Made by a program: the position numbers and the translations under genes
The notes under the pieces: model-generated
Seen by the model: the letters and a program-made list of their open reading frames with translations, nothing else
Database searches by the model: none
What the model was told of the DNA's origin: nothing
Source of the DNA: a virus
Virus record (IMG/VR): IMGVR_UViG_3300045988_023748
DNA length: 64,000 nucleotides
Strand: one strand, 5' to 3'
Shown here: one piece after another, positions 1 to 64,000 of the stretch
How the letters are laid out: each line of letters begins with the position of its first letter
Numbering within the stretch: the stretch's first letter is position 1

Positions 1-24
1 CCAGTAATCATGTAACAGTGATGT

Positions 25-49
25 GTGGGTTGGAGTCCCACTGCTTCCT
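25..49 (+). pseudogene. tRNA 3' fragment (T-arm gtggg/ttggagt/cccac plus acceptor 3' strand) at window edge
   Basis: T-stem/loop/T-stem plus 7-nt acceptor-like tail ending cttcctc. The 5' partner would lie upstream of the window, if it exists. Confidence 0.25.
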
Positions 50-75
50 CAAAACTGTTGGTCGTGTAACAGCGA

Positions 76-103
76 TCCCAGGGTTCGAATCCCTGTCCTT
101 CCT
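76..103 (+). pseudogene. second tandem tRNA 3' fragment (T-arm cagggttcgaatccctg plus tccttcc)
   Basis: Canonical TTCGAAT T-loop with a 5-bp stem. No complementary 5' acceptor within 90 nt upstream. It is a near-duplicate of the fragment at 25-49, and both are preceded by tgtaacag(t/c)g. Confidence 0.3.
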
Positions 104-128
104 CTTATTAATTTATTAATGAAAGATT

Positions 129-455
129 ATGAAATTGAAATTTAAACACGTTGATCAGCTCAGTAACAATAAGAAAGCAAGAGTAGCTTACAGAGTCATA
201 AGATTGTTACCAGAGGAACCTGTATTGAACGCATTCTTTGATTCCGAAGATGTCCCTGAGAACTTAGAACTTGCTGTTAGAGCCAGACATAAAGAAGCTG
301 AAGAGCTTATGAATGTTAATCTTCCAAAACTTCCTAGGAAGATGAAGAAGAGACTTAAACGTCTTATTGGGACATTATACAATGGTTATAGTCTAGCTGT
401 TGCTATATTAGACAATGAACGTGACACTATATCCAACGAAGTACAGCAAGGATAA
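129..455 (+). CDS. hypothetical protein (lysine-rich, 108 aa)
   Basis: ORF track. Follows the tRNA-like fragments. Confidence 0.4.
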   Translation: MKLKFKHVDQLSNNKKARVAYRVIRLLPEEPVLNAFFDSEDVPENLELAVRARHKEAEELMNVNLPKLPRKMKKRLKRLIGTLYNGYSLAVAILDNERDTISNEVQQG

Positions 456-702
456 CAGCCGTTTGCATGCTATTCTAATTAATAAGTTTAAGGGAAAGCG
501 CACACCTATATTATACGGGTATTTCTCATTTGTTAAAGAACAATTCTACATATCTAATACAGCACCTGGTGTGCGTCTCACGTATGAAATACGAACAGAA
601 CTTATTAAGGAGCTGAGAAGGTTTCACTGGAATTATTCCTATAACATGGATGCTAAAGCTTATAGAGATTGGCTAAAGTATCACAGTGTATTTAACTATT
701 AA
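415..702 (+). CDS. hypothetical protein (95 aa)
   Basis: ORF track. Overlaps the previous ORF in another frame. Confidence 0.3.
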   Translation: MNVTLYPTKYSKDNSRLHAILINKFKGKRTPILYGYFSFVKEQFYISNTAPGVRLTYEIRTELIKELRRFHWNYSYNMDAKAYRDWLKYHSVFNY

Positions 703-759
703 AATTTAATTATCGTATGAAGACAATCAATTTATCGGGACTAGATATGAAGAAATTCA

Positions 760-1107
760 TTGGTACTGGTTACAATCCAAGTCAGGACATTGTTAATATT
801 AATGGACGAGACGATGGAAGAACTAAACATGAAAGAATCAAGAATTCACAGAAACAAATTGTGGAGGAACCTAAAGAAAGACCAGAAGTATATTACTAGG
901 ATTAAACGGTCATTTCCGCATTGGTATATCTGTAGCAGTAATAAGTGGCGTAAAGCAATAAGCTGGACTGAACTTTATAATGCTAAGAATACCTTTAGGT
1001 TTAAAACCATGAGTACTCCCTGTAGTTGTGCAATATGTAAGGGAGAAAGATATAACAGATTGCAATATAAAAGGACTACTAAAGAACTGATAGCTTTATG
1101 TTCATAA
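760..1107 (+). CDS. hypothetical protein (115 aa, Cys-containing C-terminus)
   Basis: ORF track. Overlaps 717..899. Confidence 0.3.
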   Translation: MVLVTIQVRTLLILMDETMEELNMKESRIHRNKLWRNLKKDQKYITRIKRSFPHWYICSSNKWRKAISWTELYNAKNTFRFKTMSTPCSCAICKGERYNRLQYKRTTKELIALCS

Positions 1108-1120
1108 AATAGTATCGCCT

Positions 1121-1169
1121 AAGAAGACATACAGCAGGTGTCATGTTACATATGATTACAATGTCTTCT
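1121..1169 (+). repeat. conserved hairpin element (AAGAAGAC stem with ACAGCAG-containing loop) directly upstream of a tRNA 5' end
   Basis: Inverted repeat aagaagacat...atgtcttct. The same stem and loop motif recur at 6155-6196 and 7489-7528, each time ending 5-7 nt before a tRNA(-like) 5' acceptor. Confidence 0.6.
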
Positions 1170-1175
1170 GTTAAT

Positions 1176-1209
1176 GCCTCGATAGTTTAAGGGATAGAAC
1201 AGTGGCCTT
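1176..1209 (+). tRNA. 5' half of split tRNA-Arg(UCU)-like gene (acceptor, D-arm, 5' anticodon stem)
   Basis: gcctcga ta gttt aagggata gaac a gtggc ctt folds as acceptor plus D-arm plus anticodon-stem 5' strand. The acceptor is complementary (2 G-U) to tcggggt at 1986-1992, and gtggc is the exact complement of gccac at 1960-1964. Confidence 0.4.
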
Positions 1210-1955
1210 CATACGGCTGGTGAGTCCGCAACTCACTGTTATTAATTTCAACAAAACATCCATTTACTTGTTTAATTCGTAATAGATTCGTATCTTTGAG
1301 GTACGAATTTCTAATTTAGACGAATATGACAAGTAAATGGATTGACGAGAAAGCTCAGCTTGAGCATTTAATTTTGGTAGATAAGCTCAGTTATGAGGAA
1401 ATAGGAAGAAGATATGGTTGTTCAGGTACTAATATTAAAAATGTAGCGCGTAGACTTGGCATAGAGCTACCAGTTAAACGTAAAATTAATCCTAAAGAAA
1501 CATTCAATAGGAAGTACAAATACTGTTTAAACTGTGGTGCAGAACTTATTAGTTATAACGGAAGTTATGGCAAGTACTGCGGCCCTAAATGTCAATTTAA
1601 ACATGCTCATATGCTTGCTTACAAGAAGCTTTTGGACGGTGATGAAAGTATAATGAGAGCTAACTACTCTCCTAAGGCTTTCAAGAAAGATATTCTAAAG
1701 GAGCAAGGTGGAGTATGTGCTATATGTGGTATGAAGCCTATCTGGAATGGTAAAGAGCTGGTCTTTATCATTGATCATATAGACGGACATGCATCTAACA
1801 ATCGTAGAGATAATTTACGATGCATATGTCCTAACTGTGATTCACAGCTTGATACTTATAAGTCTAAGAACAAGTGTGGAGAACGTTCCTACTACCGTTA
1901 CCATAAAAATGAAATTAATAACAATAAGGATTAGGTTCGACTCCTAGTTCTTATA
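1210..1955 (+). mobile_element. ~745-nt insertion (candidate intron) in the tRNA anticodon loop carrying an HNH endonuclease gene and an internal TATCTTTG promoter box
   Basis: Lies between the two matching tRNA halves. Contains the HNH ORF 1326..1934, a TAnnTTTG -7 box at 1291-1298, and an extra T-arm-like piece at 1935-1958. Confidence 0.4.
1326..1934 (+). CDS. HNH homing endonuclease with N-terminal HTH
   Basis: HTH-like LSYEEIGRRYGCSGTNIKNVARRLGI, and an HNH/Zn motif CAICG...DHIDGHASNNRRDNLRCICPNCD. Confidence 0.7.
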   Translation: MTSKWIDEKAQLEHLILVDKLSYEEIGRRYGCSGTNIKNVARRLGIELPVKRKINPKETFNRKYKYCLNCGAELISYNGSYGKYCGPKCQFKHAHMLAYKKLLDGDESIMRANYSPKAFKKDILKEQGGVCAICGMKPIWNGKELVFIIDHIDGHASNNRRDNLRCICPNCDSQLDTYKSKNKCGERSYYRYHKNEINNNKD

Positions 1956-1993
1956 CTAAGCCACATATCTGCGTTCGAATCGCAGTCGGGGTA
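1956..1993 (+). tRNA. 3' half of split tRNA-Arg(UCU)-like gene (anticodon stem 3' strand, variable loop, T-arm, acceptor)
   Basis: ctaa gccac atat ctgcg ttcgaat cgcag tcggggt a. The T-arm is perfect, and both the acceptor and the anticodon stem pair with the 5' half at 1176-1209. A mature anticodon loop would read cttctaa (UCU). Confidence 0.4.
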
Positions 1994-2018
1994 CTTATTA
2001 ACTAATAATTAAAAATGT

Positions 2019-2228
2019 ATGATGCTGATTATTTATATTATCGGATGTGTAGTTGCTTTGATGGCTGTGTGTTTCTATGAATATCGTGACTATAAGAGAA
2101 ATTCTAATTACACTTACAACTTGTGTGACTTATTAATGGAATTAACTCTTGTAATAACTTCATGGATTGGTGTTATTGCAGTTATAGTATTTGTATCTCC
2201 AGGTATAGTGATGTTTAGAAAGAAGTAG
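2019..2228 (+). CDS. small membrane protein (tandem paralog 1)
   Basis: ORF track. Hydrophobic, with a SWIGVIAVIVFVS segment shared with the next ORF. Confidence 0.4.
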   Translation: MMLIIYIIGCVVALMAVCFYEYRDYKRNSNYTYNLCDLLMELTLVITSWIGVIAVIVFVSPGIVMFRKK

Positions 2229-2229
2229 T

Positions 2230-2457
2230 ATGTTGTTCTTATGGATTTATTCGGCTGGATGCATTGCTACTTTATTACGTACCATAATCGGATTAATTAT
2301 TGAGTACAAAGTAAGGCAAAGAAATAAAGAACGTTACGAGTTCGACTATGGAATGTTACTAGTTCTGACACTGTTTGTAATTAGCTCCTGGATAGGTGTA
2401 ATGATCGTAGTATCTAGTAGTAGCGAAGATGTGTACAGGTACTTAACTAAGAAGTAA
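2230..2457 (+). CDS. small membrane protein (tandem paralog 2)
   Basis: SSWIGVMIVVSSS is similar to the previous ORF. Tandem duplication. Confidence 0.4.
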   Translation: MLFLWIYSAGCIATLLRTIIGLIIEYKVRQRNKERYEFDYGMLLVLTLFVISSWIGVMIVVSSSSEDVYRYLTKK

Positions 2458-2646
2458 CAAAGCATATAAAATGAATAATAGGTTATTAGACCGGTAAATA
2501 ACCTTCCGTAAGCAATCGGACGTTGAGAGTTGATAGCCCTACGATAGTGTGGCTACATACGGGCTGTGTAGTGTAATCCGGGAGCACATCATCCTTGCAA
2601 GATGAAGGAGGAGTTCAAATCTCACACGGTCCACTATTAAACTAAA

Positions 2647-3153
2647 TTGAATAATATGAGTGAAGAACTACTTGAAGTATCATGTGAACAGTATGAAAAA
2701 GAATTGGAATCGCTTAACGAGGTAAAAGAAGAGGTTGATAATTTATTATCACACCGTAAAGCTCTCAAGTCTTTAAATTGGATGTTTTATGCTAATACAG
2801 TTGTATTAATTGCTACTGTAACTCACAGTATCTTATGTTATATAAATGAAGCATTCACTACTACTACACTTATATGTGCATTAGTAGTGTTATACTGTAA
2901 TTATTCAATCCATAAGTACTATAAGAGAAACAACGATAGGATAGCCATTATTAATAAAGTTGGGGAAAGCTACAATAGATGTCTTGAACTACTAGAATAC
3001 TTGATAGCGGTATTAAACGAACTTGACGAGACTGATAACCGAGACAAGTTTGTAGAAGACGTAGGAGAAGACTTAGCACTAGCCATTCTAGAATACGAGA
3101 TGTGTAAACAAGTATTTGCAAATGCAGTGCGCGAAGGTTACGAGAATGAGTAA
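2647..3153 (+). CDS. hypothetical membrane/coiled-coil protein (168 aa)
   Basis: ORF track. A central hydrophobic stretch with acidic termini. Confidence 0.45.
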   Translation: MNNMSEELLEVSCEQYEKELESLNEVKEEVDNLLSHRKALKSLNWMFYANTVVLIATVTHSILCYINEAFTTTTLICALVVLYCNYSIHKYYKRNNDRIAIINKVGESYNRCLELLEYLIAVLNELDETDNRDKFVEDVGEDLALAILEYEMCKQVFANAVREGYENE

Positions 3154-3162
3154 CTATATATG

Positions 3163-3236
3163 GTGTTATTAGCTCAGTTGGTTAGAGCACTTGATTGTGG
3201 TTCAAGAGGTCGTCAGTTCGATTCTGACATAACACC
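3163..3236 (+). tRNA. tRNA-His(GUG) with encoded G-1 at 3162
   Basis: Full cloverleaf: acceptor gtgttat/ataacac, D-arm gctc-agttggtta-gagc, anticodon arm cttga-ttGTGgt-tcaag, T-arm gtcag-ttcgatt-ctgac. An extra 5' G is opposite the C73 discriminator. Confidence 0.85.
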
Positions 3237-3319
3237 CTTAGTATCTTATAGACATAATATTAACTTTAAAATTAATTTCCAGTTTGTTTCATTGTTTATT
3301 ATTCACTAAGATACTATAA

Positions 3320-3511
3320 TGCCGAGGATGTGGTCTAGGTGAAAGTCCTAGAGGTGGATGTGGATACGTTGCGTGACACGGTAATGGGAGTAGGTGCGAT
3401 GGCAGTCTGTATGGCGCCTTTAAGATTGTACAGCACTGAAGGATTTGGGTTGTCCAAAGCAACTGGCGTAATAAAGCATAAAATCCAGTGAAGACGTATG
3501 TGTAGGCAGTA
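3320..3511 (+). ncRNA. GC-richer structured non-coding segment of unknown identity between tRNA-His and tRNA-Phe
   Basis: ~190 nt with no convincing + ORF and several local hairpins (ggtctaggtgaaagtcctagag). Preceded by a tataat box. The only track ORF here is on the minus strand and looks spurious. Confidence 0.3.
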
Positions 3512-3586
3512 TGGGACAGTAGCGCAGGTGGTCAGTTCGCGCTGGACTGAAAATCCAGAGATGATGGTTCGACTCCATCCTGTCCC
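3512..3586 (+). tRNA. tRNA-Phe(GAA)
   Basis: Acceptor gggacag/ctgtccc, anticodon arm ctgga-ctGAAaa-tccag, T-arm gatgg-ttcgact-ccatc. The D-arm is slightly atypical. Confidence 0.8.
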
Positions 3587-3619
3587 ACTATTTATTAACA
3601 AGATTAAATTATTAACAAG

Positions 3620-4138
3620 ATGAGTGATGTGTATTATATCATAGGTGGCGTTGCCTATGGTATCTTTATCTTGCAATTCATAATATCATGGGTTGCAGGT
3701 GAACTTGATGTTGATGTGGACTTCGATGGAGATGCCGATTTCGACATTGGTGATGTTGTTTCATTTAAAGGTCTTATTCACTTCCTGATGGGATTTGGAG
3801 GATGGACTTCTATTAAACAACTACTAGGTTATGAGATAACCTGGATTGATTGGTTAATAGGATTCTTTATAGGTCTTGTATTTGTGTTTATGCTGTATCA
3901 TTTATATAAATTCTGTATGAAATTACAGAACTTTCCAACCGACGAACCTCTTGTATACTTAGCAGGAAGACCAGCTAGAATATATGTTCGCTTAGATGAT
4001 AAACGCTATTTAGCTTTTATAAATATAAGTGGAGCATCTAGAGAAGTAGAACTCGTTTCTATTTCAGGTACTTCATATGCGGTTAATCAAGTAGTTACAA
4101 TTCGTGAGGTTATGGATAACACATTGTACATAGATTAA
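3620..4138 (+). CDS. NfeD-like membrane protein (N-terminal TM helices, C-terminal beta-barrel-like domain)
   Basis: Two or three hydrophobic segments, then an acidic linker and a soluble C-terminus. Sits immediately upstream of an SPFH gene, as in nfeD-stomatin and yuaF-floT operons. Confidence 0.5.
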   Translation: MSDVYYIIGGVAYGIFILQFIISWVAGELDVDVDFDGDADFDIGDVVSFKGLIHFLMGFGGWTSIKQLLGYEITWIDWLIGFFIGLVFVFMLYHLYKFCMKLQNFPTDEPLVYLAGRPARIYVRLDDKRYLAFINISGASREVELVSISGTSYAVNQVVTIREVMDNTLYID

Positions 4139-4149
4139 AGACTCATAAG

Positions 4150-6138
4150 ATGGAAATGACAACATTAATTATCGTAGGAGTAATTGTATTAATAGCAATT
4201 ATTACTATCATTGGGATTTTATCTCGTTATCGTAAATGTAAATCTGATGAACTATTAGTAGTTTATGGTAAAACTGGTTCTCACAAAGAGAAGGTAAATG
4301 AACTTGATGCCAAAGGGAACCAAGTTAGTAGGGAAGTAGAAATCAAAACTGCTAGAGTTTATCACGGTGGAGCTGCATTTGTATGGCCTATCATTCAGGG
4401 ATATGAAGTAATGTCAATGCGTCCTATTCAGTTGAATTTAACTCTCAAGGATGCATTATCAGCCCAGAATATTCGTGTTACTGTTCCTACTACAGTCACT
4501 GTAGCAATCAGCCAAGATCCATTAATTATGCAGAATGCTGCTAATAGATTGCTTGGCGTTGATGATACAGATAAAGAGAGTTTAATTTCAGACATTGTAT
4601 ATGGCCAAATGAGGCTTATTGTGGCTTCTATGGAAATTGAGGAACTTAATTCTAATAGAGATAAGTTCTTAACTCAAGCCAGAGACAATATTAATACTGA
4701 ATTAAACAAATTGGGTTTGTATCTGATTAATATCAATATTAGTGACATCAGAGATGCTGCTAATTATATTGAGAATTTGGGTCAGAAAGAAACTACTAAG
4801 GCTAGAGCACAGGCAGAAGCTGCTATTGCTGAAGAAGAGAAGAAAGGAGCAATTCAAATTGCCCTTACTACTAAGGAAAGGGAGACTAAAGTAGCTGAAA
4901 CTACTAGAGACCAGAAAGTAGCCATTGCTATTACTCTCAAGGATCAAGAGACTACTATTGCTGAAACTAATAAGGATAAAGCAATTAGATTAGCCGAAAC
5001 TACTAAGGAGCAGGAAGTTAAACTGTCAGAGCAGCAGAAGGAACAACGTATTGCTATTGCAGATCAACAGAAAGAGCAGGAAGTAGGAGTAGCTAAAGCT
5101 AACGCTGAGAAGCTTTCTAAGGTAGCAGAGCAGGAGTCTATTGCAATTTCTCAACAGACTGAATGGGATGCACAAGCTAAAGCTAATATGGCTAAATCTA
5201 AAGCGGAAGCAGCTGCTAAAGAACAAGAAGCTGAATCAGCTAAGCAAATTCGTATTGCTGCCGCCCAACAGAATCAGGAGGCTGAGACAATTAAAGCTGT
5301 TCAAGAGAAGGAGGCTAGGACTGCTGAATACGAGTCTGAAGCTCGTAAGAAGACAGCTGAAGCTAATAAGCAGGCTGGAGTAGCCGAGCATATGGCTACA
5401 ATTGAAGTGTCTAAGGCTAAAGGAGAAGCTGCAAAGGCTGCTGCTGATGCCGATAAGGTTGCAGGTATTTCTAAAGTGGATGCAGAAACTACTATTGCTA
5501 GAACCGAGCAAGAGAAGATTGCAGAAATTAAAGAAGCTGAAGCCAAAGCTAAAGAAGCTGAATTGAATGCAACAGTAATTGTACCCGCTAATAAGGCTAA
5601 GGAGAAAGCCATTATTGATGCTGAAGCTGTAAAGCAAGAAGCTATTCTTAAGGCAGAAGCTAAAGCTGCTGAAATTCTTAAGGAGGCAGAAGCTAAGGCA
5701 AATGCAACTCAGATGCAACTTGAAGCTGAAGCTGAAGGTACTAAGAGAAAGTTGCTTGCAGAGGCTGAAGGTAAGAGAGCATCTTTGATGGCAGAGGCAG
5801 ACAAGATTACTGCTGTTGAAATGGCTCCTGCAAAGGCAGTAGAGAAGATGATTGAATGTGGTATGACTCCACAAATGATTGTTCAATATAAGACAGTGGA
5901 TCAGCTTAAAGGCATTGCTGAAGCATCCGCAGAGATGTATGAACATATCCATCTTGGACAAGTTACTGTTTATGGTAACGAGAATACTGCTGGTAGTTTC
6001 ATGGCTAAAACAGCTGAGAATCTCAACCCAGCATTTGAACTTCTTAAGAGTATTCCTTTTAAGAAGACATTTAAAGAAATGTTTGTCGAGGATAAGAAGG
6101 ATAATCCAACCGAAGACAACTTTGAAGCTGTGAAGTAA
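4150..6138 (+). CDS. SPFH/band-7 (flotillin-like) protein with long Ala/Glu/Lys-rich coiled coil
   Basis: N-terminal TM helix, an SPFH-like core (VYHGGAAFVWPIIQGYEV...NIRVTVPTTVTVAIS), then ~350 aa of EA/KA heptad-like repeats. Confidence 0.75.
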   Translation: MEMTTLIIVGVIVLIAIITIIGILSRYRKCKSDELLVVYGKTGSHKEKVNELDAKGNQVSREVEIKTARVYHGGAAFVWPIIQGYEVMSMRPIQLNLTLKDALSAQNIRVTVPTTVTVAISQDPLIMQNAANRLLGVDDTDKESLISDIVYGQMRLIVASMEIEELNSNRDKFLTQARDNINTELNKLGLYLININISDIRDAANYIENLGQKETTKARAQAEAAIAEEEKKGAIQIALTTKERETKVAETTRDQKVAIAITLKDQETTIAETNKDKAIRLAETTKEQEVKLSEQQKEQRIAIADQQKEQEVGVAKANAEKLSKVAEQESIAISQQTEWDAQAKANMAKSKAEAAAKEQEAESAKQIRIAAAQQNQEAETIKAVQEKEARTAEYESEARKKTAEANKQAGVAEHMATIEVSKAKGEAAKAAADADKVAGISKVDAETTIARTEQEKIAEIKEAEAKAKEAELNATVIVPANKAKEKAIIDAEAVKQEAILKAEAKAAEILKEAEAKANATQMQLEAEAEGTKRKLLAEAEGKRASLMAEADKITAVEMAPAKAVEKMIECGMTPQMIVQYKTVDQLKGIAEASAEMYEHIHLGQVTVYGNENTAGSFMAKTAENLNPAFELLKSIPFKKTFKEMFVEDKKDNPTEDNFEAVK

Positions 6139-6154
6139 CAATCTTTTACAGCTT

Positions 6155-6196
6155 AAGAAGACGAACAGCATTAATAATGATACAGCAAGGTCTTCT
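6155..6196 (+). repeat. conserved hairpin element, copy 2
   Basis: aagaagac...acagca...gtcttct. Ends 6 nt before the tRNA-like 5' acceptor ggaggta at 6203. Confidence 0.55.
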
Positions 6197-6202
6197 GTAA
6201 TT

Positions 6203-6234
6203 GGAGGTATGGGTGAGTGGTCTATACCAGGGTT
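6203..6234 (+). tRNA. 5' part of a type-II tRNA-like gene (acceptor plus 3-bp D-stem with long D-loop)
   Basis: ggaggta tg ggt gagtggtctat acc a gggtt. The acceptor pairs with tgcctcc at 6805-6811 (one G-U). Its 3' end overlaps the GTG start of ORF 6217. Confidence 0.3.
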
Positions 6235-6240
6235 AAAAAT

Positions 6241-6672
6241 ATGGATACAAAAAGGTTAGGAAATATAGGTGAAGCTCTAACTCAAGCAGAGTTTGTTATG
6301 CGAGGGATTCCTTTGTATTTACCATTTGGAGAGAATGAAAAATCTGACATGATTATTGATTTAAATGGTAAATTAAAAAGAGTTCAATGTAAAACATCAG
6401 AGCAATTTATAGATAATAAAATAGTGTGGAAGTTATCAAGTAGAACAACATCAGGTTGTCATCAATACACTAAAGATGAAGTTGATTTCTTTGCACTATA
6501 TAATTTAGAATCTAAGATACACATCTTAATACCTATAGAAGATTTAAATGGAAGATATTCATTAAAAGTATCAGTTCCTTTTAAAGAATCTAAAAATCAG
6601 AGTGACCCGATTAACTGGGAAGATTATACATTTGATAAGGTATTAAAAATTCCTAAACTAGATTGTAATTAA
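6241..6672 (+). CDS. PD-(D/E)XK-fold endonuclease-like protein (Hjc/restriction-endonuclease-like)
   Basis: Motifs GNIGEA...SDMIIDL...KRVQCKTS. Probable start at ATG 6241 (the track ORF opens at GTG 6217). Lies between the two halves of a split tRNA-like gene. Confidence 0.4.
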   Translation: MDTKRLGNIGEALTQAEFVMRGIPLYLPFGENEKSDMIIDLNGKLKRVQCKTSEQFIDNKIVWKLSSRTTSGCHQYTKDEVDFFALYNLESKIHILIPIEDLNGRYSLKVSVPFKESKNQSDPINWEDYTFDKVLKIPKLDCN

Positions 6673-6758
6673 GGAGAGAGTAACCTGCAAGGAGCAGGGA
6701 TTGCCTGCTAAGCAAATCGTGCATTTCGGTGTATTGGGTTCGAAACCCAACCTCTCCG
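6673..6758 (+). tRNA. tRNA-Ser(GCU)-like (86 nt, type II), possibly degenerate
   Basis: Acceptor 6/7 bp, anticodon arm with loop cTGCTaa, T-arm ttggg-ttcgaaa-cccaa, long variable region. The D region has 4 linker nt and the variable arm pairs poorly. Confidence 0.35.
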
Positions 6759-6812
6759 CTAAGACTCCGAACCTCTAAAAGGGTTCCGCTGGTTCGAATC
6801 CAGCTGCCTCCG
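6759..6812 (+). tRNA. 3' part of split type-II tRNA-like gene (hairpin, T-arm gctgg-ttcgaat-ccagc, acceptor tgcctcc)
   Basis: Perfect T-arm and an acceptor complementary to 6203-6209. No 5' partner within 100 nt. Confidence 0.3.
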
Positions 6813-6862
6813 CGCTGATTAATGAGAGTTGTGAAATTATTATTAACCTAATTACTAAAATT

Positions 6863-7150
6863 ATGGTGAAAGTGTTAAATTCAAGGGAATTGATGAGTAG
6901 AGACTTTAAGTCTATACCCGATGCGGTTATCTTAGCTTTTAATACTTTAATAGTTAAGAATTGGAATGGTCTGGCTTCCGCGTTTAAACAATCAGATGTG
7001 ATCGCCTATATAGCATCTGATAACATAACAGAGGAAGAAGCTATTAAGAATCATTGGCTGGACGTAGAACCTATTTATAGAGCCAATGGATTCGGAGTAA
7101 AGTACGTAGGAAGAGGAAGTGATGCAGAATTCACTTTCTGGAAGGCATAA
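6863..7150 (+). CDS. hypothetical protein (95 aa)
   Basis: ORF track. Confidence 0.4.
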   Translation: MVKVLNSRELMSRDFKSIPDAVILAFNTLIVKNWNGLASAFKQSDVIAYIASDNITEEEAIKNHWLDVEPIYRANGFGVKYVGRGSDAEFTFWKA

Positions 7151-7154
7151 CGGA

Positions 7155-7228
7155 TGTCGGGTTCGTCTAATTGGATAGGACGCATGTCTCTCACACATGT
7201 AATACGGGTTCAAATCCCGTTGGGAATA
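7155..7228 (+). pseudogene. tRNA-like fragment (D-stem, anticodon arm catgt-ctCTCac-acatg, T-arm acggg-ttcaaat-cccgt) without a pairing acceptor stem
   Basis: Three arms fold, but the 3' tail tgggaat has no complementary 5' strand. The tail TTGGGAATAC recurs at 7298-7307. Confidence 0.3.
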
Positions 7229-7338
7229 CTATTAATGATTTATGCTTGTCTCATTGGCATACCAAGTTATTTGAAGAGATGGACACCTATCAATAACATT
7301 GGGAATACCTCAGCTGGCGGGAAGAGACAATACACTTA

Positions 7339-7377
7339 GGAACGGAAGTTGAATCCTGTGTCCGGGAACGGAAGTTA
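7339..7377 (+). repeat. direct repeat ggaacggaagtt x2 upstream of tRNA-Asp-like gene
   Basis: The 12-mer occurs at 7339 and 7366, 27 nt apart. Confidence 0.4.
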
Positions 7378-7399
7378 AGTGTAGGTAAGCTAGCTCTAT

Positions 7400-7471
7400 G
7401 GTGCATTGGTCTAAAGGTTAGGATACTAGACTGTCTATCTTGGGGTACGGGTTCGATTCCCGTATGCACCG
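7400..7471 (+). tRNA. tRNA-Asp(GUC)-like
   Basis: Acceptor ggtgcat/atgcacc perfect; T-arm acggg-ttcgatt-cccgt; anticodon arm ctaga-ctGTCta-tcttg with one mismatch; 72 nt. Confidence 0.55.
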
Positions 7472-7488
7472 CAATCTTTGATTTGCAT

Positions 7489-7528
7489 AAGAAGACTACA
7501 GCAGTATAGTTTTATATCAAAGTCTTCT
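7489..7528 (+). repeat. conserved hairpin element, copy 3
   Basis: aagaagac tacagcag...a gtcttct. Ends 7 nt before tRNA-Thr. Confidence 0.55.
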
Positions 7529-7534
7529 GAAATT

Positions 7535-7607
7535 GCCTCCTTAGCTCAACTGGCAGAGCAATCGTCTTGTAAGCGATAGGTTATCGGTTCGATTCCGGTA
7601 GGAGGCT
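7535..7607 (+). tRNA. tRNA-Thr(UGU)
   Basis: gcctcct...aggaggc acceptor, D-arm gctc-aactggca-gagc, anticodon loop ctTGTaa, T-arm atcgg-ttcgatt-ccggt. Confidence 0.85.
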
Positions 7608-7689
7608 CGATGATAGTCTTAGGCTATTGTTAGATTATTTTTAACACACAGAGATGCTTATGAAGTTAACATGTTAATGCGAAATGTAA

Positions 7690-8070
7690 ATGAGCAGTTT
7701 TAAAGAGAAATTGAGTAAGAGTGGTCAGAGTGTACTTGATGCAAGAGCACAGAATCTGTATGAATTGACTAAAATTGAAGAAGACAGATTCGTTCAGGAC
7801 TGCAAGTTGAAAGTACTCCGTATTCAGGGAGAAATCAATAAGCATAATGATCTTGCCGTTAAATCAAGAGACTCTTTGAATCCGGGAGAGAATCTGAATC
7901 CGGCTGAATGGGTAAAAACAAGACACGAATTGGCACGTAAACTGCGTGTTGCAAAGATTGAACTTGCTCTAGCCATGCAGGTAGACGAAGAAGAATTTCC
8001 TGCTGATGCAACAGAATCCATTAATTTGGATGATGTAAAAGGAGACATTACTAACCCATTAGATAATTAA
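7690..8070 (+). CDS. hypothetical protein (126 aa)
   Basis: ORF track. Stop is 2 nt before the vWA gene. Confidence 0.45.
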   Translation: MSSFKEKLSKSGQSVLDARAQNLYELTKIEEDRFVQDCKLKVLRIQGEINKHNDLAVKSRDSLNPGENLNPAEWVKTRHELARKLRVAKIELALAMQVDEEEFPADATESINLDDVKGDITNPLDN

Positions 8071-8072
8071 TT

Positions 8073-8993
8073 ATGGGAAGTGGTGTTTACAGTAGTATTG
8101 CTTATAGCACTTTATCTGATGATAGAGGATATGCTAAAGCATCGCGTGACCAGCTCTTTAAGAACATTTCAGTAAATGCTAGTAATACAGCAGCGTCATT
8201 TAATGTAAATGCACGTAGCTTTAATACTCAAGTTAAAGCTGAAATGGTCAATGTTGGAGTTCGTGAGTGTCGTGACTCTCAAGAACATCCATACTCTACT
8301 CCGATAATCATTGCACTAGATGTTACTGGTTCAATGATGAATACTCCTTATGAAATGATTAAGAACCATTTACCTAAGATTATGGATTCTGTCATGCAAA
8401 TGGGAGTACGTGATCCTCAATTGTTGTTTATGGCAGTTGGAGACCACGAATACGATAGATATCCTATTCAGGTTGGACAGTTTGAATCTGATACTGAGAA
8501 GATTCTAAATTCATTAGAGTCCTTAGTAATAGAAGGTGGAGGTGGTGGTAATGCAGGTGAGAGCTATTTATTAGCTCACATAGTTGCAGGATATCACACT
8601 GAAACCGATTCTTGGTTCAAAAGACACACTAAAGGATTCTTGTTTACTATTGGTGATGAACCTAATCTACAAGGAATCCCAGGTAACAGTTTGACTGAAA
8701 TTCTAGGGTATCAAAAAGGTGCTGGTTCTATTAGTGCTAATGAAGCAATTCTGAAAGCACAAGAGCAGTACCATGTATTCCACATTCACATTACTAATGC
8801 CAGTTATGGCACAAGGGTGGCTGAATCTTGGAAGAATCTACTTGGACAGAATGTACTAATGTGCAAATCTGATGAAGTGGATAAAGTAATTGCTAAAGCA
8901 ATTAAAGACAATTACGAGGAGCCTGTGTATGCAGAAACTCCTAGTGATGCTTCTAGTAGTACAACTACCGAAGACAAACAAAATTTCTATTAA
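8073..8993 (+). CDS. von Willebrand factor A (vWA) domain protein
   Basis: MIDAS-like IIIALDVTGSM (DxTGS), with later T and D positions. C-terminal Ser/Thr-rich tail. Confidence 0.6.
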   Translation: MGSGVYSSIAYSTLSDDRGYAKASRDQLFKNISVNASNTAASFNVNARSFNTQVKAEMVNVGVRECRDSQEHPYSTPIIIALDVTGSMMNTPYEMIKNHLPKIMDSVMQMGVRDPQLLFMAVGDHEYDRYPIQVGQFESDTEKILNSLESLVIEGGGGGNAGESYLLAHIVAGYHTETDSWFKRHTKGFLFTIGDEPNLQGIPGNSLTEILGYQKGAGSISANEAILKAQEQYHVFHIHITNASYGTRVAESWKNLLGQNVLMCKSDEVDKVIAKAIKDNYEEPVYAETPSDASSSTTTEDKQNFY

Positions 8994-8997
8994 AATC

Positions 8998-10044
8998 ATG
9001 ATTAGTATAGTGTTAGGCTCATTTATGGGCGATGAAGGTAAGGGACAGACGGTACATAATATATGTGCTAAGAATCCAGAGAACTCACTTGTAATAAGGT
9101 TTAGTGGTGGACATCAAGTTGGCCATACTGTTAAATACGGAGACCTTATGCACACATTTAGTAACTTTGGAAGTGGAACCTTGCTAGGAGTGCCTACATA
9201 TTGGTCTGAATACTGTACTGTAGACCCAGTAACCTCTACACTTGAAGCAATGGATTTAAAGAAATTAGGTATTACTCCTAAAATTATTTATAATCCATTA
9301 TGTCAAGTCATAGTACCATTCGACGTCTATTCCCAAGTAAGTGACGTAGTAAATCTACGTCATGGTACTGTAGGGACTGGTTTTAAAACGTGTTTAGACC
9401 GAGTGAAGTCGGGGTATAATCTTATGGTTATAGATTGCTTGAATATACATATTCTTAGGGAGAAAGTTAATGCAATAGCAGACAACTATTATCACATGAA
9501 TAGTGTATATCCATCAATTGACTTGGATAATTGGTGCAGAACTGTGAATGCATATTTCAACACTGTCCAAGTAAGTACCTTAGAAGCTATATGGGAAGAT
9601 TACGACAATCTTATCTTTGAAGGTTCCCAAGGTATATTACTAGACCAAAGATTCGGAATAATGCCCCATTGCACTCCATCTAATACAACATCACAGAATG
9701 CTCATCGAATACTAAAACAAATTGGATGTAATGACACCGTTACGGTTAATTACGTTACTAGACCATACATAACGCGTCATGGTAACGGTCCGTTTCCTTC
9801 TGATAAGCCAGTTAGATCTGTTGTAGACCCCAACAACCAATTTAACGACTTTCAGAAATCTTTCCGGGCTATAGAGTTTGATCCAGTTTTGTTTAGGCAT
9901 AGTCTCAATATTGATTCTATGTTTAGCCATAACGTTCGCAAGAAGGTTATAGTTACTCATTGGGACGAAGCTACAGACAAAGATATGTTTATAAGACCTA
10001 ACTTTGAACTGTATATTTATGAAGAGTATGTAAGGGAGTCATAG
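8998..10044 (+). CDS. short adenylosuccinate-synthetase (PurA) family protein; PurZ-like candidate
   Basis: P-loop GDEGKGQ, GGHQVGHTV (cf. PurA GGHNAGHT), GTVGTGFK. About 348 aa from ATG 8998 (the track ORF opens earlier and overlaps the vWA gene). This is shorter than bacterial PurA and closer to archaeal or viral PurZ sizes. Confidence 0.55.
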   Translation: MISIVLGSFMGDEGKGQTVHNICAKNPENSLVIRFSGGHQVGHTVKYGDLMHTFSNFGSGTLLGVPTYWSEYCTVDPVTSTLEAMDLKKLGITPKIIYNPLCQVIVPFDVYSQVSDVVNLRHGTVGTGFKTCLDRVKSGYNLMVIDCLNIHILREKVNAIADNYYHMNSVYPSIDLDNWCRTVNAYFNTVQVSTLEAIWEDYDNLIFEGSQGILLDQRFGIMPHCTPSNTTSQNAHRILKQIGCNDTVTVNYVTRPYITRHGNGPFPSDKPVRSVVDPNNQFNDFQKSFRAIEFDPVLFRHSLNIDSMFSHNVRKKVIVTHWDEATDKDMFIRPNFELYIYEEYVRES

Positions 10045-10059
10045 TATTCCCTTAGTAAT

Positions 10060-10130
10060 TGGACTATGGTGTAACGGCAGCACAACAGGTTTTGGTTCTG
10101 TTTGTCCAGGTTCGAATCCTGGTGGTCCAA
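10060..10130 (+). tRNA. tRNA-Gln(UUG)
   Basis: U1-A72 acceptor tggacta/tggtcca, anticodon arm acagg-ttTTGgt-tctgt, T-arm ccagg-ttcgaat-cctgg. Confidence 0.8.
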
Positions 10131-10212
10131 CTACTAATTATGATTTTAATATGTTAATGAGTTTGTTATTAATAAGACCTTACTATTAATTGTGTTAGTC
10201 TTAAAGAATTAA

Positions 10213-10286
10213 GGGCTCATAGCTCAATTGGTTAGAGCAAAACACTCATAATGTTGAGGTTGTCAGTTCAAGTCTGGCTGGGCCCA
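10213..10286 (+). tRNA. tRNA with CAU anticodon (elongator Met or Ile2-type)
   Basis: gggctca/tgggccc acceptor, gctc-aattggtta-gagc, loop ctCATaa, T-arm gtcag-ttcaagt-ctggc. Confidence 0.8.
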
Positions 10287-10310
10287 CACAATTGATGATA
10301 AGAATCTTTT

Positions 10311-10577
10311 ATGAGGAAGGTAGTAGGTAGCATTGACGGCTACGATGTCATTTATGTGGAAGGCAAGAATGTAATATTCTGTAAGAATACTGCATTACCC
10401 TACCCATTGATTAAAAGTATTATTAGGGGAAGTGAATGTAGAACCACAATTGATGATAAGAATCTTACCATCACTCAAGATGGTTCAATCATTCAATTAG
10501 GTTGTTTAACTACAACCAGAGAGAATTGCGAGGCAATTATTAAGGAAGTAAATAAGATTAATAAACCTAACAAGTAA
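10311..10577 (+). CDS. hypothetical protein (88 aa)
   Basis: ORF track. Its stop overlaps the next start (TAATG). Confidence 0.4.
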   Translation: MRKVVGSIDGYDVIYVEGKNVIFCKNTALPYPLIKSIIRGSECRTTIDDKNLTITQDGSIIQLGCLTTTRENCEAIIKEVNKINKPNK

Positions 10578-12016
10578 TGGCGAAGAACATTATTCCGCAA
10601 GGAACCACCGCTGCTATAGCAGCTAGAGTTAACAAGTACGAGGAATCTCAGAAACAGAGAATCATCGAAGTGTGCCAAAGTAATATGAAGTATGCAGACG
10701 TTCTGGGCTTCATTGAAGGCGAAATCAAGCAGTCTAAGAAGATGGCATCATTCAAGTACACACTCCTATGTTGGAAACCAGATGGCGTGTATCAGCTGAA
10801 TAGAGCTATCAATGAAGTGTTTGGTTCTGCTGTTAGTAAGGAGGATAAGAGTCCTTCCGGCAACAGTAATATTGACACCGTAGATGTTATCTTAGCTGAT
10901 GGCTCTCGTACTAAAGTACCTTTTGGTAAAATCTCTTTGGAAGAACTTGGTGAGGATTCTGAAATCAATATTAACTATGACAACGACCGTCATTTACTAT
11001 TGGTTAAAGGTCAGTGCCAATTCAAGTACCAATCTCTTATTGATGATATTGTTGAAAGAACTAAAGAATTGCTCGCAACTGAATCTATCTATAAGAACCA
11101 GGCACTTGAAATTACCAATCTGAGTGAACCGAAGATTATGACTCTAGCCGGTATCGATAAGCAGTTTATGGTTCTGTCAAAGAAGACAGAATTTGAGCTG
11201 CAACCGCTTCGTTCAAGAATCTTGTACCCAGAGAAATGTATTGCAAAGGGTATTCCTTTGAAGTATGGCTGCTTACTGGAAGGTAAATATGGTACTGGTA
11301 AGACCCTACTGGCATTTAAACTGGCCAAAGATGCGGTAAACAACGGATGGTCATTCGTATATCTAAAAGACCCTTCTCTGTTGGCTGAAACTCTCCGTAT
11401 GTGTAAAGTGGTAGACCGTTCAGGTCATGGTGTTATTGTCTTTGTAGAGGATATTGACCAGGTAACTAGAGGTAACAGAGATTCTGCAATGCAGGATATT
11501 CTGAATACTTTGGATGGTGGCGATACCAAAGATATGAACGTAATCACTTTATTTACTACTAATCATATTGAGCTGATTGAACCTACCTTCTTAAGAGGTA
11601 AAAGAATTGGTTCTGTGATTACTATGGATTGTCTTGATGCTGAGACAGCTGAAAGGTTTATTCGTGAAACATTCTCCGAAGCTGAAGGTTATAGCGTAGA
11701 CGACGACTTGTCAGATGTATGTAACTACATTGCTAAGGCACAGATTGCTCCGGCATTTATGGCTGAAATTGTAGAATCTACTAAGTCTAAGCTTATCTTT
11801 ACTGAGGAGACCCATGTAACATCGTTCCATATTAAAACCAGTGTTGAATCCTATCAACGTCAAGTTGGTCTTGCTTCTAAGAAAGCTATTATCGAAACTC
11901 CTGCTGATAAATTAGCCGCTGGGTTAATAGGATTGCTCGGAGCTGATAAGATTGAAACGACGTTAAAGATGTGTGAAACTTATTTCGAATATAGTCGTAA
12001 CGACTTTAAGGATTAA
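10577..12016 (+). CDS. classic AAA ATPase (Cdc48/FtsH-type P-loop) with ~230-aa N-terminal domain
   Basis: Walker A GKYGTGKTLLAFKLA, Walker B IVFVEDID, sensor/arginine-finger-like region TNHIELIEPTFLRGKRIG. Confidence 0.6.
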   Translation: MAKNIIPQGTTAAIAARVNKYEESQKQRIIEVCQSNMKYADVLGFIEGEIKQSKKMASFKYTLLCWKPDGVYQLNRAINEVFGSAVSKEDKSPSGNSNIDTVDVILADGSRTKVPFGKISLEELGEDSEININYDNDRHLLLVKGQCQFKYQSLIDDIVERTKELLATESIYKNQALEITNLSEPKIMTLAGIDKQFMVLSKKTEFELQPLRSRILYPEKCIAKGIPLKYGCLLEGKYGTGKTLLAFKLAKDAVNNGWSFVYLKDPSLLAETLRMCKVVDRSGHGVIVFVEDIDQVTRGNRDSAMQDILNTLDGGDTKDMNVITLFTTNHIELIEPTFLRGKRIGSVITMDCLDAETAERFIRETFSEAEGYSVDDDLSDVCNYIAKAQIAPAFMAEIVESTKSKLIFTEETHVTSFHIKTSVESYQRQVGLASKKAIIETPADKLAAGLIGLLGADKIETTLKMCETYFEYSRNDFKD

Positions 12017-12046
12017 CACTGACTTTGGGTTAAAACTAGAAAGGGA

Positions 12047-12289
12047 GTGGCAACACTCCTCTTTCTTTTATTTATAATGAAGTATCTAATAGTTATTTTA
12101 TTTATGTTGCTATGTAGTCCTAGTAATGATGCTAGAGACTTTCATGTTAGCGTAGTTGGAGAAGAGAGAGTAATTGAGTTTGAGAATAAATTCCCTCAAA
12201 TAGTTAAGAATGAAGCTGTATATATAGCATATCTTCAGCAATACTACAAGGGGAATGAAGATGAGTTCATTAAATTATTAAAACGGTAA
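12047..12289 (+). CDS. small secreted/membrane protein (80 aa)
   Basis: N-terminal hydrophobic signal-like segment. Confidence 0.4.
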   Translation: MATLLFLLFIMKYLIVILFMLLCSPSNDARDFHVSVVGEERVIEFENKFPQIVKNEAVYIAYLQQYYKGNEDEFIKLLKR

Positions 12290-12290
12290 T

Positions 12291-12371
12291 GGGGTAGTGG
12301 TGGAATGGTAGACACGTCAGTTTTAGGCACTGATGCCTTCGGGTGTGAGAGTTCGAGTCTCTCCTACCCTA
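12291..12371 (+). tRNA. tRNA-Leu(UAG), type II
   Basis: 81 nt. 3-bp D-stem gtg/cac with long D-loop, anticodon arm tcagt-ttTAGgc-actga, variable hairpin gcc-ttcg-ggt, T-arm gagag-ttcgagt-ctctc. Confidence 0.8.
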
Positions 12372-12402
12372 CTAGAGTAGTAACTTTAAAACTTATTTAA
12401 TT

Positions 12403-12570
12403 ATGGCAGATAATTTGAAAGAAATCTTTGAAGAAGCAGGTGAGTTTGCTGAAGCAAATAATAACAAGCTTACATTAGCCGATGCAGTGGTATTGATTGC
12501 TGAAGCATATGAATTAGGACTGAATACAGCAACGCAATTATTAAGTGTAAAAGATGCCAACAATAATTGA
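12403..12570 (+). CDS. small acidic protein (55 aa), not in ORF track
   Basis: ATG 12403 to TGA 12568-70, read directly from the sequence. The overlapping minus-strand track ORF looks like an antisense artefact. Confidence 0.35.
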   Translation: MADNLKEIFEEAGEFAEANNNKLTLADAVVLIAEAYELGLNTATQLLSVKDANNN

Positions 12571-13027
12571 CTTAAGACCTGAAATTGAAAAGGTTTCAGG
12601 AAGGATTGCAATAGTAGCTTTGTTAATACTATGTTTATGTATTAAAGTATATACTACTCAGTTCTGGCATGATATGAATGTTGACCACAGAGTTAAATGC
12701 AAAGTCATAGACAGAATAGTAGAGGATGAAACTATTACACAAGATGGTAATTCTACTACTAAGAAGGTAAATAAACTTGTATTACAAGCTGAAGGGTTTA
12801 ATAACACATTTAAGCTAGCCGTAGACACTCCAACCTGGAATAGGGCTATTATTAATGGTGTTAAGAATACATTCTATTTTAATATATCTAGAACCGAGTA
12901 CGGACCTTGGCACAATCAGCTTATATGTGTACTCTTACTCTTAGTAACTGGAAGTAGTGGCTGTTCGTTCATAGTGTATAGTGTGCGTTATATAACTAGT
13001 ATAATAAGTCATAACAATGGTAAATAA
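12554..13027 (+). CDS. membrane protein (157 aa)
   Basis: Two hydrophobic segments. Confidence 0.4.
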   Translation: MPTIIDLRPEIEKVSGRIAIVALLILCLCIKVYTTQFWHDMNVDHRVKCKVIDRIVEDETITQDGNSTTKKVNKLVLQAEGFNNTFKLAVDTPTWNRAIINGVKNTFYFNISRTEYGPWHNQLICVLLLLVTGSSGCSFIVYSVRYITSIISHNNGK

Positions 13028-13820
13028 TTTGAATGCGGAAGCTCTACGTAATGCCCTAGTAGTTGCTTCTATGGAGTATTGTAAGAAATACTTGGAAGGG
13101 CAGAATGTCGATAAGACAGAAGATATTAAAGCTCAGATTGCTAAGCTGGAAGCTAATGGATTAGGTAGAACTAAGAATGCTGAAGTACTTCGTACTCTAT
13201 TAACTGCTAAAGGTTCTAGTAAATCTAGAGATGAAATTGCCTCTCTTATTGACAGAATCAAGAAAGTTAGTCCCTCTTGTATGATAGTTCCTTATGATGA
13301 TTTCTTTAAAGTATTGAAGAAGTACAACTTAGCTTGTGGTCCCATTTCAACTTATAAGGGAGTTATCCCTGAAGAGAACATTGAAGCTATTGTAAAGGCC
13401 GGAGAGGAATTGCGTAAAATAAGGAATATTAATAACATGCAATGGGTTCCTAGAATAGATATAGATTCCGATATGCCAAAGAGTATAGTAAATGAAATCG
13501 TTGAATACTTCTCAAGATTCCCGTTTGTAGTGGACGATATCTCTTCTGGATGGCAATATATGCGTGCTATAGGACACCCAGAAGTTGAGGACAGTGTAAG
13601 CTTCAGTCCACTTACCTTAAATGACAGTGACTGGTGTATAGCAGCTCCCTATGATACTATGACAGATAATATAACTATCAGAATGTATTCAGGTAAAGAA
13701 GAGGCTAGAAAACGTCAGCTTGAGGATCCAATTGTCTTTAAGGCAAATGAAATAGGAGCAATTATTGCTACTATGTGGGATACTGAAGCTAAGGATAGCA
13801 TCTTTGATAAATATCGTTAA
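13017..13820 (+). CDS. hypothetical protein, paralog A (267 aa)
   Basis: Shares blocks with 17543..18364 (DDFFKVLKKYNLACGPISTYKGVIPEENIEAI vs EEDFINLNVKYGLVSGPLSYYKGDIPEDNLDEI; tails ...W..EA.D.IFD). Confidence 0.5.
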   Translation: MVNNLNAEALRNALVVASMEYCKKYLEGQNVDKTEDIKAQIAKLEANGLGRTKNAEVLRTLLTAKGSSKSRDEIASLIDRIKKVSPSCMIVPYDDFFKVLKKYNLACGPISTYKGVIPEENIEAIVKAGEELRKIRNINNMQWVPRIDIDSDMPKSIVNEIVEYFSRFPFVVDDISSGWQYMRAIGHPEVEDSVSFSPLTLNDSDWCIAAPYDTMTDNITIRMYSGKEEARKRQLEDPIVFKANEIGAIIATMWDTEAKDSIFDKYR

Positions 13821-13831
13821 CTTATGAATCC

Positions 13832-13939
13832 ATAAGAACATAAAGAGACAAAGCCAGACTAGCTAGCAACGAGGCGAACGGGAGGTATTAAGGTTACATC
13901 AGTGATGATGTAGACACGATGAGCTTTATGTTCTTATTA
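13832..13939 (+). ncRNA. long-range inverted repeat (14-bp stem ataagaacataaag / ctttatgttcttat) enclosing ~80 nt, immediately upstream of a tRNA
   Basis: Perfect 14-bp complementarity between 13832-13845 and 13926-13939. No ORF. Confidence 0.4.
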
Positions 13940-13941
13940 AT

Positions 13942-14016
13942 GGCGACATAGCTCATTTTGGTTAGAGCGTGATACTCATAATATCAAGGTTGGGTGTTCG
14001 AGTCACCTTCTCGCCA
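13942..14016 (+). tRNA. second CAU-anticodon tRNA (Met/Ile2)
   Basis: ggcgaca/tctcgcc acceptor (one C-C mismatch), anticodon arm tgata-ctCATaa-tatca, T-arm gggtg-ttcgagt-cacct. Confidence 0.75.
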
Positions 14017-14041
14017 CATTACTAATTAATACTTAAAGATT

Positions 14042-14443
14042 ATGTACGTAAAGTTTGTAAAAGACGATAAGACAATAGAGGAAGTATCAATCTCATCAGA
14101 GATGATTCCATTCCCTACAGACACAGTGGTGCTAGAAGCTGGCAAATTTACTGTAGAATCCAGAGAGTATGATATACTTGATGGAACTTGTACAGTTATC
14201 CTGGACCAGCAAATCACTTGGACAGAACATCCTCAAGAGTATAATGATGCAATGCTTGCATACAAGAAGCGTTGGAATAATACAATTGATTTGTCATGTG
14301 AAGACTTTTTTAAGATGAAGCAGCTTGTGCAGAGGGGTACCAAACTACAAGCAGTTAAGCATGTAAAGGAGTCTACCAAATGCGGTTTGAAAGAAGCCAA
14401 AGATTTTGTTGATACTTATTGTGATTATGTATTAAATGACTAG
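14042..14443 (+). CDS. protein with ribosomal L7/L12 C-terminal-domain-like segment
   Basis: C-terminus QAVKHVKESTKCGLKEAKDFVDTY resembles the bL12 CTD motif (...GLGLKEAKDLVE...). Confidence 0.5.
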   Translation: MYVKFVKDDKTIEEVSISSEMIPFPTDTVVLEAGKFTVESREYDILDGTCTVILDQQITWTEHPQEYNDAMLAYKKRWNNTIDLSCEDFFKMKQLVQRGTKLQAVKHVKESTKCGLKEAKDFVDTYCDYVLND

Positions 14444-14705
14444 AAGTAGACGTAAAATTCCTATTGTTAAAGGACCTAAAGTTAAACGCAATTGGTATAA
14501 CCGAAGGGTTAAGAGACACCAAAGGCAACAGACTAGAGATATTCTAACACTTAAAGATATCCTAGACTATGAGATTTCTTCTAGTAGGGAGATTGTGAAC
14601 GATTATGATGTATGTGATTATAAATTCGATTATAGGTTTCTAACTCCGTTTATGAAGAGACATGGTTCCTATGGTGAATATGCAAAGAAAGTATTAAGGA
14701 AATGA
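14436..14705 (+). CDS. small highly basic protein (89 aa)
   Basis: N-terminus MTRSRRKIPIVKGPKVKRNWYNRRVKRHQRQQTRD. Start overlaps the previous stop. Confidence 0.45.
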   Translation: MTRSRRKIPIVKGPKVKRNWYNRRVKRHQRQQTRDILTLKDILDYEISSSREIVNDYDVCDYKFDYRFLTPFMKRHGSYGEYAKKVLRK

Positions 14706-14766
14706 AATGGTTGTATCGTCTATTAATCAATTGGATTGATAGATTAAATGAAGAGCAGTGTGAAAT

Positions 14767-14928
14767 ATGATGGTTTTAAGATGTGTATTGGTAACTTTAG
14801 CTGCAATGTCCCTAGGAAGTGCAGTTCTAGCAATGATATGGAATGCCAATGATAAATTCATTAAAGTAATGTTCTCCATATCAATGGTAACTACAATAAT
14901 GTTACTTCTTCTTGCATGTATTGTATAA
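14767..14928 (+). CDS. small membrane protein (~53 aa), not in ORF track
   Basis: ATGATGGTTTTAAGATGTGTA... encodes two hydrophobic helices, read manually. Confidence 0.3.
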   Translation: MMVLRCVLVTLAAMSLGSAVLAMIWNANDKFIKVMFSISMVTTIMLLLLACIV

Positions 14929-14935
14929 TAAGGAT

Positions 14936-15020
14936 GGCGCAGTGTCGGAACTGGTATACGAAACGCACTTAAAATGCGTTGCCCTTTATGGGATTGAGGG
15001 TTCGATTCCCTTCTGCGTCA
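14936..15020 (+). tRNA. tRNA-Leu(UAA), type II
   Basis: 85 nt. ggcgcag/ctgcgtc acceptor, anticodon arm acgca-ctTAAaa-tgcgt, variable hairpin ccc-tttat-ggg, T-arm gaggg-ttcgatt-ccctt. Confidence 0.75.
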
Positions 15021-15039
15021 CAGATGTATCTAAGCTCTG

Positions 15040-15082
15040 GTGGGCAGAAGTGCTCGTGCGGGTTCGACTCCCGTTCTGGCCA
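15040..15082 (+). pseudogene. tRNA 3' fragment (T-arm gcggg-ttcgact-cccgt plus acceptor tctggcc) lacking a 5' half
   Basis: Only ~45 nt separate it from the preceding tRNA, and there is no complementary acceptor strand. Confidence 0.35.
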
Positions 15083-15100
15083 CAATTAAAATTATGTTGT

Positions 15101-15259
15101 ATGCATCAGTGTGATTATTGTTGTTGGTATAATCCAGCAGGGTATTGTGATTGTCCGTTAGTAATGAGAAAGAAGGCTTGTAAGTCTGCTATCAAGACTA
15201 AAGAAAGGACTGAAAATAAGGTAGTAACGTCTAAAGCAGTTAATAATGAAGATTTATGA
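15101..15259 (+). CDS. small Cys-rich protein (52 aa); N-terminal part of track ORF 14912..15259 is spurious (covers tRNAs)
   Basis: MHQCDYCCWYNPAGYCDCPLVMRKKACK... Confidence 0.3.
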   Translation: MHQCDYCCWYNPAGYCDCPLVMRKKACKSAIKTKERTENKVVTSKAVNNEDL

Positions 15260-15743
15260 ATTTCTAAGAAAGGTTACTAAAATTGAATTGTCACAAGTCA
15301 AATATGTATTCGGTGACTGGGATTTAGCTTTAGAGGAATACGTCAATAAATGTGAAAGGCATCGTGCGCCCAATGTAATGGCATTATTAAAACTGTCATC
15401 TACATTGGGCGAACTTGTTGATTTATACAGAGGTCTTGAACTTAAGAGATATCCCATTCCAGAAGCCGAGCTAGAGGCTAAGAAACAACGATATGACACT
15501 TTAATGGAATATTGTTTATGTGGCAATGGAGGACATTTATCTATGTTTGAGAGAATAACTAACGGTTCTAGAATGGAACAGAGATTAAACTTTATTTACG
15601 AAATGCAATTAATGGCTAATGCTATACAAGGTAAAGATGTTGGCAGAAGGAAACTCCTTCGTAACTTCAGAGAAGGGAAATTCCATGACTCCTCTAATCA
15701 AATCGGGACAAAAGCATGTCTTAAGTCCAGTAACCCTAGATAA
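15246..15743 (+). CDS. hypothetical protein (165 aa)
   Basis: ORF track. Overlaps the next ORF by ~125 nt in another frame. Confidence 0.4.
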   Translation: MKIYEFLRKVTKIELSQVKYVFGDWDLALEEYVNKCERHRAPNVMALLKLSSTLGELVDLYRGLELKRYPIPEAELEAKKQRYDTLMEYCLCGNGGHLSMFERITNGSRMEQRLNFIYEMQLMANAIQGKDVGRRKLLRNFREGKFHDSSNQIGTKACLKSSNPR

Positions 15744-15903
15744 AGTAGAAGTGGGAGATATTGTCTTTTGTAAAGTTAAAGGTAGATACTATACTCACTT
15801 AGTCAAAGCTAAGGGAGATAGAGGAGTCCTTATAGGCAACAATCATGGTAAGATTAATGGATGGACTAAATCCGTGTTTGGCAAAGTGACTAAAATATTG
15901 TAA
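15619..15903 (+). CDS. S24 (LexA/UmuD)-like peptidase domain protein
   Basis: GNSMTPLIKSGQKHVLSPV...VGDIVFCKVKGRYYTHLVKAKG matches the S24 GDSM...GD...K architecture. Confidence 0.5.
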   Translation: MLYKVKMLAEGNSFVTSEKGNSMTPLIKSGQKHVLSPVTLDKVEVGDIVFCKVKGRYYTHLVKAKGDRGVLIGNNHGKINGWTKSVFGKVTKIL

Positions 15904-15905
15904 TA

Positions 15906-16079
15906 TGAAAGAGCTATTAAAGAATTGGATACTGAAACTAACGTGTCGGCATAATTGGAAGGAACTAAAGCACATGAATGTATACATGAATGATGAAGAA
16001 ATTCCTTATTCCCATGTATACCTTTTGGTATGCACTAAGTGTGGTAAGTTTAAGCAAGTGAAAATGAAACCAGGCTAGA
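15906..16079 (+). CDS. small Zn-ribbon-like protein (57 aa), not in track
   Basis: ...CRHNWKELKHMNVY...CTKCGKFKQVK, read manually. Confidence 0.3.
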
Positions 16080-16215
16080 GACTGGATTATAATTAACTCA
16101 GGCGATGACAACTAAAGTAGAGTTGAGCGTATGTAATAAGACGTGCTCCGAAGTACAAGGAGTGGGGTGGTTGCAGTATACCTCTTTAGGGACATAAGTC
16201 TTAATCACTGCTCCA

Positions 16216-16287
16216 ACGCCATTAACAATCGTTTTGATCGGGTCCACAGTACGCGTAGTGGCAGGGGTTCGAATCCTCTGATGGCGA
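16216..16287 (+). pseudogene. degenerate tRNA-like element (T-arm agggg-ttcgaat-cctct, acceptor cgccatt/gatggcg) in a GC-richer non-coding block
   Basis: The acceptor and T-arm pair, but the D and anticodon arms do not fold canonically. Confidence 0.25.
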
Positions 16288-16319
16288 CATCCCTTAAGTC
16301 TTGTAACTAAATAACTCTT

Positions 16320-16562
16320 ATGATAATAGGTAAGAAAGTAAATAAGATTACTAGTTCTTCTCTGGCAGAAGAATCCTCCAAGATTATTGATGCATTTCAG
16401 TCTACTGTTAATAAGTTACGTGATGTAGCTAAAAGAGCAGATGATGAGAAAGCAGCTAAAGAACAAGAGATTATTTCATTACAAACTGAGACAGCTAATC
16501 TTAGCGAAGTCTCTAATAAAGCAACTTCCATGGCCGATAAGATTGGAAGTTTACTTCAATAA
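16320..16562 (+). CDS. hypothetical protein (80 aa)
   Basis: ORF track. Confidence 0.4.
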   Translation: MIIGKKVNKITSSSLAEESSKIIDAFQSTVNKLRDVAKRADDEKAAKEQEIISLQTETANLSEVSNKATSMADKIGSLLQ

Positions 16563-16566
16563 TCAA

Positions 16567-17019
16567 ATGGGTAAATTAATAGACATTAAAGACATCGAAT
16601 TTGAATTAGACGAGTTTCTTAATGCTGAGTCTTTCTTAGATTTAGCTAAAGGAGACATAACTAGAGCCTTTGCATTAGGATATCTTAGAGATGAGTTACA
16701 AGAACCTCTTCATGCAGCTATAGATGCTGGTGATAAGGGTTTGCGACTATCTAAGTCATTTGATATGGCTATACAGAAAGTTAGACCTTATGTAAATGAT
16801 ATGACTAAGATATCTGATGAAGAAATGTCTAAGGATGATTTCTCATTGATGGAAGTATGTAATGCTGTATTAGATCAGCTTACATATGAAGAGCCTGAGG
16901 ATGAACTGTATGTTGCATTCGTATTAGGAATGTGGACATTACATTTACTTCACAAAGCAACAGAAGCTGAAACAGATTCCGACGAAGATTTTGTTGAAGA
17001 TCCTACAGCTGATGCATAA
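16567..17019 (+). CDS. acidic hypothetical protein (~150 aa)
   Basis: Probable start at ATG 16567 within track ORF 16441..17019. Confidence 0.4.
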   Translation: MGKLIDIKDIEFELDEFLNAESFLDLAKGDITRAFALGYLRDELQEPLHAAIDAGDKGLRLSKSFDMAIQKVRPYVNDMTKISDEEMSKDDFSLMEVCNAVLDQLTYEEPEDELYVAFVLGMWTLHLLHKATEAETDSDEDFVEDPTADA

Positions 17020-17452
17020 GTATACAATATTTACTGATGGAGCATACTCTCCTGCTAGAAATCAAGGTGGAATAGGATTCGTTATCGTGGAAGATGGAAA
17101 GGAAGTATTCTCCTACAGTAAAATGTATGTAAATAGTACTAATCAAAGAATGGAACTAATGGCAGTTATAGTCGCATTAGAATCCATTAAAACTAGCTCA
17201 GAAGTCATTATAGTTACTGATTCCATGTATATAGTAGGTACTCTTACTAAGAACTGGAAAAGGAAAGCTAATACTGACTTATGGGCTAGACTTGATAGGG
17301 CTATTGAACGTCATAAGCTTATAGACGTGAGATGGGTCAAAGGACATAATGGTTCTGAGTATAATGAGAAAGCTGATAAGCTTGCTTATAATGCTAGCAA
17401 TGAATTAAACTTAAATATGTATGAAATACAAGAAGAAACAACAACGTCTTAG
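16991..17452 (+). CDS. rnh: ribonuclease H
   Basis: FTDGAYSPARNQGGIGFVI ... ELMAVIVALE ... VKGHNGSEYNEKADKLA: RNase HI catalytic D/E/D/H/D architecture. Confidence 0.8.
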   Translation: MLKILQLMHKYTIFTDGAYSPARNQGGIGFVIVEDGKEVFSYSKMYVNSTNQRMELMAVIVALESIKTSSEVIIVTDSMYIVGTLTKNWKRKANTDLWARLDRAIERHKLIDVRWVKGHNGSEYNEKADKLAYNASNELNLNMYEIQEETTTS

Positions 17453-17542
17453 AGACCGTCAAGCATGGTGGGATAAGCAGTCTGATACATTCAAAAGGGC
17501 TACTACAAGACCAGGTTCTATTAAAAAGAAAGCATAAAGATT

Positions 17543-18364
17543 ATGGACACACAAATTGGTACTAGACCCCAAATAGGAGCTCTAGAGATTCATCAAGCTT
17601 ATATATTAGCTAGCTTAAACTGGTTGCAACAAACCAGAAGCTTAGAGATGAATCATGTTGCAATTGAGAAAGCTGAGAAAGCTAAGTTACTAGGATTTGA
17701 TCACTCTTCAGTTATTACAGATGCTGAGAAGTATATGAATAACTTAGAGACTTTTAAATGCTATAACTTCTTCTCGCAGAACTTCCCTGGATGCATTATA
17801 CTCAAAGAGGAAGATTTTATTAATCTGAATGTTAAGTATGGATTGGTATCCGGGCCACTATCGTATTATAAAGGTGATATACCAGAAGATAATCTGGATG
17901 AAATCTTGGCTACTAAGACTACACTAGACTCGTTAACGGATAATAAATACTCTAATCGTGATAATGCTCTTATTACTAACGTAAAAGTCAATGTCAGAAG
18001 GAGTAGTACTTCAAATCCATACTCTCACTATAACTTTTATCGTGAAGAGCCTGTTTCCGAAGGTCTAATATTCTTACAATACCACAAGAAAGAACTTCTA
18101 GCGTATCCATTTGCCAAGTATTGGAATGGAAGAACTGAGGGAGTAACTATGTCTCATACTGCCTGTAAATCTACAGACTTATTTATAGCTGCGCCAGTAG
18201 ACGATATGCAACAACTGGTATCTTTTACTGAAACTGAGATAAGAGTAATGCCGCGAAGTATTGATCCATTTGTATTCCAAGTGACCCCAATAGGTGTTGT
18301 TATCTATTCTAAATGGGGAGAAGAAGCCAGTGATGCTATCTTTGATAATGTAAAACCTTTATAA
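17543..18364 (+). CDS. hypothetical protein, paralog B of 13017..13820
   Basis: Shared sequence blocks (see 13017). Confidence 0.5.
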   Translation: MDTQIGTRPQIGALEIHQAYILASLNWLQQTRSLEMNHVAIEKAEKAKLLGFDHSSVITDAEKYMNNLETFKCYNFFSQNFPGCIILKEEDFINLNVKYGLVSGPLSYYKGDIPEDNLDEILATKTTLDSLTDNKYSNRDNALITNVKVNVRRSSTSNPYSHYNFYREEPVSEGLIFLQYHKKELLAYPFAKYWNGRTEGVTMSHTACKSTDLFIAAPVDDMQQLVSFTETEIRVMPRSIDPFVFQVTPIGVVIYSKWGEEASDAIFDNVKPL

Positions 18365-18376
18365 AATTTAATTATC

Positions 18377-20389
18377 GTGGAATTTATTGATTTTAAACGA
18401 GCAGTTTATAAGCAATTTGATGCCTTAGCTAATAATGCTGATAGATTGTATTTAACTAATGTTAATAAGGATGAGCTGTGGGATTGTTACATAGATTCTT
18501 ATCCAGAAGACGAGAGACAATCACATACATGTAATTGCTGTCGTCAATTTATCAAACCTTATGGCAATGTAGTTGCAATAGTTAATAACAAGTTAGTAAG
18601 TATTTGGGATTCCTTAGTGTTAGATGAACCTTATGCTACAGTAGCCAGAAACTTAGCCCAACTTGTTAAATCTAAACCAGTATGTGACGTATTTGTTAGT
18701 AAGGTGGTTAAACTGGGTACAGATAAGAACAATGTGTGGATAGAAACTCCTACGAGACACGTACATACATGGAATCATTTATTTTACAAGCTTCCTAATC
18801 ATTTACTTTGTGCAGTATCTGATTCTGAAGAAGCAGTAAGAGGAGCACTTCGTACCAATAAAACAGTATTGAAGCGGGCTTTGGATGAGTTATCCATGGA
18901 TGCTTTTGACATTGTTCTGGATTTGATTTCACAAGGTTCTTTGTATCGTGGAGACCAGTACAAATCCGATCTAGAGGCATTTGTTGCACTTAAGAAGAAA
19001 TATGAAGTAGTACCCCGTGAGGAACGTGATAATTTCTGCTGGGTTGAATCTGCTAAAGTTGGATATGTAGGACGTATTAGGAATACTGCTATAGGCACTT
19101 TGCTTGTAGACATCTCCAATGGACGTGAACTTGATGAAAGTGTAAGAGCTTACGAGAGAATAGTAGCTCCTGCTAATTATCAAAGACCTAAGACAATAGC
19201 TACTAAGAAGATGATTCAAGCTGCTGAAGCTAGGGTTATTGAACTAGGGCTAATGGATGCACTTCCAAGGCGACATGCAGAAATTACTGACATTACAGTT
19301 AATGATGTAATCTTTGCTGATAGAAATGCTAAGAAGTCAATGCTTGGGAATAGTGTATTCCAAGATTTAGCGGAAGATATTCCAGTTAATCCTAAGAAAT
19401 TAGGTACTGTTGCTGAAATATCAATTGAGGACTTTATTAAGGATGTTGTTCCCAATGCTACCAGTATAGAAGTTCTATTAGAAAGTAGACATATAAACAA
19501 CCTTATGACTCTAACAGCTCCATCTAATAAAGATGCAAAGAATCTATTTAAATGGCCAAACAATTTCGCTTGGACATACAATGGAGACCTTGCAGATTCT
19601 TCTATTAAGGATAAGGTGCAGGCTGCTGGAGGTAAGGTGAATGGATATCTAAGGTGTTCTCTTGCATGGTATAATGGTGATGATTTAGACATCCATATCA
19701 TACAACCTTGGGGTAGTGAAATCAATTACTCGTGTAGAGCTGGAGCCTCTGGTGGGGTGCTAGATGTCGACATGAATGCTGGTGGTATACATTCTCGTAA
19801 ACCAGTAGAGAACGTTATCTGGGAGGATGAACCGCGTATGGAAGGTATGTATACCGTATATGTACACAATTTCTGCAAAAGAGATTATCACGATGTTGGA
19901 TTTACTGTTGAAATTGAATGTAACGGAGAAGTACGTGAGTATACCTACACAACAGATCTTCGAGGTCGTGATAAAGTGACAGTAGCCAGATTTGAGTATT
20001 CTAAGGCCAAGGGAATTGTCATACATGATGTCCTTCCGAGTAATTCAAGTGATAAAGAGACGTGGAACTTGTCTACTAACAAATTCCATAAGGTATCGTT
20101 ACTCACTCTGTCTCCAAATTATTGGAACGGTGCAGAAGTAGGCAATAAACACTATTTCTTTATCTTAGATGGGTGCAAGAATCCATCTCCAGTAAGAGGA
20201 TTCTTTAACGAATATCTTAGGAGTGAACTATCTCAGGATCGTAAGACATTTGAGATGTTAGCTAATAAGATGAAGGCTCCTTATTCTGATAATCAGTTGA
20301 GTGGTTTAGGATTCTCATCTACCATCCGCAATAGTGTTATCTGTAAAGTTACTGGCAGCTTTACAAGAACCATTAAAGTTAACTTTTAA
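18377..20389 (+). CDS. large hypothetical protein (670 aa)
   Basis: Long ORF with an N-terminal Cys cluster HTCNCCRQF. No domain recognisable by eye. Confidence 0.55.
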   Translation: MEFIDFKRAVYKQFDALANNADRLYLTNVNKDELWDCYIDSYPEDERQSHTCNCCRQFIKPYGNVVAIVNNKLVSIWDSLVLDEPYATVARNLAQLVKSKPVCDVFVSKVVKLGTDKNNVWIETPTRHVHTWNHLFYKLPNHLLCAVSDSEEAVRGALRTNKTVLKRALDELSMDAFDIVLDLISQGSLYRGDQYKSDLEAFVALKKKYEVVPREERDNFCWVESAKVGYVGRIRNTAIGTLLVDISNGRELDESVRAYERIVAPANYQRPKTIATKKMIQAAEARVIELGLMDALPRRHAEITDITVNDVIFADRNAKKSMLGNSVFQDLAEDIPVNPKKLGTVAEISIEDFIKDVVPNATSIEVLLESRHINNLMTLTAPSNKDAKNLFKWPNNFAWTYNGDLADSSIKDKVQAAGGKVNGYLRCSLAWYNGDDLDIHIIQPWGSEINYSCRAGASGGVLDVDMNAGGIHSRKPVENVIWEDEPRMEGMYTVYVHNFCKRDYHDVGFTVEIECNGEVREYTYTTDLRGRDKVTVARFEYSKAKGIVIHDVLPSNSSDKETWNLSTNKFHKVSLLTLSPNYWNGAEVGNKHYFFILDGCKNPSPVRGFFNEYLRSELSQDRKTFEMLANKMKAPYSDNQLSGLGFSSTIRNSVICKVTGSFTRTIKVNF

Positions 20390-20400
20390 ATGAAAATGTT

Positions 20401-20775
20401 ATGTTTGAGAAAGCATCAAGGGTAAAATTACGTTATTCCACTAATCGTGGAGTATTATCTGTTGAAGATTTGTGGGATTTATCTCTGGAACAACTTGATC
20501 CTATTGCTATTAATCTTAATAAGAGGCTAAAGGAATCACAAACCGAAAGTTTCATTAAGATTCGTACTAAAGACACCACTGAACTTGAACTGAAATTCAA
20601 TATTGTAAAACACATTATTGACGTTAAGTTACAGGAACAGGAAGAACGCATTGTAGCTGCTGAGAAGAAAGCTAAGCGTCAAAAGATTCTTGATCTCATG
20701 GCTAAGAAACAGGATGCAGAGCTTGAGAGTAAATCTTATGAAGAATTGGCTAAAGAGCTTGAAGCATTGTCTTGA
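20401..20775 (+). CDS. coiled-coil hypothetical protein
   Basis: ORF track. KE-rich. Confidence 0.45.
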   Translation: MFEKASRVKLRYSTNRGVLSVEDLWDLSLEQLDPIAINLNKRLKESQTESFIKIRTKDTTELELKFNIVKHIIDVKLQEQEERIVAAEKKAKRQKILDLMAKKQDAELESKSYEELAKELEALS

Positions 20776-20778
20776 GTT

Positions 20779-21039
20779 ATGAATTCTGAGAGAGAATTAG
20801 AGAAGTGGCAAAAGGTAAATAGTGCAGAGACCAAAGAACAGTTATTTGAAGCTGTAGATTTTATTTGCGCTGATGAACCTAATGGACTAATTGGTACTAC
20901 TGGTAAATTATTTACTGCCGACAAATTGAAAAGAAGCATTAATGCAGCCATAACTGGAAGGTTTAATGCCAATGTTGTTACACGTAGATACGGTTTAAGG
21001 CAGCAAGTATTGTACTTAATGTACTATGGTATAGAATAA
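20779..21039 (+). CDS. hypothetical protein (86 aa)
   Basis: ORF track. Confidence 0.4.
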   Translation: MNSERELEKWQKVNSAETKEQLFEAVDFICADEPNGLIGTTGKLFTADKLKRSINAAITGRFNANVVTRRYGLRQQVLYLMYYGIE

Positions 21040-21271
21040 TTATAATAGAGGGGATGTAGGCTTAAAAGCGGCCATCATTTAAAGAGTTGCGAGTAGGTTT
21101 CTATTGAAGTATAATTAGGCAGCATCCTTACTGATAGCCTCGAATCAAGAATGTAATAATGTCGTTTAGAATACTCATGTTGAAACTGCCTATATAGACG
21201 GAGGAAGGTAAACGAGATAAGAGTGAAACTCAGTCAGAGCATTTGGCGTAACAGCACACCCTCTATTCTTT

Positions 21272-21343
21272 AGTCTTATAGTTTAACGGATAGAATACCA
21301 TACTACGGATATGGAGGTTTCAGTTCGATTCTGAATAAGACTA
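21272..21343 (+). tRNA. tRNA-Arg(ACG)
   Basis: agtctta/taagact perfect acceptor, anticodon arm ccata-ctACGga-tatgg, T-arm ttcag-ttcgatt-ctgaa. Confidence 0.8.
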
Positions 21344-21518
21344 CTAATTTAATAAATATGGAAAGAGAATTGTATAACTGGTTGGAAAGAGAGTTCTATA
21401 AAAGTAATCACACTAAATATCATAGATATTTTAAAGAATGGATTACTAATATATGTCCCCATCAAGTTGAGGGCTTTAGAAATCAAATGATTGGCCAACT
21501 AACTAAATCTAAAGTGAA

Positions 21519-21827
21519 ATGACAGATGTTGTAAGTGTTCTTAAAAAAGCTAAAGAATTATTTGTAACCCACCCTGAATACTGGGGAATGTGTTTCTGTA
21601 TAGAACACGCTATGGCAGGAACCGAACGTGGAATCACTATTTATAGCCAACGTGATATAATTACCATGATTCCAGAATTTAACAGGAAGTTTCTAAATGC
21701 TCCTAAAGACAGGTATGGTAAAGCTTATTGGTGGACCCCTGATAGTGAGGAAGGACATAATGCTAGAGTTAAAGCATTTGATAAACTTATTAAGTACTAT
21801 GAACTGGATAAGAAGAATCATGAATAA
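21519..21827 (+). CDS. hypothetical protein (102 aa)
   Basis: ORF track. Confidence 0.4.
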   Translation: MTDVVSVLKKAKELFVTHPEYWGMCFCIEHAMAGTERGITIYSQRDIITMIPEFNRKFLNAPKDRYGKAYWWTPDSEEGHNARVKAFDKLIKYYELDKKNHE

Positions 21828-22164
21828 ACTGTTTATTGACAATGAATCGTTTGATATTGATGAAGATGATATTACCCTGTCACAAATAAAGAATAGAATT
21901 TATGTGAATGGTAAATTAATATCTGAAGTCAATAATGATAGTGTACATATCAGTTTTACTGGTAATGTAAAGGAGCTTAACTGTAATACATGTGACATTG
22001 ATGGAAACGCTCTTACTGTACATGGTAATAGTGTCAAAGTTAAAGGTAATGTAGGAGGTAGTATAGAAGCTAACAGCATCGAAGTAGGTGGTGATGTAGA
22101 GGGAGATATTACTGCTAACTCTGTTAAAGTAAGAGGTAAACATACCGGATCTATTAGTATGTAA
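21821..22164 (+). CDS. bactofilin-like beta-helical repeat protein
   Basis: Repeats NSVKVKGNVGGSIEANSIEVGGDVEGDITANSVKVRG follow the bactofilin GxVxGxI pattern. Probable start at ATG 21821 within track ORF 21697..22164. Confidence 0.4.
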
Positions 22165-22171
22165 CCGTCAA

Positions 22172-22245
22172 GGCTTGATAGCTCAATAGTATAGAGCATC
22201 TCCGTCCTAAGGAGCAGGTTGTGGGTTAGAGTCCCACTCAAGTCA
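22172..22245 (+). tRNA. tRNA-Arg(CCU) with unusual T-loop (ttagagt) and G32
   Basis: ggcttga/tcaagtc acceptor, gctc-aatagtata-gagc, loop gtCCTaa, T-arm gtggg-ttagagt-cccac. Confidence 0.6.
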
Positions 22246-22273
22246 CTAAAAGGAGGCTTAAATTAATTAGATT

Positions 22274-22597
22274 ATGAGAAAGTTATTTGATTTCAGCAAA
22301 CTGTTAGAAGGAAGTTCAATGAATGCGGAGGAAGCATATTCGGTTGCAACGTACAATGAAGTAGTAACTCAAGAAATTATACTTAAGAGGTTCATTAGTA
22401 CTACTGACAGCTTTATTAAGGCTAAAAGTGAGAATAATTACTTTAGTCTAGTAATGGATTTAAATGATGACGAACTAAAATCTATTGATGACATTCTTAA
22501 ATATTACGAAGAGAAGCAATTCTTTGTAAAAGTAATTAATAAGGAAGGTTATCCCGGATTGGTAGGTAATTACTTGTTTATATCCTGGAAGAGGTAA
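22274..22597 (+). CDS. hypothetical protein
   Basis: ORF track. Confidence 0.4.
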   Translation: MRKLFDFSKLLEGSSMNAEEAYSVATYNEVVTQEIILKRFISTTDSFIKAKSENNYFSLVMDLNDDELKSIDDILKYYEEKQFFVKVINKEGYPGLVGNYLFISWKR

Positions 22598-22768
22598 ATT
22601 CTTTATTCTAATATAACTAGTGGATGTATATGAGAGGATATATCTACTTTAGGCATTACGAATGCCGTGAAATTCAATACTATTGAATTATATCATTACG
22701 TATTAGTAATAACTTCTTACGAAGTGCGTGTTAGCTGTTGCTAGCATTTGTAATTATCATATACGCAT

Positions 22769-23278
22769 ATGAACTTTAAAGAACAATCACAATTGGTCAC
22801 TGTACTTAGGGATAAATTTAAAGAACCTATCAGTGATGATGTTATCAAAGAGTTATTCGATAAGAAGAATGAGATTGCTGCCTCTGATGTAGGTACTTCT
22901 CTTGAGTTCGATGATTTCTTTGTAGAAGTTATAGTCAGCTGGATTGATACTGATTTAACTTCCCAGAAAGCAAACCTTCTTATTGAATTGATTAACTCCG
23001 ATAATGGTGCAGTGGACGATTCAGAGGACGCACTTCTGGAGGAACTGGCGGTTTGTGAGGATTTGGATGGTAGTTACTTTGAAATAGCTGAACCAGTTAA
23101 TTCTAATACTTCGTGTAAACATTGCTACTTTAGAGGTGAGCACAACGAATGTAAGTTATATTGTTGTCCATTAACTGGTGCTCAGGTATTTCTGAAGACA
23201 TTGAAGAATAATAAACAAGATGAGAGGGGTGAGCAAGCTAAGAGCATGGTTGAGGAGAAAGGGATTTACTTCTACTGA
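22769..23278 (+). CDS. hypothetical acidic protein
   Basis: ORF track. Confidence 0.45.
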   Translation: MNFKEQSQLVTVLRDKFKEPISDDVIKELFDKKNEIAASDVGTSLEFDDFFVEVIVSWIDTDLTSQKANLLIELINSDNGAVDDSEDALLEELAVCEDLDGSYFEIAEPVNSNTSCKHCYFRGEHNECKLYCCPLTGAQVFLKTLKNNKQDERGEQAKSMVEEKGIYFY

Positions 23279-23687
23279 TTATGTAGGAACCTCAGAATAT
23301 TTTACTATTGAAGGATTTCCGCCTGTAATAAGAATCTCTGACCATGTAGGGAGAAAGGGTACGGAGACTGATAAATATGTAAATATAATACCAGATGGAG
23401 TTGACACATATATATTTGTATATGACAGAGTTACTAAAGCTATGACTTATAAGGAACTCACTAAAACTCTGGATGCATTATTACATTTATATATTACCAT
23501 TCCGACCTTCCTAGCTAATAGAGCTTCTATGAAGAAGGGTTATGATGATTCTGTTAATGCAGTTAAATTAGAATATGCTAGTAAAATAGCCGACCAGAGA
23601 GCAGCCCTTGTTAAAGGCGCTGGTACGTTAGTCCCCATTATAGCAGACTTACAGAGACTCTGTAATATATTAAACAGAGAGAAATGA
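23220..23687 (+). CDS. hypothetical protein
   Basis: ORF track. Its start is probably later, since it overlaps the previous ORF. Confidence 0.4.
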   Translation: MRGVSKLRAWLRRKGFTSTDYVGTSEYFTIEGFPPVIRISDHVGRKGTETDKYVNIIPDGVDTYIFVYDRVTKAMTYKELTKTLDALLHLYITIPTFLANRASMKKGYDDSVNAVKLEYASKIADQRAALVKGAGTLVPIIADLQRLCNILNREK

Positions 23688-23899
23688 CAGTCGTAATTAT
23701 AGCATTGGTAATGTATGGAGTATCTTTCCTATTGTCTACATTGGCTGATTACTTAATAAATAGTCACTGTGAAGACCCAGATACCTTTTATGAATCTCTA
23801 AGTGATGAGTTTTATACTATGTCTCTGTGTCCATTCATATCACCGTTTGTATTTATTTGGCTAATCCATAAGATACTCAAGGAAATGGAGATTAACTAA
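23684..23899 (+). CDS. small membrane protein
   Basis: Two hydrophobic helices. Confidence 0.4.
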   Translation: MTVVIIALVMYGVSFLLSTLADYLINSHCEDPDTFYESLSDEFYTMSLCPFISPFVFIWLIHKILKEMEIN

Positions 23900-23921
23900 T
23901 TTATAAATTAACATTACAAAG

Positions 23922-24197
23922 TTGATGGTAATAGAAGAAGCTGATTTCAGAATGGAATCTGTAGGTGATAGTTCACACTTCTGGGATTTGTCAGTGCTAA
24001 GAACTGTCAAATCCAAGGAAGGAGAACGGCAAGAATTAAAGATAGCAGCGTATGGGGTGCCGTTGCTTACATGTCTTAAGATTATTGCCAATTATCGTGT
24101 TGAAATGAAACATCCAGAATCCATGTCTTTGGCAACTTATATTGCAGATTATAGAGAAGCAATACAGAGATTAGAAGAACTGACTAAAGGTATTTAA
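23922..24197 (+). CDS. hypothetical protein
   Basis: ORF track. Confidence 0.4.
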   Translation: MMVIEEADFRMESVGDSSHFWDLSVLRTVKSKEGERQELKIAAYGVPLLTCLKIIANYRVEMKHPESMSLATYIADYREAIQRLEELTKGI

Positions 24198-24198
24198 C

Positions 24199-24366
24199 TA
24201 TGACTTCAACTGTAGGGGTGACTCCCAAGAAAAGGTCAAGGAGAGTATATGAATCTGTAAAAGTTATGAATTGTACTAGGTGTGGTAGACTTACTAATCA
24301 CACGCTGTATGATTATGAGAAAGGTATCTATAAGTGTAATACTTGTGGTACTATTCATACGAAGTA
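24199..24366 (+). CDS. small Zn-ribbon protein (55 aa), not in track
   Basis: CTRCG...CNTCG, a four-Cys pattern, read manually. Confidence 0.35.
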
Positions 24367-24391
24367 ATTAACATTTAATCTTATCAGTAAA

Positions 24392-24856
24392 ATGGAGAAG
24401 AAGACTTTTAAGGAGAAAGAAAGTCCAGAGGACAGAGTTAAGAGACTTAGAATTAGAGACTGGAATGATGATGCTTTCCTAGTAGCTGAGCATCTGAGAC
24501 AGCCTAGTGTTAAACCTCGCGACCCTAATGTTTGGACTAAAACTCCAAAGGAGCGTAAGCTGTGGAAGAAATTTAGAAGAGTTCCTGCTCCTAATTACAA
24601 TTGGTCTGAGCCGGTTAAAATCATAGACATACCTGGAACTTTGGTAGTCTATGTAAAGGGTGGTAATTTTACTACAGGTAAGCTTAACCCGAAGACCAAG
24701 AAACCTATACCTAAGACTACGTTTAGTCATAAGTGTATCCAGTCTGACATTCCTTATATTTTAGGGAAGTATAAGACGCCCAAATCGGAAGTACTAAAGT
24801 ATTCCTGGAATGGTAAAACGTACAGCCCAGACAATCTACCATTCTGGGGACGTTAA
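24392..24856 (+). CDS. hypothetical basic protein
   Basis: ORF track. Confidence 0.45.
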   Translation: MEKKTFKEKESPEDRVKRLRIRDWNDDAFLVAEHLRQPSVKPRDPNVWTKTPKERKLWKKFRRVPAPNYNWSEPVKIIDIPGTLVVYVKGGNFTTGKLNPKTKKPIPKTTFSHKCIQSDIPYILGKYKTPKSEVLKYSWNGKTYSPDNLPFWGR

Positions 24857-25080
24857 ACTAACAGAATATCCCACCTTTCTATATGAAGTGCAATTATATC
24901 TCATTAGAAAGGATGGGGCAGAATGTGTAGGTACCAAATTCTTCTCTTCTGATAAACCTTTAAGAGTTAAAGAGTCGCAGTTCATCAAGATGGATAAGGA
25001 GATTACCTGTGCTAAGTACATTACTTGGATAGGAGCACCATTAGATTATTTGCGAAATAATAACTTTAAAGTATTTAACA

Positions 25081-25722
25081 GTGAGAAAGCTAGACAAAGA
25101 CGGAAATCCAATACAAGAAGTAACAAGTGATGGAGTTCAAACAGTGGGTGCAGAACCTACTATGAAATATACTGAGAGAGTTATTGATACTACAAGACGT
25201 AAATGTCCTTTATCGTCGGTAATGATTGAAATGTTAGTAAAGCAAATGTCTGCTGAACTAGCTAATCATGCTTTGTATATGACATTCGCTAATTACTTTG
25301 AAGTAGAAGGACTTCCTAAACTTGGCATCTACTGGAGAGGTAGAGCTAAAGAAGAGTACCTACATCATTCGTGGATATTTGAATATCTAACCGAGAATGA
25401 TGCCTTGTTCCAGTATCCCCCAGTTCCTCCTATTAAAGTAGATATCGTAGATAGAATCATGCCTTTTGCTGCTACGGTAGACAGGGAAATTGAGACTACT
25501 ATGAGTATCAACAAGATTGTAGACCAGGCTCAGAAAGAAGGAGATTGGGCTACATTCCAGTGGCTAAACGGAGATGATGAAGATACTGGTATGCTAGTTA
25601 AAGAACAAGTAGAAGAAGAGTCCATTAGTAGAACTATTCTTGATATGGCTAGAGAACAAGCTACATGGCTTCGTAAAGAGAATGCCATACTTGACTTCTA
25701 TAATGGTTTAGGTAGGAAATAA
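25081..25722 (+). CDS. hypothetical protein, possibly ferritin-like four-helix
   Basis: Weak E...EEYLHH pattern. Low certainty. Confidence 0.4.
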   Translation: MRKLDKDGNPIQEVTSDGVQTVGAEPTMKYTERVIDTTRRKCPLSSVMIEMLVKQMSAELANHALYMTFANYFEVEGLPKLGIYWRGRAKEEYLHHSWIFEYLTENDALFQYPPVPPIKVDIVDRIMPFAATVDREIETTMSINKIVDQAQKEGDWATFQWLNGDDEDTGMLVKEQVEEESISRTILDMAREQATWLRKENAILDFYNGLGRK

Positions 25723-25785
25723 TATCTAAATAGAAGATTAGACCATCTAAAGAGATAAGACTTATTATCTTATAAAGTTAATCTT

Positions 25786-26307
25786 ATGAAAGAGAGAGTA
25801 GAATATAGAATTGATTCCTTTACTGATTACGCAAACATTGAACGTAAATTCATTATGGCAGCAGTGTCACAAGAAGTAGACGCTGTTATTACTGATTATA
25901 GTGATTCTGATGCAGTTCATTGTGATGGTGTAAAGAAACTATCAATAGGAGTTGCAATATGTAACCCCGAAGATGAGTTTAACGAGGAAGTAGGTAAAAC
26001 AATTGCCTTAGGTAAAGCTCGCAAAGGAAACAAACATGCTTTCTACAGTACAGATTCAGGTTTAATCAATCGTGGTGTGGTAAATGCACTCTTAGATCAA
26101 GAAGTTGCATTCTTTAAACAATGCCCAGGGAAGTATATTGCTGGTTATAATACAGCAAAAGAGGTATATGAATTAGATTCCCGAATGGTAGAAGTTGAAC
26201 TTAATCTGAATGACAAGGAAAGAGAATGTTTAGACACATTGCTCACAGCCTCACCAGAGAAAGTGAATGATATTGTAGATTTGTATAATCATTACTATCT
26301 GCAATGA
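25786..26307 (+). CDS. hypothetical protein
   Basis: ORF track. Confidence 0.45.
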   Translation: MKERVEYRIDSFTDYANIERKFIMAAVSQEVDAVITDYSDSDAVHCDGVKKLSIGVAICNPEDEFNEEVGKTIALGKARKGNKHAFYSTDSGLINRGVVNALLDQEVAFFKQCPGKYIAGYNTAKEVYELDSRMVEVELNLNDKERECLDTLLTASPEKVNDIVDLYNHYYLQ

Positions 26308-26612
26308 GTAAACCATTTATAATAGGAGCTACTATAGCCATTATAATAGTTGTAGTTGGTTTATTACTAAAGGAAGATCCTGTAGTAATGCCAGATACCA
26401 ACAAATATGAAATGACTATTGATTCGCTTAATAAGGAAATAAGAGATTTAGCAAATACTAATGATAGTATTCTTAGTGTTATCGCTACTAGTAACGGTAA
26501 AATAGATACTATAAAGTATACATATGAGAAGGAGTTTATTAATATTACTAATCAGCCTATTGCCAACGATGTGGTGTTCTTCACAGAATATCTATCCGAA
26601 GTTGGTAAATGA
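26304..26612 (+). CDS. single-pass membrane protein
   Basis: N-terminal TM helix IIGATIAIIIVVVGLLL. Confidence 0.4.
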   Translation: MSKPFIIGATIAIIIVVVGLLLKEDPVVMPDTNKYEMTIDSLNKEIRDLANTNDSILSVIATSNGKIDTIKYTYEKEFINITNQPIANDVVFFTEYLSEVGK

Positions 26613-26937
26613 CTCATTAATAGTTATAACTCCTAAACAGCTAAAGTCGACTAATCTTATATTCCTGGAGCATAAGAAGTTAAAACTTGAGAAGGTAGAA
26701 CTTATAAAGCAAGTAGATTCTTATGCCTTACTAACTGCAAACTTGGCTAAAGCTGATAGTCTACGTAAACTTCAACTGGAAAGAGCTAACATGCACATTA
26801 AGTTGCAAGATACAGCTATTCAAACACAGCAAGAGCAGTTACGTAAAATAACTAAGAAGAATAAAAGATTAACCACTTTATCAACAAGTCTAGGAGTAGT
26901 TACTGTAGGAGTAATAATGGCCTTATTATTCAAGTAA
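26524..26937 (+). CDS. signal-peptide/coiled-coil/C-terminal-TM protein
   Basis: N-terminal hydrophobic signal, central coiled coil, C-terminal TM helix. Confidence 0.4.
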   Translation: MRRSLLILLISLLPTMWCSSQNIYPKLVNDSLIVITPKQLKSTNLIFLEHKKLKLEKVELIKQVDSYALLTANLAKADSLRKLQLERANMHIKLQDTAIQTQQEQLRKITKKNKRLTTLSTSLGVVTVGVIMALLFK

Positions 26938-27737
26938 TTTACTAAGACACAACTAACTCAGAGGCGCATGGCTAAGAAGCAATCCGAAGACTGTGACAAA
27001 GACAGAGATGGAGTTAAATACAAGTATCCTGAGCGCACCTGTAAAGAATGTGCTAAATATCCCTGTTTCAGAGGTATTGAGAAGAGTGTATGTGACTTCG
27101 CTAAATACGGTTGTGTAACTTATAAAGATGGTAAAATTAACACTAACGAATCAGAAGAATGACTGAGTACAACATTTATGCAGGGTTGAAGGGTAATATT
27201 ACCTATCAAGAAACAGAAGAATTCGAAACACAACAGGAAGCTCTAGATAGAGGTAGAGATATTGCCCACGCAGATGCAGAAGCATTTGGATGGAATCCAG
27301 ACGATCTAGAATGGAAAGCAGTTCCATTTGAAGAAGATAACATTCCTGAAGATATGCGTGTAGGCTCAAGATATCTATGATAATAGAGACCTTACGTGTG
27401 CGGCTTGTAGCTGCACAAGAGAACGTAGGTGGCTATATTCAATATGTGTTTGAAGACTTAAAAACTGGTGCATATAAAGCGTGTACGCGATGTCCCAATT
27501 GGGATAGTCCATTCCTAGTAGTTGGGGACATCGGATTCTTAAAATATAGGGAAGTAGTAGCTGGTAAGGATACTTGGTACGATTCTGAGAATAATATTCA
27601 AGTTCCTTATAAGAATACTGACTTTTATTTTGAGACTTTTATTTACGAGAAGCCACCAGAAGGTGAGATTATACTGTAAAAGATTATCTAAATTAAAGAG
27701 ATTAGACCATTACATCAAATTAATATGATATATCTGT

Positions 27738-28565
27738 ATGTTTAAAGAGAAATTGGCAGCTGCTATGAATAATATTAACTCCTTCGTATGGAAGGGTCGT
27801 AAACAAGAAGTTAATGGAGAATTAGTACAAGAGGAGAAGCGTTTGGTTGATTGTACTGAGGAAGAACTTCGTAGTTTCTACGCCCATTGTGAATCTATGC
27901 TTCACAATACTAGCAAGGAGTATCCTGGTCGTTATGTTTTATTGGACATTATTAATGACCAGAAGCAGCGTTGTAATGCTGAGCTATTCTTAAGATGGCT
28001 AGAGCAAGAGCAACATCTGCCTAGATTTAAATTCTTAGAGGCCCTAGTATCTTTCCTAGACATTAATAAGGATGCTATAGACCCTAAGGATTATCCGATT
28101 GACGGAACCATGAATAATTGTCCGGAGGAATTCAAAGATATTCCTACTGAACTTGTTCGTGAAGGTTGTTTGGACAGACTGGGAAAGTTCAACAAGCAAC
28201 ATATTACACTCACATTCATTCTCAAGCAAGGTCTCTGGTTTACTGCTCAAGAGAGCAAGGACTTGGTAGAGAAAGACTCTGATGGTCAGCTGAGAGACAA
28301 GCTTGTAGTGGCTAGAGAGAGATTAGGTCTTAAACCTACCGCTCCCATCTATATTACTCCCAAAGGATTGAATTATACTCAATTAAGAGCTATGGTTAAT
28401 CTGAAGAGTAAGAAATATACAGAGTTAACTACAGACCAACTTAAGGTTCTCAGAAATAGAATACTCTATTCTTTGGCTGAAGAAGTTAAGTTCCACATCT
28501 CTCAATGGGAAACTCGTAAGGAACAAATTAAAATGGTATGTGATGCTAAAGGATTTACTCTGTAA
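27738..28565 (+). CDS. hypothetical protein (275 aa)
   Basis: ORF track. Confidence 0.5.
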   Translation: MFKEKLAAAMNNINSFVWKGRKQEVNGELVQEEKRLVDCTEEELRSFYAHCESMLHNTSKEYPGRYVLLDIINDQKQRCNAELFLRWLEQEQHLPRFKFLEALVSFLDINKDAIDPKDYPIDGTMNNCPEEFKDIPTELVREGCLDRLGKFNKQHITLTFILKQGLWFTAQESKDLVEKDSDGQLRDKLVVARERLGLKPTAPIYITPKGLNYTQLRAMVNLKSKKYTELTTDQLKVLRNRILYSLAEEVKFHISQWETRKEQIKMVCDAKGFTL

Positions 28566-28716
28566 ATTATATCTGAATTGTAATTGGTTGACAGTTATTA
28601 ATCCAGATTATTATGTAATAGCTATGCATTACTTAATTTAATTTCATTATAGTCATATCACAAGACTTAAGGGATAGATGATTTAATTTAAGGTGTAATA
28701 GCTCTTTACATAACAA

Positions 28717-29030
28717 ATGGCAGACTTATTTGGAAATATTACCAGAAGTGAACGTCAAGCTTTAGGTGTTCAACGATGGGTTAATAACAGATTATGTGGA
28801 AGTCTAGTCTATTGTACCGGTTTCGGTAAGACTAGAACTGCCATTATGTGTATGAAGAGATTCTTGGCTAAGAATCCTGGAAAGAGTGTTATAATAGTAG
28901 TACCTACAGATGCTTTGCAAAGACAATGGTTAGCAGATTTAGCTGAGCAAAAAGTACCTAAAGTTTATCAGGTGCTTATCATTAATACTGTAGTAAGAAA
29001 GGAATGGAATTGTGATCTATTAATACTGGA
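28717..29030 (+). CDS. SF2 DExH helicase, exon 1 (Walker A to the aspartate of motif II)
   Basis: GFGKTRTA P-loop. The ORF ends ...LLILD then intron-encoded R-stop. It joins exon 2 to make LLILD-ECH, the DECH box. Confidence 0.7.
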
Positions 29031-29303
29031 TAGGTGACATTTGTCCAGTATAAACTCCTCTAATTGCCGGAAGTCCCTTAGAGCTTTAAGTACTGTAATC
29101 TAGTGGTAACATTAGAGGTCACTCAAGTTAACGCTTGAGGTGTAGTAATAATCTTAAAGATTGGGTAATCACATTAAAAGGCAGCCAAGCATCCTACTTT
29201 AGGATGAAGGTTCATCGACTATCTCGAAAGAGAGTACAGACGTATTACATATTTATGACTGTAATAAATAAGCAATATGTTTGGAAACGGGGAGAGCTTG
29301 TAG

Positions 29304-29311
29304 TATCTTTG
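29304..29311 (+). promoter_or_regulatory. Bacteroidetes-type -7 box TATCTTTG upstream of intron GIY-YIG gene
   Basis: TAnnTTTG 24 nt before ATG 29335. The same box precedes other endonuclease genes at 1291, 45586 and 62831, with variants at 41677 and 47237. Confidence 0.5.
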
Positions 29312-29334
29312 CATAGAAACTAATAAAGTATTAC

Positions 29335-30084
29335 ATGAGTAAAACTTATCAATTCTATGCGTTATTTAATGAGGAATTTCCTCAAGAATGGAGATACATT
29401 GGAGTAACTAGTAAACAGATCAATGAAAGATTCTCTCATCATAAATATTGTGCGACTCATGATTCCCATAGAGCCTTACCAGTGCATAAATGGATGTATT
29501 CCGTTTACAGCAAAGGAGGTAAGATAGGGTGGGTGAAGATTCATGAATGTAGTGAATCTGAATGGGAGTATGAAGAACAAAGGCTAATCTCTGAAAATTC
29601 TAAAGTACATGAACTTCTTAATTTAGACAAAGGTGGTAAAGGAGTTATTACTAAAGATAAGAGAGATAGGTCTGGTATCGAGAGAAGTGTAGAAGCTCAT
29701 AAGAAGAGTATAATACAATTAGACAAGAACGGGAATTTTGTTCAGGAGTTTGATGCAGTAACATCTGCATCAGAATTAACAGGAATTTCTAGAACTAGTA
29801 TAGGTAATTGTCTAAGGGAGAGGTCTAAAACAGCAGGTGGATATGTATGGGTATATAAGGAACATTATTCTAAAGCAGAAGTTGCTGATATTCCTCCTAG
29901 TAAAGGAAGGAACATTAGAGTATTTAAATATTCACCTGATATGGAACTTATATGTGAATACAATTCTATATCTAAAGCTGTTAGTGGTGTGTGTAAATCT
30001 GGACATACATTAACAAGACATCTGGATACTAATGAGTTATACAAAGGATTTTACTGGTTTACGTCCAAGCAAGTTAAGATATAG
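29335..30084 (+). CDS. GIY-YIG homing endonuclease
   Basis: YQFYALFNEE...WRYIGVTSKQINERFSHH GIY-YIG motifs, with C-terminal DNA-binding repeats. Confidence 0.7.
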   Translation: MSKTYQFYALFNEEFPQEWRYIGVTSKQINERFSHHKYCATHDSHRALPVHKWMYSVYSKGGKIGWVKIHECSESEWEYEEQRLISENSKVHELLNLDKGGKGVITKDKRDRSGIERSVEAHKKSIIQLDKNGNFVQEFDAVTSASELTGISRTSIGNCLRERSKTAGGYVWVYKEHYSKAEVADIPPSKGRNIRVFKYSPDMELICEYNSISKAVSGVCKSGHTLTRHLDTNELYKGFYWFTSKQVKI

Positions 30085-30115
30085 TCAGGCTGTTAGGGAA
30101 ACCTAATAGGTTTTG

Positions 30116-31075
30116 GAGTGTCATAAATATGCCTCCGATTTATTTGGAAAGGTGTTCGAAGTAGTTAAGTATAAAATAATTCTAGGCTTAACAGCAACTA
30201 TGGAAAGGCTTGATGGTAAAGACAGTTACATCAAGAAGTATTGTCCTGTAGTTGATAGAGTAGATGTTAGTGAAGCTACTGCCAGAGGCTGGTTGTCTCC
30301 TTATAGGGAGTACAAAGTCTTAATAGAAGTAGATGATCTAAGCAAGTATCTAGAATTAAATAGAGAGTTTTACGATCATTTCTCTTTCTTTAACCATGAT
30401 TTTACCTTAGCTATGGCATGTGCTTCTAAATGGCAGAAACGCATTGAATTAGCTAAGAGAATGTGTCCTGATTATGCTAATAAGCCTGACGAATTTAAGG
30501 CTATTAATAAACAGATTCTAATACATGCAATGGGGTTTAACAGAGCCCTGCAAGGAAGGAAGCAGTTTATATATAACCATCCTAAGAAGATAGAACTTAC
30601 TGATTTAATATTGAAGCACCGTCAAGACAAGAAATGTATTACGTTTAGTAAGACAATTAAGGTCGCGGAGAAGATTGGATATGGTAAAGTGTTATCTAGT
30701 AAGGAAACTAAGAAGAAAGGGCGTATGACCTTGGAGGAATTCAAGGAAGCTAAAGTGGGAGTACTTAATACCTCTAAAATGTTGGACGAAGGTGCTGACA
30801 TTCCGGGATTGTCTGTAGCTGTTATTCTTGGATTTGATTCTAGTCCTACTACTAAGACACAAAGAATTGGCAGAGTTATTAGGAAGGCGGAGAACAAAGT
30901 GGCAGAAGTATTTACCTTTGTAATTAAAGGAACTGTTGAAGAAGAATGGTTTCGTAAAAGTACTAGTGGTAAAGATTTCATAACCATAGACAGCTCTAAT
31001 CTGCTAGATGTCTTAGAAGGAAGAGAATTTACTCCTAAGAAGAACAAAGAAACTAAAATGATATTTAGATTCTGA
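30116..31075 (+). CDS. SF2 DExH helicase, exon 2
   Basis: Begins ECHKYAS (rest of DECH). TAT motif LGLTATM, motif VI QRIGRVIR. The track start at 30113 is a TTG, so there is no independent ATG. Confidence 0.7.
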   Translation, partial: ECHKYASDLFGKVFEVVKYKIILGLTATMERLDGKDSYIKKYCPVVDRVDVSEATARGWLSPYREYKVLIEVDDLSKYLELNREFYDHFSFFNHDFTLAMACASKWQKRIELAKRMCPDYANKPDEFKAINKQILIHAMGFNRALQGRKQFIYNHPKKIELTDLILKHRQDKKCITFSKTIKVAEKIGYGKVLSSKETKKKGRMTLEEFKEAKVGVLNTSKMLDEGADIPGLSVAVILGFDSSPTTKTQRIGRVIRKAENKVAEVFTFVIKGTVEEEWFRKSTSGKDFITIDSSNLLDVLEGREFTPKKNKETKMIFRF

Positions 31076-31304
31076 TGTATACCGTGAACTATTATGACGT
31101 AATAGACCAAGAAGTTGTGTTACCTTTGCCAGATACTACTGCGAATGTAGACATATTTGGTCTGTTACACCTATTAGAAAGACATTCTAAGGCTAGCATT
31201 TGCATTGTCTCTGCTTCTATAGGGAATAAGATGTTAGATGTACCAAGCCTTATGAGAAGCCTCAAATTTAGGTAGATTCAGTTGGTAGTATAAATAGATT
31301 TGAT

Positions 31305-31312
31305 TATCTTTG
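31305..31312 (+). promoter_or_regulatory. TATCTTTG -7 box upstream of 31335 gene
   Basis: Same motif as the endonuclease-gene promoters. Confidence 0.4.
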
Positions 31313-31334
31313 TAACTCATATCGAGAATTTGAA

Positions 31335-31556
31335 ATGACAGTTGAACGTATAGTTGAACTATTTACTCTTACTTCCGTATTTGATGCTGTTGTTACTAAT
31401 GGCATAAATGGGAAGGGAGAATTTACCTTTAATGGTAAAGTATATGATTCTAAGGCTATGGCTAAAAGACAGGAAGAACTCATTGAGGATTTCTTATCTC
31501 CATTTGAAGTAGCTGAGGATGCTTATGTAATTGAGGACACTGAGAAATCAGAATAA
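31335..31556 (+). CDS. hypothetical protein (73 aa)
   Basis: ORF track. Confidence 0.4.
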   Translation: MTVERIVELFTLTSVFDAVVTNGINGKGEFTFNGKVYDSKAMAKRQEELIEDFLSPFEVAEDAYVIEDTEKSE

Positions 31557-31607
31557 CACTATTGCAGCATAATAGATTGGTAAGTTACTAACTTATTAAT
31601 CATTAGC

Positions 31608-32231
31608 TTGGATAAATTAAAGACGTCTTTGGACAATCAATTGTTAATGATGGAGCAGTATAGACTTACTGCTGAGGAGTTGTTAATGATTGAGTTATTA
31701 TTTATAGCGCAACCAGAAGAAGGTCATGGAGAATTCCTTACTAAATATCTTGGATTGCCTATTACTAAAACTGGATTGAGGACTATCTTACTGAGTCTTC
31801 AAACTAAGGGAATTATTACTAAGAAGTATAAAGTCCCTGAAGCGGGTCAGAAGTTTGACCCCGAAACTGTAATCTTTAATGAGAATTTCATGAGAAATTA
31901 CAGAAAGTACTCAGGAGAACTGGGTCAAGAATTATGGGATGCTTATCCTCCAATAGGTATTATTAACGGTAAAGAATATGATATGCGGAATTTCGCCAAA
32001 CGATTCTTTACTGAAGATGAAATGTTCTTCCGATATGGTAAGAATATCGGATGGAGTAAAGATAAGCATAAAGAAGTACTAGAGTTAATCGACTGGGCTA
32101 AGAAGAATAAATGTAATCTGCTTAATAAGAATATAGCTGATTTCATTATATCCAAATCTTGGGAATCCATTAAAGCATTTAAGGAAGGTCACTTTGATGA
32201 AATGGTATTTGATACTATAACAGAATTATGA
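31608..32231 (+). CDS. hypothetical protein, possible helicase-loader/replication accessory
   Basis: Position immediately upstream of the DnaB-like gene. No motif. Confidence 0.4.
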   Translation: MDKLKTSLDNQLLMMEQYRLTAEELLMIELLFIAQPEEGHGEFLTKYLGLPITKTGLRTILLSLQTKGIITKKYKVPEAGQKFDPETVIFNENFMRNYRKYSGELGQELWDAYPPIGIINGKEYDMRNFAKRFFTEDEMFFRYGKNIGWSKDKHKEVLELIDWAKKNKCNLLNKNIADFIISKSWESIKAFKEGHFDEMVFDTITEL

Positions 32232-33310
32232 CACATACTAGTAGCTTGTTAAATCTAATCGAAAGAGGTAGAAGAGGTGACAATCAAGGATTATCACTAG
32301 GTCTGCCCAAATTAGAACAGATTATTGATGGATTAACTCAAGAAACATATTACTTAGTAGCAGCAGGAACTGGTAATGGTAAAACCAGTTTAGTACTTCA
32401 CTCTTTTATTTATAAAGCACTTCTTGATACAAGTCAAGATAGAGATTTACAGTTTATTATATTCTCATTAGAAATGAGTGCAGAGCAATTATTAGCTAAA
32501 CTGCTTTCTATTCACATTTATGAGACTTATGGTAAACAGATATCTTTTAAAGAATTGCTTTCTAGAGGTAAGGGGGTGACATTATCTGATGAGGATTATG
32601 ATTTAGTTCAGGAATGTATTCCATGGCTGGAATCAATAGAAGACAGACTTATAATACATGATGGAACTTTAAATTCAGAGAAGTATAAAGAAATGGTTAT
32701 AGCAGACTTGAAGAAGTTTGGAACCTTTGTTGATGAAGACACTTATGTACTTAATAATCCTAATCAGATCATAGCTATAATTACTGACCATTTGGGCTTA
32801 GTAAGACCGTTGCCAGGTCGTAGTAAGAAAGAAGAGATTGATACTATTTCTGCATATGGGGTATCATTTAGAAATAAATGTAAAGTATCTCCAATTAATA
32901 TTATGCAGTTTAATAGAAATTCTAATAATTCTGAAAGACTAAAGCAAGGGTTACAGGAGCCAGATTTGTCCGATTTGAAGGAAAGTGGTTCTCCTAGCGA
33001 GGATGCTAATGTTGTATTAGTATTGTATAATCCATTTAGGAACAAATTGTCTTCTTATAGAGGATATGACATAAAGGAACTAAAGGATGGATTCAGGTCA
33101 TTACTGGTTCTTAAGAATAGATTTGGTTCGTCTGACATAGCTATTGGTACAGGATTTTATGGTAGATGTGGTATCTTTAAAGAATTACCTATTCCATCTG
33201 AAATCAATGACTATGAGAGGTATAAACATCCAGATTGGACTATCATCGACTTTCCAGAAGATGAAGCTAAAGCTAAACGAGATGATTTACGCGTAACCAT
33301 AACATTATAA
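32228..33310 (+). CDS. DnaB-like/RecA-fold replicative helicase
   Basis: Walker A AAGTGNGKTS, Walker B-like IIAIITDHLGL, arginine-rich C-terminus. Confidence 0.5.
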   Translation: MTHTSSLLNLIERGRRGDNQGLSLGLPKLEQIIDGLTQETYYLVAAGTGNGKTSLVLHSFIYKALLDTSQDRDLQFIIFSLEMSAEQLLAKLLSIHIYETYGKQISFKELLSRGKGVTLSDEDYDLVQECIPWLESIEDRLIIHDGTLNSEKYKEMVIADLKKFGTFVDEDTYVLNNPNQIIAIITDHLGLVRPLPGRSKKEEIDTISAYGVSFRNKCKVSPINIMQFNRNSNNSERLKQGLQEPDLSDLKESGSPSEDANVVLVLYNPFRNKLSSYRGYDIKELKDGFRSLLVLKNRFGSSDIAIGTGFYGRCGIFKELPIPSEINDYERYKHPDWTIIDFPEDEAKAKRDDLRVTITL

Positions 33311-33314
33311 CTTA

Positions 33315-34007
33315 ATGAGCCAAATTATAGGACTTGGAGGATTTTCAGGTAGTGGTAAGTCTAGTTCGCTGCAATATCTGAATCCTAAAGAAACGTTTAT
33401 TATTAGTTGTACTCCAAAACAATTATCTATTCCAGGATTTAGAAAGAATTATAAGAAGTTAACTCAGGATAAGGACAAGAATTACGTTGGTAACTGGTAT
33501 TTTAGTAATGAATTTGCTAAGGTAATGAATATCATGAACGTAGTTAATGTTAAACTGCCGGAGATTAAAGTCTTAGCTATTGATGATAGTAATTATCTTC
33601 TCTCTCAAGAAGTAATGTCTAGAAGTGCCGAGAAAGGATATGATAAGCATATTGACTTTGCAAAGCATTATTATGACTTAATTCTTAAGGCAATGACTCT
33701 TCGAGACGATTTAATCGTAATCTTCATATCACATATTGTGAATGATGGTAACGATTATGATCCTAAATATAAACTCTTCACCACCGGTAAGATGTTGGAC
33801 AGAAGTGTTAATATTGATGGACTGTTTAATTATTTGCTCTATGCGGAGAAGATAGTTAATGATGAGGAAGTTACGTATAAATTCAGAACTAAATCCTTAG
33901 GTCCTGATACTTGTAGAAGTACTGCTGGATGTTTCTCTGACTTATATATCGAACCTAATATGAAGATGGTTATTGATACAATTAATAAGTTTGAATTAGG
34001 AGAATGA
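33315..34007 (+). CDS. P-loop ATPase (Sak4/helicase-loader-like)
   Basis: GLGGFSGSGKSSS Walker A and hhhhDD Walker B. Confidence 0.45.
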   Translation: MSQIIGLGGFSGSGKSSSLQYLNPKETFIISCTPKQLSIPGFRKNYKKLTQDKDKNYVGNWYFSNEFAKVMNIMNVVNVKLPEIKVLAIDDSNYLLSQEVMSRSAEKGYDKHIDFAKHYYDLILKAMTLRDDLIVIFISHIVNDGNDYDPKYKLFTTGKMLDRSVNIDGLFNYLLYAEKIVNDEEVTYKFRTKSLGPDTCRSTAGCFSDLYIEPNMKMVIDTINKFELGE

Positions 34008-34558
34008 TAGTTAAAATGCTATTAACCCTAGACTTTGATCCTGCTACTGGAGAATATAAATCTCTGAAGCAGGAGATAGTCAAGGAGGAACCTACCAAGA
34101 AGGTTACGGTAGAGGTTGAAGATACAGCGGAACCTCAAGTAACATTAGATTCCAATAAGTATATACTTAATAAGGCAGCTGCTGCTATGATAGGTGCTGC
34201 CTGGGGAGATAGAATTAGTATTAATTACCAGAAGATTGAAGGAGTAACATTCCCAATTATTGGTACTGATGAAGCTTTTGGTACCAAAGGTGGTAATAAG
34301 CTTACTAAAGGTCTATCTGTAAGCTGTAGAGGTAAATCCAATGAGTTATTAAGACAGTATGGAGATACATTTACAGTAACTAAAATGAAGGGCTATGATG
34401 ATTTGTTTGTATTAGTTGGTAATGCTGACAGACCTATAGAACCTGAAGTAGATAACATAGAAGTTAAGGAAGATTTTGACAATGTAGATTTGCCACTAGA
34501 CACAGAGATTGAAGATGAGTCAGCTAAAGAGATTGACCCATTAACTTTCGAACTTTAA
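34004..34558 (+). CDS. acidic hypothetical protein
   Basis: ORF track. Confidence 0.4.
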   Translation: MIVKMLLTLDFDPATGEYKSLKQEIVKEEPTKKVTVEVEDTAEPQVTLDSNKYILNKAAAAMIGAAWGDRISINYQKIEGVTFPIIGTDEAFGTKGGNKLTKGLSVSCRGKSNELLRQYGDTFTVTKMKGYDDLFVLVGNADRPIEPEVDNIEVKEDFDNVDLPLDTEIEDESAKEIDPLTFEL

Positions 34559-34573
34559 TATTCTATTAGAACT

Positions 34574-35257
34574 ATGTCAATGAATTTCAACTTATCCAAC
34601 ACTAACGGTACATCATCAATTAAACCTAGACTGAAACCTTGGGAAATCCATACTGTACTCTTTAAGGGTGTAACTTATAGCGAATTCGCTGGTAAGAAAG
34701 ACCCAAGTACTACTTGGAAGACCATGAAGATTTCGTTTGAGAATGAGAATGGAGTATATGAAGAAACTATATTCTGTCCTAAAGAAGGTGATGATGTGAG
34801 ACCAGTAACCTCTAATGGTGGGGTAGAACGTGAGAATCCGTCTAATTTGGAGAAGTTTAAGTTTATGTTAGCTCATGTTGGAGAACAACTATCTCCTAAG
34901 AAATATGAGAAGTTTAAATCTATGACCTTTGCGCTTCCCGATGAATTTGAGAAGCTAGCTAAGACTTTTATTGAGATTACCAAGGACGCTGTTAATAAGC
35001 AGACTAAACTGAAACTGATTGCTAATAAGAAGGGTGAACCTTGTTTGCCATACTTCGTTAATATTAGTAAAGCAGGTGATGCTTATATCTCTAATAACTG
35101 GTTGGGTGATAAGGTCTTCTTCTCTGATTACGAAACTAATCAGATGAATAAACAGAAGAGTAACGGTCCTACAGATATGCCGGGAACAAGTTCTGATGAT
35201 TTTGGGGTAGCAGGAGACGCTGCATCAGCTAATTCAGACCTTGACTTTGATGTATAA
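34574..35257 (+). CDS. hypothetical protein (possible ssDNA-binding/annealing)
   Basis: Located in the replication module. Acidic C-terminal tail DLDFDV. Confidence 0.4.
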   Translation: MSMNFNLSNTNGTSSIKPRLKPWEIHTVLFKGVTYSEFAGKKDPSTTWKTMKISFENENGVYEETIFCPKEGDDVRPVTSNGGVERENPSNLEKFKFMLAHVGEQLSPKKYEKFKSMTFALPDEFEKLAKTFIEITKDAVNKQTKLKLIANKKGEPCLPYFVNISKAGDAYISNNWLGDKVFFSDYETNQMNKQKSNGPTDMPGTSSDDFGVAGDAASANSDLDFDV

Positions 35258-35304
35258 GAAATAATTAGTAACTTTAAGGTTCTAACATTAAGTATCGAAT
35301 CAAT

Positions 35305-36306
35305 ATGGTATTAGAGTATGAACCTAAAATTACTAAGAAGTATTTACTTGAAAGGCAATCTCAGGAGACATATCTTGAGTATTATCTTGGTATCCCAGTA
35401 AAGAAGGGACTGTTTAAATCTCCGTTGAGAAATGATAACTCTCCTACGTGTTCCTTTTATAGGAATGCGTCTGGGGATATCATCTTCAATGATTTCAGTG
35501 GACAATTTTATGGCAATTTTATCAGTGTAGTAATGTATAAGTATAGCTGCTCTTATTATAAGGCTTTACAAATCGTTGCTAATGATTTTGGTTATATCAA
35601 ACACAAGACGTTGCCTAAAGGTAGTAAGCCAGTAATTAGTAGTACTGAGTTTAAAGACAAGGGACCTGCTGTTATACGGGCTGAAATACAGGAATTCACT
35701 GATAAAGAGCTGGAATGGTGGCATAGATATGGAATTACTAAGGATATTCTAAAGAAATTTAGAGTGTACTCATGTAAAACTGTATTCCTGAATGGGAATT
35801 ATTATGCTACTACTGGTTCTCAGAACCCCATATTCGGCTATTATCGAGGTAAAAACGACAAAGGCATTGAGTTATGGCGTATATACTTTCCATTTAGGGA
35901 CAAAGGAACTACAAGATTCCTTTCTAATTGGAAGGCTATCATGTTGCAAGGAGCTCATCAACTCCCAGCAGAAGGTAATCTGTTAGTAATTACTAAAAGT
36001 ATGAAGGATGTAATGTGCTTATATTCTTTAGGGATTACTGCAATAGCTCCTAATTCTGAGAATCTATTCATAACTGAATCTCAGTTTGAGAAACTCAGCA
36101 AGAGATTTAAGAAGATAGTAGTGTTCTATGACAATGACTTAGCTGGAATTCATAATATGAATCGGATAAGGAAGCAATTTGGAGTAGAATGCCTATGGAT
36201 TCCTAGATCCTATGGAGCTAAGGATATATCCGACTTTCATGCTAAATATGGTAGAGATGCAACACTTAACTTAATTAACGAAGCATGGAAGGTACTGAAG
36301 AAGTAA
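35305..36306 (+). CDS. DnaG-like primase (TOPRIM)
   Basis: N-terminal RNDNSPTCSF resembles a degenerate primase zinc-binding motif. TOPRIM VVFYDNDLAG. Confidence 0.55.
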   Translation: MVLEYEPKITKKYLLERQSQETYLEYYLGIPVKKGLFKSPLRNDNSPTCSFYRNASGDIIFNDFSGQFYGNFISVVMYKYSCSYYKALQIVANDFGYIKHKTLPKGSKPVISSTEFKDKGPAVIRAEIQEFTDKELEWWHRYGITKDILKKFRVYSCKTVFLNGNYYATTGSQNPIFGYYRGKNDKGIELWRIYFPFRDKGTTRFLSNWKAIMLQGAHQLPAEGNLLVITKSMKDVMCLYSLGITAIAPNSENLFITESQFEKLSKRFKKIVVFYDNDLAGIHNMNRIRKQFGVECLWIPRSYGAKDISDFHAKYGRDATLNLINEAWKVLKK

Positions 36307-36674
36307 AACCAAAGAAGAAACGTAACGGTGCTTATGCTAAACGTAAGGGTAATAATTATGAACTTAAAATTATTAAGGAATTAATTGAACTCGGTTATAA
36401 AGGATTGAAATCGTCTCGTAGTGAATCTAAGAATTTGGATGATGCTAAGATTGATATTGCAGAAACCGAGGACAAATTACCTTGTTATGTTCAATGCAAA
36501 TGTACTAAGAATACTCCATCTATTGCTGAAATCATCAAAACTTGTGGACGTAAAGACAGACCATTAGTAATAGTCTGGAATAAACAAGTTGATAAAGGTG
36601 TGAATATGGGCTCTGATGGAGAATACGTTATGATGAGTAAAGATTTCTTTTACGAACTTATTAAGAAGTCTTAG
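36285..36674 (+). CDS. basic hypothetical protein
   Basis: ORF track. Confidence 0.4.
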   Translation: MEGTEEVKPKKKRNGAYAKRKGNNYELKIIKELIELGYKGLKSSRSESKNLDDAKIDIAETEDKLPCYVQCKCTKNTPSIAEIIKTCGRKDRPLVIVWNKQVDKGVNMGSDGEYVMMSKDFFYELIKKS

Positions 36675-37027
36675 TAAGAGATGGTTGAAATTTATGAAGA
36701 CACTTTAACTGAAGTAAGACTTACCTACGGCTTTGATTTGTCTTATGAAGTTCTATATTGCCTTAAAATTTTAAACTAAATAAATGAGTACTTACATTCT
36801 ACCATGTTATGGTCTTAATAATGGAGACTTGTGGTTAGAGAAAGTGAGAGCTAGAAGCTTCACAGAAGCTGAAGACAAGTTCATAAACTTGTTCGTTGAA
36901 GATTATGATATTGATCTACCTGGAGATTATGAAGAACTAGGGGTAATCATGTCAAGAGACAGAGAGATAATTATTGGTGACATCTATGATATAGAAGAAT
37001 TCTAGAATCATAACAAGATGCTATTGA

Positions 37028-37531
37028 ATGTTCAGAATAGGATTAGATATAGATGATTGTTTGGCTGGGTTTTGGGATGCTTATTGTGAGCGTTTTGATA
37101 CAGCTAATAATCCTCACATGCTTAAAGACCATATAATTACTAGGAATGTACAACAGATCCTTAGTAAGGAGAGAGATTTCTGGTTAAATCTCCCAGTTAT
37201 TAATAGACCTGACTTTATTCCAGAGCTGTATTGTACTAAGAGAGTCAATAATAAGGCATGGACTAGAGAATGGCTCAGGAGGAATGGATTTCCTGACAGA
37301 CCAATTTATCAAATGGTATACCAGCATGGTAACAAAGCTGATATGATTAAAGGTAAAGTGGATGTCTTTATTGATGATTCTTTAAGTAATGTAATCAAAT
37401 GTCAACGTTCTGGGGTGCCAGCACTACTGTATCATACAGACAGAACTGTTGACTTCCCTATGTTCAAGGTATTCTCACTAAATAGAACTGAGATAATCGA
37501 TGCTTATCTATTTATGAAGCAATATGCTTGA
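37028..37531 (+). CDS. HAD-family 5'(3')-deoxyribonucleotidase-like protein
   Basis: N-terminal GLDIDDCLAGF (DxDx[TV]-type motif I) and later VFIDDS. Confidence 0.5.
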   Translation: MFRIGLDIDDCLAGFWDAYCERFDTANNPHMLKDHIITRNVQQILSKERDFWLNLPVINRPDFIPELYCTKRVNNKAWTREWLRRNGFPDRPIYQMVYQHGNKADMIKGKVDVFIDDSLSNVIKCQRSGVPALLYHTDRTVDFPMFKVFSLNRTEIIDAYLFMKQYA

Positions 37532-38561
37532 GGAAATTAAAATAACACCACTAATTGAAACCATAGAATATTTAGACATAAGTGATGAAGAATACTTCGG
37601 GGATGCTTATTCTGATTACATCAGTAACTCTAGATTGAAGCTAATAAATCCAGAGCAGGGTGGAAGTCCTGCTTTGTATAAAGCTGGTTTAGAAACGGAC
37701 TCTAGGTATTCTGACTCACTGTATTTTGGTTCAGCAGTGCATGAATTAATACTGCAACCAGAATCATTTATTCTTGTAGAAACAGTTAATAGACCTACAG
37801 CTAAAGCTGGATTCATGGCGGATGAATTATATCCTACATTTGTAGCTAATCATGTTGTTACTGCTGACGAAATTATAGCAGCATCAAATAAAATTAGCTA
37901 TTATAAGGGTAAAATGGATGCTGATAAGATGGAAGCTCTACGTATTAAATGCGAAGACTACTATGCTCAGCGTACAGCCTATGAATGGGGAAGTAAATAT
38001 GTTGCCGATAAGGTTCCTATTTATTTAGATCCTAAGTCTAGAGACAAGCTACGAGAATGTCTCACATCAGTTGAATGCAATAAGCAAATACAGTCATTAC
38101 TAAAACCAGAAGGTTTATTTGCAGAACCTGTTATAGCTAATGAAGCAGCCTTATTAATGTCTGTGTTAGTAGAACATGGTGGCAAGAATAAAGTATTAAA
38201 ACTTAAAGCTAAACTTGATAATTTCACATACTGTCCTGATAGCGATGAGTTAACACTCAATGACTTAAAGACAAGTGGGCATTATCTTACCAAGTTTGGC
38301 GAGAGTTTTGATAAGTATCATTATGCTAGACAAATGGCTATGTATATGTGGATGCTTAAACTGTATATTGAGAACACATATAAGGTCAAACCTTCTTTAA
38401 AGGCTAATATGCTGGTAGTATCTACAGTTCCTGATTTCAGGTCTGGAGTATACCCAGTTACTAATGGCCATATGAAAGAAGGATTCTTAGAGTTTACTAA
38501 GTTGTTACGTATGGTAGCATACTACGAATTGTATGGATACGATGCTGATGGAATACTATGA
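37524..38561 (+). CDS. PD-(D/E)XK recombination exonuclease (YqaJ/lambda-Exo-like)
   Basis: LTLNDLKTSGHY ... YHYARQMAMYMW (D..E.K then Q...Y). Confidence 0.5.
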   Translation: MLEEIKITPLIETIEYLDISDEEYFGDAYSDYISNSRLKLINPEQGGSPALYKAGLETDSRYSDSLYFGSAVHELILQPESFILVETVNRPTAKAGFMADELYPTFVANHVVTADEIIAASNKISYYKGKMDADKMEALRIKCEDYYAQRTAYEWGSKYVADKVPIYLDPKSRDKLRECLTSVECNKQIQSLLKPEGLFAEPVIANEAALLMSVLVEHGGKNKVLKLKAKLDNFTYCPDSDELTLNDLKTSGHYLTKFGESFDKYHYARQMAMYMWMLKLYIENTYKVKPSLKANMLVVSTVPDFRSGVYPVTNGHMKEGFLEFTKLLRMVAYYELYGYDADGIL

Positions 38562-38925
38562 ACCAACTCTGAATGACTTAAGGGAGTATTATAAGGATTA
38601 CTTCAGTTTGGGGTGTTTAGCTTGTGATATAGGAACTAAGTTTGCCTTAATCTCACTAATATGCTTCCTTACTAAGCAAGCCAGAAATAAGACTCCTAAT
38701 GCTACTACTTGGCAAGTAATTCAGAAAGTTCGTAAGGGTAAAGAGTCTCATAACTCTGAAAGGATTCTTAAAGGTCTTGCAGTTATTTGTGACGATTTTA
38801 TGAGAAATACTACAGAGTTCCTTACATTCGATATGAAGTCTTCTAAGGAAATGGTTGATAAAATCAATGAGATTCTCGATAAAGAATTACCCTGGGAAGA
38901 TTCAACTCCAGATTTACCATTTTAA
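38533..38925 (+). CDS. hypothetical protein
   Basis: ORF track. Confidence 0.4.
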   Translation: MDTMLMEYYEPTLNDLREYYKDYFSLGCLACDIGTKFALISLICFLTKQARNKTPNATTWQVIQKVRKGKESHNSERILKGLAVICDDFMRNTTEFLTFDMKSSKEMVDKINEILDKELPWEDSTPDLPF

Positions 38926-39182
38926 AGTGTATGAATAACACTAGATATGTAAACAACAAAGCTATTCTTAGTAAGCTATCCGATTTAATAGACAAGTATC
39001 CAGACATGAGATTTAATCAACTGTTATGGGCTACTGGGATAATCGCTAATGATGAGAATGGCATAATAGATAAATTCTATGAAGAGAGTGAAGCTACATG
39101 GCGTGGAATGTGCAATAATACATTTTGCTTTCCACCTAATGATAATAGTTAAAATAATTTATCGTATTATTTATTAGTCATT

Positions 39183-39215
39183 ACTTGTCCAATTGGAGAT
39201 AAAGTAGTACCTTTG
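39183..39215 (+). promoter_or_regulatory. Bacteroidetes-type promoter 1 (TTG ... 20 nt ... TACCTTTG)
   Basis: -33 TTG at 39185-87 and -7 TAccTTTG at 39208-15. Confidence 0.45.
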
Positions 39216-39280
39216 CAGCATCCTCCCTGAAAGAAGAGGTCAGATTGAGAATACAACATTAAGATTATTTTACATCAGTA

Positions 39281-39315
39281 TTGCTTGGTAATCCAATATT
39301 AAAGCAGTACCTTTG
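39281..39315 (+). promoter_or_regulatory. Bacteroidetes-type promoter 2 (TTG ... 21 nt ... TACCTTTG)
   Basis: Second copy of agTAccTTTG 100 nt downstream of the first, 37 nt before ATG 39352. Confidence 0.45.
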
Positions 39316-39351
39316 TAATACAATAACAAAGAGATTACACTCAATGGAATA

Positions 39352-39909
39352 ATGTTTAAAACTCAATTAATTATGACTAATCAAGTAAATTTTAAGAAAG
39401 TAGAAGTTAAAGGTTACACTAAACAAGAAGCAGTTGCACAAGCCCCATTCCAAGTAATTCGTGATGCTACTCAGGCATGGAAAGCTGCTGGTAAGCCCAT
39501 CACTGACAAAGCATTGAAGGAATTCTGCGCTGAATATCTTACTAAACATACTAAGATGGCTGCTGGTGTTGGATGTTCCATTACGTTTGAGGCAGGTTCT
39601 GCTGACACTCGCGAGCGTCCGTACACTATGATTGACATTAAGAATGAGAAGGGTAAGAGAAAGTATAAGACTGGTTATCAAGGTATTAATCCTGCAACTG
39701 GTGAAGTACTGTTTATCAATTTCGAGACTAAGACTAAGGCTAAAGAAGTAGCTAAGGAGCTGTACACTAAGAAAGACTACACTGGTGACGTATATTGCAA
39801 GTATATTAAGGCAGTAGTTGAAGGTGAGGATGGCGCTTTTGAAGTTAAGTACACTCCGTCTAAGTCAGCTAAGATGGGTACATATATCTGCTTTGGGGTT
39901 GAAGGATAA
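39352..39909 (+). CDS. lysine-rich protein of unknown function, probably highly expressed
   Basis: Preceded by tandem promoters and followed by a strong terminator hairpin. Confidence 0.5.
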   Translation: MFKTQLIMTNQVNFKKVEVKGYTKQEAVAQAPFQVIRDATQAWKAAGKPITDKALKEFCAEYLTKHTKMAAGVGCSITFEAGSADTRERPYTMIDIKNEKGKRKYKTGYQGINPATGEVLFINFETKTKAKEVAKELYTKKDYTGDVYCKYIKAVVEGEDGAFEVKYTPSKSAKMGTYICFGVEG

Positions 39910-39930
39910 GTTATAACTTCTATTGACCTT

Positions 39931-39985
39931 AAATATCAAGGGGATTATCTTATGTTTAATAAGGTAGTCCCCTTATTCTTTATAG
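39931..39985 (+). terminator. rho-independent terminator-like hairpin
   Basis: aaggggatta...tagtcccctt stem followed by attctttat. Confidence 0.5.
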
Positions 39986-40054
39986 ATACTTAGTAGCAAA
40001 GAGATTAGAAATTTTATATTAAGGCCGAAAGGCTATCTAATTTACATCAGTAAT

Positions 40055-41623
40055 ATGAGAAACGAAACTCTAGTCAAATTGATCAGTCACTTACATAACG
40101 TAATTAAAGATAATGTTAGTATGAATGCTTATGCTGAGAAGACAGGTCTTCCTCAGAATTATTTCTGCAATAAGCGTAAGCAACTGGAGTTTGACTATGA
40201 GGCTAACAAGGTATCTAATGAACAGTATTCTACTGTCATGGATTTGTTTAAACAGATTAAAGAACGAGGTTATGTTGGAACTACTAAATCCAAGGCTAAG
40301 AAGACCTCTGAAAAGACTAGTACTGGAACCATTCAGTATATAAGAGACACAGAAGGTAGGATTATTGCCTATGAATTTACTGTGCCTTTGCGTGATAAAG
40401 CTCCTTTAGCCGGAAGACTTACACGTGATGAAATGAATATGATTTATAGATTGTATTCATATTATGGCTCTTCTATCACGCAAAGAGAAGTTAGCCGTAG
40501 CTTCCCAGAATATTCATTGGAAGATTTCAAGAAGATTCTGAGAGTATTTAATATTACTAAGGCTTCAGCTCCGTTTGCTCCTCATATCATAGAGGAGAAT
40601 ACTCCTGAACAGCTTCAGGTTATGCAACTAAGAGAGAAGGAGAATGACTTTCTTAGAGGCATAGAAACTCAAAGGATAAAACAGAATGAATCCTTATTAA
40701 AGAAATATGCATTAGAGAATGCAGAATTAAAGTCTAAGATTGAAGATGGTAAACATATTCTAGAAGGTTTAGACATTAATAATTTGTATGATTGGGGCAA
40801 AGCACCTATGATAACCAATGGTAAAGACTTAATCATTTGGCTATCTGATATTCATACTGGAGCAGCTGTATCTCCACAATCTATTTATCAAAATCCTTAT
40901 AATGAGGAAGAGATGAAGAGAAGATTTGATATGATTCTTAAAAGAGTATATACAGAAGCCTATCATATAGGTGGAGGATTTGAGAATATTGTTATCTGTA
41001 ATCTTGGAGACTCTCTAGATGGATATAATGGTCAGACTACTAGAGGTGGACATGACCTAGCTCAAAATATGAGCAATAAGGAACAACTGCATACTTATAT
41101 AAAACTAATGACTAGTTTTATTAAGTCTATACAGGAAGAGATTAAGCATTCCAATTTATATTATTACTGCGTTGGGGAATCCAACCATGACGGTGATTTT
41201 GGATATGCTGCTAATATAGCATTGGCTGCTATACTTGAACAGTTCGATATTAAGTGTCAAGTATTTGATAAATTTATCGGAGAGTTCAAACTTGGTGACG
41301 TTACTTATGTAATGTGTCATGGTAAAGATAACAAGGATATGTTCAAGAATTTACCGCTAACCTTAGATGTAAAGACTGAGAATTTTATTAATGAGTATCT
41401 AGATAATAGGGGAATCTCCGGTAATGTAGTCTTTGTAAAAGGAGACTTGCATCAGTCCGCTACTACCTATGGTAGAAGATTTACTTATAAGTCTGTAGGC
41501 TCATTATTTGGAAGTTCTGAGTGGATACACAAGAACTTCGGTAATACATGTTGGAGCTGTGACTATTCTATTGTCGACGAAGCTGGTAATAGATTAGATG
41601 GATTAATCACAGCTAAGTCCTAA
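40055..41623 (+). CDS. calcineurin-like metallophosphoesterase (Mre11/SbcD-like) with N-terminal DNA-binding region
   Basis: Motifs LSDIHTG, CNLGDSLDG, VGESNHDGD (DxH, GDxxD, GNHD). Confidence 0.5.
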   Translation: MRNETLVKLISHLHNVIKDNVSMNAYAEKTGLPQNYFCNKRKQLEFDYEANKVSNEQYSTVMDLFKQIKERGYVGTTKSKAKKTSEKTSTGTIQYIRDTEGRIIAYEFTVPLRDKAPLAGRLTRDEMNMIYRLYSYYGSSITQREVSRSFPEYSLEDFKKILRVFNITKASAPFAPHIIEENTPEQLQVMQLREKENDFLRGIETQRIKQNESLLKKYALENAELKSKIEDGKHILEGLDINNLYDWGKAPMITNGKDLIIWLSDIHTGAAVSPQSIYQNPYNEEEMKRRFDMILKRVYTEAYHIGGGFENIVICNLGDSLDGYNGQTTRGGHDLAQNMSNKEQLHTYIKLMTSFIKSIQEEIKHSNLYYYCVGESNHDGDFGYAANIALAAILEQFDIKCQVFDKFIGEFKLGDVTYVMCHGKDNKDMFKNLPLTLDVKTENFINEYLDNRGISGNVVFVKGDLHQSATTYGRRFTYKSVGSLFGSSEWIHKNFGNTCWSCDYSIVDEAGNRLDGLITAKS

Positions 41624-41703
41624 GTTAGAAATTCTATAATTCCATACAAATAGTTTTGATTCGTCCATATTGTTTAGTAACTTTGTCAAAAAGTTATTAA
41701 TAT

Positions 41704-42483
41704 ATGGACGAACAAAATTTTAAATTTAATTATGTATTCCAGGGACAAGATTGTACCCTATCAACTGGAGTCTATAAGATTACTATCCAGAATCATGTTT
41801 ACATCGGTAGTGCAGCAATCTCTTTTAGAAAACGGTGGAGACAACACCAGTTAGACTTTATTAGAGATATACACCACTCTAGGTTCGCGCAGAACGCATT
41901 TAATAAATATGGCATTGCCACATTTGAGATAATGGAATTATGTCCTAGGGAACTATGCATAGAGAGGGAGCAATGGTGGATAGACACTTTGAAACCAGAC
42001 CTGAATATTCAAAAGATTGCTGATAGTGCTTTAGGAGTCAAGAGGACTGAGGAAACTAAGCGGAAATGTAGAGAGGCTCACTTGGGAAAGAGGTTGTCTG
42101 AGGAAGCTATAGCTAAGAGAACAGCAAAGCAAGTTAAGACAATCTATCAATATGATTTAGATGGAAATCTAATCAAGGAATGGGATAGTGTTAAACAAGC
42201 TGGAGAAGCTCTTGGAATTAATAGACCTTCTATTAGTAACTGTTTAAAAGGTAGATACAAGTCTGCTGGGGGATTCATTTGGAGGTATTCTGTGGAAGAG
42301 GTTTCTCCTGTGAAGAAAACCAAGTCTATAGAACAATATGATTTGGATGGAAATTTAATTAAAGTATGGGACAGTATAAATTCTATTGAAAATGGGACTG
42401 ATTACAAAAGGAAGACAATTTATGCTTGTGCAAATGGTCAAAATAGTACAGCGTATGGATATGTATGGAAGTATTGTAGATAA
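41704..42483 (+). CDS. GIY-YIG endonuclease with NUMOD-like repeats
   Basis: VYKITIQNHVYIGSAAISFRKRWRQH, and a C-terminal IEQYDLDGNLIK repeat. Confidence 0.7.
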   Translation: MDEQNFKFNYVFQGQDCTLSTGVYKITIQNHVYIGSAAISFRKRWRQHQLDFIRDIHHSRFAQNAFNKYGIATFEIMELCPRELCIEREQWWIDTLKPDLNIQKIADSALGVKRTEETKRKCREAHLGKRLSEEAIAKRTAKQVKTIYQYDLDGNLIKEWDSVKQAGEALGINRPSISNCLKGRYKSAGGFIWRYSVEEVSPVKKTKSIEQYDLDGNLIKVWDSINSIENGTDYKRKTIYACANGQNSTAYGYVWKYCR

Positions 42484-42489
42484 TAAACT

Positions 42490-43668
42490 ATGCTTAATGT
42501 CAGAATTATTACTATAATGCCTAAGAAACTTACTACTGAAGAATGGATTAATAAAGCTAGAATTAAACATGGAGATAAATATGATTATTCTAAATCTGTG
42601 TACACTGGAAGTAGAGATAGAATAATCATCACTTGTCCGAAACATGGCGACTTTACAGCTATATCCGGATTGCATATTTCTAGAGGGGATGGTTGTCCTG
42701 AGTGTGCTTCATTAGCTAAAAGTAGCAAGCTTTCATTATCTAATGAAGAATTTATTAACCGTTTACGTGACATGTTTGGGGATAATTATGATTACTCTAA
42801 AGTCAAATATAATGGCACTAGAGGGTATGTTACCATAGTATGTCCTAAACATGGTGAATTTAAGGCCCGTGTTGGCACTCTATCGAGAGGTGTAGGATGT
42901 CTGAAATGTAAAGAGGAAGAAAGACTTAAAAAGTTTAATGACCTTTACATAAAGAAATTTAAGGAGTACTACCCAGATTTAGATTATAGTAAAACTGTAT
43001 ATACTGGGTGGGATACTAGAATAGTTATAACATGCCCCAAACACGGTGACTTTGAAGTCCTTCCTAACCACTTTCTTAGGTATAAAGGGTGTCCAAAATG
43101 CTCTGCTGAAAGTCATGCAAAGTATATGCAGAAGTCCTTAGATGACTTTCTAAAGGATGCCAGACGCATTCATGGCACACGTTATGATTATTCTAGAGTA
43201 GAGTACAACGATAGTCGTACAAAGGTCTGTATTGTATGCCCTGAACATGGTGAATTTTGGCAGACTCCAAATAGCCATATACAAGGTAGTGGCTGCCCTA
43301 GCTGCTCAAGTTCAAAGGGCGAAGAAGAGGTATGTAACATTTTGTTAAGTAATGGAATTAAATTTATAAGGGAATACACTATCCAAGTGCCTAATGAGAT
43401 TAACACCTCTGGACACGCTTATATTGATTTTTACTTACCAGAATATAATACCTTTGTGGAATATAATGGCATTCAACATTATAATCCTAAAATGGCATTT
43501 GGCGGGTCTTTCAAATTTGAGCGACAACAAGCTCGTGACGAGTATGTTAGGCAATATTGTAAAGACAATAATATCAAATTAATAGAGATTCGTTATGATG
43601 AAGATGTGTGGGAAGTTTTGACCAGAGAACTTCTTGATAATCAAACAACAAACGAAGAATGCAAATAA
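42490..43668 (+). CDS. multi-zinc-ribbon protein with C-terminal DUF559/Vsr-like endonuclease domain
   Basis: Four copies of the unit CP(K/E)HG(D/E)F...GCPxC. C-terminus HAYIDFYLPEYNTFVEYNGIQH (DF...E.NG.H). Confidence 0.45.
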   Translation: MLNVRIITIMPKKLTTEEWINKARIKHGDKYDYSKSVYTGSRDRIIITCPKHGDFTAISGLHISRGDGCPECASLAKSSKLSLSNEEFINRLRDMFGDNYDYSKVKYNGTRGYVTIVCPKHGEFKARVGTLSRGVGCLKCKEEERLKKFNDLYIKKFKEYYPDLDYSKTVYTGWDTRIVITCPKHGDFEVLPNHFLRYKGCPKCSAESHAKYMQKSLDDFLKDARRIHGTRYDYSRVEYNDSRTKVCIVCPEHGEFWQTPNSHIQGSGCPSCSSSKGEEEVCNILLSNGIKFIREYTIQVPNEINTSGHAYIDFYLPEYNTFVEYNGIQHYNPKMAFGGSFKFERQQARDEYVRQYCKDNNIKLIEIRYDEDVWEVLTRELLDNQTTNEECK

Positions 43669-44438
43669 GTATTGACCAACTCATGAATGGTAAGGCTACT
43701 AGAATAGGTAAGAGAGCATATTTACCAACTGCTGCCTATGTAGAGCCTTTTATTGAAAGAATGTCCAAGTTTACTAAAGACTTTATAGTTGAAGTAGAAT
43801 TGCCTAAACAGGTCACTAGGACAGTCGATGGAGATGTTAATGCAGATGATATCACTTATAATCGTGTACTTATTCAAGCTGTAATGCCAGAGAATTGCAG
43901 AATAGATAATCACGATGAAGTTATTGGTATGGTATATGGATTAGACGTCCGTAAACCAGTAGCTAAGATTTATAGAGGTGCTCTTAATAGAGCATGTACA
44001 AACTTATGTGTCTTTGACCCAGAGTTCTTACAAGTTCAGAACTTAGAGTCTGAGAAGCCTATTAATTATAAAGCTGTTGAACACCTTTTATCACAAACCA
44101 GTGATATTAAATTGATGTTGGACACCTTACATAATACTACATGGGAAGGAACTCCAAGTAATATAGACTCTAATCTAGGTAGATGGGTTAGAAACGCTAT
44201 ATCTATGACCTATAATGGCGGGTATGGAGACGTAAAGATAGGAACAGACCTTGTTGTTAAGGCTTATGGTTCTATGTTTGAAGACCCTGATTCTAGCTAT
44301 TATATAGGAGAGGGTAATGAGGTGGATATGTTTACTGTGTATAATGCATTTACTCAGTTAATTAGTAATGACAAGGGCAAAGATTTGATGAATAGAGCAG
44401 AGAAGACTCTATTACTAAGAAACATATTAAACTTCTAA
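43659..44438 (+). CDS. hypothetical protein
   Basis: ORF track. Confidence 0.45.
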   Translation: MQISIDQLMNGKATRIGKRAYLPTAAYVEPFIERMSKFTKDFIVEVELPKQVTRTVDGDVNADDITYNRVLIQAVMPENCRIDNHDEVIGMVYGLDVRKPVAKIYRGALNRACTNLCVFDPEFLQVQNLESEKPINYKAVEHLLSQTSDIKLMLDTLHNTTWEGTPSNIDSNLGRWVRNAISMTYNGGYGDVKIGTDLVVKAYGSMFEDPDSSYYIGEGNEVDMFTVYNAFTQLISNDKGKDLMNRAEKTLLLRNILNF

Positions 44439-44443
44439 ATTGA

Positions 44444-45490
44444 ATGTTAGTAATTAAAAGAAATAAGAGAGTAGAACCTTTCGATATTAATAAGATTGAC
44501 GCGGCTATTACTAAGGCGTTCAATGCTGTTAACGAACCAATTGATTCCGATATTTTGGATGATATTAAAGATGAATTGTATATTAACAACATAGTATCAG
44601 TAGAAGAGCTTCAAGATCAAATTGAAAAGGCTTTGATGGCTTGTGATTACTATGATGTCGCTAAAGCATTCATTTTGTATCGACATAAACAAGCTGAACT
44701 TAGAGCATTAGCTGGGAAGAAGCAGTTTATTAAGGATTATGCCAAAGCATCTAATGCTGCTACAGGTAGTAAATATGATGCTAATGCCAATGTTACTGAG
44801 AAGAATATAGTAACTTTAAATGGAGAGTTGTTTAAGGGTGATGTAATTAAAGTTAATAGAGCAATCCTTACAGATAAAATTAGGCAGTTATATGGTGAAG
44901 ATTTAGCTAAGGAGTATATTAGACAACTGGAATCTCATGAACTTTACAAGCATGATGAAACATCAATTATGCCCTACTGCGTGGCTATCACTATGTATCC
45001 GTTCCTACTTGAAGGGCTACAGCCAATTGGAGGTTTGTCTGCCAAGCCTAAGAATCTGGACTCCTTCTGCGGTATGTTTGTTAATCTGGTATTTGCTATC
45101 AGCTCGCAATTCGCTGGAGCAGTAGCTACTGGTGAGTTCCTAATGTATTTCGATTATTTCGCTCGTAAAGAATGGGGTGATGATTATTGGAAACGTCCAG
45201 AAGAGATGGTTGATAAACATAGAAATATTGATAAGACTATTGAACAGAAGTTCCAACAGATTGTATATTCAATCAATCAACCAGCAGCTGCTCGTAACTT
45301 CCAATCAGTATTCTGGAATATCAGTTATTTTGATAAGAATTACTTTGAAGGTTTATTTGGTGAGTTTGTATTCCCCGATGGAACTAAGCCCATATGGGAT
45401 TCTTTGAACTGGTTACAGAAGAAGTTTATGACTTGGTTTAACGAGGAGAGGACTAAGTGCATATTAACGTTCCCTGTGAATTTCGCAGCT
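44444..45490 (+). CDS. nrdD: anaerobic ribonucleotide reductase NrdD, exon 1 (ATP-cone plus N-terminal catalytic region)
   Basis: ATP-cone VIKRNKRVEPFDINKIDAAITKA. Terminates at a TGA that is followed by intron core blocks. Confidence 0.65.
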
Positions 45491-46295
45491 TGATAGAGTA
45501 ATCTATCTCGAACAACTCCTCTAATTGCTGGGACATCTTAACATTAATTAATGGTAGAAAGTTAGGAAATGTAAGTAAATTACATTATCTTTGCACTAGA
45601 TAATTAGTATTAAGACAATCAGCAGCTAAGCATTATGGAAGAAATTTGGAAAGAAATCCCTAACTATGAAGGGTACTTTGAAGTAAGTACTTTAGGTAAC
45701 TTTAGAAGTAAAGATAGAATTATCAAGTATAAGCAATCTGGAACTCGTAATTATCCTGGCAAATCACTTAAAGTAGAGGTTATGCAAGATGGTTACAGTA
45801 GGATTGTGTTAATGAAAGAAGGTGTTAAGAAAAGATATATGTGTCATAGGCTTGTAGCTGAGACGTACATACCAAATCCTGACAACAAACCTTACGTTAA
45901 TCATATAGATGGCAATCGTTCTAATAACTGTGTAGAGAACCTAGAATGGTGCACACAGTCAGAGAATGAAAGACACTCTGTAGATGTACTTGGTAAGTCT
46001 ATGAAGGGGAAGACTGCTCCAAAGGCAGTCAGATGTATAGAGAATGATACTATATATAAATCTATGAGTGAAGCAGTACGCCTTATAGGTAAGCCATCTT
46101 GTGTGGAAGGGTTACATAAAGCTATCAATGCTAATAGGTTGTATCATGGATATACATTTGAGTTCTGTAATGAAAGTTCAACGACTATCTCGAAAGAGAG
46201 TACACTGTAAGCTATTGACAGTGGAAATGGGGAGAATCCTAATAGGATTGTGATATAGTCTGACCTGTATGGTGACATACAGCAGTTCATAAGAG
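45491..46295 (+). mobile_element. group I intron 1 in nrdD with HNH endonuclease (boundaries approximate)
   Basis: AACTCCTCTAATTGCTGGGA is shared with the helicase intron (29058), as are CGACTATCTCGAAAGAGAGTACA and CCTAATAGG. GATATAGTC motif plus a P9-like hairpin ctgtatggtgacatacag. Confidence 0.55.
45635..46210 (+). CDS. HNH homing endonuclease (NUMOD4 plus HNH)
   Basis: EIWKEIPNYEGYFEVSTLGNFRS, then VNHIDGNRSNNCVENLEWCTQSENERH. Confidence 0.8.
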   Translation: MEEIWKEIPNYEGYFEVSTLGNFRSKDRIIKYKQSGTRNYPGKSLKVEVMQDGYSRIVLMKEGVKKRYMCHRLVAETYIPNPDNKPYVNHIDGNRSNNCVENLEWCTQSENERHSVDVLGKSMKGKTAPKAVRCIENDTIYKSMSEAVRLIGKPSCVEGLHKAINANRLYHGYTFEFCNESSTTISKESTL

Positions 46296-47123
46296 AACGC
46301 ATATAGTGTAGCGAACTATATGGAACATATGTGGGAAACTGTAGCACTTCTTACTGATGGAGAGGATGTAGTAGATAAAGAATGGGCAGACTTTACAGCA
46401 GAGATGTATAGTAAGGGACACTCATTCTTTACTTATATGTCTGATTCAGCAGATAGTCTGTCAAGTTGTTGTAGACTTCGCAATGAAGTAACTGATAATC
46501 AATTTAGTTATTCTCTTGGAGCTGGTGGTATTGCTACTGGTAGCAAATCTGTAATGACTTTAAATATTAATAGATTAGTTCAAGATGCAGTTAATAACGG
46601 ATACGATATGATTGAGTATTTACGTGAAAACGTTCAGAAAGTTCATAAATATCAAACTGCATATAATGAATTACTCAAAGACTATTTAAATGATGGTTTA
46701 CTAACTGTCTATTCTGCTGGATTCATTCATATGAAGAAACAGTATTTGACTGTAGGTGTTAATGGAGTTATCGAAGCTGCTGAGTTCTTAGGAATTCCAG
46801 TTAATGATAATCCTACTTACAGAGAATTTATGCAATCTATCCTTAAAACTATTAGCGATGAAAATCGTAAAGCTAGAACTAAGGAGTTGATGTTTAACTG
46901 TGAGTTTGTCCCAGCGGAGAACCTGGGAGTTAAACATGCTATGTGGGACAGGAAGGCAGGTTACTTTGTACCAAGAGATTGCTATAATAGTTACTTCTAT
47001 GCTGTAGAAGATACTTCCTTGACTATACTTGATAAATTTAAACTACATGGTAAAGATTATATCAAGTATCTTGATGGTGAACAATCGCCTGTTATATCTT
47101 TGCGTTTAACCAGACGGGTATAG
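46296..47123 (+). CDS. nrdD: NrdD exon 2 (middle region)
   Basis: The in-frame reading opens at 46296 after the last upstream stop. The track ORF starts at ATG 46320. Confidence 0.55.
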   Translation, partial: NAYSVANYMEHMWETVALLTDGEDVVDKEWADFTAEMYSKGHSFFTYMSDSADSLSSCCRLRNEVTDNQFSYSLGAGGIATGSKSVMTLNINRLVQDAVNNGYDMIEYLRENVQKVHKYQTAYNELLKDYLNDGLLTVYSAGFIHMKKQYLTVGVNGVIEAAEFLGIPVNDNPTYREFMQSILKTISDENRKARTKELMFNCEFVPAENLGVKHAMWDRKAGYFVPRDCYNSYFYAVEDTSLTILDKFKLHGKDYIKYLDGEQSPVISLRLTRRV

Positions 47124-48140
47124 TAATTAACTATGCTAACGGGGAAGCCTGAAGCTTGAGTCGTGAGACTAGATGTATGGTAATCCCGTGGGAAATTAAT
47201 TATGATGTATGAGTTGCACATCTCCATTTAAATTAGTAAATTTGTAGAAATTATTAATATAATGATCATCTATAAAATTACTAACAGTATTAACGGCAAG
47301 GTGTATATAGGTTTAACTACAGTTACACTAGAAGCAAGATGGAGAGGTCACATAAGAGACAGTAGAGTGTGTGATAGACACTTATATAGGTCTATGCGTA
47401 AATACGGTCTTGAGAACTTTACTATAGAAGAGATAGATAATACTGACGACTTTAAGAAGCTTGGGGAATTAGAGAGGTACTATATAAAGACCTTTGATTC
47501 CAGGAATCCTGATAAAGGATATAATATTACTGGGGGAGGTGAATCTAACCAGTTAGACGGAAACCCTAGAGCTAAACTTAAAGTGGAAGATGTAATTCAA
47601 ATTCGAGAGATTTACTCTTATGGAGACTTGAGATGTAAGGAATGTTGGGAGATGTTTAAGGATAGAATCTCCTACTCAGCATTTCAGAAGATTTGGGAAG
47701 GAATTACTTGGCAATCTGTTATGCCGGAAGTTTATACTGAATCTAATAAAGTACATCATAGTTCTCAAAAGAGTAATCCAGGAAGTTTGAATGGTAATGC
47801 AATATACTCTGACGAAGAAGTCTTAGAGATACGTAAGTATTATACTAATCATACCTTAACAGAAACATATGAGAAGTATGGTAGCAGAAGTAAATCTAAA
47901 GATAGCTTTAGAGGTTTAATTGCTAATTCATATAAACATCTTCCAATCTACAGTAAAGTTAAATCTGCCTGGCTACTTAATGGTCAGGAGATAAACATTG
48001 ATAATTATAATCCTGTATCGACTATCCTCGGATCGGAGGAGTAAGGCAGCTATTGGTACGCTGCTTGAAATGGATATTGCGGAAGTACTTCCGTTAAGAT
48101 ATAGTCAGTGCTAATGGAAACATTAGATAAACACGGGTAG
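47124..48140 (+). mobile_element. group I intron 2 in nrdD with GIY-YIG endonuclease (different intron family; boundaries approximate)
   Basis: GAGACTAGATG (P7 5'-like) at 47170 and TTAAGATATAGTCAG (P7 3'-like) at 48083. A TAAATTTG box precedes the ORF. Confidence 0.5.
47262..48044 (+). CDS. GIY-YIG homing endonuclease
   Basis: IIYKITNSINGKVYIGLTTVTLEARWRGH. Confidence 0.7.
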   Translation: MIIYKITNSINGKVYIGLTTVTLEARWRGHIRDSRVCDRHLYRSMRKYGLENFTIEEIDNTDDFKKLGELERYYIKTFDSRNPDKGYNITGGGESNQLDGNPRAKLKVEDVIQIREIYSYGDLRCKECWEMFKDRISYSAFQKIWEGITWQSVMPEVYTESNKVHHSSQKSNPGSLNGNAIYSDEEVLEIRKYYTNHTLTETYEKYGSRSKSKDSFRGLIANSYKHLPIYSKVKSAWLLNGQEINIDNYNPVSTILGSEE

Positions 48141-48150
48141 CGCCCTCCAC

Positions 48151-48423
48151 ATGAATCTAGATGAACATCTTAGTAAGGAACAGTATCGTAACTTGTTGAA
48201 AGTGGCAGCTGTCAATGGTACTAACTATTTCACATTTAATATTCCAAATACTATTTGTAATGATTGTGGACATATTGATAAAAGATATCTCAAAGAATGT
48301 CCTAAGTGTGGTAGTAAGAACATTGATTATGCTACTAGAGTTATCGGTTATTTAAAACGTGTTAGCAACTTCAGTCAAGCAAGACAAGAAGAAGCTAGCA
48401 GAAGATTCTACGCACATGCTTAA
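48151..48423 (+). CDS. nrdD: NrdD exon 3 (Zn-ribbon and glycyl-radical motif)
   Basis: CNDCGH...CPKCG four-Cys ribbon, followed by TRVIGYLKRV (RVxGY glycyl-radical signature). The true exon start is a few codons upstream of the ATG. Confidence 0.6.
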   Translation: MNLDEHLSKEQYRNLLKVAAVNGTNYFTFNIPNTICNDCGHIDKRYLKECPKCGSKNIDYATRVIGYLKRVSNFSQARQEEASRRFYAHA

Positions 48424-48991
48424 ATATGTAGGATATGATATAGTATTCAGGGAAATTCCTGATGAAACCACTCTTGCCATTAATATATCCAATTGTCCCT
48501 GCCATTGTCCAGGCTGTCATAGCTCTTACTTGGCAGAGGATATTGGAGAACCTCTAACAATTACTAGGATAGAGAAACTCATTAATGAGAATAAAGGTAT
48601 TACTGCTATCTGTTTTATGGGTGGCGATAATGACCCTAAACTCATTAATCACTATGCTGGTTTAGTAAGGGCATTAACTACTACTAAGATAGTAGATTCC
48701 TTTACTATTCATAAAGAGGTAAAGTTTCCTAAGATAACAATTCCGGCTGAAACTGAGATGCAATGGCAGGAGACAGTACCACTTAACATAAAGATTGGGT
48801 GGTATAGTGGTAGAGCTACATTAGCAGAGGAAATTGATCTGAAGAACTTTAATTACGTTAAGCTCGGCCCTTACATTGAAGAATGTGGACCACTTAATAA
48901 TCCAAACACTAACCAAAGGCTTTATAAGGTTATAGTTGAGGATGGAGAGTACAAGTTAACAAACATAACTTATAAATTTTGGGATAAATAG
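48416..48991 (+). CDS. nrdG: anaerobic RNR activating protein NrdG
   Basis: Cys cluster NCPCHCPGCHS near the N-terminus. Start overlaps the nrdD stop (ATGCTTAA). Confidence 0.7.
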   Translation: MLKYVGYDIVFREIPDETTLAINISNCPCHCPGCHSSYLAEDIGEPLTITRIEKLINENKGITAICFMGGDNDPKLINHYAGLVRALTTTKIVDSFTIHKEVKFPKITIPAETEMQWQETVPLNIKIGWYSGRATLAEEIDLKNFNYVKLGPYIEECGPLNNPNTNQRLYKVIVEDGEYKLTNITYKFWDK

Positions 48992-48993
48992 TT

Positions 48994-50358
48994 ATGAATA
49001 AGATAGCTTGGTCAGATGAGCAGTTGTATGCTATTGATAAGATGATTAAGTTCTTAGATAGTCCGGAAAGAATATTAGTTCTTACTGGATATGCTGGAGT
49101 AGGTAAAACAGCAGTTATGAATGAATTCGTACAGTATTTAGATAGTACCAAAGGAACAGAATTCTTTAAGTTGTGTGCTCCTACTCACAAAGCTAAAGCA
49201 GTCCTAGAGATGGCTACAGGCTATACAGCTACTACATTACATAAACTATTAGCATTATCTCCCAAGCTAGATATATTTAACTTAGACTACAAGGATTTGA
49301 AGTTCTATTCTGAAGGTATGGGTAACATTCCTAACAAGGGATTAATTATCATAGATGAAGCCTCTATGGTTAGTGATGAACTTTACGATCTACTTGTAGA
49401 CTATTGTGAATTTTATCAGTGTAAGATTCTGTTTATAGGGGACATTGCCCAAATAGCTCCCGTGAATAATGGAGGTCTTAGTAAGGTGTTCGAACATGAG
49501 AATGTAATACGTCTTACTAAGATATTCAGACAAGATGAAGACACTGCCCTAGCACCCATATTATTAACATTAAGAGAGAATCCTATAGCTAGATTTGAAA
49601 CACGAATCGGAGAGAAGGGTTCTCTCTTTTGCTATAATAATGCTAAAGAGTTTATGCTAGATGCCTTACCAGAAATTAAGTATGGTATGACACATAATAA
49701 TGTAAACCATACTAAACTTATAGCATATACTAATAAGCGCGTAAAAGGTTTTAATGATTGTGTCAGAAGATTATTATTTACAGACAATGAGCCATATCAT
49801 AAATCAGAGTTTCTAACTGGGTGTGAGAACTTTGAATACGATGGCGACATGTTCTTTAATTCTTCTGACTATATTATTATTAACATACGCAGAACCTCTA
49901 GAAACATTCCTCATTTTATGAGACTTTCGGGGTTCGAGCTGGGCCTATATGATAGCGTTGATAAGAGATTAATGAACGTATTCATAATAGACCCAGATAA
50001 TATAAATCCTGACTATTTACATACACTTGCTCAGAAGATAGAATCTGTAAGGCTTGATGCAATACAAGCTAAAAAGTGGAGTAATAGGACTAAATCTAAG
50101 TATTTATGGGGTATATATTTCGATATGGTAAAATCGTTTGCTACTCCAGTTCCTCTGTTATTTGATAATAGAGTTATTAAGCCACAGACGTTCGACTATG
50201 GTTATGCCATAACTGCACACAGAAGTCAAGGGAGTTCCTATAACAATGTGTTCGTAGACATGGGTAATCTAAAGTTGGATAGAGATATTAATGAACTTAG
50301 ACAGCTTCAATATGTATCTTTATCAAGAACCAAAACTAATGCTTATATATTAAGTTAA
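48994..50358 (+). CDS. Dda-like SF1B DNA helicase
   Basis: LTGYAGVGKT, IIIDEASMV, ITAHRSQGSSY. Confidence 0.75.
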   Translation: MNKIAWSDEQLYAIDKMIKFLDSPERILVLTGYAGVGKTAVMNEFVQYLDSTKGTEFFKLCAPTHKAKAVLEMATGYTATTLHKLLALSPKLDIFNLDYKDLKFYSEGMGNIPNKGLIIIDEASMVSDELYDLLVDYCEFYQCKILFIGDIAQIAPVNNGGLSKVFEHENVIRLTKIFRQDEDTALAPILLTLRENPIARFETRIGEKGSLFCYNNAKEFMLDALPEIKYGMTHNNVNHTKLIAYTNKRVKGFNDCVRRLLFTDNEPYHKSEFLTGCENFEYDGDMFFNSSDYIIINIRRTSRNIPHFMRLSGFELGLYDSVDKRLMNVFIIDPDNINPDYLHTLAQKIESVRLDAIQAKKWSNRTKSKYLWGIYFDMVKSFATPVPLLFDNRVIKPQTFDYGYAITAHRSQGSSYNNVFVDMGNLKLDRDINELRQLQYVSLSRTKTNAYILS

Positions 50359-50363
50359 TTACT

Positions 50364-50780
50364 ATGCACTACACAGATTTTATTAAATTAGCAAGATTAA
50401 AGGGATTTGAAAATCCAGGGCAGTTATATATGACTGCTTATCATTTAGGACTCAATACTGCCACTGAAGCAGAGTTAGAACCATTTCTAAATACATGTTC
50501 CGAAGAAGAGAGTATATGGAATGGCATCTATGAATACAGAATTAACGGTAAAGTTATTCTTATTCTAGATGATGGCGATGCTAATAGGGTAGTTAACAAC
50601 TATAGAGACTCACTTAAACAAACAATGGAGGGTCAGTCTAATCAACCATCTGTAGTGACATGTAAAGAGATGGCTGATGCTTACTATGACAGTATATTTG
50701 ATGTGTTTGATACTGTTCAGGAAGTAGAACTAGAAATAGATGGAATTATATTTCCTAAATATTATATAGTTGAATGCTAA
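50364..50780 (+). CDS. hypothetical protein
   Basis: ORF track. Confidence 0.4.
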   Translation: MHYTDFIKLARLKGFENPGQLYMTAYHLGLNTATEAELEPFLNTCSEEESIWNGIYEYRINGKVILILDDGDANRVVNNYRDSLKQTMEGQSNQPSVVTCKEMADAYYDSIFDVFDTVQEVELEIDGIIFPKYYIVEC

Positions 50781-51295
50781 CGTTTAAATATGTTTATGAT
50801 AGCCAGTCTTCCACTAAGTTGAGAGATCAATTAACAGAAATGGCTGGGTATTGCTTCAATTTAGAAACCTTCGATATAAACCATTACAAGGAGCGTAAGA
50901 AGGCATTTAAGATTAAAGGGAGTTGTAGTGCCAGAGAGAATCCATTCCTAGCAGTCTATGATAATGATTTATTAGTAAAGGCATTTTATACCGAAGCTGA
51001 TGAATGTAAATTTGAAGTTATTATCAAATGGTTCAAAGAGTACTCTTTAGAACATGCTAAAAAAGGATATATGACTATCACTAAGATTGAGGGAATTAAT
51101 AATGCTAGACAAAAGGTAGGGTTTACAGAATCAGGTACAACTCCTGCCTTTACAGAAGGTCTACCATTAGTCCTTGATAACACTGATAGGTGGTATACTA
51201 CTTCCAATATAATGTCTATAGATTGGAATAAAAAGATATTTAAAACTAAGAATTCAATTTATTCGTTTACACTCAATGAAAGTACAAGTAATTAA
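50774..51295 (+). CDS. hypothetical protein
   Basis: ORF track. Confidence 0.4.
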
Positions 51296-51806
51296 TTTAT
51301 CCAACAACAAACTTCCTCGGTATGAAACTCCCATGTCAGCAGGCATGGATGTGCGTGCAGACTTTAGTAGAGTGACAGTTGATAATCCTATTAAAGCCTT
51401 TGGTGACTGCGAGGTCGTATTTGCATCACCTAAAATGGACGGTAATAAAGTAACTATGCTAAGATTGGATCCAGGAGCTAGAGCACTTATTCCGACTGGA
51501 CTGAGAATTGCTCTTCCAGAGCCTACAGATGGATTTGTGGCAGAATGTCAAGTAAGACCTAGGAGTGGACTAGCTCTGAAAAAAGGAATTACTGTACTTA
51601 ACACGCCTGGCACTGTAGATGCAGATTTTAGAGATGAAATACATGTCATTCTTATCAATAATGGGCATGAAGCAGTATGGATTGAAGACAAGGAACGCAT
51701 TGCACAGTTAGTCTTCGGCTGGGCTGCTAAGGTTGAATGGGAAGAGGTAGCCAGATTAAATGAAACAGATCGTAAAGGTGGATTTGGACACACTGGAACT
51801 AATTAA
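51276..51806 (+). CDS. dut: dUTPase (trimeric dUTPase/dCTP-deaminase fold)
   Basis: [26 protein letters not shown] motifs. Confidence 0.7.
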
Positions 51807-52058
51807 TTATTGTTTAAATTTATATGTTAAACTCAGAAGAAGTAATAACTAGAAGTAAGCAGATTACGGAATTAGGCGTAGAAATCCAAAAAGCCTATGC
51901 GATGCAATTTGAATATCGTGCAAAGGCGGAGGAAGCAGAGGAGATAGCTAAGAAGTTAACTACAGAGCGTGCTGAATTAGTAAACTCGCTCATCAAAGAT
52001 TGTAATGAATCTGTAACTATTGACGATCTTGATTAATTGCATAAGAGTGTAAATTAAT

Positions 52059-53261
52059 ATGGACATATTAGTAACTAAAGACAACAAGGGTAAAACTAGA
52101 GTAGTTGAGATTAGTTACGAATGGGATGATGCTCAACATGGGTTTGTTATTAGAAGAAAGACATATCAATATGGTGGTAAAGTAACTGTACAGCCAGAGA
52201 TATGGATTTATAAAGGTAAGGTTAAAAGAACCGTATCTGAACAGGCTCGATTAGAGTATAACTCTCATTTAAAGAAATACACAGATAAAGGGTATAAACT
52301 GCTACCATCTTCAATTAAAATTAATAATGCTGTAGCAGTTGAGGCATTTGTTGAGGAACACTTAGGTAATGGTGTTACTGATTCAAATGGATTTAAGAAG
52401 CATATGTTAGCTAAACAAGCTGACAAAGTTGCTACTAGTGTGTTTGATAAAATCAAATATTGGTACGGTAGCAGAAAGATAGATGGAGTTAGATGCTCCT
52501 TCTATTGGAAGGATGGGGAAGTAAGAACTGCCTCTAGAGGAGGTGGTGATTACGATGCTTCAACTTCCTTCATGCGTCATAATCCAAAACTTATTCAATT
52601 CTTTGAAGAACATCCTGATATTGTATTAGATGGTGAACTATATAAACATGGTAAATCTCTACAGCAAATTAGCGGTGCAGCAAGATTGGAGAAAGATACA
52701 GCTGGAATGGATTGGCTTGAATATTATATTTACGATGTAATGGATAGTACCAAAACATTTGAGGAACGACTAGATATTCTTCATGACATTACTGATGAAT
52801 TGAATTTAGGTTTCAATCCAGAAAGAGAATGGGATGATGGAGAATTGAAGTTCCAAATAGTTCCTCAAGAAACAGTTGTTGGTTGGGCTAATATACAGAA
52901 ACTACATGACAAGTATGTAGGTGAAGGCTTTGAGGGAATAGTTATTCGTGATCCTTCTAAGGTATATAACTTTGGAGGAAGAACTAATGCTATGATTAAA
53001 GTCAAAATGTATAAGGACGCAGAATTTGAAATTGTTGGTTATAGTGAAGGATTACGTCCCGAAGACATGGTATTTGTATGTAAAACTAAAGAGGGTAAAG
53101 AGTTTGAAGCCAAACCTATGGGTCCTCGTGAGTTAAAATGGGAATATCTTGACAGAATGGATGAAATTATTGGTAAGATGGCTACTGTGAAGTACTTCTA
53201 TCTTAGCGATGAAGGTTGTCCTCTACAGCCAGTTCTAAAATGTATTAGGGATTATGAATAA
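52059..53261 (+). CDS. ATP-dependent DNA ligase
   Basis: KIDGVRC (KxDG motif I), followed by OB-domain-like region. Confidence 0.7.
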   Translation: MDILVTKDNKGKTRVVEISYEWDDAQHGFVIRRKTYQYGGKVTVQPEIWIYKGKVKRTVSEQARLEYNSHLKKYTDKGYKLLPSSIKINNAVAVEAFVEEHLGNGVTDSNGFKKHMLAKQADKVATSVFDKIKYWYGSRKIDGVRCSFYWKDGEVRTASRGGGDYDASTSFMRHNPKLIQFFEEHPDIVLDGELYKHGKSLQQISGAARLEKDTAGMDWLEYYIYDVMDSTKTFEERLDILHDITDELNLGFNPEREWDDGELKFQIVPQETVVGWANIQKLHDKYVGEGFEGIVIRDPSKVYNFGGRTNAMIKVKMYKDAEFEIVGYSEGLRPEDMVFVCKTKEGKEFEAKPMGPRELKWEYLDRMDEIIGKMATVKYFYLSDEGCPLQPVLKCIRDYE

Positions 53262-53562
53262 ATATGACATCCCTAGTAAGGTTAGAATAGCCAATCATTG
53301 GTATAAAGTCACTTTGTGCGATTTTATAGATGATGGTGATACCTTTGGTTCTCATTGTAATCTAACATTAGAAATAAAGGTAGCAGAATGCATGAAGACT
53401 GATGATGGAAAGGTAATTAATCTGACTGAAGAACAGATTAAGAATTCTTTCTGGCATGAAGTGTTTCATGCATTCAATTATTACTATAACAACAAACAAG
53501 ATGAATCGTTGGCACAAGTATTTGCTAACTTTATGCGTGAATTTGAACTTACACGAGAATGA
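53254..53562 (+). CDS. hypothetical protein
   Basis: ORF track. Confidence 0.4.
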   Translation: MNKYDIPSKVRIANHWYKVTLCDFIDDGDTFGSHCNLTLEIKVAECMKTDDGKVINLTEEQIKNSFWHEVFHAFNYYYNNKQDESLAQVFANFMREFELTRE

Positions 53563-53813
53563 ATTATATAGTAGCATATAGAAGGGAAGGTAAGCCCAAA
53601 ATCCAGTTCTTTAAATACAGGGACGATATAGCTTATGATGAAGATACTTTAATCAGAGATGTAGATGATGTCATTAGAGTTATGAGAACTCATTATCGCC
53701 CAGATAATGATGTGTTCTCAATTCGAGAAACATTACTAACTATCAATGATATGAGTGATAAAAAGATACTGGACATACTGGCTACTTTATTTGTAACGTT
53801 AGATGATAAATAA
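53559..53813 (+). CDS. hypothetical protein
   Basis: ORF track. Confidence 0.4.
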   Translation: MNYIVAYRREGKPKIQFFKYRDDIAYDEDTLIRDVDDVIRVMRTHYRPDNDVFSIRETLLTINDMSDKKILDILATLFVTLDDK

Positions 53814-53993
53814 AACATCTGTATTATTAAGCTCTAATATAGCTGATTTAATGGTGTCCCTTGCTGGCAACTCCCTTACTGATGCTGAAAAGGATGATTT
53901 GTACCAATCTATATTTGATTATTATCTTGCTTTATTAAAACACTATGATTCGGCTACAATTCAAACTATGAGCGATAACTTCGATAAAATAGT

Positions 53994-54296
53994 ATGGTAA
54001 AGACTACATTCCTACATGCAATTCACTCTCTTACTAATATTGTAGAGCAAATGAGAAAGCTTTACAATATGGGCATTGATATAATGGAAAGTCCACTAGT
54101 AACCAATGCTGAGGATTTAGCAATGTTACTTCTGTCTGAGTATTATAACGAAGAAGGTATGGACTGGATTCAATGGTGGGTGTATGAGAAATCAGAAAAT
54201 CCACATATAGTTGCTACAGACGAGCAAGGTAATGAGATTCTAAAGAACATAGATGAACTCTATGATTATTTAGAAGCTAATTGTAAAACCAAATAA
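53994..54296 (+). CDS. hypothetical protein
   Basis: ORF track. Confidence 0.4.
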   Translation: MVKTTFLHAIHSLTNIVEQMRKLYNMGIDIMESPLVTNAEDLAMLLLSEYYNEEGMDWIQWWVYEKSENPHIVATDEQGNEILKNIDELYDYLEANCKTK

Positions 54297-54544
54297 ATTT
54301 TTAAGATTATGGAGAAACAAGTATTTGACTTTGGAGAAGCATTATCTATGATGCATATAGGCGAGACAGTTACTAATCCTTCTGGTAGAAGGTATACTAT
54401 GCTTAAGGGCAGTATAGTATGTTATCCAAAGCCTAACTCTAATCAGTATTACAAGGTAACTAAGTGGTTCCCTGATGCTGTAGAGCGTACTGATTGGACA
54501 CTTGTATAGATTATCTATTTACAGACGGAAATTATCCGTAATAC

Positions 54545-55933
54545 ATGCGTATAAATCAATCTTCTAAGTTTAATGTTAATTATGCAGCTAAGATAATTCA
54601 AGTAAAAGATTTCACACCACACCCTAATCCTAAATGTGAAAGGATGAAATGTGTTCATGTAGATGGTTATATGATATCCGTATCTAAGGATACTCAACCA
54701 GGGCAATATATATATTTCCCTGTAGGATGTCAGATTGCTAATAAATATTTGGCAGCTAATAATCTATTTAGACACAATGAATTCAATGCTAACAAGGAAG
54801 CTTCTCCAGGTTTCTTTGAGGATAATGGTAGGGTAAAGCCTATTAAGTTGCAGGGAGTTCCTTCAGAGGGATTTATAATGCCTATAGATTCGTTATATAA
54901 ATGGCTGGATTTTATAGGAGAATCTCATGAAGTAGTTACCAATTTGAAAGAAGGAACAGAATTTGATAGTTTGGATAAACATATACTTTGTAAGAAGTAT
55001 GTAGTGAATCCTCCTAAAACTTCTGGAAATTCTTCTAGGCAAGCTAAGCAGCCTAAAGGCATTAGTAAATTAGTAGAGAATCAGTTTAGATTTCACTATG
55101 ATACTGTTCTCATTAAGAAATGTCCTTGGGTTATTAAACCTAATGATATTATTAGTATTACTTCCAAAGTACATGGAACATCAGGTATTTCTGCCGATGT
55201 ACTATGTAAAAGACCATTAAGATGGAAAGACAAGGTGGCTAGCTGGTTCACAGATGTTCCAGACACTAAGTATGACTACTTATGGTCTTCTAGAAAGGTA
55301 GTTAAAAATCAGTATTACAATAAAGAAGCAAGTGCAGGATATTATGGTTGTGATATTTGGGGTGAAGCTCATTCTAAATTGTCTCCGTATCTTACTAAAG
55401 GACTTACTCTTTATTATGAAATCATAGGATGGCTGCCTACAGGTCAGGCTATTCAAGCAATGAATGGTAAAGCTTATGACTATGGTTATGAGAGACCTAT
55501 ATGGGATCCTACTACTCAGACTACACCGTATGAATATGGTAAGAATTTCGGTATCCAAATTTACCGTATTACTTATACAAATCCAGATGGTGTGGTATTT
55601 GAATTCTCTGCTAGACAAGTACAACAGTGGTGTAAAGATAAAGGACTTACTCCGGTAGAACAGTTATATTACGGATATGCTAAGGATTTATATCCAGAGC
55701 TTGATGAGACTGAGCATTGGAATGAGAATTTTATCCAAAAGCTAGCTAATGATAAAAGGTTCTACATGGAAGAACTTTCACCTACATGTCACAATGATGT
55801 ACCACATGAAGGTATAGTGATTCGCATTGAGAATGGTTTATCTGAAGCTTACAAACTTAAATGCTTTAGATTCTTAGGAGAGGAGTCTAAGTCATTAGAT
55901 AAAGGAGAAATTGATATAGAAGCAGACCAGTAA
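54545..55933 (+). CDS. RNA ligase-like nucleotidyltransferase (Rnl2-type motif I)
   Basis: ITSKVHGTSG resembles KxHG motif I of Rnl2 ligases. It is the second ligase-superfamily gene, besides the DNA ligase. Confidence 0.5.
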   Translation: MRINQSSKFNVNYAAKIIQVKDFTPHPNPKCERMKCVHVDGYMISVSKDTQPGQYIYFPVGCQIANKYLAANNLFRHNEFNANKEASPGFFEDNGRVKPIKLQGVPSEGFIMPIDSLYKWLDFIGESHEVVTNLKEGTEFDSLDKHILCKKYVVNPPKTSGNSSRQAKQPKGISKLVENQFRFHYDTVLIKKCPWVIKPNDIISITSKVHGTSGISADVLCKRPLRWKDKVASWFTDVPDTKYDYLWSSRKVVKNQYYNKEASAGYYGCDIWGEAHSKLSPYLTKGLTLYYEIIGWLPTGQAIQAMNGKAYDYGYERPIWDPTTQTTPYEYGKNFGIQIYRITYTNPDGVVFEFSARQVQQWCKDKGLTPVEQLYYGYAKDLYPELDETEHWNENFIQKLANDKRFYMEELSPTCHNDVPHEGIVIRIENGLSEAYKLKCFRFLGEESKSLDKGEIDIEADQ

Positions 55934-56230
55934 TGAATAGGTATTTAATTGAGTGCATAAACGACTGCAAGAATGAATTTGTGGTCGCTTATGCACCTTC
56001 TATGTATGATGATAACATGTCTAAAGCTGCTGATGATTATGCTTACGAATTAGCCGTCAGCATAGTTGACGATGAATTTATAGTAACAGCAGAAGGATAT
56101 GATTACGAGTATATGACAGACGAAGATGTCCTTAAAGTACTAAATAGCATAGATTGGGATGAATATTATAACTATAATATCACTCCATTTGAAGGTACTG
56201 ATGAGGAGTTTAACAAATATCCACTTATAT

Positions 56231-56617
56231 ATGACGGAAGAAGTATCTAGTAAGCTAAGTTTATTAACCCGTAAGCTAGCAGAAGTAGGACAGCTTAAAG
56301 GCGAAATAGCTGATAAACTGTTTGAGGAAGCTGATGCAGGAATTATTACTAAAGAACAGGCGTTAGAAATTCTAGACACATATAACTTATTGCCTACTGA
56401 TGGCTATGTAAGTCTTCCTCCCTATCTGGATAGCTATGAATACTTTGAACGATATTCTAAGGTTAATTATATGGACTATACTGTCCCTGAGAACTTTGAG
56501 GAAGGCCAAAATCTATGCTGCCCACTCTTTACAGGCATAACATATGAGGAAGCCATTGATCAATTGTATGGATTCGTTAAGAAGAACAGAATAATAGGAT
56601 GCGTCTATGACTGGTAA
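56231..56617 (+). CDS. hypothetical protein
   Basis: ATG 56231 within track ORF 56159..56617. Confidence 0.4.
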   Translation: MTEEVSSKLSLLTRKLAEVGQLKGEIADKLFEEADAGIITKEQALEILDTYNLLPTDGYVSLPPYLDSYEYFERYSKVNYMDYTVPENFEEGQNLCCPLFTGITYEEAIDQLYGFVKKNRIIGCVYDW

Positions 56618-56669
56618 GAAGGGTTAATACAGTCATTTGATAAAATGGAAGAATAATATTTTTATTAAA

Positions 56670-57431
56670 ATGGAAGATTTTAAATTCTACGAAGTTGGTG
56701 GTAAGATACGCGATGAGCTATTAGGTCTTACTAATAAGGATGTTGATTATGTAGCTGTGCCTACAGAGGCAGTCTATAGTAAAATTCACCCATGTGAAGC
56801 TCAGCTTAGTCCAGCTCAACTAATGTTTAAAGCATTAAAAAGCTACTTGGAAGAACAGAAGTTCGAAATCTTCTTAGTAACTCCAGAATGTTACACTATA
56901 CGTGCTAAATTCCCAGAAGGATATAAGTATCAAGGTGTAGCAGACTTTGTGATGGCAAGAAAGGAAGTAGGGTACGTTCCAGGTACTAGGATTCCTATTG
57001 TAGAGCCAGGAAATCTGTATGATGATTTATCACGCAGAGATTTCACTATTAATGCTTTGGCTAAAGACCCTGATACTGGAGAAATAATTGATTACTTTGG
57101 TGGTTTGGAAGACATTAAGGAGAAACTTCTTAGGACTCCATTACCTCCTATTGTAACTTTCGATGATGACCCTTTAAGGATTCTCAGAGGTATAAGGTTC
57201 TCTATTACCAAGAGACTACGGGTATCTGAAGATATGTGGCAGGCTATGAAGGCTTATGACTATTTCGACAAAATGCCAGTAGTATCTGAGGAGAGAATAA
57301 GGGAAGAGCTGACAAAGTGCTTTAAGTGTAACTCATCTTTAACTCTAGGGTGGTTATCTGAACTTACTGATTTAAGAGATTACATTTTTAAGAACACTAA
57401 TTTATGGCTTAAGCCAACTAACGAGAAATGA
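56670..57431 (+). CDS. tRNA nucleotidyltransferase (CCA-adding enzyme head domain)
   Basis: YEVGGKIRDELLGLTNKDVDYVAV (GGxVRD, DxD) and RRDFTINALA motifs. Confidence 0.65.
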   Translation: MEDFKFYEVGGKIRDELLGLTNKDVDYVAVPTEAVYSKIHPCEAQLSPAQLMFKALKSYLEEQKFEIFLVTPECYTIRAKFPEGYKYQGVADFVMARKEVGYVPGTRIPIVEPGNLYDDLSRRDFTINALAKDPDTGEIIDYFGGLEDIKEKLLRTPLPPIVTFDDDPLRILRGIRFSITKRLRVSEDMWQAMKAYDYFDKMPVVSEERIREELTKCFKCNSSLTLGWLSELTDLRDYIFKNTNLWLKPTNEK

Positions 57432-57826
57432 GTAGTTATTTATCATTTTATTTAGTGCCTAAAGCACATCCAGAGGAGAGGTTACTACTTCAATCATTCA
57501 GTAGGTCTAATGAGGTGTATCAAAGATTCTTTGATAATCTTAGTATAGCATATGCTGGTAATGAAGAGAAGTATACTAAACTCACTGTTAGTGATGTTGG
57601 ATCAGTAATTCGAGACCTTGATGATGACATTGCTAAAGCAGAAGCGAGGCGAGTAGAGTACGAGAAATTCTGTCATGGCAATTCGGAACTTATAGAGGAG
57701 ATGATATCCACTAAGGAATATATACGGGATTTACAAAGTACTAGAGATTACATATCGTTTATACGAGACATTTTAGCTGACTTAGATTATAGCGGATTTA
57801 GTGATGTTTTATGTAATATTGATTAA
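57428..57826 (+). CDS. hypothetical protein
   Basis: ORF track. Lies between the CCA enzyme and Pnk genes. Confidence 0.4.
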   Translation: MSSYLSFYLVPKAHPEERLLLQSFSRSNEVYQRFFDNLSIAYAGNEEKYTKLTVSDVGSVIRDLDDDIAKAEARRVEYEKFCHGNSELIEEMISTKEYIRDLQSTRDYISFIRDILADLDYSGFSDVLCNID

Positions 57827-58752
57827 TGGAAACTAGAGTATTAGTAATCTGTAGAGGAATTCAGGGAAGTGGCAAAACTAGTTTTGCTAAGCAGTGGTGT
57901 CATGAAGACCCGGAGCACAGAGTAAGATTTAACAATGACGATATTCGTAACATGCTGGGAGACTATTGGGTTCCTAGTAGAGAGGATGTTGTCACTGCAA
58001 CTTATAACACTGTACTAGCTTATAGTATGGAGAAAGGTTATAACATCATAGTTGATAATATGAACCTCAACCCTAAAACTTGTGCAGAGTTAGAGAAGAT
58101 GGTTAAGGACTTTAACGAGAATTATACCTACGATTGGAAGTATGAGATTGAATACAAAGATTTCTGGACTCCCGTAGATGAGTGTGTTCGTCGTGATGCT
58201 AAAAGAGAACATCCTATAGGTGAGAAAGTTATTAGACAGACTTGGAGACGCTATAGAGACTTCATAATTCATGAGGAAATTATGGCTGCTAAGGCTAAAG
58301 CATTAGTTCAAGACACTAACCTACCAGCAGCAATTATAGTAGATATGGATGCAACTGTGTGTCTGAATACTAGTGGTCGTCCGTTCTATGGAGAAGGTGC
58401 AGCTGAAGGTATGCTTACTGATGAGCCTATTACTCCTATTCTTGAACTTATTAGAAACTTCTGTGATAATTATCCTGCCAAGTTAATAATACTAACTGGT
58501 AGGGAAGATACTCCTGAAGTTCGTAAAGCTACAGAACAGTGGTTGGAGAATAACTTCCTACATCCAGATATGATTCTTATGCGTCCCGCTAATAGCTTCG
58601 TAGCTGGTCCTATATGTAAGAAGAAACTGTATGAGGACAATATCAAAGGCAAATTCTACATACCTTTCGTGCTTGAAGACAATTGTAAGTGTGTAGAGAT
58701 GTGGAGAAATGAAGGCTTAATTTGTTTACAACCAAACGAAGGTAAATTCTAA
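57826..58752 (+). CDS. pnk: polynucleotide 5'-kinase/3'-phosphatase (T4 Pnk-like)
   Basis: N-terminal P-loop ICRGIQGSGKTSFAK and a C-terminal HAD DxDxT motif IIVDMDATVC. Confidence 0.7.
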   Translation: METRVLVICRGIQGSGKTSFAKQWCHEDPEHRVRFNNDDIRNMLGDYWVPSREDVVTATYNTVLAYSMEKGYNIIVDNMNLNPKTCAELEKMVKDFNENYTYDWKYEIEYKDFWTPVDECVRRDAKREHPIGEKVIRQTWRRYRDFIIHEEIMAAKAKALVQDTNLPAAIIVDMDATVCLNTSGRPFYGEGAAEGMLTDEPITPILELIRNFCDNYPAKLIILTGREDTPEVRKATEQWLENNFLHPDMILMRPANSFVAGPICKKKLYEDNIKGKFYIPFVLEDNCKCVEMWRNEGLICLQPNEGKF

Positions 58753-58753
58753 A

Positions 58754-59128
58754 ATGAAACTGTTACAAAGACTAAAGAACTTGTTCCTGCCTGAAGGTGA
58801 GGTTTCAGACGGATTCCATACCTTTGATGAACTCTATCATTACAGAATGCTATATAATGCAGCATTCTTTAATGGTTTAGGGGGAAGATATGAAGTCCAT
58901 AAATCTTACAGACATGCAGATGGTGAACTATGCTTTGGAGGAGGATGGTTTATTGTTATGGCTAACCTTCCTACTGGTCAAGTAAGTAACCATTACAGAG
59001 TTGAAGAGTGGAATCTGTTCAATGTTCCTGAAAGATGGAAAGCTGATGAATGGGATGGTCATACTCCAGTTGAGGCTGCAAACAGATTATACAGATTCTC
59101 TTTATATTATGACAAATGGCATTACTAG
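58754..59128 (+). CDS. hypothetical protein
   Basis: ORF track. Confidence 0.4.
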   Translation: MKLLQRLKNLFLPEGEVSDGFHTFDELYHYRMLYNAAFFNGLGGRYEVHKSYRHADGELCFGGGWFIVMANLPTGQVSNHYRVEEWNLFNVPERWKADEWDGHTPVEAANRLYRFSLYYDKWHY

Positions 59129-59292
59129 TAGGTCAATTGATTGAAATTCTCCAAAGGTATGATCGAGACAGGGAAGTTATGATACATACTCTCAAGGGAG
59201 AGACTGTAGATGTTAACGGATACTTCGTACAGAGAGACCTAGATGATAACGGATTCTATTTAACAAATTTAGATGTAATTCCAAGTGACTGA
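59116..59292 (+). CDS. small protein (58 aa), not in track
   Basis: ATG 59116 overlaps the previous stop, read manually. Confidence 0.3.
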   Translation: MALLVGQLIEILQRYDRDREVMIHTLKGETVDVNGYFVQRDLDDNGFYLTNLDVIPSD

Positions 59293-59823
59293 TATGAAAC
59301 AAGAAATATGACGGATTTTGACAATAATAGCATACTAAATCTATTTATATGGGGAGTTCCTTGGCTAATACTAGGAGCTGTACTTGGGTTCATAACTCTA
59401 TTTATAGTTCCAGCTGCTCCTTTATGGGCATTTAGTATTGGATTGCTCCTTGTAACTACAGATAGACTAATTGAAGTAAATAAGTATAATAATGAGCGAA
59501 GAAGAATTTCACAAGAAGCGTAAACCATTTTATTTGGAGTCTGACACACTACTAGTTAAGTTTCCAACTAGTAAGCATATGGATTGCTCACATGCTAAAT
59601 GGTTTAGTGAGATTGGTTACCCGTTTGTACACACAGTCAGAGGTTATTATATAGAGGATGAGTATATAATGCTGTACTGGAATGATTTTGAAATTCCTAA
59701 TGTAAATGCTAGTGTATTCTCTTATTTATTTGACTTCTTTCCAACTATTAAGTGGATAGGTCTAGGATGTAACAAAGGAGCATTAGGAGAAGTATGGACA
59801 CCTAAACTTAAAATAACAAGAGG

Positions 59824-60447
59824 ATGATAGTAGATAATTTTGATCAGATATTAGATATATTAGAGTTTAATGACCCTAATGAATTCTACTTCTTACAAAT
59901 TATCCAGCGTAAGAAGGACGGTTGTGTAACTGACACAGGTAATAATGGCTACAGAACTGTTAAGACTTATTATATATTCAGCAGAGAGCAGCTAGAACGT
60001 AAAAGAGCAAAGATTACAGAATTATGTCAGAGTAATCATGCAAGAGCATATATAACTTTGAATAAGCGTAATGCTGAGCAAGTTGCTTGTACTGCAATTC
60101 AAGAATATGCTAAATTAATTCAGGAAGGCAATTGTTATCAAGGATATAGGATTTGGGATTCTTCATGTGGACATACTAGAGCTAGAGGTTATAAACCTCT
60201 TTGGATTGTTGATGTTGACAGTAAGAATGAAAATTATCTCAACAATATTATTAACATAGTTAATAATTGTAGAGGTTCTCAAGACGTAAAAGTAAAGCAT
60301 ATTATTCCTACAGTCCACGGATACCATCTTATAACAATAGGATTTGATACTAATCAGTTTGCTCAACAGCTTGCTATTAGGAACTTAGATTCTATTGATA
60401 TTCAAAAGGATAATCCCACATTACTATACTTTGATACCGGAAATTAA
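59824..60447 (+). CDS. hypothetical protein (207 aa)
   Basis: ORF track. Confidence 0.45.
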   Translation: MIVDNFDQILDILEFNDPNEFYFLQIIQRKKDGCVTDTGNNGYRTVKTYYIFSREQLERKRAKITELCQSNHARAYITLNKRNAEQVACTAIQEYAKLIQEGNCYQGYRIWDSSCGHTRARGYKPLWIVDVDSKNENYLNNIINIVNNCRGSQDVKVKHIIPTVHGYHLITIGFDTNQFAQQLAIRNLDSIDIQKDNPTLLYFDTGN

Positions 60448-60726
60448 GACTCGGTAACGAGATCTGTTAATAGATTACTTATTATTAATTTATGATTATT
60501 AATTAATGAGTAATTTACCTTTAGGGGCAGATTTGGATCCATTTGCTCCATATAACATAGAAGAGAAAGTCTTTAAGATTGATATTAACGCTAAAGGATT
60601 AGCATGGTATGAATATTATGGACATCTAGATGTAAATGAAGCTGTAGAAGCTATTAAGAGTAGAATACAAGCCGCACTTAGTAGTTTAGGAGATGTTGAT
60701 ATTAGTAATATTGACATAGAGGTTTC

Positions 60727-62627
60727 ATGATATATCTAGTAAGTAATCAGAAATCACTATTTGAAACTGATGCTTATAAAGAACTGTCTCTGTCTGACGC
60801 TATAGACATGATAATGCCTCATAGTTGGATAGAATATGATAGTGAAACTGCTGGTCTTGATCCATATACAAAACCTCTATTGTGTACTCAATATGGTTTA
60901 GGAGAGGATCAGATAGTTATTGATAATGTAACCATTCCAATTGAAAAGCTTAGATGTGTGCTTGAAGATCCTACTAAAACATTTCTAGGTTGGAATATTG
61001 CGTTTGATTTAAGGTTTCTATATCATCATAGAATAGTTCCTTATAATGTATGGGATGGAATGATTGCTGAGAAGATACTCTATCTAGGGTATCCTCCTCA
61101 GTTTCATAGTCTTGCTTTAAAAGCTGCCGCTGACTTCTATCTTGGTATAGATATTGATAAAACAGTTCGAGGACAAATTATCACACAAGGTTTAACAATA
61201 CCAGTAGTACAATATGCTGCTGGTGATGTTATGTATCTTACTAAGATTAAAGAGAAGCAAGATGCAGAGCTAGAGAAGAAAGAATTAACTAAGGCTGCTG
61301 AATTTGAAATGAAGTTTACTCCAGTAATTGCTTATATGGAATATTGTGGAGCTAAACTTGATCCAATCAAATGGAAGCAAAAGATGTCGAGGGATAAAGA
61401 AGAAGTTAATAAAGCAGAAGCTGCTCTTAATAAGTGGGTAGAGGATTATTATGAAGAACATAAATCTTCTACTGAGGGATATATTAGAGTATCTACCGAA
61501 GAAGTTCCCATTATGGAAGAGTTTAAACTATTTGATTCCCTAAACAATAATATGAGTAATGTAAAGAGAGTTCAGAATCCTCAAACTGGACTTATTCATT
61601 ATGAGTATGATAAAGCATTTCCATATGTAACACGTAATCTACAGGGAGATTTGTTCTCTGGATTTGATACTTGTGCTAAATGTAATGTAAACTGGTCTAG
61701 TAGCCAACAAGTAGTGCCTTTATTTGAACATCTAGGTCTTAACTGTACTACTATAGACCCAAAGACTAAAGTTAAGAAGAAATCTGCTGATATAAAGCTT
61801 ATTAAGCCACAAGCCAATAAGTGTACTATAGTTCCATTATATGTAGAGTATAAGAAGGCTAAAATACTTGTTGATACTTTTGGGCAGAAGTTTATAGATA
61901 AGATTAATCCAGTTAGTGGACGTATTCATCCAGATTATTTCCAATTAGGAGCCGATACTGGTCGATTGTCTGCAACCAACCCGTCCCTAATGAATCTTCC
62001 ACATGATCCATTTACTAGAAGTTGTTTTATAGCAGATTCTGGATATAAATGGATCAGTTGTGATTATAAAGGACAGGAATCCTTCTTAATGGCGTCTATT
62101 GCTAATGATGTGGCCATGTTGGACGAATTAGTAAATGGAAGTGGAGATTTACATAGTCTAACTGCTAGAATAGTATTCACTGATATTCCTGATGATACTC
62201 CATTATCTGAAGTTAAGGCTAAATATAAACCTCTTAGAGATGCTGCTAAAGGGTATGAGTTCTGTTTCAACTATGGAGGAGATTGGAACACTTTAATGAA
62301 GAACTATGGTCTTACTAAGAGAAGGGCTCAAGAAGTATATGATAATTATATGTCTGGTTTCTCTGGATTAAAGAGATATCAGGAATTTAGGAGGGAAGAC
62401 GTTCTAGATAAGGGATATATCCTTCTTAATCCTATTACTAAACATAAAGCATTCATATATGATTGGGATAATCTTTGTAAGATAGACAGCGAATTGGGTT
62501 CTCCAGAAGCTAAATATATGTTAGGATCTAACGGTGATAATTATTACAAAACAAGCTCTCAGCATTTGAGGAGAAGGTTATCTGATTCAATGAAACAATC
62601 TATTAACTATCCGATGAACTCACAAGT
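60727..62627 (+). CDS. polA: family-A DNA polymerase with 3'-5' exonuclease, exon 1 (through motif B)
   Basis: Exo motif YDSETAGLD; motif A SCDYKGQE; motif B RDAAKGYEFCFNYGG. Ends at PMNSQ(V), where Pol I has PMQGTAAD. Confidence 0.7.
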
Positions 62628-63626
62628 TGTGTCGGAGTAAAACTCCCTTAATTCGGTGAACCCTGGAGCACAAGTCGTGATGATTAACTGTATGGGAATA
62701 CCGAGCCAACCTAAACAGTAATGTTTAGAAGTGTGTAGAGACTAGAACACGGATTCCTTACTTTAGATGGTAAGGAAGGTAAAGTTCCACGAACAGGGAG
62801 AATATGTTATGTATTACACATAATATTAATTATCTTTGCAGGGTAATTAATAATTAAAAATTGTATTATGTGTAGTACTAAAATTTGCAAACGTTGTAAT
62901 AAAGAACAATCTATAGACAACTTCTATAAAGTCCCGTCTATGAAAGATGGACATGATAATACATGTAAGACTTGTAGGAAGGAGTTAAGAAGACTAAGAG
63001 ACGGAGTTAAAGTAACACCTATAGTTACTGAAGGTACACTAATCTGTCCTGTATGTAAACAAGAGTTACCAGTAGATAAGTTTGATACTTATGCTAAAAG
63101 TAAAACTGGTAGATATTGGATGTGTAGTGATTGCTATAAAGAGCATACATTAATTAATGGTGGACAAGATAAGAACTATTTCAGGAAGCTTAGAATTAAA
63201 CTATGTCCAGAATATAGAGAAGAAATTCAGCAGCAGAAGAAGGCGTCCAGAGAACGTAACATAGAACAAGCTATGTTAACCAGTGCCAAAAATCGTGCTG
63301 CCAGAAAGGGGTTAGAATTTAACTTGGAACTGTCTGATATAGTAATTCCAGAGAAATGTCCGCTGTTGGAAGTTCCATTCCATTTTGGAACTAAAGAATG
63401 CTATGATTACTCTCCATCTATTGATAGAATTGACAATTCTAAAGGATACGTTAAGGGAAATATTCAAATCATCAGTATGAAAGCTAACGCTATGAAGAAC
63501 TCTGCGTCTCTTGAGGAGTTATACACGTTTTGTAAAAACATATTAAGATATAGTCCGAACTGCACCGAACAGGTACAGAATTAGAGGATAAAGAGCCTCT
63601 AAGATAACAGAATGACAACATGCTGG
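62628..63626 (+). mobile_element. group I intron in polA carrying an HNH endonuclease (boundaries approximate)
   Basis: GAGACTAGAAC and TAAGATAACAG P7-like elements, plus a TATCTTTG box at 62831. Exon 2 has no need for its own start codon if spliced. Confidence 0.5.
62868..63584 (+). CDS. HNH-family homing endonuclease with N-terminal zinc fingers
   Basis: CxxC pairs ICPVCK/CSDC. C-terminal ...IDRIDNSKGYVKGNIQIIS..AN.MK HNH-like motif. Confidence 0.6.
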   Translation: MCSTKICKRCNKEQSIDNFYKVPSMKDGHDNTCKTCRKELRRLRDGVKVTPIVTEGTLICPVCKQELPVDKFDTYAKSKTGRYWMCSDCYKEHTLINGGQDKNYFRKLRIKLCPEYREEIQQQKKASRERNIEQAMLTSAKNRAARKGLEFNLELSDIVIPEKCPLLEVPFHFGTKECYDYSPSIDRIDNSKGYVKGNIQIISMKANAMKNSASLEELYTFCKNILRYSPNCTEQVQN

Positions 63627-63867
63627 TTCTATGTGTTTCAAATTATCTGCCATTAAATTCTTTAATTGGCTAAGGAAGAACAATTTGTTATTCACAGTTA
63701 GATACTGTGTACCTGTTCATGACGAGCACAATGTCGAAGCACCTGAAAATATTGCTGAAGAGGTAGGTAAGATACTTGTGAAGTGTATGGAAAGTGGAGG
63801 TGAGCCATTCTGTACTAGAGCACATTTAGGTGCAGATATATCTATTGAAGACTATTGGGTACATTAA
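63627..63867 (+). CDS. polA: polA exon 2 (motif C)
   Basis: FKLSAIKFFNWL aligns with Pol I IKRAMIAVDAWL. VPVHDE is motif C (QVHDE). Confidence 0.65.
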
Positions 63868-63868
63868 T

Positions 63869-64000
63869 TATGACAGAAATTGAAAGAAAGTATTTAGTAA
63901 AGAATAATAGCTATAAAGTACAGGCTCAGAAAGCAGGATTAATAATTCAAGGATATCTTGGAGATAATCCTCTATCTGAGACTAGAATAGCTATTAGGGA
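63869..64000 (+). CDS. hypothetical protein, partial (runs off window)
   Basis: ATG 63869, open to the window end. Confidence 0.35.

Follow-up and report, generated by a model that had tools for sequence, protein, structure and literature searches.

The window analysed here, the whole 64,000-nt stretch of a viral record, contains TTG-N19-20-TAnnTTTG sites that are most likely genuine promoters for RNA polymerase carrying the primary sigma factor of the host. The explanation that we judge probable overall links host-sigma promoters of conserved transcription units and mobile homing endonuclease (HE) genes with introns and a hairpin switch, and in it the window belongs to a deep-branching crAss-like phage from the human gut, of which it covers the replication and tRNA block. 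The phage clade would rely on such promoters to transcribe a few conserved units (31335, the primase gene and 39352; genes are named by their first nucleotide), and nearly each mobile endonuclease gene would bring its own promoter copy. Four endonuclease genes reside in precise group-I-type introns (one in a helicase gene, two in nrdD and one in polA), with the putative promoter inside the intron and upstream of the ORF, and two cassettes are free-standing (1326, and 41704 together with 42490). What is new here is a predicted pairing of the promoter region with the start codon in three HE families.

Eight endonuclease-like genes were recognized with Pfam and PHROGs (1326, 6217, 29335, 41704, 42490, 45635, 47262 and 62868), and a TAnnTTTG box precedes six of them vs 2 of the 98 other genes (Fisher p = 4e-7). 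The endonuclease genes outside the intron-type insertions and the conserved genes with a box or near-box are:

1326..1934, + strand: free-standing HNH endonuclease gene, 202 aa (PHROGs phrog_10822 HNH, E 2.6e-20); predicted promoter with -33 TTG 1268-1270 and -7 box TATCTTTG 1291-1298
6217..6672, + strand: PD-(D/E)XK endonuclease of the I-Ssp6803I family (Pfam PF11645, E 5e-20; family identity, PMC3424549)
31282..31556, + strand: conserved non-HE gene 31335-31556, 73 aa, no family; -33 TTG 31282-31284 and box TATCTTTG 31305-31312
35269..36306, + strand: DnaG-type primase gene 35305-36306; one-mismatch box TAACTTTA 35269-35276
39185..39909, + strand: conserved non-HE gene 39352-39909, 185 aa, no family; boxes TACCTTTG 39208-39215 and 39308-39315
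41704-42483, + strand: free-standing HE gene with two NUMOD1 domains (Pfam) and PHROGs 'homing endonuclease'; predicted promoter with -33 TTTG 41655-41658 and box TAACTTTG 41678-41685
42490-43668, + strand: second endonuclease gene, phrog_559 'HNH endonuclease' (PHROGs)

Gene 1326 also has a Pfam HNH_3 match just under the cut-off. The original prediction was that every HE gene carries the box; two do not, namely 6217, whose upstream sequence lacks TAnnTTTG, and 42490, which starts 6 nt past the stop of the boxed 41704 and has no box of its own. Gene 39352 had been grouped with the HEs but has no family match and is a conserved core gene in the relatives; its two TACCTTTG boxes were located exactly, each with a TTG 20 nt upstream. 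The positions given for TATCTTTG (1291, 29304, 45586 and 62831) and TAAATTTG (47237) were likewise exact, whereas TAACTTTG starts at 41678 and not at 41677. Overall, the earlier observation was confirmed in part, and its interpretation was supported in part.

The bipartite form of the motif, defined as TTG-N18-21-TAnnTTTG, occurs nine times on the + (coding) strand of the window and once on the - strand, the + strand count being 3-fold over an expectation of 2.7 (maximum 8, Markov simulation). Of these nine, seven fall outside ORFs and tRNAs, in a fraction that makes up 8.4% of the window (p = 9e-7), and one more (47095) is located in an intron; coding-strand boxes are also concentrated in this non-coding fraction (12/48, p = 5e-4). 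A -33 TTG is present at 7 of the 9 start-proximal boxes, being located 19-20 nt upstream of boxes 1291, 29304, 39208, 39308, 41678 and 47237, and no clean -33 TTG was found upstream of boxes 45586 and 62831, both of which belong to HE genes. Between the end of a box and the ATG there are 17-41 nt. That the boxes are functionless chance T-rich 8-mers in AT-rich spacers is hardly credible: the count of the bare 8-mer does equal the shuffle expectation (69 matches vs 69.2 +/- 8.4 in the window), and the unusually long spacers flanking HE genes offer more room for chance matches, but the strand bias, abundance and non-coding location of the bipartite form are not those of chance matches, other long spacers of the window lack the motif, and the motif is kept across diverged relatives while the spacers change. 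In addition, none of the 9 start-proximal boxes has a G at the nn positions, as compared with 15 of the 37 boxes in ORFs. The refuting outcome named for the original prediction, a motif not enriched upstream of genes, was observed in part: the bare 8-mer is not enriched in the window, and neither are boxes in the non-coding DNA of the structural block of the close relative MT835470.1 (6/50, p = 0.16), where 23 bipartite motifs were counted vs 8.9 expected, most of them within ORFs. Promoters of this class would serve only a restricted number of transcription units.

Conservation of the boxes was assessed in 117 related loci, and the clade-wide motif count covered 2.29 Mb of related loci, in which 435 of 522 bipartite motifs fall in non-coding DNA (8.9% of the sequence). 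The box stands before 107 of 110 genes similar to 39352, all 69 similar to 31335 and 86 of 106 primase genes, and most primase relatives have a perfect TAnnTTTG, unlike the one-mismatch box of the window. Relatives have kept -33 TTG(G) and -7 TAnnTTTG while the 19-nt spacer has diverged, as can be seen in the 39352 homologues with their conserved TTGG/TAnnTTTG. Since the same -33/-7 pair precedes conserved genes, it appears to be the promoter type of the replication block of this clade rather than a mark of HE genes, as which it had been interpreted; the box is as regular before the conserved genes. Among HE homologues with 70-100% identity, the box varies solely at nn (TAAATTTG/TAAGTTTG and TATCTTTG/TACCTTTG). 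In other phages, distantly related HE homologues have TTGACA-N17-TATAAT and GGAGG in place of the box, and it is therefore plausible that HE genes generally bring a host-adapted promoter. For the intronic HNH gene of the crAss-like phage cr53_1, only a near-match (TACGTTTT) was found.

The host is probably a member of the Bacteroidota, a phylum-level assignment based on the primase, PolA, the terminase (TerL) of MT835470.1 and the absence of Shine-Dalgarno sites. Relatives of the primase are confined to crAss-like, Bacteroides, Flavobacterium and Cellulophaga phages, PolA shares 40-45% identity with that of crAss-like phages of Bacteroides, the TerL of MT835470.1 matches solely Crassvirales and other Bacteroidota phages (~30% identity), and Shine-Dalgarno cores are depleted (3/89 vs 15%). 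A Bacteroidetes-type host, as originally predicted, is thereby supported independently, whereas NrdDG and low GC content, which had served as host clues, are weak evidence when taken alone. The hallmarks of Crassvirales were found in the primase of the window, the TerL of MT835470.1, and PHROGs matches to portal and TerL on the reverse block. By feature resemblance (contig sizes, intron load and tRNAs), the phage fits the intron-rich 'Zeta' group of crAss-like phages (Yutin et al. 2021, PMC7886860; proposed Echekviridae, PMC12386605). Both come from the human gut and have related contigs of ~95-190 kb, and in both a forward block of replication and tRNA genes precedes a reverse block that holds giant ORFs. 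They also share numerous group I introns and homing endonucleases, which vary from one close relative to the next, and genes for NrdD, dUTPase, DnaG primase, DnaB and SNF2-type helicases. The word 'promoter' is absent from the main text of PMC7886860 and PMC12386605.

As originally predicted, the boxes match the Bacteroidetes sigma-A (sigma-ABfr) promoter, which comprises a -33 TTTG and a -7 TAnnTTTG, refined to TAHHTTTG, the -33 element being weak even in F. johnsoniae (PMC6847099). Both groups of sites have the T-A-n-n-T-T-T-G core with no G at nn, a TTG ~19-20 nt upstream, short leaders, and start regions devoid of Shine-Dalgarno sites with A enriched at -3, -6 and -13; those of the window differ in being located in a phage genome, with predicted transcription starts and with two lacking the -33 element. 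It is unlikely that the promoters are instead read by a phage-modified polymerase or phage factor, or mainly drive genes downstream of the cassettes. crAss-like phages do encode their own transcription machinery, and MT835470.1 has ORFs of 2,275 and 2,967 aa on the reverse block, where transcription proteins are expected (neither has a PHROG match); however, at the -7 box the motif agrees with the host consensus in each of the six specified positions, and the early transcripts of the virion polymerase of phage phi14:2 have no common upstream motif. As to downstream genes, the promoter at 41678 could also feed 42490, 43659 and nrdD, and T4 seg and mob genes hold embedded promoters (PMC2988022), but an intron-borne promoter cannot usefully express the downstream exon from an internal start. 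For promoters of the host-sigma type, the crAss-like phage phi14:2, in which the virion RNA polymerase transcribes early genes and the host enzyme middle and late genes (bioRxiv 10.1101/2020.03.07.982082), illustrates how a host-polymerase promoter could delay expression within a unit first read by another polymerase. The middle promoters of phi14:2 are different, being tripartite, with -35/-10-like blocks also usable by E. coli sigma-70 holoenzyme, and not of the TAnnTTTG type.

Boxed HE genes were originally taken to be intronic with internal promoters; four of them, with their boxes, do lie in intron-type insertions, but 1326 and 41704 are free-standing. The insertions and the genes that they interrupt are:

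29032..30115, + strand: group-I-type helicase insertion, 1084 nt, splitting a DExH helicase within the DECH motif; -33 TTG 29281-29283, box TATCTTTG 29304-29311 and HE gene 29335-30084 (Pfam NUMOD1)
44444-45477, 46334-47078 and 48136-48423, + strand: three exons of nrdD (Pfam NRDD/ATP-cone on all three pieces)
45478..46333, + strand: nrdD intron 1, 856 nt; box TATCTTTG 45586-45593 and HNH gene 45635-46210 (NUMOD4 and HNH_3)
47079..48135, + strand: nrdD intron 2, 1057 nt; -33 TTG 47214-47216, box TAAATTTG 47237-47244 and GIY-YIG gene 47262-48044
60727-62615 and 63615-63867, + strand: two exons of the family-A DNA polymerase gene, polA (PHROGs phrog_17)
62616..63614, + strand: polA intron-type insertion, 999 nt; box TATCTTTG 62831-62838 and endonuclease gene 62868-63584

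The four insertions (29032-30115, 45478-46333, 47079-48135 and 62616-63614) are absent from relatives to the exact nucleotide, and their removal restores the reading frame in every case. Relatives L265, L270 and L263 show no interruption at 29031|30116, where splicing restores EWNCDLLILDECHKY in frame; the spliced nrdD product of 688 aa aligns colinearly with that of MT835470.1, whose 688-aa gene has no interruption, and the polA of this relative is contiguous across 62615|63615. All four insertions have a U before the 5' splice site and a G as their last nucleotide. The sole Rfam family match of each insertion, in its 3' part, is Intron_gpI (RF00028), and none reaches the gathering score of 50 (nrdD intron 1, 29.2 bits, E 6e-4; nrdD intron 2, 26.5 bits, E 4e-3; helicase, 17.7 bits, E 0.1; polA, 16.2 bits, E 0.25), for which reason they are termed group-I-type; the ORF may interrupt the core, or the core may come from a poorly modelled subgroup. 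Domain evidence for gene 29335 consists of NUMOD1 alone, and gene 62868 matches PHROGs families named 'endonuclease VII' and 'endonuclease'. An additional box is present in nrdD intron 2 at 47095. As relatives lack the four precise insertions, the putative promoter moves along with the element. Close relatives differ in the presence or absence of 29335, 41704/42490, 45635, 47262 and 62868, which is evidence of mobility, and only four related loci were found for 1326. Between genomes that share only 61-78% identity in the adjoining exonuclease, the 41704 product is 100% identical.

A DNA stretch immediately before the predicted transcription start of 1326, 41704 and 62868 is complementary to their start and first codons. 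The predicted structures, together with a local one at 47262, are:

1260..1340, + strand: promoter hairpin of 1326; 5' arm 1260-1280 pairs with 3' arm 1320-1340, including ATG 1326
41654..41717, + strand: promoter hairpin of 41704; 5' arm 41654-41670 pairs with 3' arm 41702-41717, including ATG 41704
62811-62825 and 62864-62878, + strand: 5' and 3' arms of the hairpin of 62868, including the ATG
47233-47248 and 47269-47284, + strand: arms of a local hairpin around the ATG of 47262

Duplex energies in kcal/mol are -26.1 (z -6.0) for 1326, -21.0 (z -6.7) for 41704 and -19.6 (z -5.1) for 62868, as compared with a minimum of -15.2 kcal/mol among 81 control genes. Given this complementarity, read-through transcripts would fold the start site into a stem of 15-21 bp and would hence remain untranslated, whereas transcripts from the internal promoter would begin downstream of the 5' arm, and their translation would proceed from a short leader that is rich in A/U and has no Shine-Dalgarno site. 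In RNA that begins at the promoter, computed start-site accessibility rises from 0.13 to 0.70 for 1326, from 0.05 to 0.61 for 41704 and from 0.18 to 0.44 for 62868. The positions, enrichment and conservation of the motif, the boundaries of the insertions, and the complementarity that persists through sequence change in homologues are observations, whereas we infer that the promoters are active, where transcription starts, that translation is repressed, and the timing, with the hairpin possibly acting as a translational switch similar to that of T4 I-TevI.

The location of boxes in or near hairpins might also point to a non-promoter structure or protein site, i.e. an intron fold, an operator of an I-TevI-like endonuclease or a terminator hairpin, and T4 intron endonucleases are known to bind operators overlapping their promoters (PMC2988022). 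This is very improbable, as the same -33/-7 pair precedes both conserved, non-mobile, hairpin-free genes and free-standing HEs, and comparison of the promoter regions with homing sites detected no significant similarity. A terminator role is unlikely for hairpins that are rich in A/U, have a coding 3' arm and are devoid of a U-tract; moreover, termination would be harmful at one of them, which is in the polA intron.

A promoter with a start-occluding hairpin, as proposed here, has been established for T4 I-TevI, I-TevII, I-TevIII and segB and for Aeh1 mobE (PMC2988022). The two arrangements are similar in the location of the HE ORF (in a group I intron or between early/middle operon genes), in the promoter just upstream, whose transcripts omit the 5' arm of the hairpin, and in nrdD again being an intron target. 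They differ in that the promoters of the window would be of the Bacteroidetes host-sigma type, whereas those of T4 are middle/late and dependent on phage factors. In this crAss-like phage, where the proposal comes from sequence alone, no operator-like copy of a homing site was found in the promoters, and the stem covers the AUG and first codons, since the genes have no Shine-Dalgarno site.

The hairpin was seen in 3-4 of about 11 HE families. Promoter-to-start pairing was not significant for the other boxed HE genes of the window (29335, 45635 and 47262, the last having a weaker version of start-codon pairing) nor for most other HE families in the relatives, and was absent from boxed non-HE genes. 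Where present, the pairing is retained despite sequence change in homologues: it was found in the L296 homologue of 1326 (48% aa identity; dG -25.9, z -7.4), the L170 homologue of 62868 (70%; dG -16.2, z -4.0) and the L251 variant of 41704 (dG -15.7, z -3.5). Independent folds of L296, L170/L171 and L251 gave a like architecture from differing sequences, with 2-3 distinct sequences per set. In L169, the pairing is kept weakly.

Eight endonuclease-like genes were identified in the window by Pfam and PHROGs, and within the window their association with an upstream TAnnTTTG box is strong, six of the eight being preceded by one compared with 2 of 98 others (Fisher p = 4e-7). Pfam 'Serglycin' matches obtained in the same searches were spurious, a product of joining ORFs with GS linkers.

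Endonuclease-like genes of the window (start coordinate, strand, family, upstream box)
1326, + strand, HNH; box
6217, + strand, PF11645, the I-Ssp6803I homing-endonuclease family (PMC3424549); no box
29335, + strand, NUMOD1; box
41704, + strand, two NUMOD1 domains, PHROGs 'homing endonuclease'; box
42490, + strand, phrog_559 'HNH endonuclease', starting 6 nt past the 41704 stop; no box
45635, + strand, NUMOD4 and HNH_3; box
47262, + strand, GIY-YIG; box
62868, + strand, PHROGs 'endonuclease VII' / 'endonuclease'; box

The original prediction that every homing-endonuclease gene carries a box was thus overstated, 6217 and 42490 being without one. Its box coordinates hold at 1291, 29304, 45586, 47237 and 62831, and were one nucleotide off for TAACTTTG, which starts at 41678. 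Gene 39352, which had been grouped with the endonucleases, is not one; neither this gene (185 aa, two boxes) nor the likewise boxed 31335 (73 aa) has a family match in Pfam or PHROGs.

For the motif itself, the expected enrichment of the bare box over a shuffled control was not found (69 matches seen versus 69.2 expected), so the 8-mer itself is unenriched. Its placement is uneven: 48 of the 69 matches lie on the coding strand, and 12 of these 48 fall in DNA that is neither ORF nor tRNA, which makes up 8.4% of the window (p = 5e-4). The bipartite motif TTG-N18-21-TAnnTTTG, in which a -33 TTG precedes the -7 box, occurs nine times on the + strand, where 2.7 are expected, and once on the - strand; seven of the nine + strand copies are non-coding (p = 9e-7) and an eighth, at 47095, is intronic. 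G is absent from the two free box positions in all nine start-proximal boxes versus its presence in 15 of the 37 boxes within ORFs, in agreement with TAHHTTTG, the refined consensus of F. johnsoniae (PMC6847099). The box at 47095-47102, TATCTTTG, is a second bipartite one, lying 160 nt upstream of the endonuclease gene at positions 17-24 of nrdD intron 2 with its TTG 21 nt upstream within exon 2, and may be functional or a chance occurrence. Two one-mismatch boxes that have a correctly spaced TTG, TAGTTTTA at 7507-7514 and TAATTGTG at 10187-10194, precede tRNA-Thr (7535) and tRNA-Met (10213), respectively, by ~20 nt and may be tRNA-gene promoters. Other motifs also recur in spacers, namely AGATTAGACCAT and TATCTAAAT upstream of genes 25786 and 27738 (25723-25785 and 27680-27737), and AAAGAGATTA upstream of 39352 and 40055 (39316-39351 and 39990-40054); these could represent a second promoter or operator class, for instance for the phage's own polymerase.

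All credible genes of the window are on the + strand, and its GC content is 34-38%. The first 22 kb hold 12-13 tRNA genes (ARAGORN, Rfam), and Rfam at its gathering threshold detected nothing besides tRNAs in the window. The remainder is a block for replication and nucleotide metabolism, encoding a DnaB-like helicase, a DnaG-type primase, exonucleases, NrdD with its activase, an SF1 helicase, dUTPase, DNA and RNA ligases and a family-A DNA polymerase. The nearest database record, MT835470.1, is a 117-kb phage scaffold from human faeces that carries no annotation and is colinear with window positions 43777-64000 at 70-86% DNA identity; its other half is a reverse-strand block encoding portal, TerL and ORFs of 2,967, 2,275, 1,590, 1,554 and 1,523 aa. 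Contig sizes of ~95-190 kb, tRNA load and intron density fit the Zeta group of crAss-like phages of Yutin et al. (PMC7886860).

Across 117 related loci (2.29 Mb) gathered around the exonuclease and helicase genes, 435 of the 522 bipartite motifs lie within the 8.9% of DNA that is non-coding, and the ORFs that they precede group into 14 clusters. The largest clusters are conserved core genes, namely 39352-like genes (boxed in 107/110), primase (86/106) and 31335-like genes (69/69), so the box as a mark specific to homing endonucleases was rejected; nrdD is boxed in 19 of 73 cases, and the window's own primase has the one-mismatch box TAACTTTA. Of the remaining clusters, eight are families of endonuclease genes, including the 41704 type, HNH_3 types, GIY-YIG, endonuclease-VII-like and LAGLIDADG genes. 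In aligned promoters the -33 TT(T)G(G) and the -7 TAnnTTTG are constant and the 19-nt spacer diverges, and among endonuclease homologues of 70-100% identity the box differs at free positions only. More distant homologues in unrelated phages have TTGACA-N17-TATAAT and a GGAGG ribosome-binding site instead, so homing-endonuclease genes appear typically to bring host-adapted expression signals, here of Bacteroidetes type. A use of the box as a genome-wide gene-start signal is unsupported in the rest of MT835470.1, as in its structural block the non-coding DNA has no excess of boxes (6/50, p = 0.16); the block does hold 23 bipartite motifs, more than the 8.9 expected, with a few good sites. The units with this class of promoter are a limited set, and the feature is not universal in Crassvirales, as the intronic HNH gene of the crAss-like phage cr53_1 lacks a perfect box. 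The observation is real but was over-generalised, and the proposal of host-adapted internal promoters seems largely right: the boxes are probably a promoter type of this clade's replication block, which endonuclease cassettes also bear.

With regard to the host, the predicted Bacteroidota assignment also appears largely right, as four lines of evidence point to this phylum. A tblastn search with the primase matched 146 phage records, comprising crAss-like, Bacteroides, Flavobacterium and Cellulophaga phages, and all listed hosts are Bacteroidota. Over its full length, PolA shares 40-45% identity with that of crAss-like phages, including isolates from Bacteroides intestinalis and B. cellulosilyticus, and the only matches to TerL of MT835470.1, at ~30% identity, are in Crassvirales and other Bacteroidota phages. 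Few starts are preceded by a Shine-Dalgarno core (3/89, compared with 15% of random positions), and positions -3, -6 and -13 are enriched in A, which is the Bacteroidetes pattern (PMC6847099). A scan of bacterial genomes with the NrdD alignment, whose peptide patterns were poor, returned one irrelevant archaeal MAG. Published host predictions for the Zeta group are mostly Bacteroidales; the hosts of Zeta-type phages are disputed, and iPHoP predictions include Lachnospira (PMC12386605).

Four of the boxes lie within insertions, the exact boundaries of which were taken from relatives without the elements.

Insertions (coordinates, strand, gene, length, box; junction and where it is uninterrupted)
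29032-30115, + strand, helicase, 1084 nt, box 29304; 29031/30116, several IMG/VR relatives
45478-46333, + strand, nrdD, 856 nt, box 45586; 45477/46334, MT835470.1
47079-48135, + strand, nrdD, 1057 nt, box 47237; 47078/48136, MT835470.1
62616-63614, + strand, polA, 999 nt, box 62831; 62615/63615, MT835470.1

Excision of the insertions yields a 688-aa NrdD colinear with that of the relative, an intact PolA and the helicase DECH motif. In each case U directly precedes the insertion and G ends it, as in group I introns. The Rfam group I model is the sole family that matches them, always in the 3' part and with scores all under the gathering threshold (E = 0.1, 6e-4, 4e-3 and 0.25, in the order listed), and they are therefore named group-I-type insertions. 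Since the boxes are inside, the putative promoter at these four sites belongs to the mobile element. Free-standing cassettes are 1326 and the 41704/42490 pair. More than 20 contigs (L298-L319) encode a protein 100% identical to the 41704-42483 endonuclease next to an exonuclease only 61-78% identical to that of the window, which suggests a very recent horizontal spread of this cassette across diverged phage genomes. Relatives (L175-L254) carry other endonucleases at other sites in the same genes, such as an HNH_3 gene inside nrdD (L176, 16848-17546), and the repertoire varies even among contigs whose shared genes are 98-100% identical in protein. In L003 / L225 (IMGVR_UViG_3300045988_027861) a 100% identical HNH endonuclease of the 45635 type has a disrupted box, TATCTATCTG for TATCTTTG, a natural promoter variant that could be usable as a control.

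In three of the boxed endonuclease genes the promoter is predicted to lie within a hairpin. Folding of the upstream regions predicted that a segment just upstream of the box in the polA intron pairs with the start of 62868, including its AUG, and 41704 and 1326 share this design. Duplex energies were calculated for the start region against the 50 nt that precede the predicted start.

Predicted promoter-start pairing (arms; duplex energy; z versus shuffles; start accessibility on read-through and promoter-begun RNA)
1326, + strand, 1260-1280 with 1320-1340; -26.1 kcal/mol; -6.0; 0.13 and 0.70
41704, + strand, 41654-41670 with 41702-41717; -21.0 kcal/mol; -6.7; 0.05 and 0.61
62868, + strand, 62811-62825 with 62864-62878; -19.6 kcal/mol; -5.1; 0.18 and 0.44
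81 control genes; mean -8.6, minimum -15.2 kcal/mol; z not applicable

The accessibility shifts of 1326 and 41704 are the largest of all genes tested. Homologues were folded independently, as MAFFT mis-registered the diverged hairpins, and showed the same architecture with different sequences: L296, 48% identical to the 1326 endonuclease (-25.9, z -7.4); L170 and L171, 70% identical to 62868 (-16.2, z -4.0), where several changes affect both sides, e.g. GUAUUACAC/GUGUAGUAC to AAAUUCACAC/GUGUGAAUUU; and L251, a diverged 41704-type gene (-15.7, z -3.5). In the GIY-YIG gene there is a local hairpin, weaker but also conserved, whose stem joins the box itself to codons 3-8. No promoter-start pairing was detected by the duplex and fold tests in 29335, 45635, most other endonuclease families or any boxed non-endonuclease gene, and the hairpin as a general feature of homing endonucleases was rejected, several such families of the relatives also lacking it.

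The closest known system is the T4-type regulation of endonucleases, of which the present case is a variant with predicted promoter activity and control. In read-through RNA of T4 I-TevI, I-TevII, I-TevIII and segB and of Aeh1 mobE, a hairpin hides the ribosome-binding site and so protects intron splicing, and promoter-begun transcripts are without the 5' half of this hairpin (PMC2988022). The promoters here are likewise placed so that their own transcripts would lose the 5' arm; unlike in T4, the putative promoter is of the host primary-sigma Bacteroidetes type, and the start codon would be hidden with no Shine-Dalgarno pairing. No I-TevI-style operator was found, local alignments between intron promoter regions and homing sites being no better than shuffles. 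Early transcripts of the crAss-like phage phi14:2 come from a virion polymerase, and its middle and late ones from the host polymerase (bioRxiv 10.1101/2020.03.07.982082); a similar polymerase change would provide the temporal switch. Read-through of the replication block, by another polymerase or from distant promoters, would come first and give RNA with the endonuclease start codon locked in the hairpin, which would leave intron folding and splicing undisturbed; host sigma-A polymerase at the embedded TAnnTTTG promoter would later produce short, hairpin-less, translatable mRNAs. That intron-rich crAss-like phages of Bacteroidota tie their homing-endonuclease genes to the infection programme by such a convergent T4 switch is a tentative proposal, which we judge somewhat more likely wrong than right.

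If true, this would be the first start-codon, rather than Shine-Dalgarno, sequestration tied to promoter choice in a translation system without Shine-Dalgarno sequences, and would offer a sequence signature from which the hosts and the active endonucleases of uncultured gut phages could be predicted. In the human gut, Zeta-type crAss-like phages are an abundant, uncultured group whose intron load hampers annotation. The conserved Bacteroidetes -33/-7 promoter and starts free of Shine-Dalgarno sequences provide a cheap, independent signal of host phylum, and the boxes give a first, partial map of predicted promoters for the replication block. As the putative promoters move with the cassettes, and homologues elsewhere have sigma-70-type promoters with Shine-Dalgarno sequences, the comparison indicates that endonuclease elements must re-equip their expression signals on changing host range. 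The hairpin design is a testable model of how introns and endonucleases could spare the essential polA, nrdD and helicase genes without Shine-Dalgarno pairing. Literature searches revealed no earlier account of TAnnTTTG in crAss-like or other phages or of internal homing-endonuclease promoters in Bacteroides phages, the invertible promoters of the host being the sole promoter topic of the crAss001 paper.

Several further features were noted. In MT835539.1 (hit H115), a human-faecal phage scaffold, the TerL match is in three pieces across 4.4 kb, so introns or inteins probably interrupt that gene as well. The 670-aa protein at 18377-20389 (end-to-end phrog_1735 match, 834 bits) is ~47% identical to proteins from 555 phage records with many unrelated hosts (Klebsiella, Salmonella, Bacillus, Caulobacter, Clostridioides), labelled in some records as hypothetical and in others as 'DNA-directed RNA polymerase'; it is a function-unassigned, unusually widespread and highly conserved protein. 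ORFs at 43659-44438, 2647-3153 and 3620-4138 (168-259 aa), beside mobile elements or tRNAs, have no Pfam or PHROGs match. Spacers at 1-128, 1935-2018, 2458-2560 and 6780-6860 contain tRNA-like T-arm sequences (e.g. GGTTCGAATCCC) that neither ARAGORN nor Rfam called as tRNAs, and single genes at 7161-7228 and 13942-14017 were called by Rfam alone and ARAGORN alone, respectively; these sites may be degenerate, interrupted or non-canonical tRNA genes.

What the first reader, a model, noticed from the sequence alone, without database searches (positions are those of the whole stretch)
3620..6138. Phage-encoded NfeD-like membrane protein plus SPFH/flotillin-like protein (yuaF-floT-like pair)
The 172-aa multi-TM protein with a soluble C-terminal domain sits directly upstream of a 662-aa protein. 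That protein has an N-terminal TM helix, an SPFH core and a ~350-aa Ala/Glu/Lys coiled coil. This copies the bacterial nfeD-stomatin and yuaF-floT operon arrangement that organises membrane microdomains. A phage carrying the full pair could remodel host membrane domains for replication, assembly or superinfection exclusion.
Basis: partly seen in the sequence, partly recalled or inferred. Interest (0 to 1): 0.6.

Follow-up and report, generated by a model that had tools for sequence, protein, structure and literature searches.

The report
Gut phage carries NfeD–flotillin operon
A large human-gut phage carries its own copy of the two-gene bacterial NfeD–flotillin membrane-scaffold operon, probably taken from Bacteroides-type hosts; this is a solid but unsurprising new member of a known kind, and what it does for the phage is untested.

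Summary
ORF1 (3620-4138, 172 aa) and ORF2 (4150-6138, 662 aa) lie 11 nt apart on the + strand of a large phage's replication region.

ORF2 is a genuine SPFH/flotillin protein: Pfam Band_7 scores 95.9 bits, and its best sequence and fold matches are flotillin complexes, with no tail-fibre fold.

ORF1 hits no profile library directly, but several lines show it is a divergent short NfeD (NfeD2/YuaF type):
- It has three N-terminal helices and a five-stranded C-terminal domain.
- The top Foldseek hit is YbbJ from the QmcA-YbbJ complex.
- Its profile matches the upstream partner in 78 of 79 Bacteroidota flotillin loci that have one (hhalign 99.9%), and 26 of 70 partners touch Pfam NfeD.

The pair is conserved in 27 of 27 related viral contigs and in gut phage csAssE-Sib. 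It is under strong purifying selection (31 synonymous, 0 nonsynonymous differences), yet three independent microhomology deletions have removed it, so it is accessory. The phage flotillin has about 150 extra residues of 11-residue-repeat helix.

The likely function is a flotillin scaffold stabilised by NfeD on the host membrane. Its purpose during infection is inferred, not shown. I rate it a new member of a known kind, of moderate interest.

The parts
3620..4138 (+). ORF1, 172 aa: a divergent short NfeD-like (NfeD2/YuaF-type) membrane protein and the first gene of the pair
3629..3697 (+). ORF1 transmembrane helix 1 (residues 4-26)
   Evidence: Hydropathy analysis and model helix 4-26.
3698..3763 (+). 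ORF1 acidic loop (residues 27-48, net charge -9) with the nearly invariant D-x-D-x-D-x-D-G-D-x-D motif, followed by invariant S-F-K-G
   Evidence: Conservation in alignment A1, charge count, and the same motif in bacterial partners.
3764..3925 (+). ORF1 helix 2 (residues 49-68, weakly hydrophobic) and transmembrane helix 3 (residues 75-102)
   Evidence: Model helices 49-68 and 75-102 and hydropathy analysis.
3971..4132 (+). ORF1 C-terminal five-stranded OB-like beta domain (residues 118-171), the presumed flotillin-binding domain
4139..4149 (+). 11-nt spacer between the two genes, an operon-like junction
   Evidence: Read directly from the sequence. The same tight spacing is seen in 27 of 27 viral loci.
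4150..6138 (+). ORF2, 662 aa: a flotillin-type SPFH (SPFH2) protein and the second gene of the pair
   Evidence: Pfam Band_7 scores 95.9 bits. The only NCBIfam hit is the FloT model. The best PDB sequence and fold hits are flotillin-1/2 complexes. It is 40% identical to a bacterial 511-aa flotillin.
4156..4233 (+). ORF2 N-terminal membrane anchor (residues 3-28), followed by the basic stretch RYRKCK
   Evidence: Peak Kyte-Doolittle hydropathy of 3.4 and model helix 3-28.
4348..4842 (+). ORF2 SPFH/Band 7 domain (residues 67-231)
   Evidence: Pfam PF01145, E 3.7e-27. pLDDT is 70-85 in the model.
4843..5856 (+). ORF2 Ala/Glu/Lys-rich helical region (residues 232-569) with 11-residue repeats; about 150 aa longer than in bacterial flotillins
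   Evidence: Composition and periodicity, model helices 206-404, 412-474 and 482-569, and the insertions relative to bacterial proteins in alignment A5.
5857..6135 (+). ORF2 C-terminal domain (residues 570-662), conserved with bacterial flotillins (including the GQVTVYG motif)
   Evidence: The second BLASTP segment covers it, and A4 and A5 show invariant columns here.

Best explanation
This is a phage-borne copy of the bacterial nfeD-flotillin (NfeD2-SPFH2, yuaF-floT type) operon, of Bacteroidota ancestry.

Shown here:
- ORF2 is an SPFH/flotillin protein with an N-terminal membrane anchor.
- ORF1 is a divergent short NfeD with three N-terminal helices and an OB-like C-terminal domain.
- Both genes are homologous to the two genes of the Bacteroidota operon, in the same order.
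- The pair is conserved and under purifying selection in a clade of large human-gut phages, and it is dispensable.

Inferred from studied bacterial systems (S. aureus FloA-NfeD, PMC11222466; SPFH cages, PMC12478178 and PMC12624060):
- The two proteins are made together and insert into the host cytoplasmic membrane.
- The flotillin oligomerises through its long hendecad-repeat helical region into a scaffold or cage on the cytoplasmic face.
- The OB-like domain of the NfeD partner binds that helical region and stabilises the oligomer.

Most likely purpose (inference only): the complex acts as an ATP-independent membrane-protein stabiliser and microdomain organiser that keeps the host membrane working during a long infection by a large phage. 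It would be a membrane-maintenance auxiliary gene pair, not a virion or lysis component.
For: ORF2 identity:
- Band_7 scores 95.9 bits against a cut-off of 23.6.
- FloT is the only NCBIfam model hit.
- Flotillin-1/2 are the best PDB sequence hits, and the top five Foldseek hits are flotillin structures.

ORF1 identity:
- The AF2 model has 3 helices and 5 strands.
- The top Foldseek hit is YbbJ of the QmcA-YbbJ complex, followed by YuaF, 1510-C and 2exd among the top six.
- The top PDB sequence hit of the family profile is the YuaF OB domain.
- NfeD is the only Pfam family hit repeatedly in the family: 6 of 64 relatives and 26 of 70 bacterial partners.

Operon homology:
- 79 of 80 Bacteroidota flotillin loci have an upstream same-strand ORF, and the phage-only profile hits 78 of these.
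- hhalign between the phage family and the bacterial partner family gives 99.9%, E 7e-35.
- ORF2 is 40% identical to a bacterial flotillin.
- The best cellular hits are Bacteroides genomes.

Conservation and selection:
- 27 of 27 IMG/VR loci keep the pair, as do csAssE-Sib and further metagenomic contigs.
- Differences from close relatives are 31 synonymous and 0 nonsynonymous in one case, and 51.5 against 5.5 in another.

Background on mechanism comes from PMC11222466, PMC2636767, PMC12478178 and PMC12624060.
Against: - ORF1 itself does not reach any Pfam, NCBIfam or PHROG model. Even its relatives stay just under the NfeD gathering score (27.2 against 29.1 bits).
- ORF2 is far below the FloT equivalog cut-off (122.8 against 700 bits).
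- The full-length ORF2 model has low confidence (pLDDT 56), so the shape of the assembly is not predicted.
- No experiment or complex prediction shows that the two proteins bind each other.
- Three independent natural deletions show the pair is not needed for propagation, so any benefit is conditional.
- The membrane topology of ORF1, in particular which side the acidic loop faces, is unresolved.
- The host is inferred only from gene phylogeny.
Confidence: 0.75

Rival explanations
1. The molecular identity is the same (an NfeD-flotillin complex), but the purpose is superinfection exclusion or interference with host membrane-based defence or proteolysis. The phage scaffold would sequester inner-membrane proteins that other phages need for DNA entry, or it would modulate a membrane protease such as FtsH, as HflK/C and QmcA do in E. 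coli.
For: The pair lies in the early/replication region among accessory genes. It is dispensable and has been lost repeatedly, which is typical of conditionally useful competition genes. SPFH cages are known to enclose FtsH (PDB 7wi3 and 7vhq appear among the fold hits), and QmcA/YbbK interacts with FtsH (PMC2636767).
Against: There is no hit to any known defence or anti-defence model (PADLOC). Flotillin-type (SPFH2) proteins have not been linked to FtsH in the papers read here. Purifying selection is very strong and the sequence is slow-evolving, unlike typical arms-race genes.
Confidence: 0.15
2. The pair is a passenger: a host operon picked up by the phage and carried along without any function for the phage.
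For: Both genes are of clear bacterial (Bacteroidota) ancestry. Natural variants lacking them exist.
Against: The pair is kept in the same position in 27 of 27 related viral contigs, which span 57-100% protein identity. The window's clade is monophyletic in 100 of 100 bootstraps, which implies long vertical inheritance. dN/dS is about 0.03. The phage version has evolved its own extension of about 150 aa.
Confidence: 0.07
3. ORF1 is a holin-like lysis protein and ORF2 is a structural coiled-coil (fibre) protein, so the resemblance to nfeD-floT is superficial.
For: ORF1 is small and has several transmembrane helices. Two distant relatives give weak holin-family hits (E 0.02-0.03). ORF2 is dominated by a long helical region.
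Against: ORF2 has a significant SPFH domain, and only SPFH proteins and vault proteins appear in the fold search. ORF1 has an NfeD-type OB domain, and its family is the standard partner of chromosomal flotillins in bacteria. No lysis or structural genes are nearby.
Confidence: 0.02

Closest known systems
Bacteroidota chromosomal nfeD-flotillin operon, for example Bacteroides faecichinchillae JCM 17102 (locus L044: 165-aa partner plus 548-aa flotillin)
   Same: The gene order, strand and tight spacing are the same. The partner protein has the same TM1, acidic D-x-D loop, S-F-K-G..H-F motif, TM3 and beta domain. The phage-only profile hits the partner at E 4.7e-49. The flotillin is 43% identical in its best segment and 52% identical over conserved columns.
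   Different: The phage flotillin is more than 110 aa longer than the Bacteroides one and about 150 aa longer than typical Bacteroidota ones, because of extra hendecad repeats. It also has an insert of about 20 aa after the VVYGKTG motif. It is encoded in a phage replication region, not a chromosome.
Bacillus subtilis yuaF-floT (yuaG), the NfeD2-SPFH2 operon of Hinderhofer et al. 2009 (PMC2636767)
   Different: Sequence similarity is very low. ORF2 scores 122.8 bits against the 700-bit FloT equivalog cut-off, so it is not a FloT orthologue. There is no yuaI-like third gene. Whether YuaF has the acidic loop of ORF1 was not examined.
E. coli QmcA-YbbJ SPFH-NfeD complex (PDB 8z5g)
   Different: QmcA is a stomatin-type (SPFH1) protein of about 300 aa that forms a 26-mer (PMC12478178). 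ORF2 is flotillin-type and more than twice as long.
S. aureus FloA-NfeD (PMC11222466)
   Same: NfeD is the first gene and flotillin the second. A cytosolic OB-like domain binds the flotillin coiled-coil region and stabilises its oligomers. This is the functional model used here.
   Different: FloA is a short flotillin (about 37 kDa) and that NfeD is about 26 kDa. No direct sequence comparison was made here.
Annotated phage flotillin/SPFH genes: gut phage csAssE-Sib (OR575929), Vibrio phage KIT04, SPFH ORFs of T4-like phages (PMC1524935), PHROG 200
   Same: csAssE-Sib has the same pair: a 164-aa 'transmembrane protein' followed by a 566-aa 'flotillin family protein'. Its upstream protein belongs to the ORF1 family (hhalign 99.9%). 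ORF2 hits PHROG 200 weakly.
   Different: The csAssE-Sib flotillin groups with Bacteroides (98 of 100 bootstraps, 72% identity), so it looks like a separate and more recent exchange. KIT04 has only an 82-aa ORF upstream, which was not tested. No record or paper found here identifies the NfeD partner in a phage.

Membership tests
SPFH / Band 7 superfamily (Pfam PF01145) | The SPFH domain scores above the Pfam gathering threshold | tested here: met
   95.9 bits against a cut-off of 23.6, residues 67-231.
SPFH / Band 7 superfamily (Pfam PF01145) | SPFH alpha/beta fold | tested here: met
   Tested on a predicted model only. The SPFH core has pLDDT 70-85. All 46 Foldseek hits with E <= 0.001 are SPFH proteins or major vault proteins; 1win gives TMt 0.77.
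Prokaryotic flotillin (SPFH2: FloT/YuaG, YqiK type) | An N-terminal membrane anchor, then the SPFH domain, then a long Ala/Glu-rich helical region, then a C-terminal domain | tested here: met
   Hydropathy and composition, model helices, and end-to-end alignment with bacterial flotillins.
Prokaryotic flotillin (SPFH2: FloT/YuaG, YqiK type) | Closest SPFH subfamily by sequence and fold is flotillin | tested here: met
   The only NCBIfam hit is FloT. Flotillin-2 and flotillin-1 are the best PDB sequence hits and the top five fold hits are flotillin structures.
Prokaryotic flotillin (SPFH2: FloT/YuaG, YqiK type) | Second gene of an operon whose first gene is an NfeD2-type membrane protein (PMC2636767, PMC11222466) | tested here: met
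   ORF1 lies 11 nt upstream on the same strand, and it belongs to the partner family found in 78 of 80 bacterial loci.
FloT equivalog (NCBIfam NF058507) | Score at or above the curated equivalog cut-off of 700 bits | tested here: not met
   122.8 bits. Cellular Bacteroidota-type flotillins also fail, at 191.7 and 198.2 bits. ORF2 is therefore a flotillin-family protein but not a FloT orthologue.
Prokaryotic flotillin (SPFH2: FloT/YuaG, YqiK type) | Forms large membrane-bound oligomers or foci | not testable with these tools
   This needs BN-PAGE, microscopy or cryo-EM. The monomer model is of low confidence.
NfeD (Pfam PF01957, NfeD-like C-terminal partner-binding domain) | Pfam NfeD domain at the gathering threshold (29.1 bits) | tested here: not met
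   ORF1 gives no NfeD hit, even at E <= 10. The best relative scores 27.2 bits, E 4.4e-6. 26 of 70 bacterial partners hit at E <= 0.01, best 2.8e-7. Membership at the sequence-model level is therefore only transitive.
NfeD (short form, NfeD2/YuaF type; PMC2636767) | [quoted passage not shown] | tested here: met
   172 aa, with helices at 4-26, 49-68 and 75-102 and strands at 118-171.
NfeD (short form, NfeD2/YuaF type; PMC2636767) | A C-terminal OB-like beta-barrel superposable on solved NfeD domains | tested here: met
NfeD (short form, NfeD2/YuaF type; PMC2636767) | Physically binds its SPFH partner | not testable with these tools
   No complex prediction or experiment was available.
NfeD long form (NfeD1b, with an N-terminal ClpP-type protease domain) | ClpP-like serine protease domain | tested here: not met
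   There is no protease domain hit, and the protein is only 172 aa.
Known anti-phage defence systems (PADLOC-DB) | A match to any defence-protein model | tested here: not met
   No hits for either protein.

The most novel reading that the evidence does not exclude
The phage has reshaped the host-type flotillin into an unusually large scaffold: about 150 extra residues of hendecad helix, in a family where subunit number tracks helix length. Together with its NfeD partner, this scaffold would build a phage-specific membrane compartment, for example a platform that anchors replication or assembly, or one that excludes competing phages. Under this reading it does not simply duplicate host membrane maintenance.
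Probability: 0.15. Interest if true: 0.7.

Novelty: new member of a known kind. Interest (0 to 1): 0.4.

Why it matters
Flotillin-NfeD operons are nearly universal in bacteria, but their physiological role is still debated. A phage that keeps its own copy under strong purifying selection points to a moment in infection when this membrane scaffold matters.

Natural deletion variants of the same phage already exist, which gives a ready-made comparison for testing what the pair contributes.

The result also shows a gap in annotation. No standard profile library detects the NfeD-like partner of Bacteroidota-type flotillins, a family of at least 1,400 clusters at 50% identity. It is therefore labelled hypothetical or 'transmembrane protein' in both bacterial and phage records.

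Finally, the gene phylogeny gives a host clue (Bacteroides or other Bacteroidales) for an abundant clade of uncultured gut phages whose contigs reach about 170-186 kb.

Tried and rejected
- Direct searches with ORF1 against Pfam, PHROGs, NCBIfam and PDB sequences found nothing. A 20-sequence phage-only profile found only chance-level transmembrane matches in the PDB and in Pfam. The link to NfeD appeared only after broadening the family and using structure.
- A megablast search of the region against deposited phages found only a 59-nt match.
- A single-protein scan of 185,579 species genomes found no relative. An alignment-based scan was needed.
- PADLOC gave no defence-system hit.
- The promoter and terminator scan was uninformative: 14 promoter-like sites against 11.2 expected, and no + strand terminator-like site at the ends of the pair. 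These consensus patterns may not apply to this host.
- The first tree script timed out.
- The afdb50 library was unavailable.
- The QmcA-YbbJ structure paper is not held, so the placement of NfeD inside the cage could not be quoted.
- The Perkons paper concerns a phage integrating into host floA, not a phage-encoded flotillin.
- The holin/tail-fibre reading was considered and rejected.
- A chimeric or contaminated assembly was rejected because the same context recurs in 27 independent viral contigs.
Full report
**Observation.** The window is about 36% G+C, with a steadily positive GC skew and essentially all long ORFs on the + strand. It carries 12 tRNA genes in its first 22 kb. It encodes a DNA polymerase, Dda-like and DnaB-like helicases, DNA and RNA ligases, an exonuclease and HNH/homing endonucleases. 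No deposited phage is closely related at the DNA level. The same region does recur in 31 IMG/VR viral contigs, and close protein homologues sit on human-gut metagenomic contigs, many of about 170-186 kb. The window is therefore the replication and accessory-gene region of a large uncultured gut phage.

**ORF2 is a flotillin-type SPFH protein.**
- Pfam Band_7/SPFH matches residues 67-231 at 95.9 bits, against a cut-off of 23.6.
- The only NCBIfam model hit is the FloT model, at 122.8 bits. That is far below its 700-bit equivalog cut-off, but cellular Bacteroidota-type flotillins also score only about 190-200 bits.
- The best PDB sequence matches are human flotillin-2 and flotillin-1 from the cage structures 9l3g and 9bq2.
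- The AF2 monomer model has low overall confidence (pLDDT 56), with a well-formed SPFH core (pLDDT 70-85) followed by helices 206-404, 412-474 and 482-569. Its Foldseek hits are flotillin (the top five), then prohibitin, stomatin, HflK/C, QmcA and vault proteins.
- The N-terminus is strongly hydrophobic and is followed by the basic stretch RYRKCK. By the positive-inside rule (my inference), the bulk of the protein would be cytoplasmic.
- The helical region is 23% Ala, 16% Glu and 14% Lys. Its periodicity is 11 residues, not 7, with visible repeats of the K-E-x-E-x-x-I-A-E-T-x kind.

**ORF1 is a divergent short NfeD.** No library recognises it directly. Its family conserves:
- three helices;
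- a nearly invariant acidic D-x-D-x-D-x-D-G-D-x-D loop with net charge -9;
- an invariant S-F-K-G..H-F motif;
- a beta-rich C-terminal domain of about 55-65 aa.

The AF2 model (pLDDT 77, and 81-88 in the C-terminal domain) has helices at 4-26, 49-68 and 75-102 and five strands at 118-171. [quoted passage not shown]

Two structure-comparison methods agree:
- Foldseek ranks E. coli YbbJ from the QmcA-YbbJ complex first (E 6.4e-4, 138 columns), YuaF second, 1510-C fourth and 2exd sixth.

At the sequence level the family is large, with 1,404 clusters at 50% identity reaching E <= 0.001. A 64-sequence profile has the YuaF OB domain as its best PDB hit (E 0.012, whole domain). NfeD is the only Pfam family hit by more than one member, in 6 of 64, with the best score at 27.2 bits against the 29.1-bit cut-off.

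**The pair is homologous, gene for gene, to a bacterial operon.**
- A distant ORF1 relative (P0300) lies in a bacterial genome next to asd and ligA, directly upstream of a 511-aa Band_7 protein.
- ORF2 is 40% identical to that flotillin over 366 aa, and the C-terminal domains also align.
- An alignment-based scan of species genomes returned at least 593 relatives. The best 80 are almost all Bacteroidota, and Bacteroides/Bacteroidaceae lead by a wide margin (E 3e-137 to 3e-120, against about 1e-83 for most of the other loci).
- In 79 of those 80 loci an ORF of median 188 aa lies immediately upstream on the same strand. The phage-only ORF1 profile hits 78 of them, 76 at E <= 1e-10.
- Profile-profile comparison of the phage family with 70 bacterial partners gives 99.9% probability, E 7e-35, over the full length.
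- 26 of the 70 bacterial partners hit Pfam NfeD at E <= 0.01.
- The Bacteroides faecichinchillae locus has a 165-aa partner with the same motifs and a 548-aa flotillin, in ordinary chromosomal surroundings.

This is the NfeD2-SPFH2 (yuaF-floT type) operon, which is reported to be transferred laterally as a unit (PMC2636767).

**Distribution and evolution in phages.**
- All 27 IMG/VR loci with a full-length flotillin match have an ORF1 homologue ending 12-17 nt upstream.
- Further metagenomic contigs show the same pairing: 175 aa with 657 aa, and 171 aa with 647 aa.
- The deposited gut phage csAssE-Sib has a 164-aa 'transmembrane protein' followed by a 566-aa 'flotillin family protein', and that upstream protein is in the ORF1 family.
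- In a neighbour-joining tree of 36 sequences over 490 columns, the window's clade is monophyletic (100 of 100 bootstraps). csAssE-Sib groups with Bacteroides (98 of 100) at 72% identity. The union of phage and Bacteroides sequences has only 50 of 100 support. This suggests at least two exchanges between Bacteroides-type hosts and phages, but the direction of transfer is not resolved.
- Compared with bacterial flotillins, the window's clade has an insert of about 20 aa after VVYGKTG and about 150 extra helical residues.
- Selection is strongly purifying. ORF2 differs from near-identical relatives by 31 synonymous and 0 nonsynonymous changes, by 51.5 and 5.5, and by 17 and 1. ORF1 differs by 8 and 2.

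**The pair is dispensable.** Four contigs of the same phage species (about 87-99% nucleotide identity in the aligned flanks) lack ORF1 and the SPFH half of ORF2, through three different deletions: window 3700 to 5456, 3523 to 5685, and 3755 to 5442. The junctions lie at short microhomologies, for example GGTTGCAGGT. One junction is identical in two metagenomes. One remnant carries a TGG-to-TAG stop, and another is an in-frame fusion (the reading frames were read from the printed junctions). Microhomologies of 10 nt or less are far shorter than assembler k-mers, so I take these to be real variants. This step is inference.

**Mechanism.** What is shown is the identity, architecture, homology, conservation and dispensability of the pair. 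The rest is inferred from studied systems:
- In S. aureus, NfeD is the first gene and flotillin the second. The cytosolic OB-like domain of NfeD binds the flotillin coiled-coil region and stabilises its oligomers. The complex stabilises unfolded membrane proteins without ATP, which matters in stressed or ATP-depleted cells (PMC11222466).
- SPFH proteins in general form closed cages that confine a patch of membrane: QmcA as a 26-mer and flotillin as a 44-mer (PMC12478178). Subunit number correlates with the length of the first helix (PMC12624060).

I therefore propose that the phage proteins are made together, insert into the host inner membrane and form an NfeD-stabilised flotillin scaffold on the cytoplasmic face, possibly larger than the host's own. 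I also propose that this scaffold maintains membrane-protein integrity and organisation during infection. Superinfection exclusion or protease modulation is the main functional rival. A functionless passenger is unlikely given the selection data.

**Comparison with known work, and novelty.** SPFH genes in phages have been listed since 2006 (PMC1524935). 'Flotillin family protein' is already an automated annotation in a few phage records and in JGI names. The searchable literature held no paper describing a phage-encoded flotillin or a phage NfeD-flotillin pair, and csAssE-Sib has no paper in the library. The NfeD-like half is invisible to Pfam, NCBIfam and PHROGs. The finding is therefore a new member of a known kind: correct, well supported and moderately interesting, with its function in infection still open.

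Noticed in passing
window 8890-10044 (+); the true start is probably the ATG near 8996: The ORF matches phrog_1211, described as '2-aminooxy adenylosuccinate synthetase' (PurZ/PurA-like), at E 1.2e-43. It is flanked by a VWA-like protein (8073-8993, phrog_2971) and an AAA ATPase (10577-12016). If it is PurZ and not PurA, the phage might use 2-aminoadenine in its DNA.
   Followed up: no
L032, L034, L035, L036 compared with window 3523-5785: There are three independent microhomology-mediated deletions of the NfeD-flotillin pair in near-identical phages. The L035/L036 junction is identical in two metagenomes and gives an in-frame fusion of ORF1 residues 1-46 to the C-terminal third of ORF2. The L032 remnant carries a premature stop.
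   Followed up: yes
window 1326-1934 (+): This HNH endonuclease gene is missing from close relatives L006, L032 and L035, which lack window positions from about 1200-1250 to 1890-1956. It is present in L034. That pattern is what a mobile homing endonuclease would show.
   Followed up: partly
window 6217-6672 (+) and 6518-6773: A PD-(D/E)XK endonuclease (PF11645, phrog_5018; weak PADLOC homing-endonuclease hit) lies just downstream of the flotillin gene. Its 3' part and the DNA just downstream (window 6518-6773) do not align between relatives. In more distant phages a PDDEXK_5 gene sits several kb upstream of the flotillin gene, not downstream. It is probably another mobile element.
   Followed up: partly
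window 2019-2228, 2230-2457 and 2647-3153 (+): Two adjacent small paralogous proteins (69 and 75 aa), each with two hydrophobic segments, and a 168-aa protein with a central hydrophobic segment lie just upstream of the pair, interleaved with tRNA genes. This may form a cluster of membrane proteins together with the NfeD-flotillin pair.
   Followed up: no
window 1-22250: Twelve tRNA genes (Ala, His, Phe, Asp, Thr, Gln, Met x2, Leu x2, Arg x2) are scattered among small ORFs. tRNA-Phe ends 31 nt before ORF1, and the L034 deletion cuts into it.
   Followed up: no
window 5236-6171 (-): A 311-aa antisense ORF lies entirely within ORF2. Its translation is of low complexity (rich in Leu, Ser, Phe and Cys), and it is most likely a by-product of the repetitive GAA/GCA/AAG-rich sense strand.
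   Followed up: no
L037 (phage csAssE-Sib, OR575929, record 120146-122373): The csAssE-Sib flotillin is 72% identical to Bacteroides chromosomal flotillins and groups with them (98 of 100 bootstraps), apart from the window's clade. This suggests an independent and more recent host-phage exchange of the same operon. An acyl carrier protein gene lies immediately upstream of the pair there.
   Followed up: partly
window 7220-7248 compared with L006, L032, L034, L035: Relatives carry about 1.2-1.4 kb of extra DNA between window positions of roughly 7201-7220 and 7201-7248. This is an indel next to the tRNA-Asp/Thr genes, and its content was not examined.
   Followed up: no
L098 (MAG labelled Citrobacter freundii, QFQQ01000033.1): A flotillin locus of Bacteroidota type, which clusters with Longitalea in the tree, sits in a bin labelled Citrobacter freundii. 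This is probably a binning error and not a real enterobacterial gene.
   Followed up: no

Follow-up and report, generated by a model that had tools for sequence, protein, structure and literature searches.

Virus-encoded proteins with a bL12 domain have already been described (Mizuno et al. 2019, Nat Commun 10:752). The viral bL12 domains of that study are variably embedded in otherwise unrelated polypeptides, have been acquired repeatedly, and are under purifying selection. The bL12-domain protein of Salmonella phage FSL SP-076 was found by mass spectrometry in washed 70S ribosomes, and a tagged viral bL12 failed when used for the affinity purification of ribosomes (Mizuno et al. 2019). In the bacterial stalk protein bL12 itself (rplL; PF16320 and PF00542; TIGR00855), the C-terminal domain (CTD) is made up of three helices and three strands (PMC5887453). 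Helices 4 and 5 form a conserved positive site for IF2, EF-Tu, EF-G and RF3 (PMC6753160), and residues V66-V68, K70, L80 and E82 contact the G' subdomain of EF-G (PMC5887453).

The gene described here, gene A, resembles those of Mizuno et al. (2019) in that it encodes a phage protein with a PF00542 match and is under purifying selection. The phages of that study, however, have genomes of less than 80 kb and Proteobacteria hosts, whereas gene A belongs to a crAss-like phage of about 180 kb and encodes the alpha4-alpha5 hairpin only. The original prediction regarded phage-encoded ribosomal-protein mimics as rare, which does not hold, since phage proteins with bL12 domains were already reported in 2019 and the short module is present in other phages too.

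The window, by which we mean the whole stretch of 64,000 nucleotides that was analysed (IMG/VR record IMGVR_UViG_3300045988_023748), is a one-strand, 35% GC stretch of a large phage. Its first 22 kb contain 12 tRNA genes, and its replication module encodes PolA, a DnaB-like helicase, a Dda-like helicase, an ATP-dependent ligase, an RNA ligase and NrdD. With this phage replication module, the tRNA block and relatives on IMG/VR viral contigs, the window qualifies as a bona fide viral genome. PolA shows 92% identity to an unannotated human-faecal phage contig and 40–45% identity to crAss-like phages (among them cr111_1, IAS virus and Bacteroides PhiCrAss phages). The longest contigs carrying relatives of gene A are about 175–187 kb, together with one of 362 kb that is probably a dimer. 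The source is an uncultured crAss-like phage with a genome of about 180 kb. Genomes of the Zeta group of crAss-like phages are 145–192 kb and start with a tRNA block (PMC7886860; PMC12386605), and the size of about 180 kb suggests that the phage belongs to this group and has a Bacteroidota host. Shine-Dalgarno-like motifs are depleted 5' of the genes (5 of 96, all gene starts of the window being counted, versus a 13% background), and the leaders are rich in A and T. Both features agree with the SD-independent initiation found in Bacteroidota hosts. A search of INPHARED for the phage DNA or protein nearest to the locus gave no useful match.

Elsewhere in the window, NrdD is apparently split (41704–45493), with an ATP-cone and an NRDD N-terminal part at 44444–45493. 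An HNH/DUF723 homing-endonuclease-like ORF is located close by at 42490–43668, and this adjacency suggests an intron- or intein-type interruption. A 670-aa protein encoded at 18377–20389 belongs to PHROG 1735, and its homologue in the related contig L001 is assigned to Pfam DUF8224. Proteins about 47% identical to it occur in many unrelated large phages, which infect Klebsiella, Salmonella, Bacillus and Caulobacter; one record labels a homologue as RNA polymerase. An extra tRNA was reported by Rfam at 7161–7228 on the plus strand (41.8 bits), but not by ARAGORN.

Gene A (14042–14443, plus strand) starts with ATG and encodes an acidic protein of 133 aa (pI 4.9). Its end overlaps by 8 nt with the next ORF, B89 (14436–14705, plus strand; 89 aa), and both reading frames were found as originally predicted. 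The start codon of A is supported by the residues M1, V3 and F5, which are invariant across the A family. A tRNA-Met (CAT; 13942–14017, plus strand) ends 24 nt upstream of the start of A and a tRNA-Leu (TAA; 14936–15021, plus strand) is located downstream, both being conserved context within the phage tRNA block. The order up267, tRNA-Met, A, small membrane ORF, tRNA-Leu and dn165 is kept in all related loci. An Rfam search of 13700–15300 returned the two tRNAs only; the tRNA-Met had been missed in the whole-window Rfam run and was recovered in this local one. None of the 33 neighbouring ORFs scanned with Pfam matched a translation-related protein family. Sigma-70 promoter and terminator scans around the locus gave nothing clearly above shuffled controls, the model being probably wrong for a Bacteroidota phage.

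From its N-terminus, the encoded protein runs through a beta-rich region and a helical linker to a small, bL12-like helical module, which takes up the last ~45 residues. In the AF2 model, which was built from a shallow alignment (mean pLDDT 63), the N-terminal half has predicted strands at residues 2–7, 10–16, 34–38 and 41–45 (pLDDT <55), followed by helices at 64–78, 86–97, 101–111 and 116–132 (pLDDT 78–90). The N-terminal domain of about 62 residues (14042–14227, plus strand), predicted to be beta-rich, has no match in Pfam, PHROG or PDB, and a Foldseek search of the model, with its low-confidence N-terminal half, gave nothing in PDB with E<0.7. The bL12-like three-helix module (14303–14419, plus strand; residues 88–126) comprises helix 0, predicted at about residues 86–97, and the equivalent of alpha4-alpha5 (14339–14419, plus strand; residues 100–126). 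Residues 103–126 read QAVKHVKESTKCGLKEAKDFVDTY. The module is present in a single copy and the protein has no hydrophobic N-terminal helix. One 145-aa variant of gene A (P0001) contains an in-frame tandem duplication of 12 residues of helix alpha4 (KLQAIKHVKEST twice).

The original prediction was that a segment of this protein mimics the bL12 CTD, to be checked against Pfam. The search gave a significant match of A to PF00542 (Ribosomal_L12), with an E-value of 3.8e-6 and 27.6 bits against a gathering cut-off of 25.9. This match is partial and covers 27 residues (100–126), which correspond to profile positions 11–37 of 67 and hence to helices alpha4 and alpha5. The profile was matched by all seven family members (37–92% identical to A), and the PF00542 label is already present on many near-identical homologues in the public protein collection. 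Using a profile of the seven members as a query against PDB, 13 of the best 14 matches were bL12 chains; with the single A sequence the PDB match was weak (E 0.15).

Residues K101-Y126 of A align with K65-A90 of E. coli bL12, that is, with helices alpha4 and alpha5, and A is identical to residues 64–90 of the E. coli protein at 12 of 27 positions. Thus K101, K106, G115, L116, K117, E118, A119, K120, D121 and V123 of A correspond to K65, K70, G79, L80, K81, E82, A83, K84, D85 and V87, and conservative changes are L102 for V66 and K109 for R73. The numbering is that of E. coli bL12, and the 1ctf alignment confirms the relevant segment. The conserved factor-binding residues of helices 4 and 5 are present in A, and the segment shares its net positive charge with bL12. 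A literature search for the motif GLKEAK gave only vaccine-design papers in which L7/L12 is used as an adjuvant.

By sequence comparison, the two module helices of A are homologous to alpha4-alpha5 of the bL12 CTD. This part of the original prediction was borne out, but the resemblance does not extend to the domain as such: its three strands are all absent from A, and of its three helices only two are present. A ends seven residues past the PF00542 match, and the complete alpha/beta CTD is absent. The bL12 N-terminal domain (Ribosomal_L12_N) gave no match at E<=10, PF00542 being the sole Pfam match, and the model for full bL12, TIGR00855, scored 18.5 bits against a cut-off of 84.4, on residues 99–127 only. 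Compared with bL12, A thus lacks the N-terminal dimerisation and uL10-binding domain, the hinge, beta1, beta2, alpha6 and beta3; it has an extra helix in place of beta1 and an unrelated N-terminal part of about 85 residues. The residues matching strand beta1 are predicted to be helical, as part of the AF2 helix 86–97. The candidate assignments of gene A as a ribosomal protein or as a complete CTD were rejected, because the bL12 N-terminal domain, its hinge, all three strands and alpha6 are missing.

Comparison with related phages shows that the protein is under strong purifying selection. We found 435 homologues of gene A; a search using the distant relative P0167 as a query returned P0167 alone. 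Between the window and a second group of phages (group 2: L004-L020, L022 and L024), A is 89–95% identical, whereas the neighbouring proteins are only 32–55% identical. For this comparison dS was 0.60–0.69 and dN 0.02–0.04, giving the dN/dS of 0.03–0.07 from which the strong purifying selection on A follows; against the more distant contig L026, dN/dS was 0.2. A is 53% identical to its L026 counterpart overall, but 81.5% identical in alpha4-alpha5 (100–126) and 40% in the N-terminal domain. The corresponding figures for P0167 are 37%, 70.4% and 32%. The family-invariant columns are concentrated in residues 101–128, and on these alignments the module is the most constrained part of A across diverged phage lineages.

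The segment around gene A is a mosaic. A block at 13832–14434, containing an upstream element, tRNA-Met and gene A, is about 89% identical at the nucleotide level between the two phage groups, whereas its flanks are 65–77% identical or undetectable/unalignable. The opposite pattern was seen for L023, with 88% identity in the block and 94% in the flanks. A breakpoint of the mosaic falls exactly at 13832. These identities point to recombinational exchange of the segment, and the exchange of A between lineages probably postdates the divergence of its flanks. The upstream element is a conserved stretch of about 105 nt (13831–13937, plus strand) located directly 5' of tRNA-Met, with a perfect 14-bp closing stem (13832–13845 with 13924–13937) and an internal hairpin. 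RNAalifold analysis of six variants gave 29 pairs, seven of them with compensatory double changes. The element has no match in Rfam, is present as a single copy in the window, and shows a clean presence/absence polymorphism, being missing in L008, L011, L012, L015 and L017. It may represent either a small structured RNA that is transcribed together with the tRNA or an insertion of the MITE type, flanked by terminal inverted repeats.

The module is by no means confined to phages. An exhaustive HMMER search against 1.84 billion cluster representatives gave 954 matches to A. Those beyond the phage's own family are proteins of about 100–400 aa, a few reaching about 950 aa, and they match residues ~90–126 of A only. 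In hundreds of non-ribosomal bacterial proteins the matching segment is a unit of about 39 residues in 2–6 tandem copies (consensus DAELEAEVRRLLAAGNKIEAIKLYREATGLGLKEAKDAVDALEAGG) with Pro/Ala-rich linkers between the copies. Many of these tandem-repeat proteins begin with a hydrophobic N-terminal helix, a predicted membrane anchor. An HMM made from 190 units scored 53 bits on A, at residues 92–126, and 41.7 bits on E. coli bL12, a gap that is indicative and not independent, as the unit set was harvested from matches to A. E. coli bL12 was aligned only from unit position 13, which means that the first helix of the unit is missing in bL12. In a profile–profile comparison of the phage family with the unit (hhalign), residues 88–126 were aligned at 98.8% probability and E 1e-16. 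Furthermore, the NCBIfam model PRK06771 ("hypothetical protein") matched residues 91–125 of A with an E-value of 1.7e-4, better than the L12 model TIGR00855.

A profile scan of genome contigs, using the pattern GLKEAKD, revealed longer matches containing helix 0 in Acidobacteriota, Chloroflexota, Actinomycetota, Bacillota, Bacteroidota (Chitinophagales), Planctomycetota and Proteobacteria; the output was dominated by true rplL genes and is informative only for the spread of helix 0 across phyla. The unit is uncurated, being covered in part by PRK06771 and by Pfam DUF6793 (PF20593), and has in common with A three helices with the consensus EVRRLLAAGNKIEAIKLYREATGLGLKEAKDAVDAL. DUF6793 gave no Pfam match on gene A. 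Unit proteins in bacteria usually carry 2–6 copies and are in many cases membrane-anchored, whereas A has one copy and no membrane helix. What defines the unit, an amphipathic helix preceding the alpha4-alpha5 hairpin within about 39 residues, is also found in A. Taken together, the sequence matches are indicative of A belonging with this short three-helix unit, better than with the bL12 CTD. The unit appears to have neither a curated family of its own nor a solved structure, PDB having returned bL12 alone.

Several other phages encode the short form. Five PHROG families with no assigned function match A at residues ~96–128 only, and a tblastn search with the unit consensus gave 52 phage records, including 32 Streptomyces phages and Pseudomonas Otagovirus phages. 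Ralstonia phage RSB3, one of the phages in Mizuno et al. (2019), also matches the short unit by tblastn. In the Otagovirus COT4 of Pseudomonas, the 157-aa protein UGL61206 (L034, 1267–1740) is annotated as "peptide chain release factor 1". It combines an RF-1/GGQ-type domain (PF00472, E 3e-14), in which GGQ reads GGM, with the short module at PF00542 positions 11–38 and a Cys-rich tail. This protein is possibly a phage ribosome-targeting protein, and the fusion is the sole evidence from context that ties the short module to the ribosome. Both UGL61206 and gp3 of the Streptomyces BE-cluster phages (e.g. HangryHippo; PF00542 positions 5–37) are, like A, small (146–157 aa) with a single module near the C-terminus. 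Neither shares its N-terminal part with A: in COT4 this part is RF-1/GGQ-type, and in the Streptomyces gp3 it is a helical region with no assigned function. Two IMG/VR contigs carry longer forms, namely a full-length phage bL12 homologue of 127 aa with N-terminal domain, hinge and complete CTD (L033, 3788–4171) and a CTD-only protein of 61 aa (L029, 3971–4156). With these two, the forms found in phages span everything from a complete bL12 down to the hairpin-only module.

We tentatively propose, with somewhat less than even confidence, that the module of A docks on host translational GTPases off the stalk and that A acts as an adaptor or decoy. Binding of translational GTPases by the module is plausible, and because the residues that contact the factors are the invariant ones, the module would most likely still dock onto the G domains of these host GTPases, away from the stalk. 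In this scheme a second specificity would come from the N-terminal beta domain. A would be expressed from the phage tRNA block early in infection and would then divert or recruit a translation factor. B89 would stand outside the scheme, as a recently inserted accessory ORF. Three observations link A to translation: the fusion of the module to an RF-1-type domain in COT4, the detection of a viral bL12-domain protein in 70S ribosomes by Mizuno et al. (2019) and the location of A within a tRNA block.

Several points speak against docking on GTPases. The module amounts to two of the six secondary-structure elements of the CTD, and with helix 0 in place of beta1 the surface may be presented differently. 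The contacts between bL12 and the factors are weak and transient, and a monomeric decoy would therefore need high expression. There is also no other gene for a translation-related protein nearby, and the model of the N-terminal domain is of low confidence. Finally, the unit is commonest in tandem-repeat bacterial proteins, many of them with a predicted membrane anchor, which leaves room for a conserved partner that is not a GTPase.

The last point leads to the main alternative, which we consider only slightly less probable than docking. Here a small module derived from bL12 would now mediate interaction or oligomerisation in a generic way, with a partner that is not a translational GTPase, as is presumably the case in the membrane-anchored tandem-repeat proteins of bacteria, and the function of A would be unrelated to translation. 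Such a reading would account for the hundreds of non-ribosomal proteins with 2–6 copies, many of which carry the unit behind a hydrophobic N-terminal helix or fused to unrelated regions, and the absence of translation protein genes near A is in line with it. It is further favoured by the better fit of A to the unit than to bL12 (53 vs 27.6 bits, helix 0 included) and by PRK06771 outscoring the L12 model TIGR00855. However, the charged surface residues that contact the GTPases (K70, K81, E82, K84 and D85) are kept both in A and in the unit consensus NKIEAIKxxRExTGxGLKEAKD, and the COT4 fusion to an RF-1-like domain points to the ribosome.

The same fusion bears on a further explanation, that A attaches to host ribosomes, with the GTPase-associated centre near uL11 and the sarcin-ricin loop as one conceivable site, and modulates them directly instead of binding free factors. 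The fusion partner in COT4 is of a type that binds the A-site and peptidyl-transferase centre, and the protein of phage FSL SP-076 was detected in washed 70S ribosomes. The tagged viral bL12, on the other hand, could not serve for the affinity purification of ribosomes. A is moreover acidic (pI 4.9) with no RNA-binding signature, and canonical binding to uL10 is impossible for a protein that lacks the bL12 N-terminal domain. We consider direct binding to the ribosome quite unlikely.

B89 was predicted to be a small protein rich in Arg and Lys and reminiscent of ribosomal proteins. Its composition is as predicted, with a pI of 10.3, 24 K+R among 89 residues and a pI of 12 for the first 36 residues; its likeness to ribosomal proteins was not upheld. 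No match was found in Pfam at E<=10 or in PHROG or NCBIfam at E<=1, and the best PDB match (E 0.37) is to a basic stretch of Giardia eL13. The AF2 model (pLDDT 61, pTM 0.25), mostly one long helix, is of too low confidence for fold comparison. Eight protein clusters of B89 were found, all from close relatives, and the ORF is missing downstream of A in group 2 and L026. There the junction reads ...GT(A/G)TTA directly followed by TGAGGTGGTTGTATCAT, whereas in the window ...GTATTA is followed by 268 nt and then TGAAATGGTTGTATCGT. This comparison identifies B89 as a precise 268-nt insertion (14435–14702) between the last ancestral sense codon of A and its ancestral TGA stop, and the ancestral stop of A now ends B89. 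Loci L001-L003 and L021 have B89 at 100% nucleotide identity and differ by up to 10% in gene A, which indicates a recent spread. B89 thus behaves like a recently spread selfish or accessory ORF. A 152-aa variant (P0127), in which the first ~45 residues of B89 are joined to an S1 RNA-binding domain, is encoded on an 841-bp contig and is probably an assembly chimera.

That A and B89 form a two-protein mimic of ribosomal proteins, with B89 as the small basic member, is accordingly very improbable. The highly basic N-terminus of B89 and the 8-nt overlap, by which translational coupling would be possible, would suit such a pair. However, B89 matches no Pfam, PHROG or NCBIfam family and resembles eL13 only at E 0.37, it is a clean lineage-specific insertion that is absent after A in group 2 and L026, and it is identical across phages whose gene A differs by 10%. 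Since it follows A in one sub-lineage only, B89 does not qualify as a conserved partner. That bL12 matches a spurious ORF by chance or composition, as might be suspected from the mere 27 residues and the single-sequence PDB E-value of 0.15, is hardly conceivable in view of the Pfam E-value of 3.8e-6, above the gathering score, the profile–profile E-value of 1e-16, a dN/dS of 0.04 and 435 homologues.

Returning to the docking of A on host translational GTPases, a broader form of this proposal can be put forward as an unlikely speculation, namely that the free-standing unit is a portable "translational-GTPase handle" that captures or relocates EF-Tu, EF-G, IF2 or RF3 off the ribosome in crAss-like, Streptomyces and Pseudomonas phages and in many bacteria. 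If this were true, A would help the phage to take over Bacteroidales cells early on, by re-routing one of the host's translation factors.

Gene A confirms and extends a published observation, that of virus-encoded bL12-domain proteins, by a short, uncurated three-helix form, and is not a new kind of system. CrAss-like phages outnumber all others in the human gut, and for most of their genes no function is known. In this ~180-kb lineage few small genes are as well conserved as gene A, which offers a concrete starting point for testing whether a translational GTPase is bound. The short bL12-derived unit is common in both bacteria and phages, and finding its partner would annotate hundreds of proteins.
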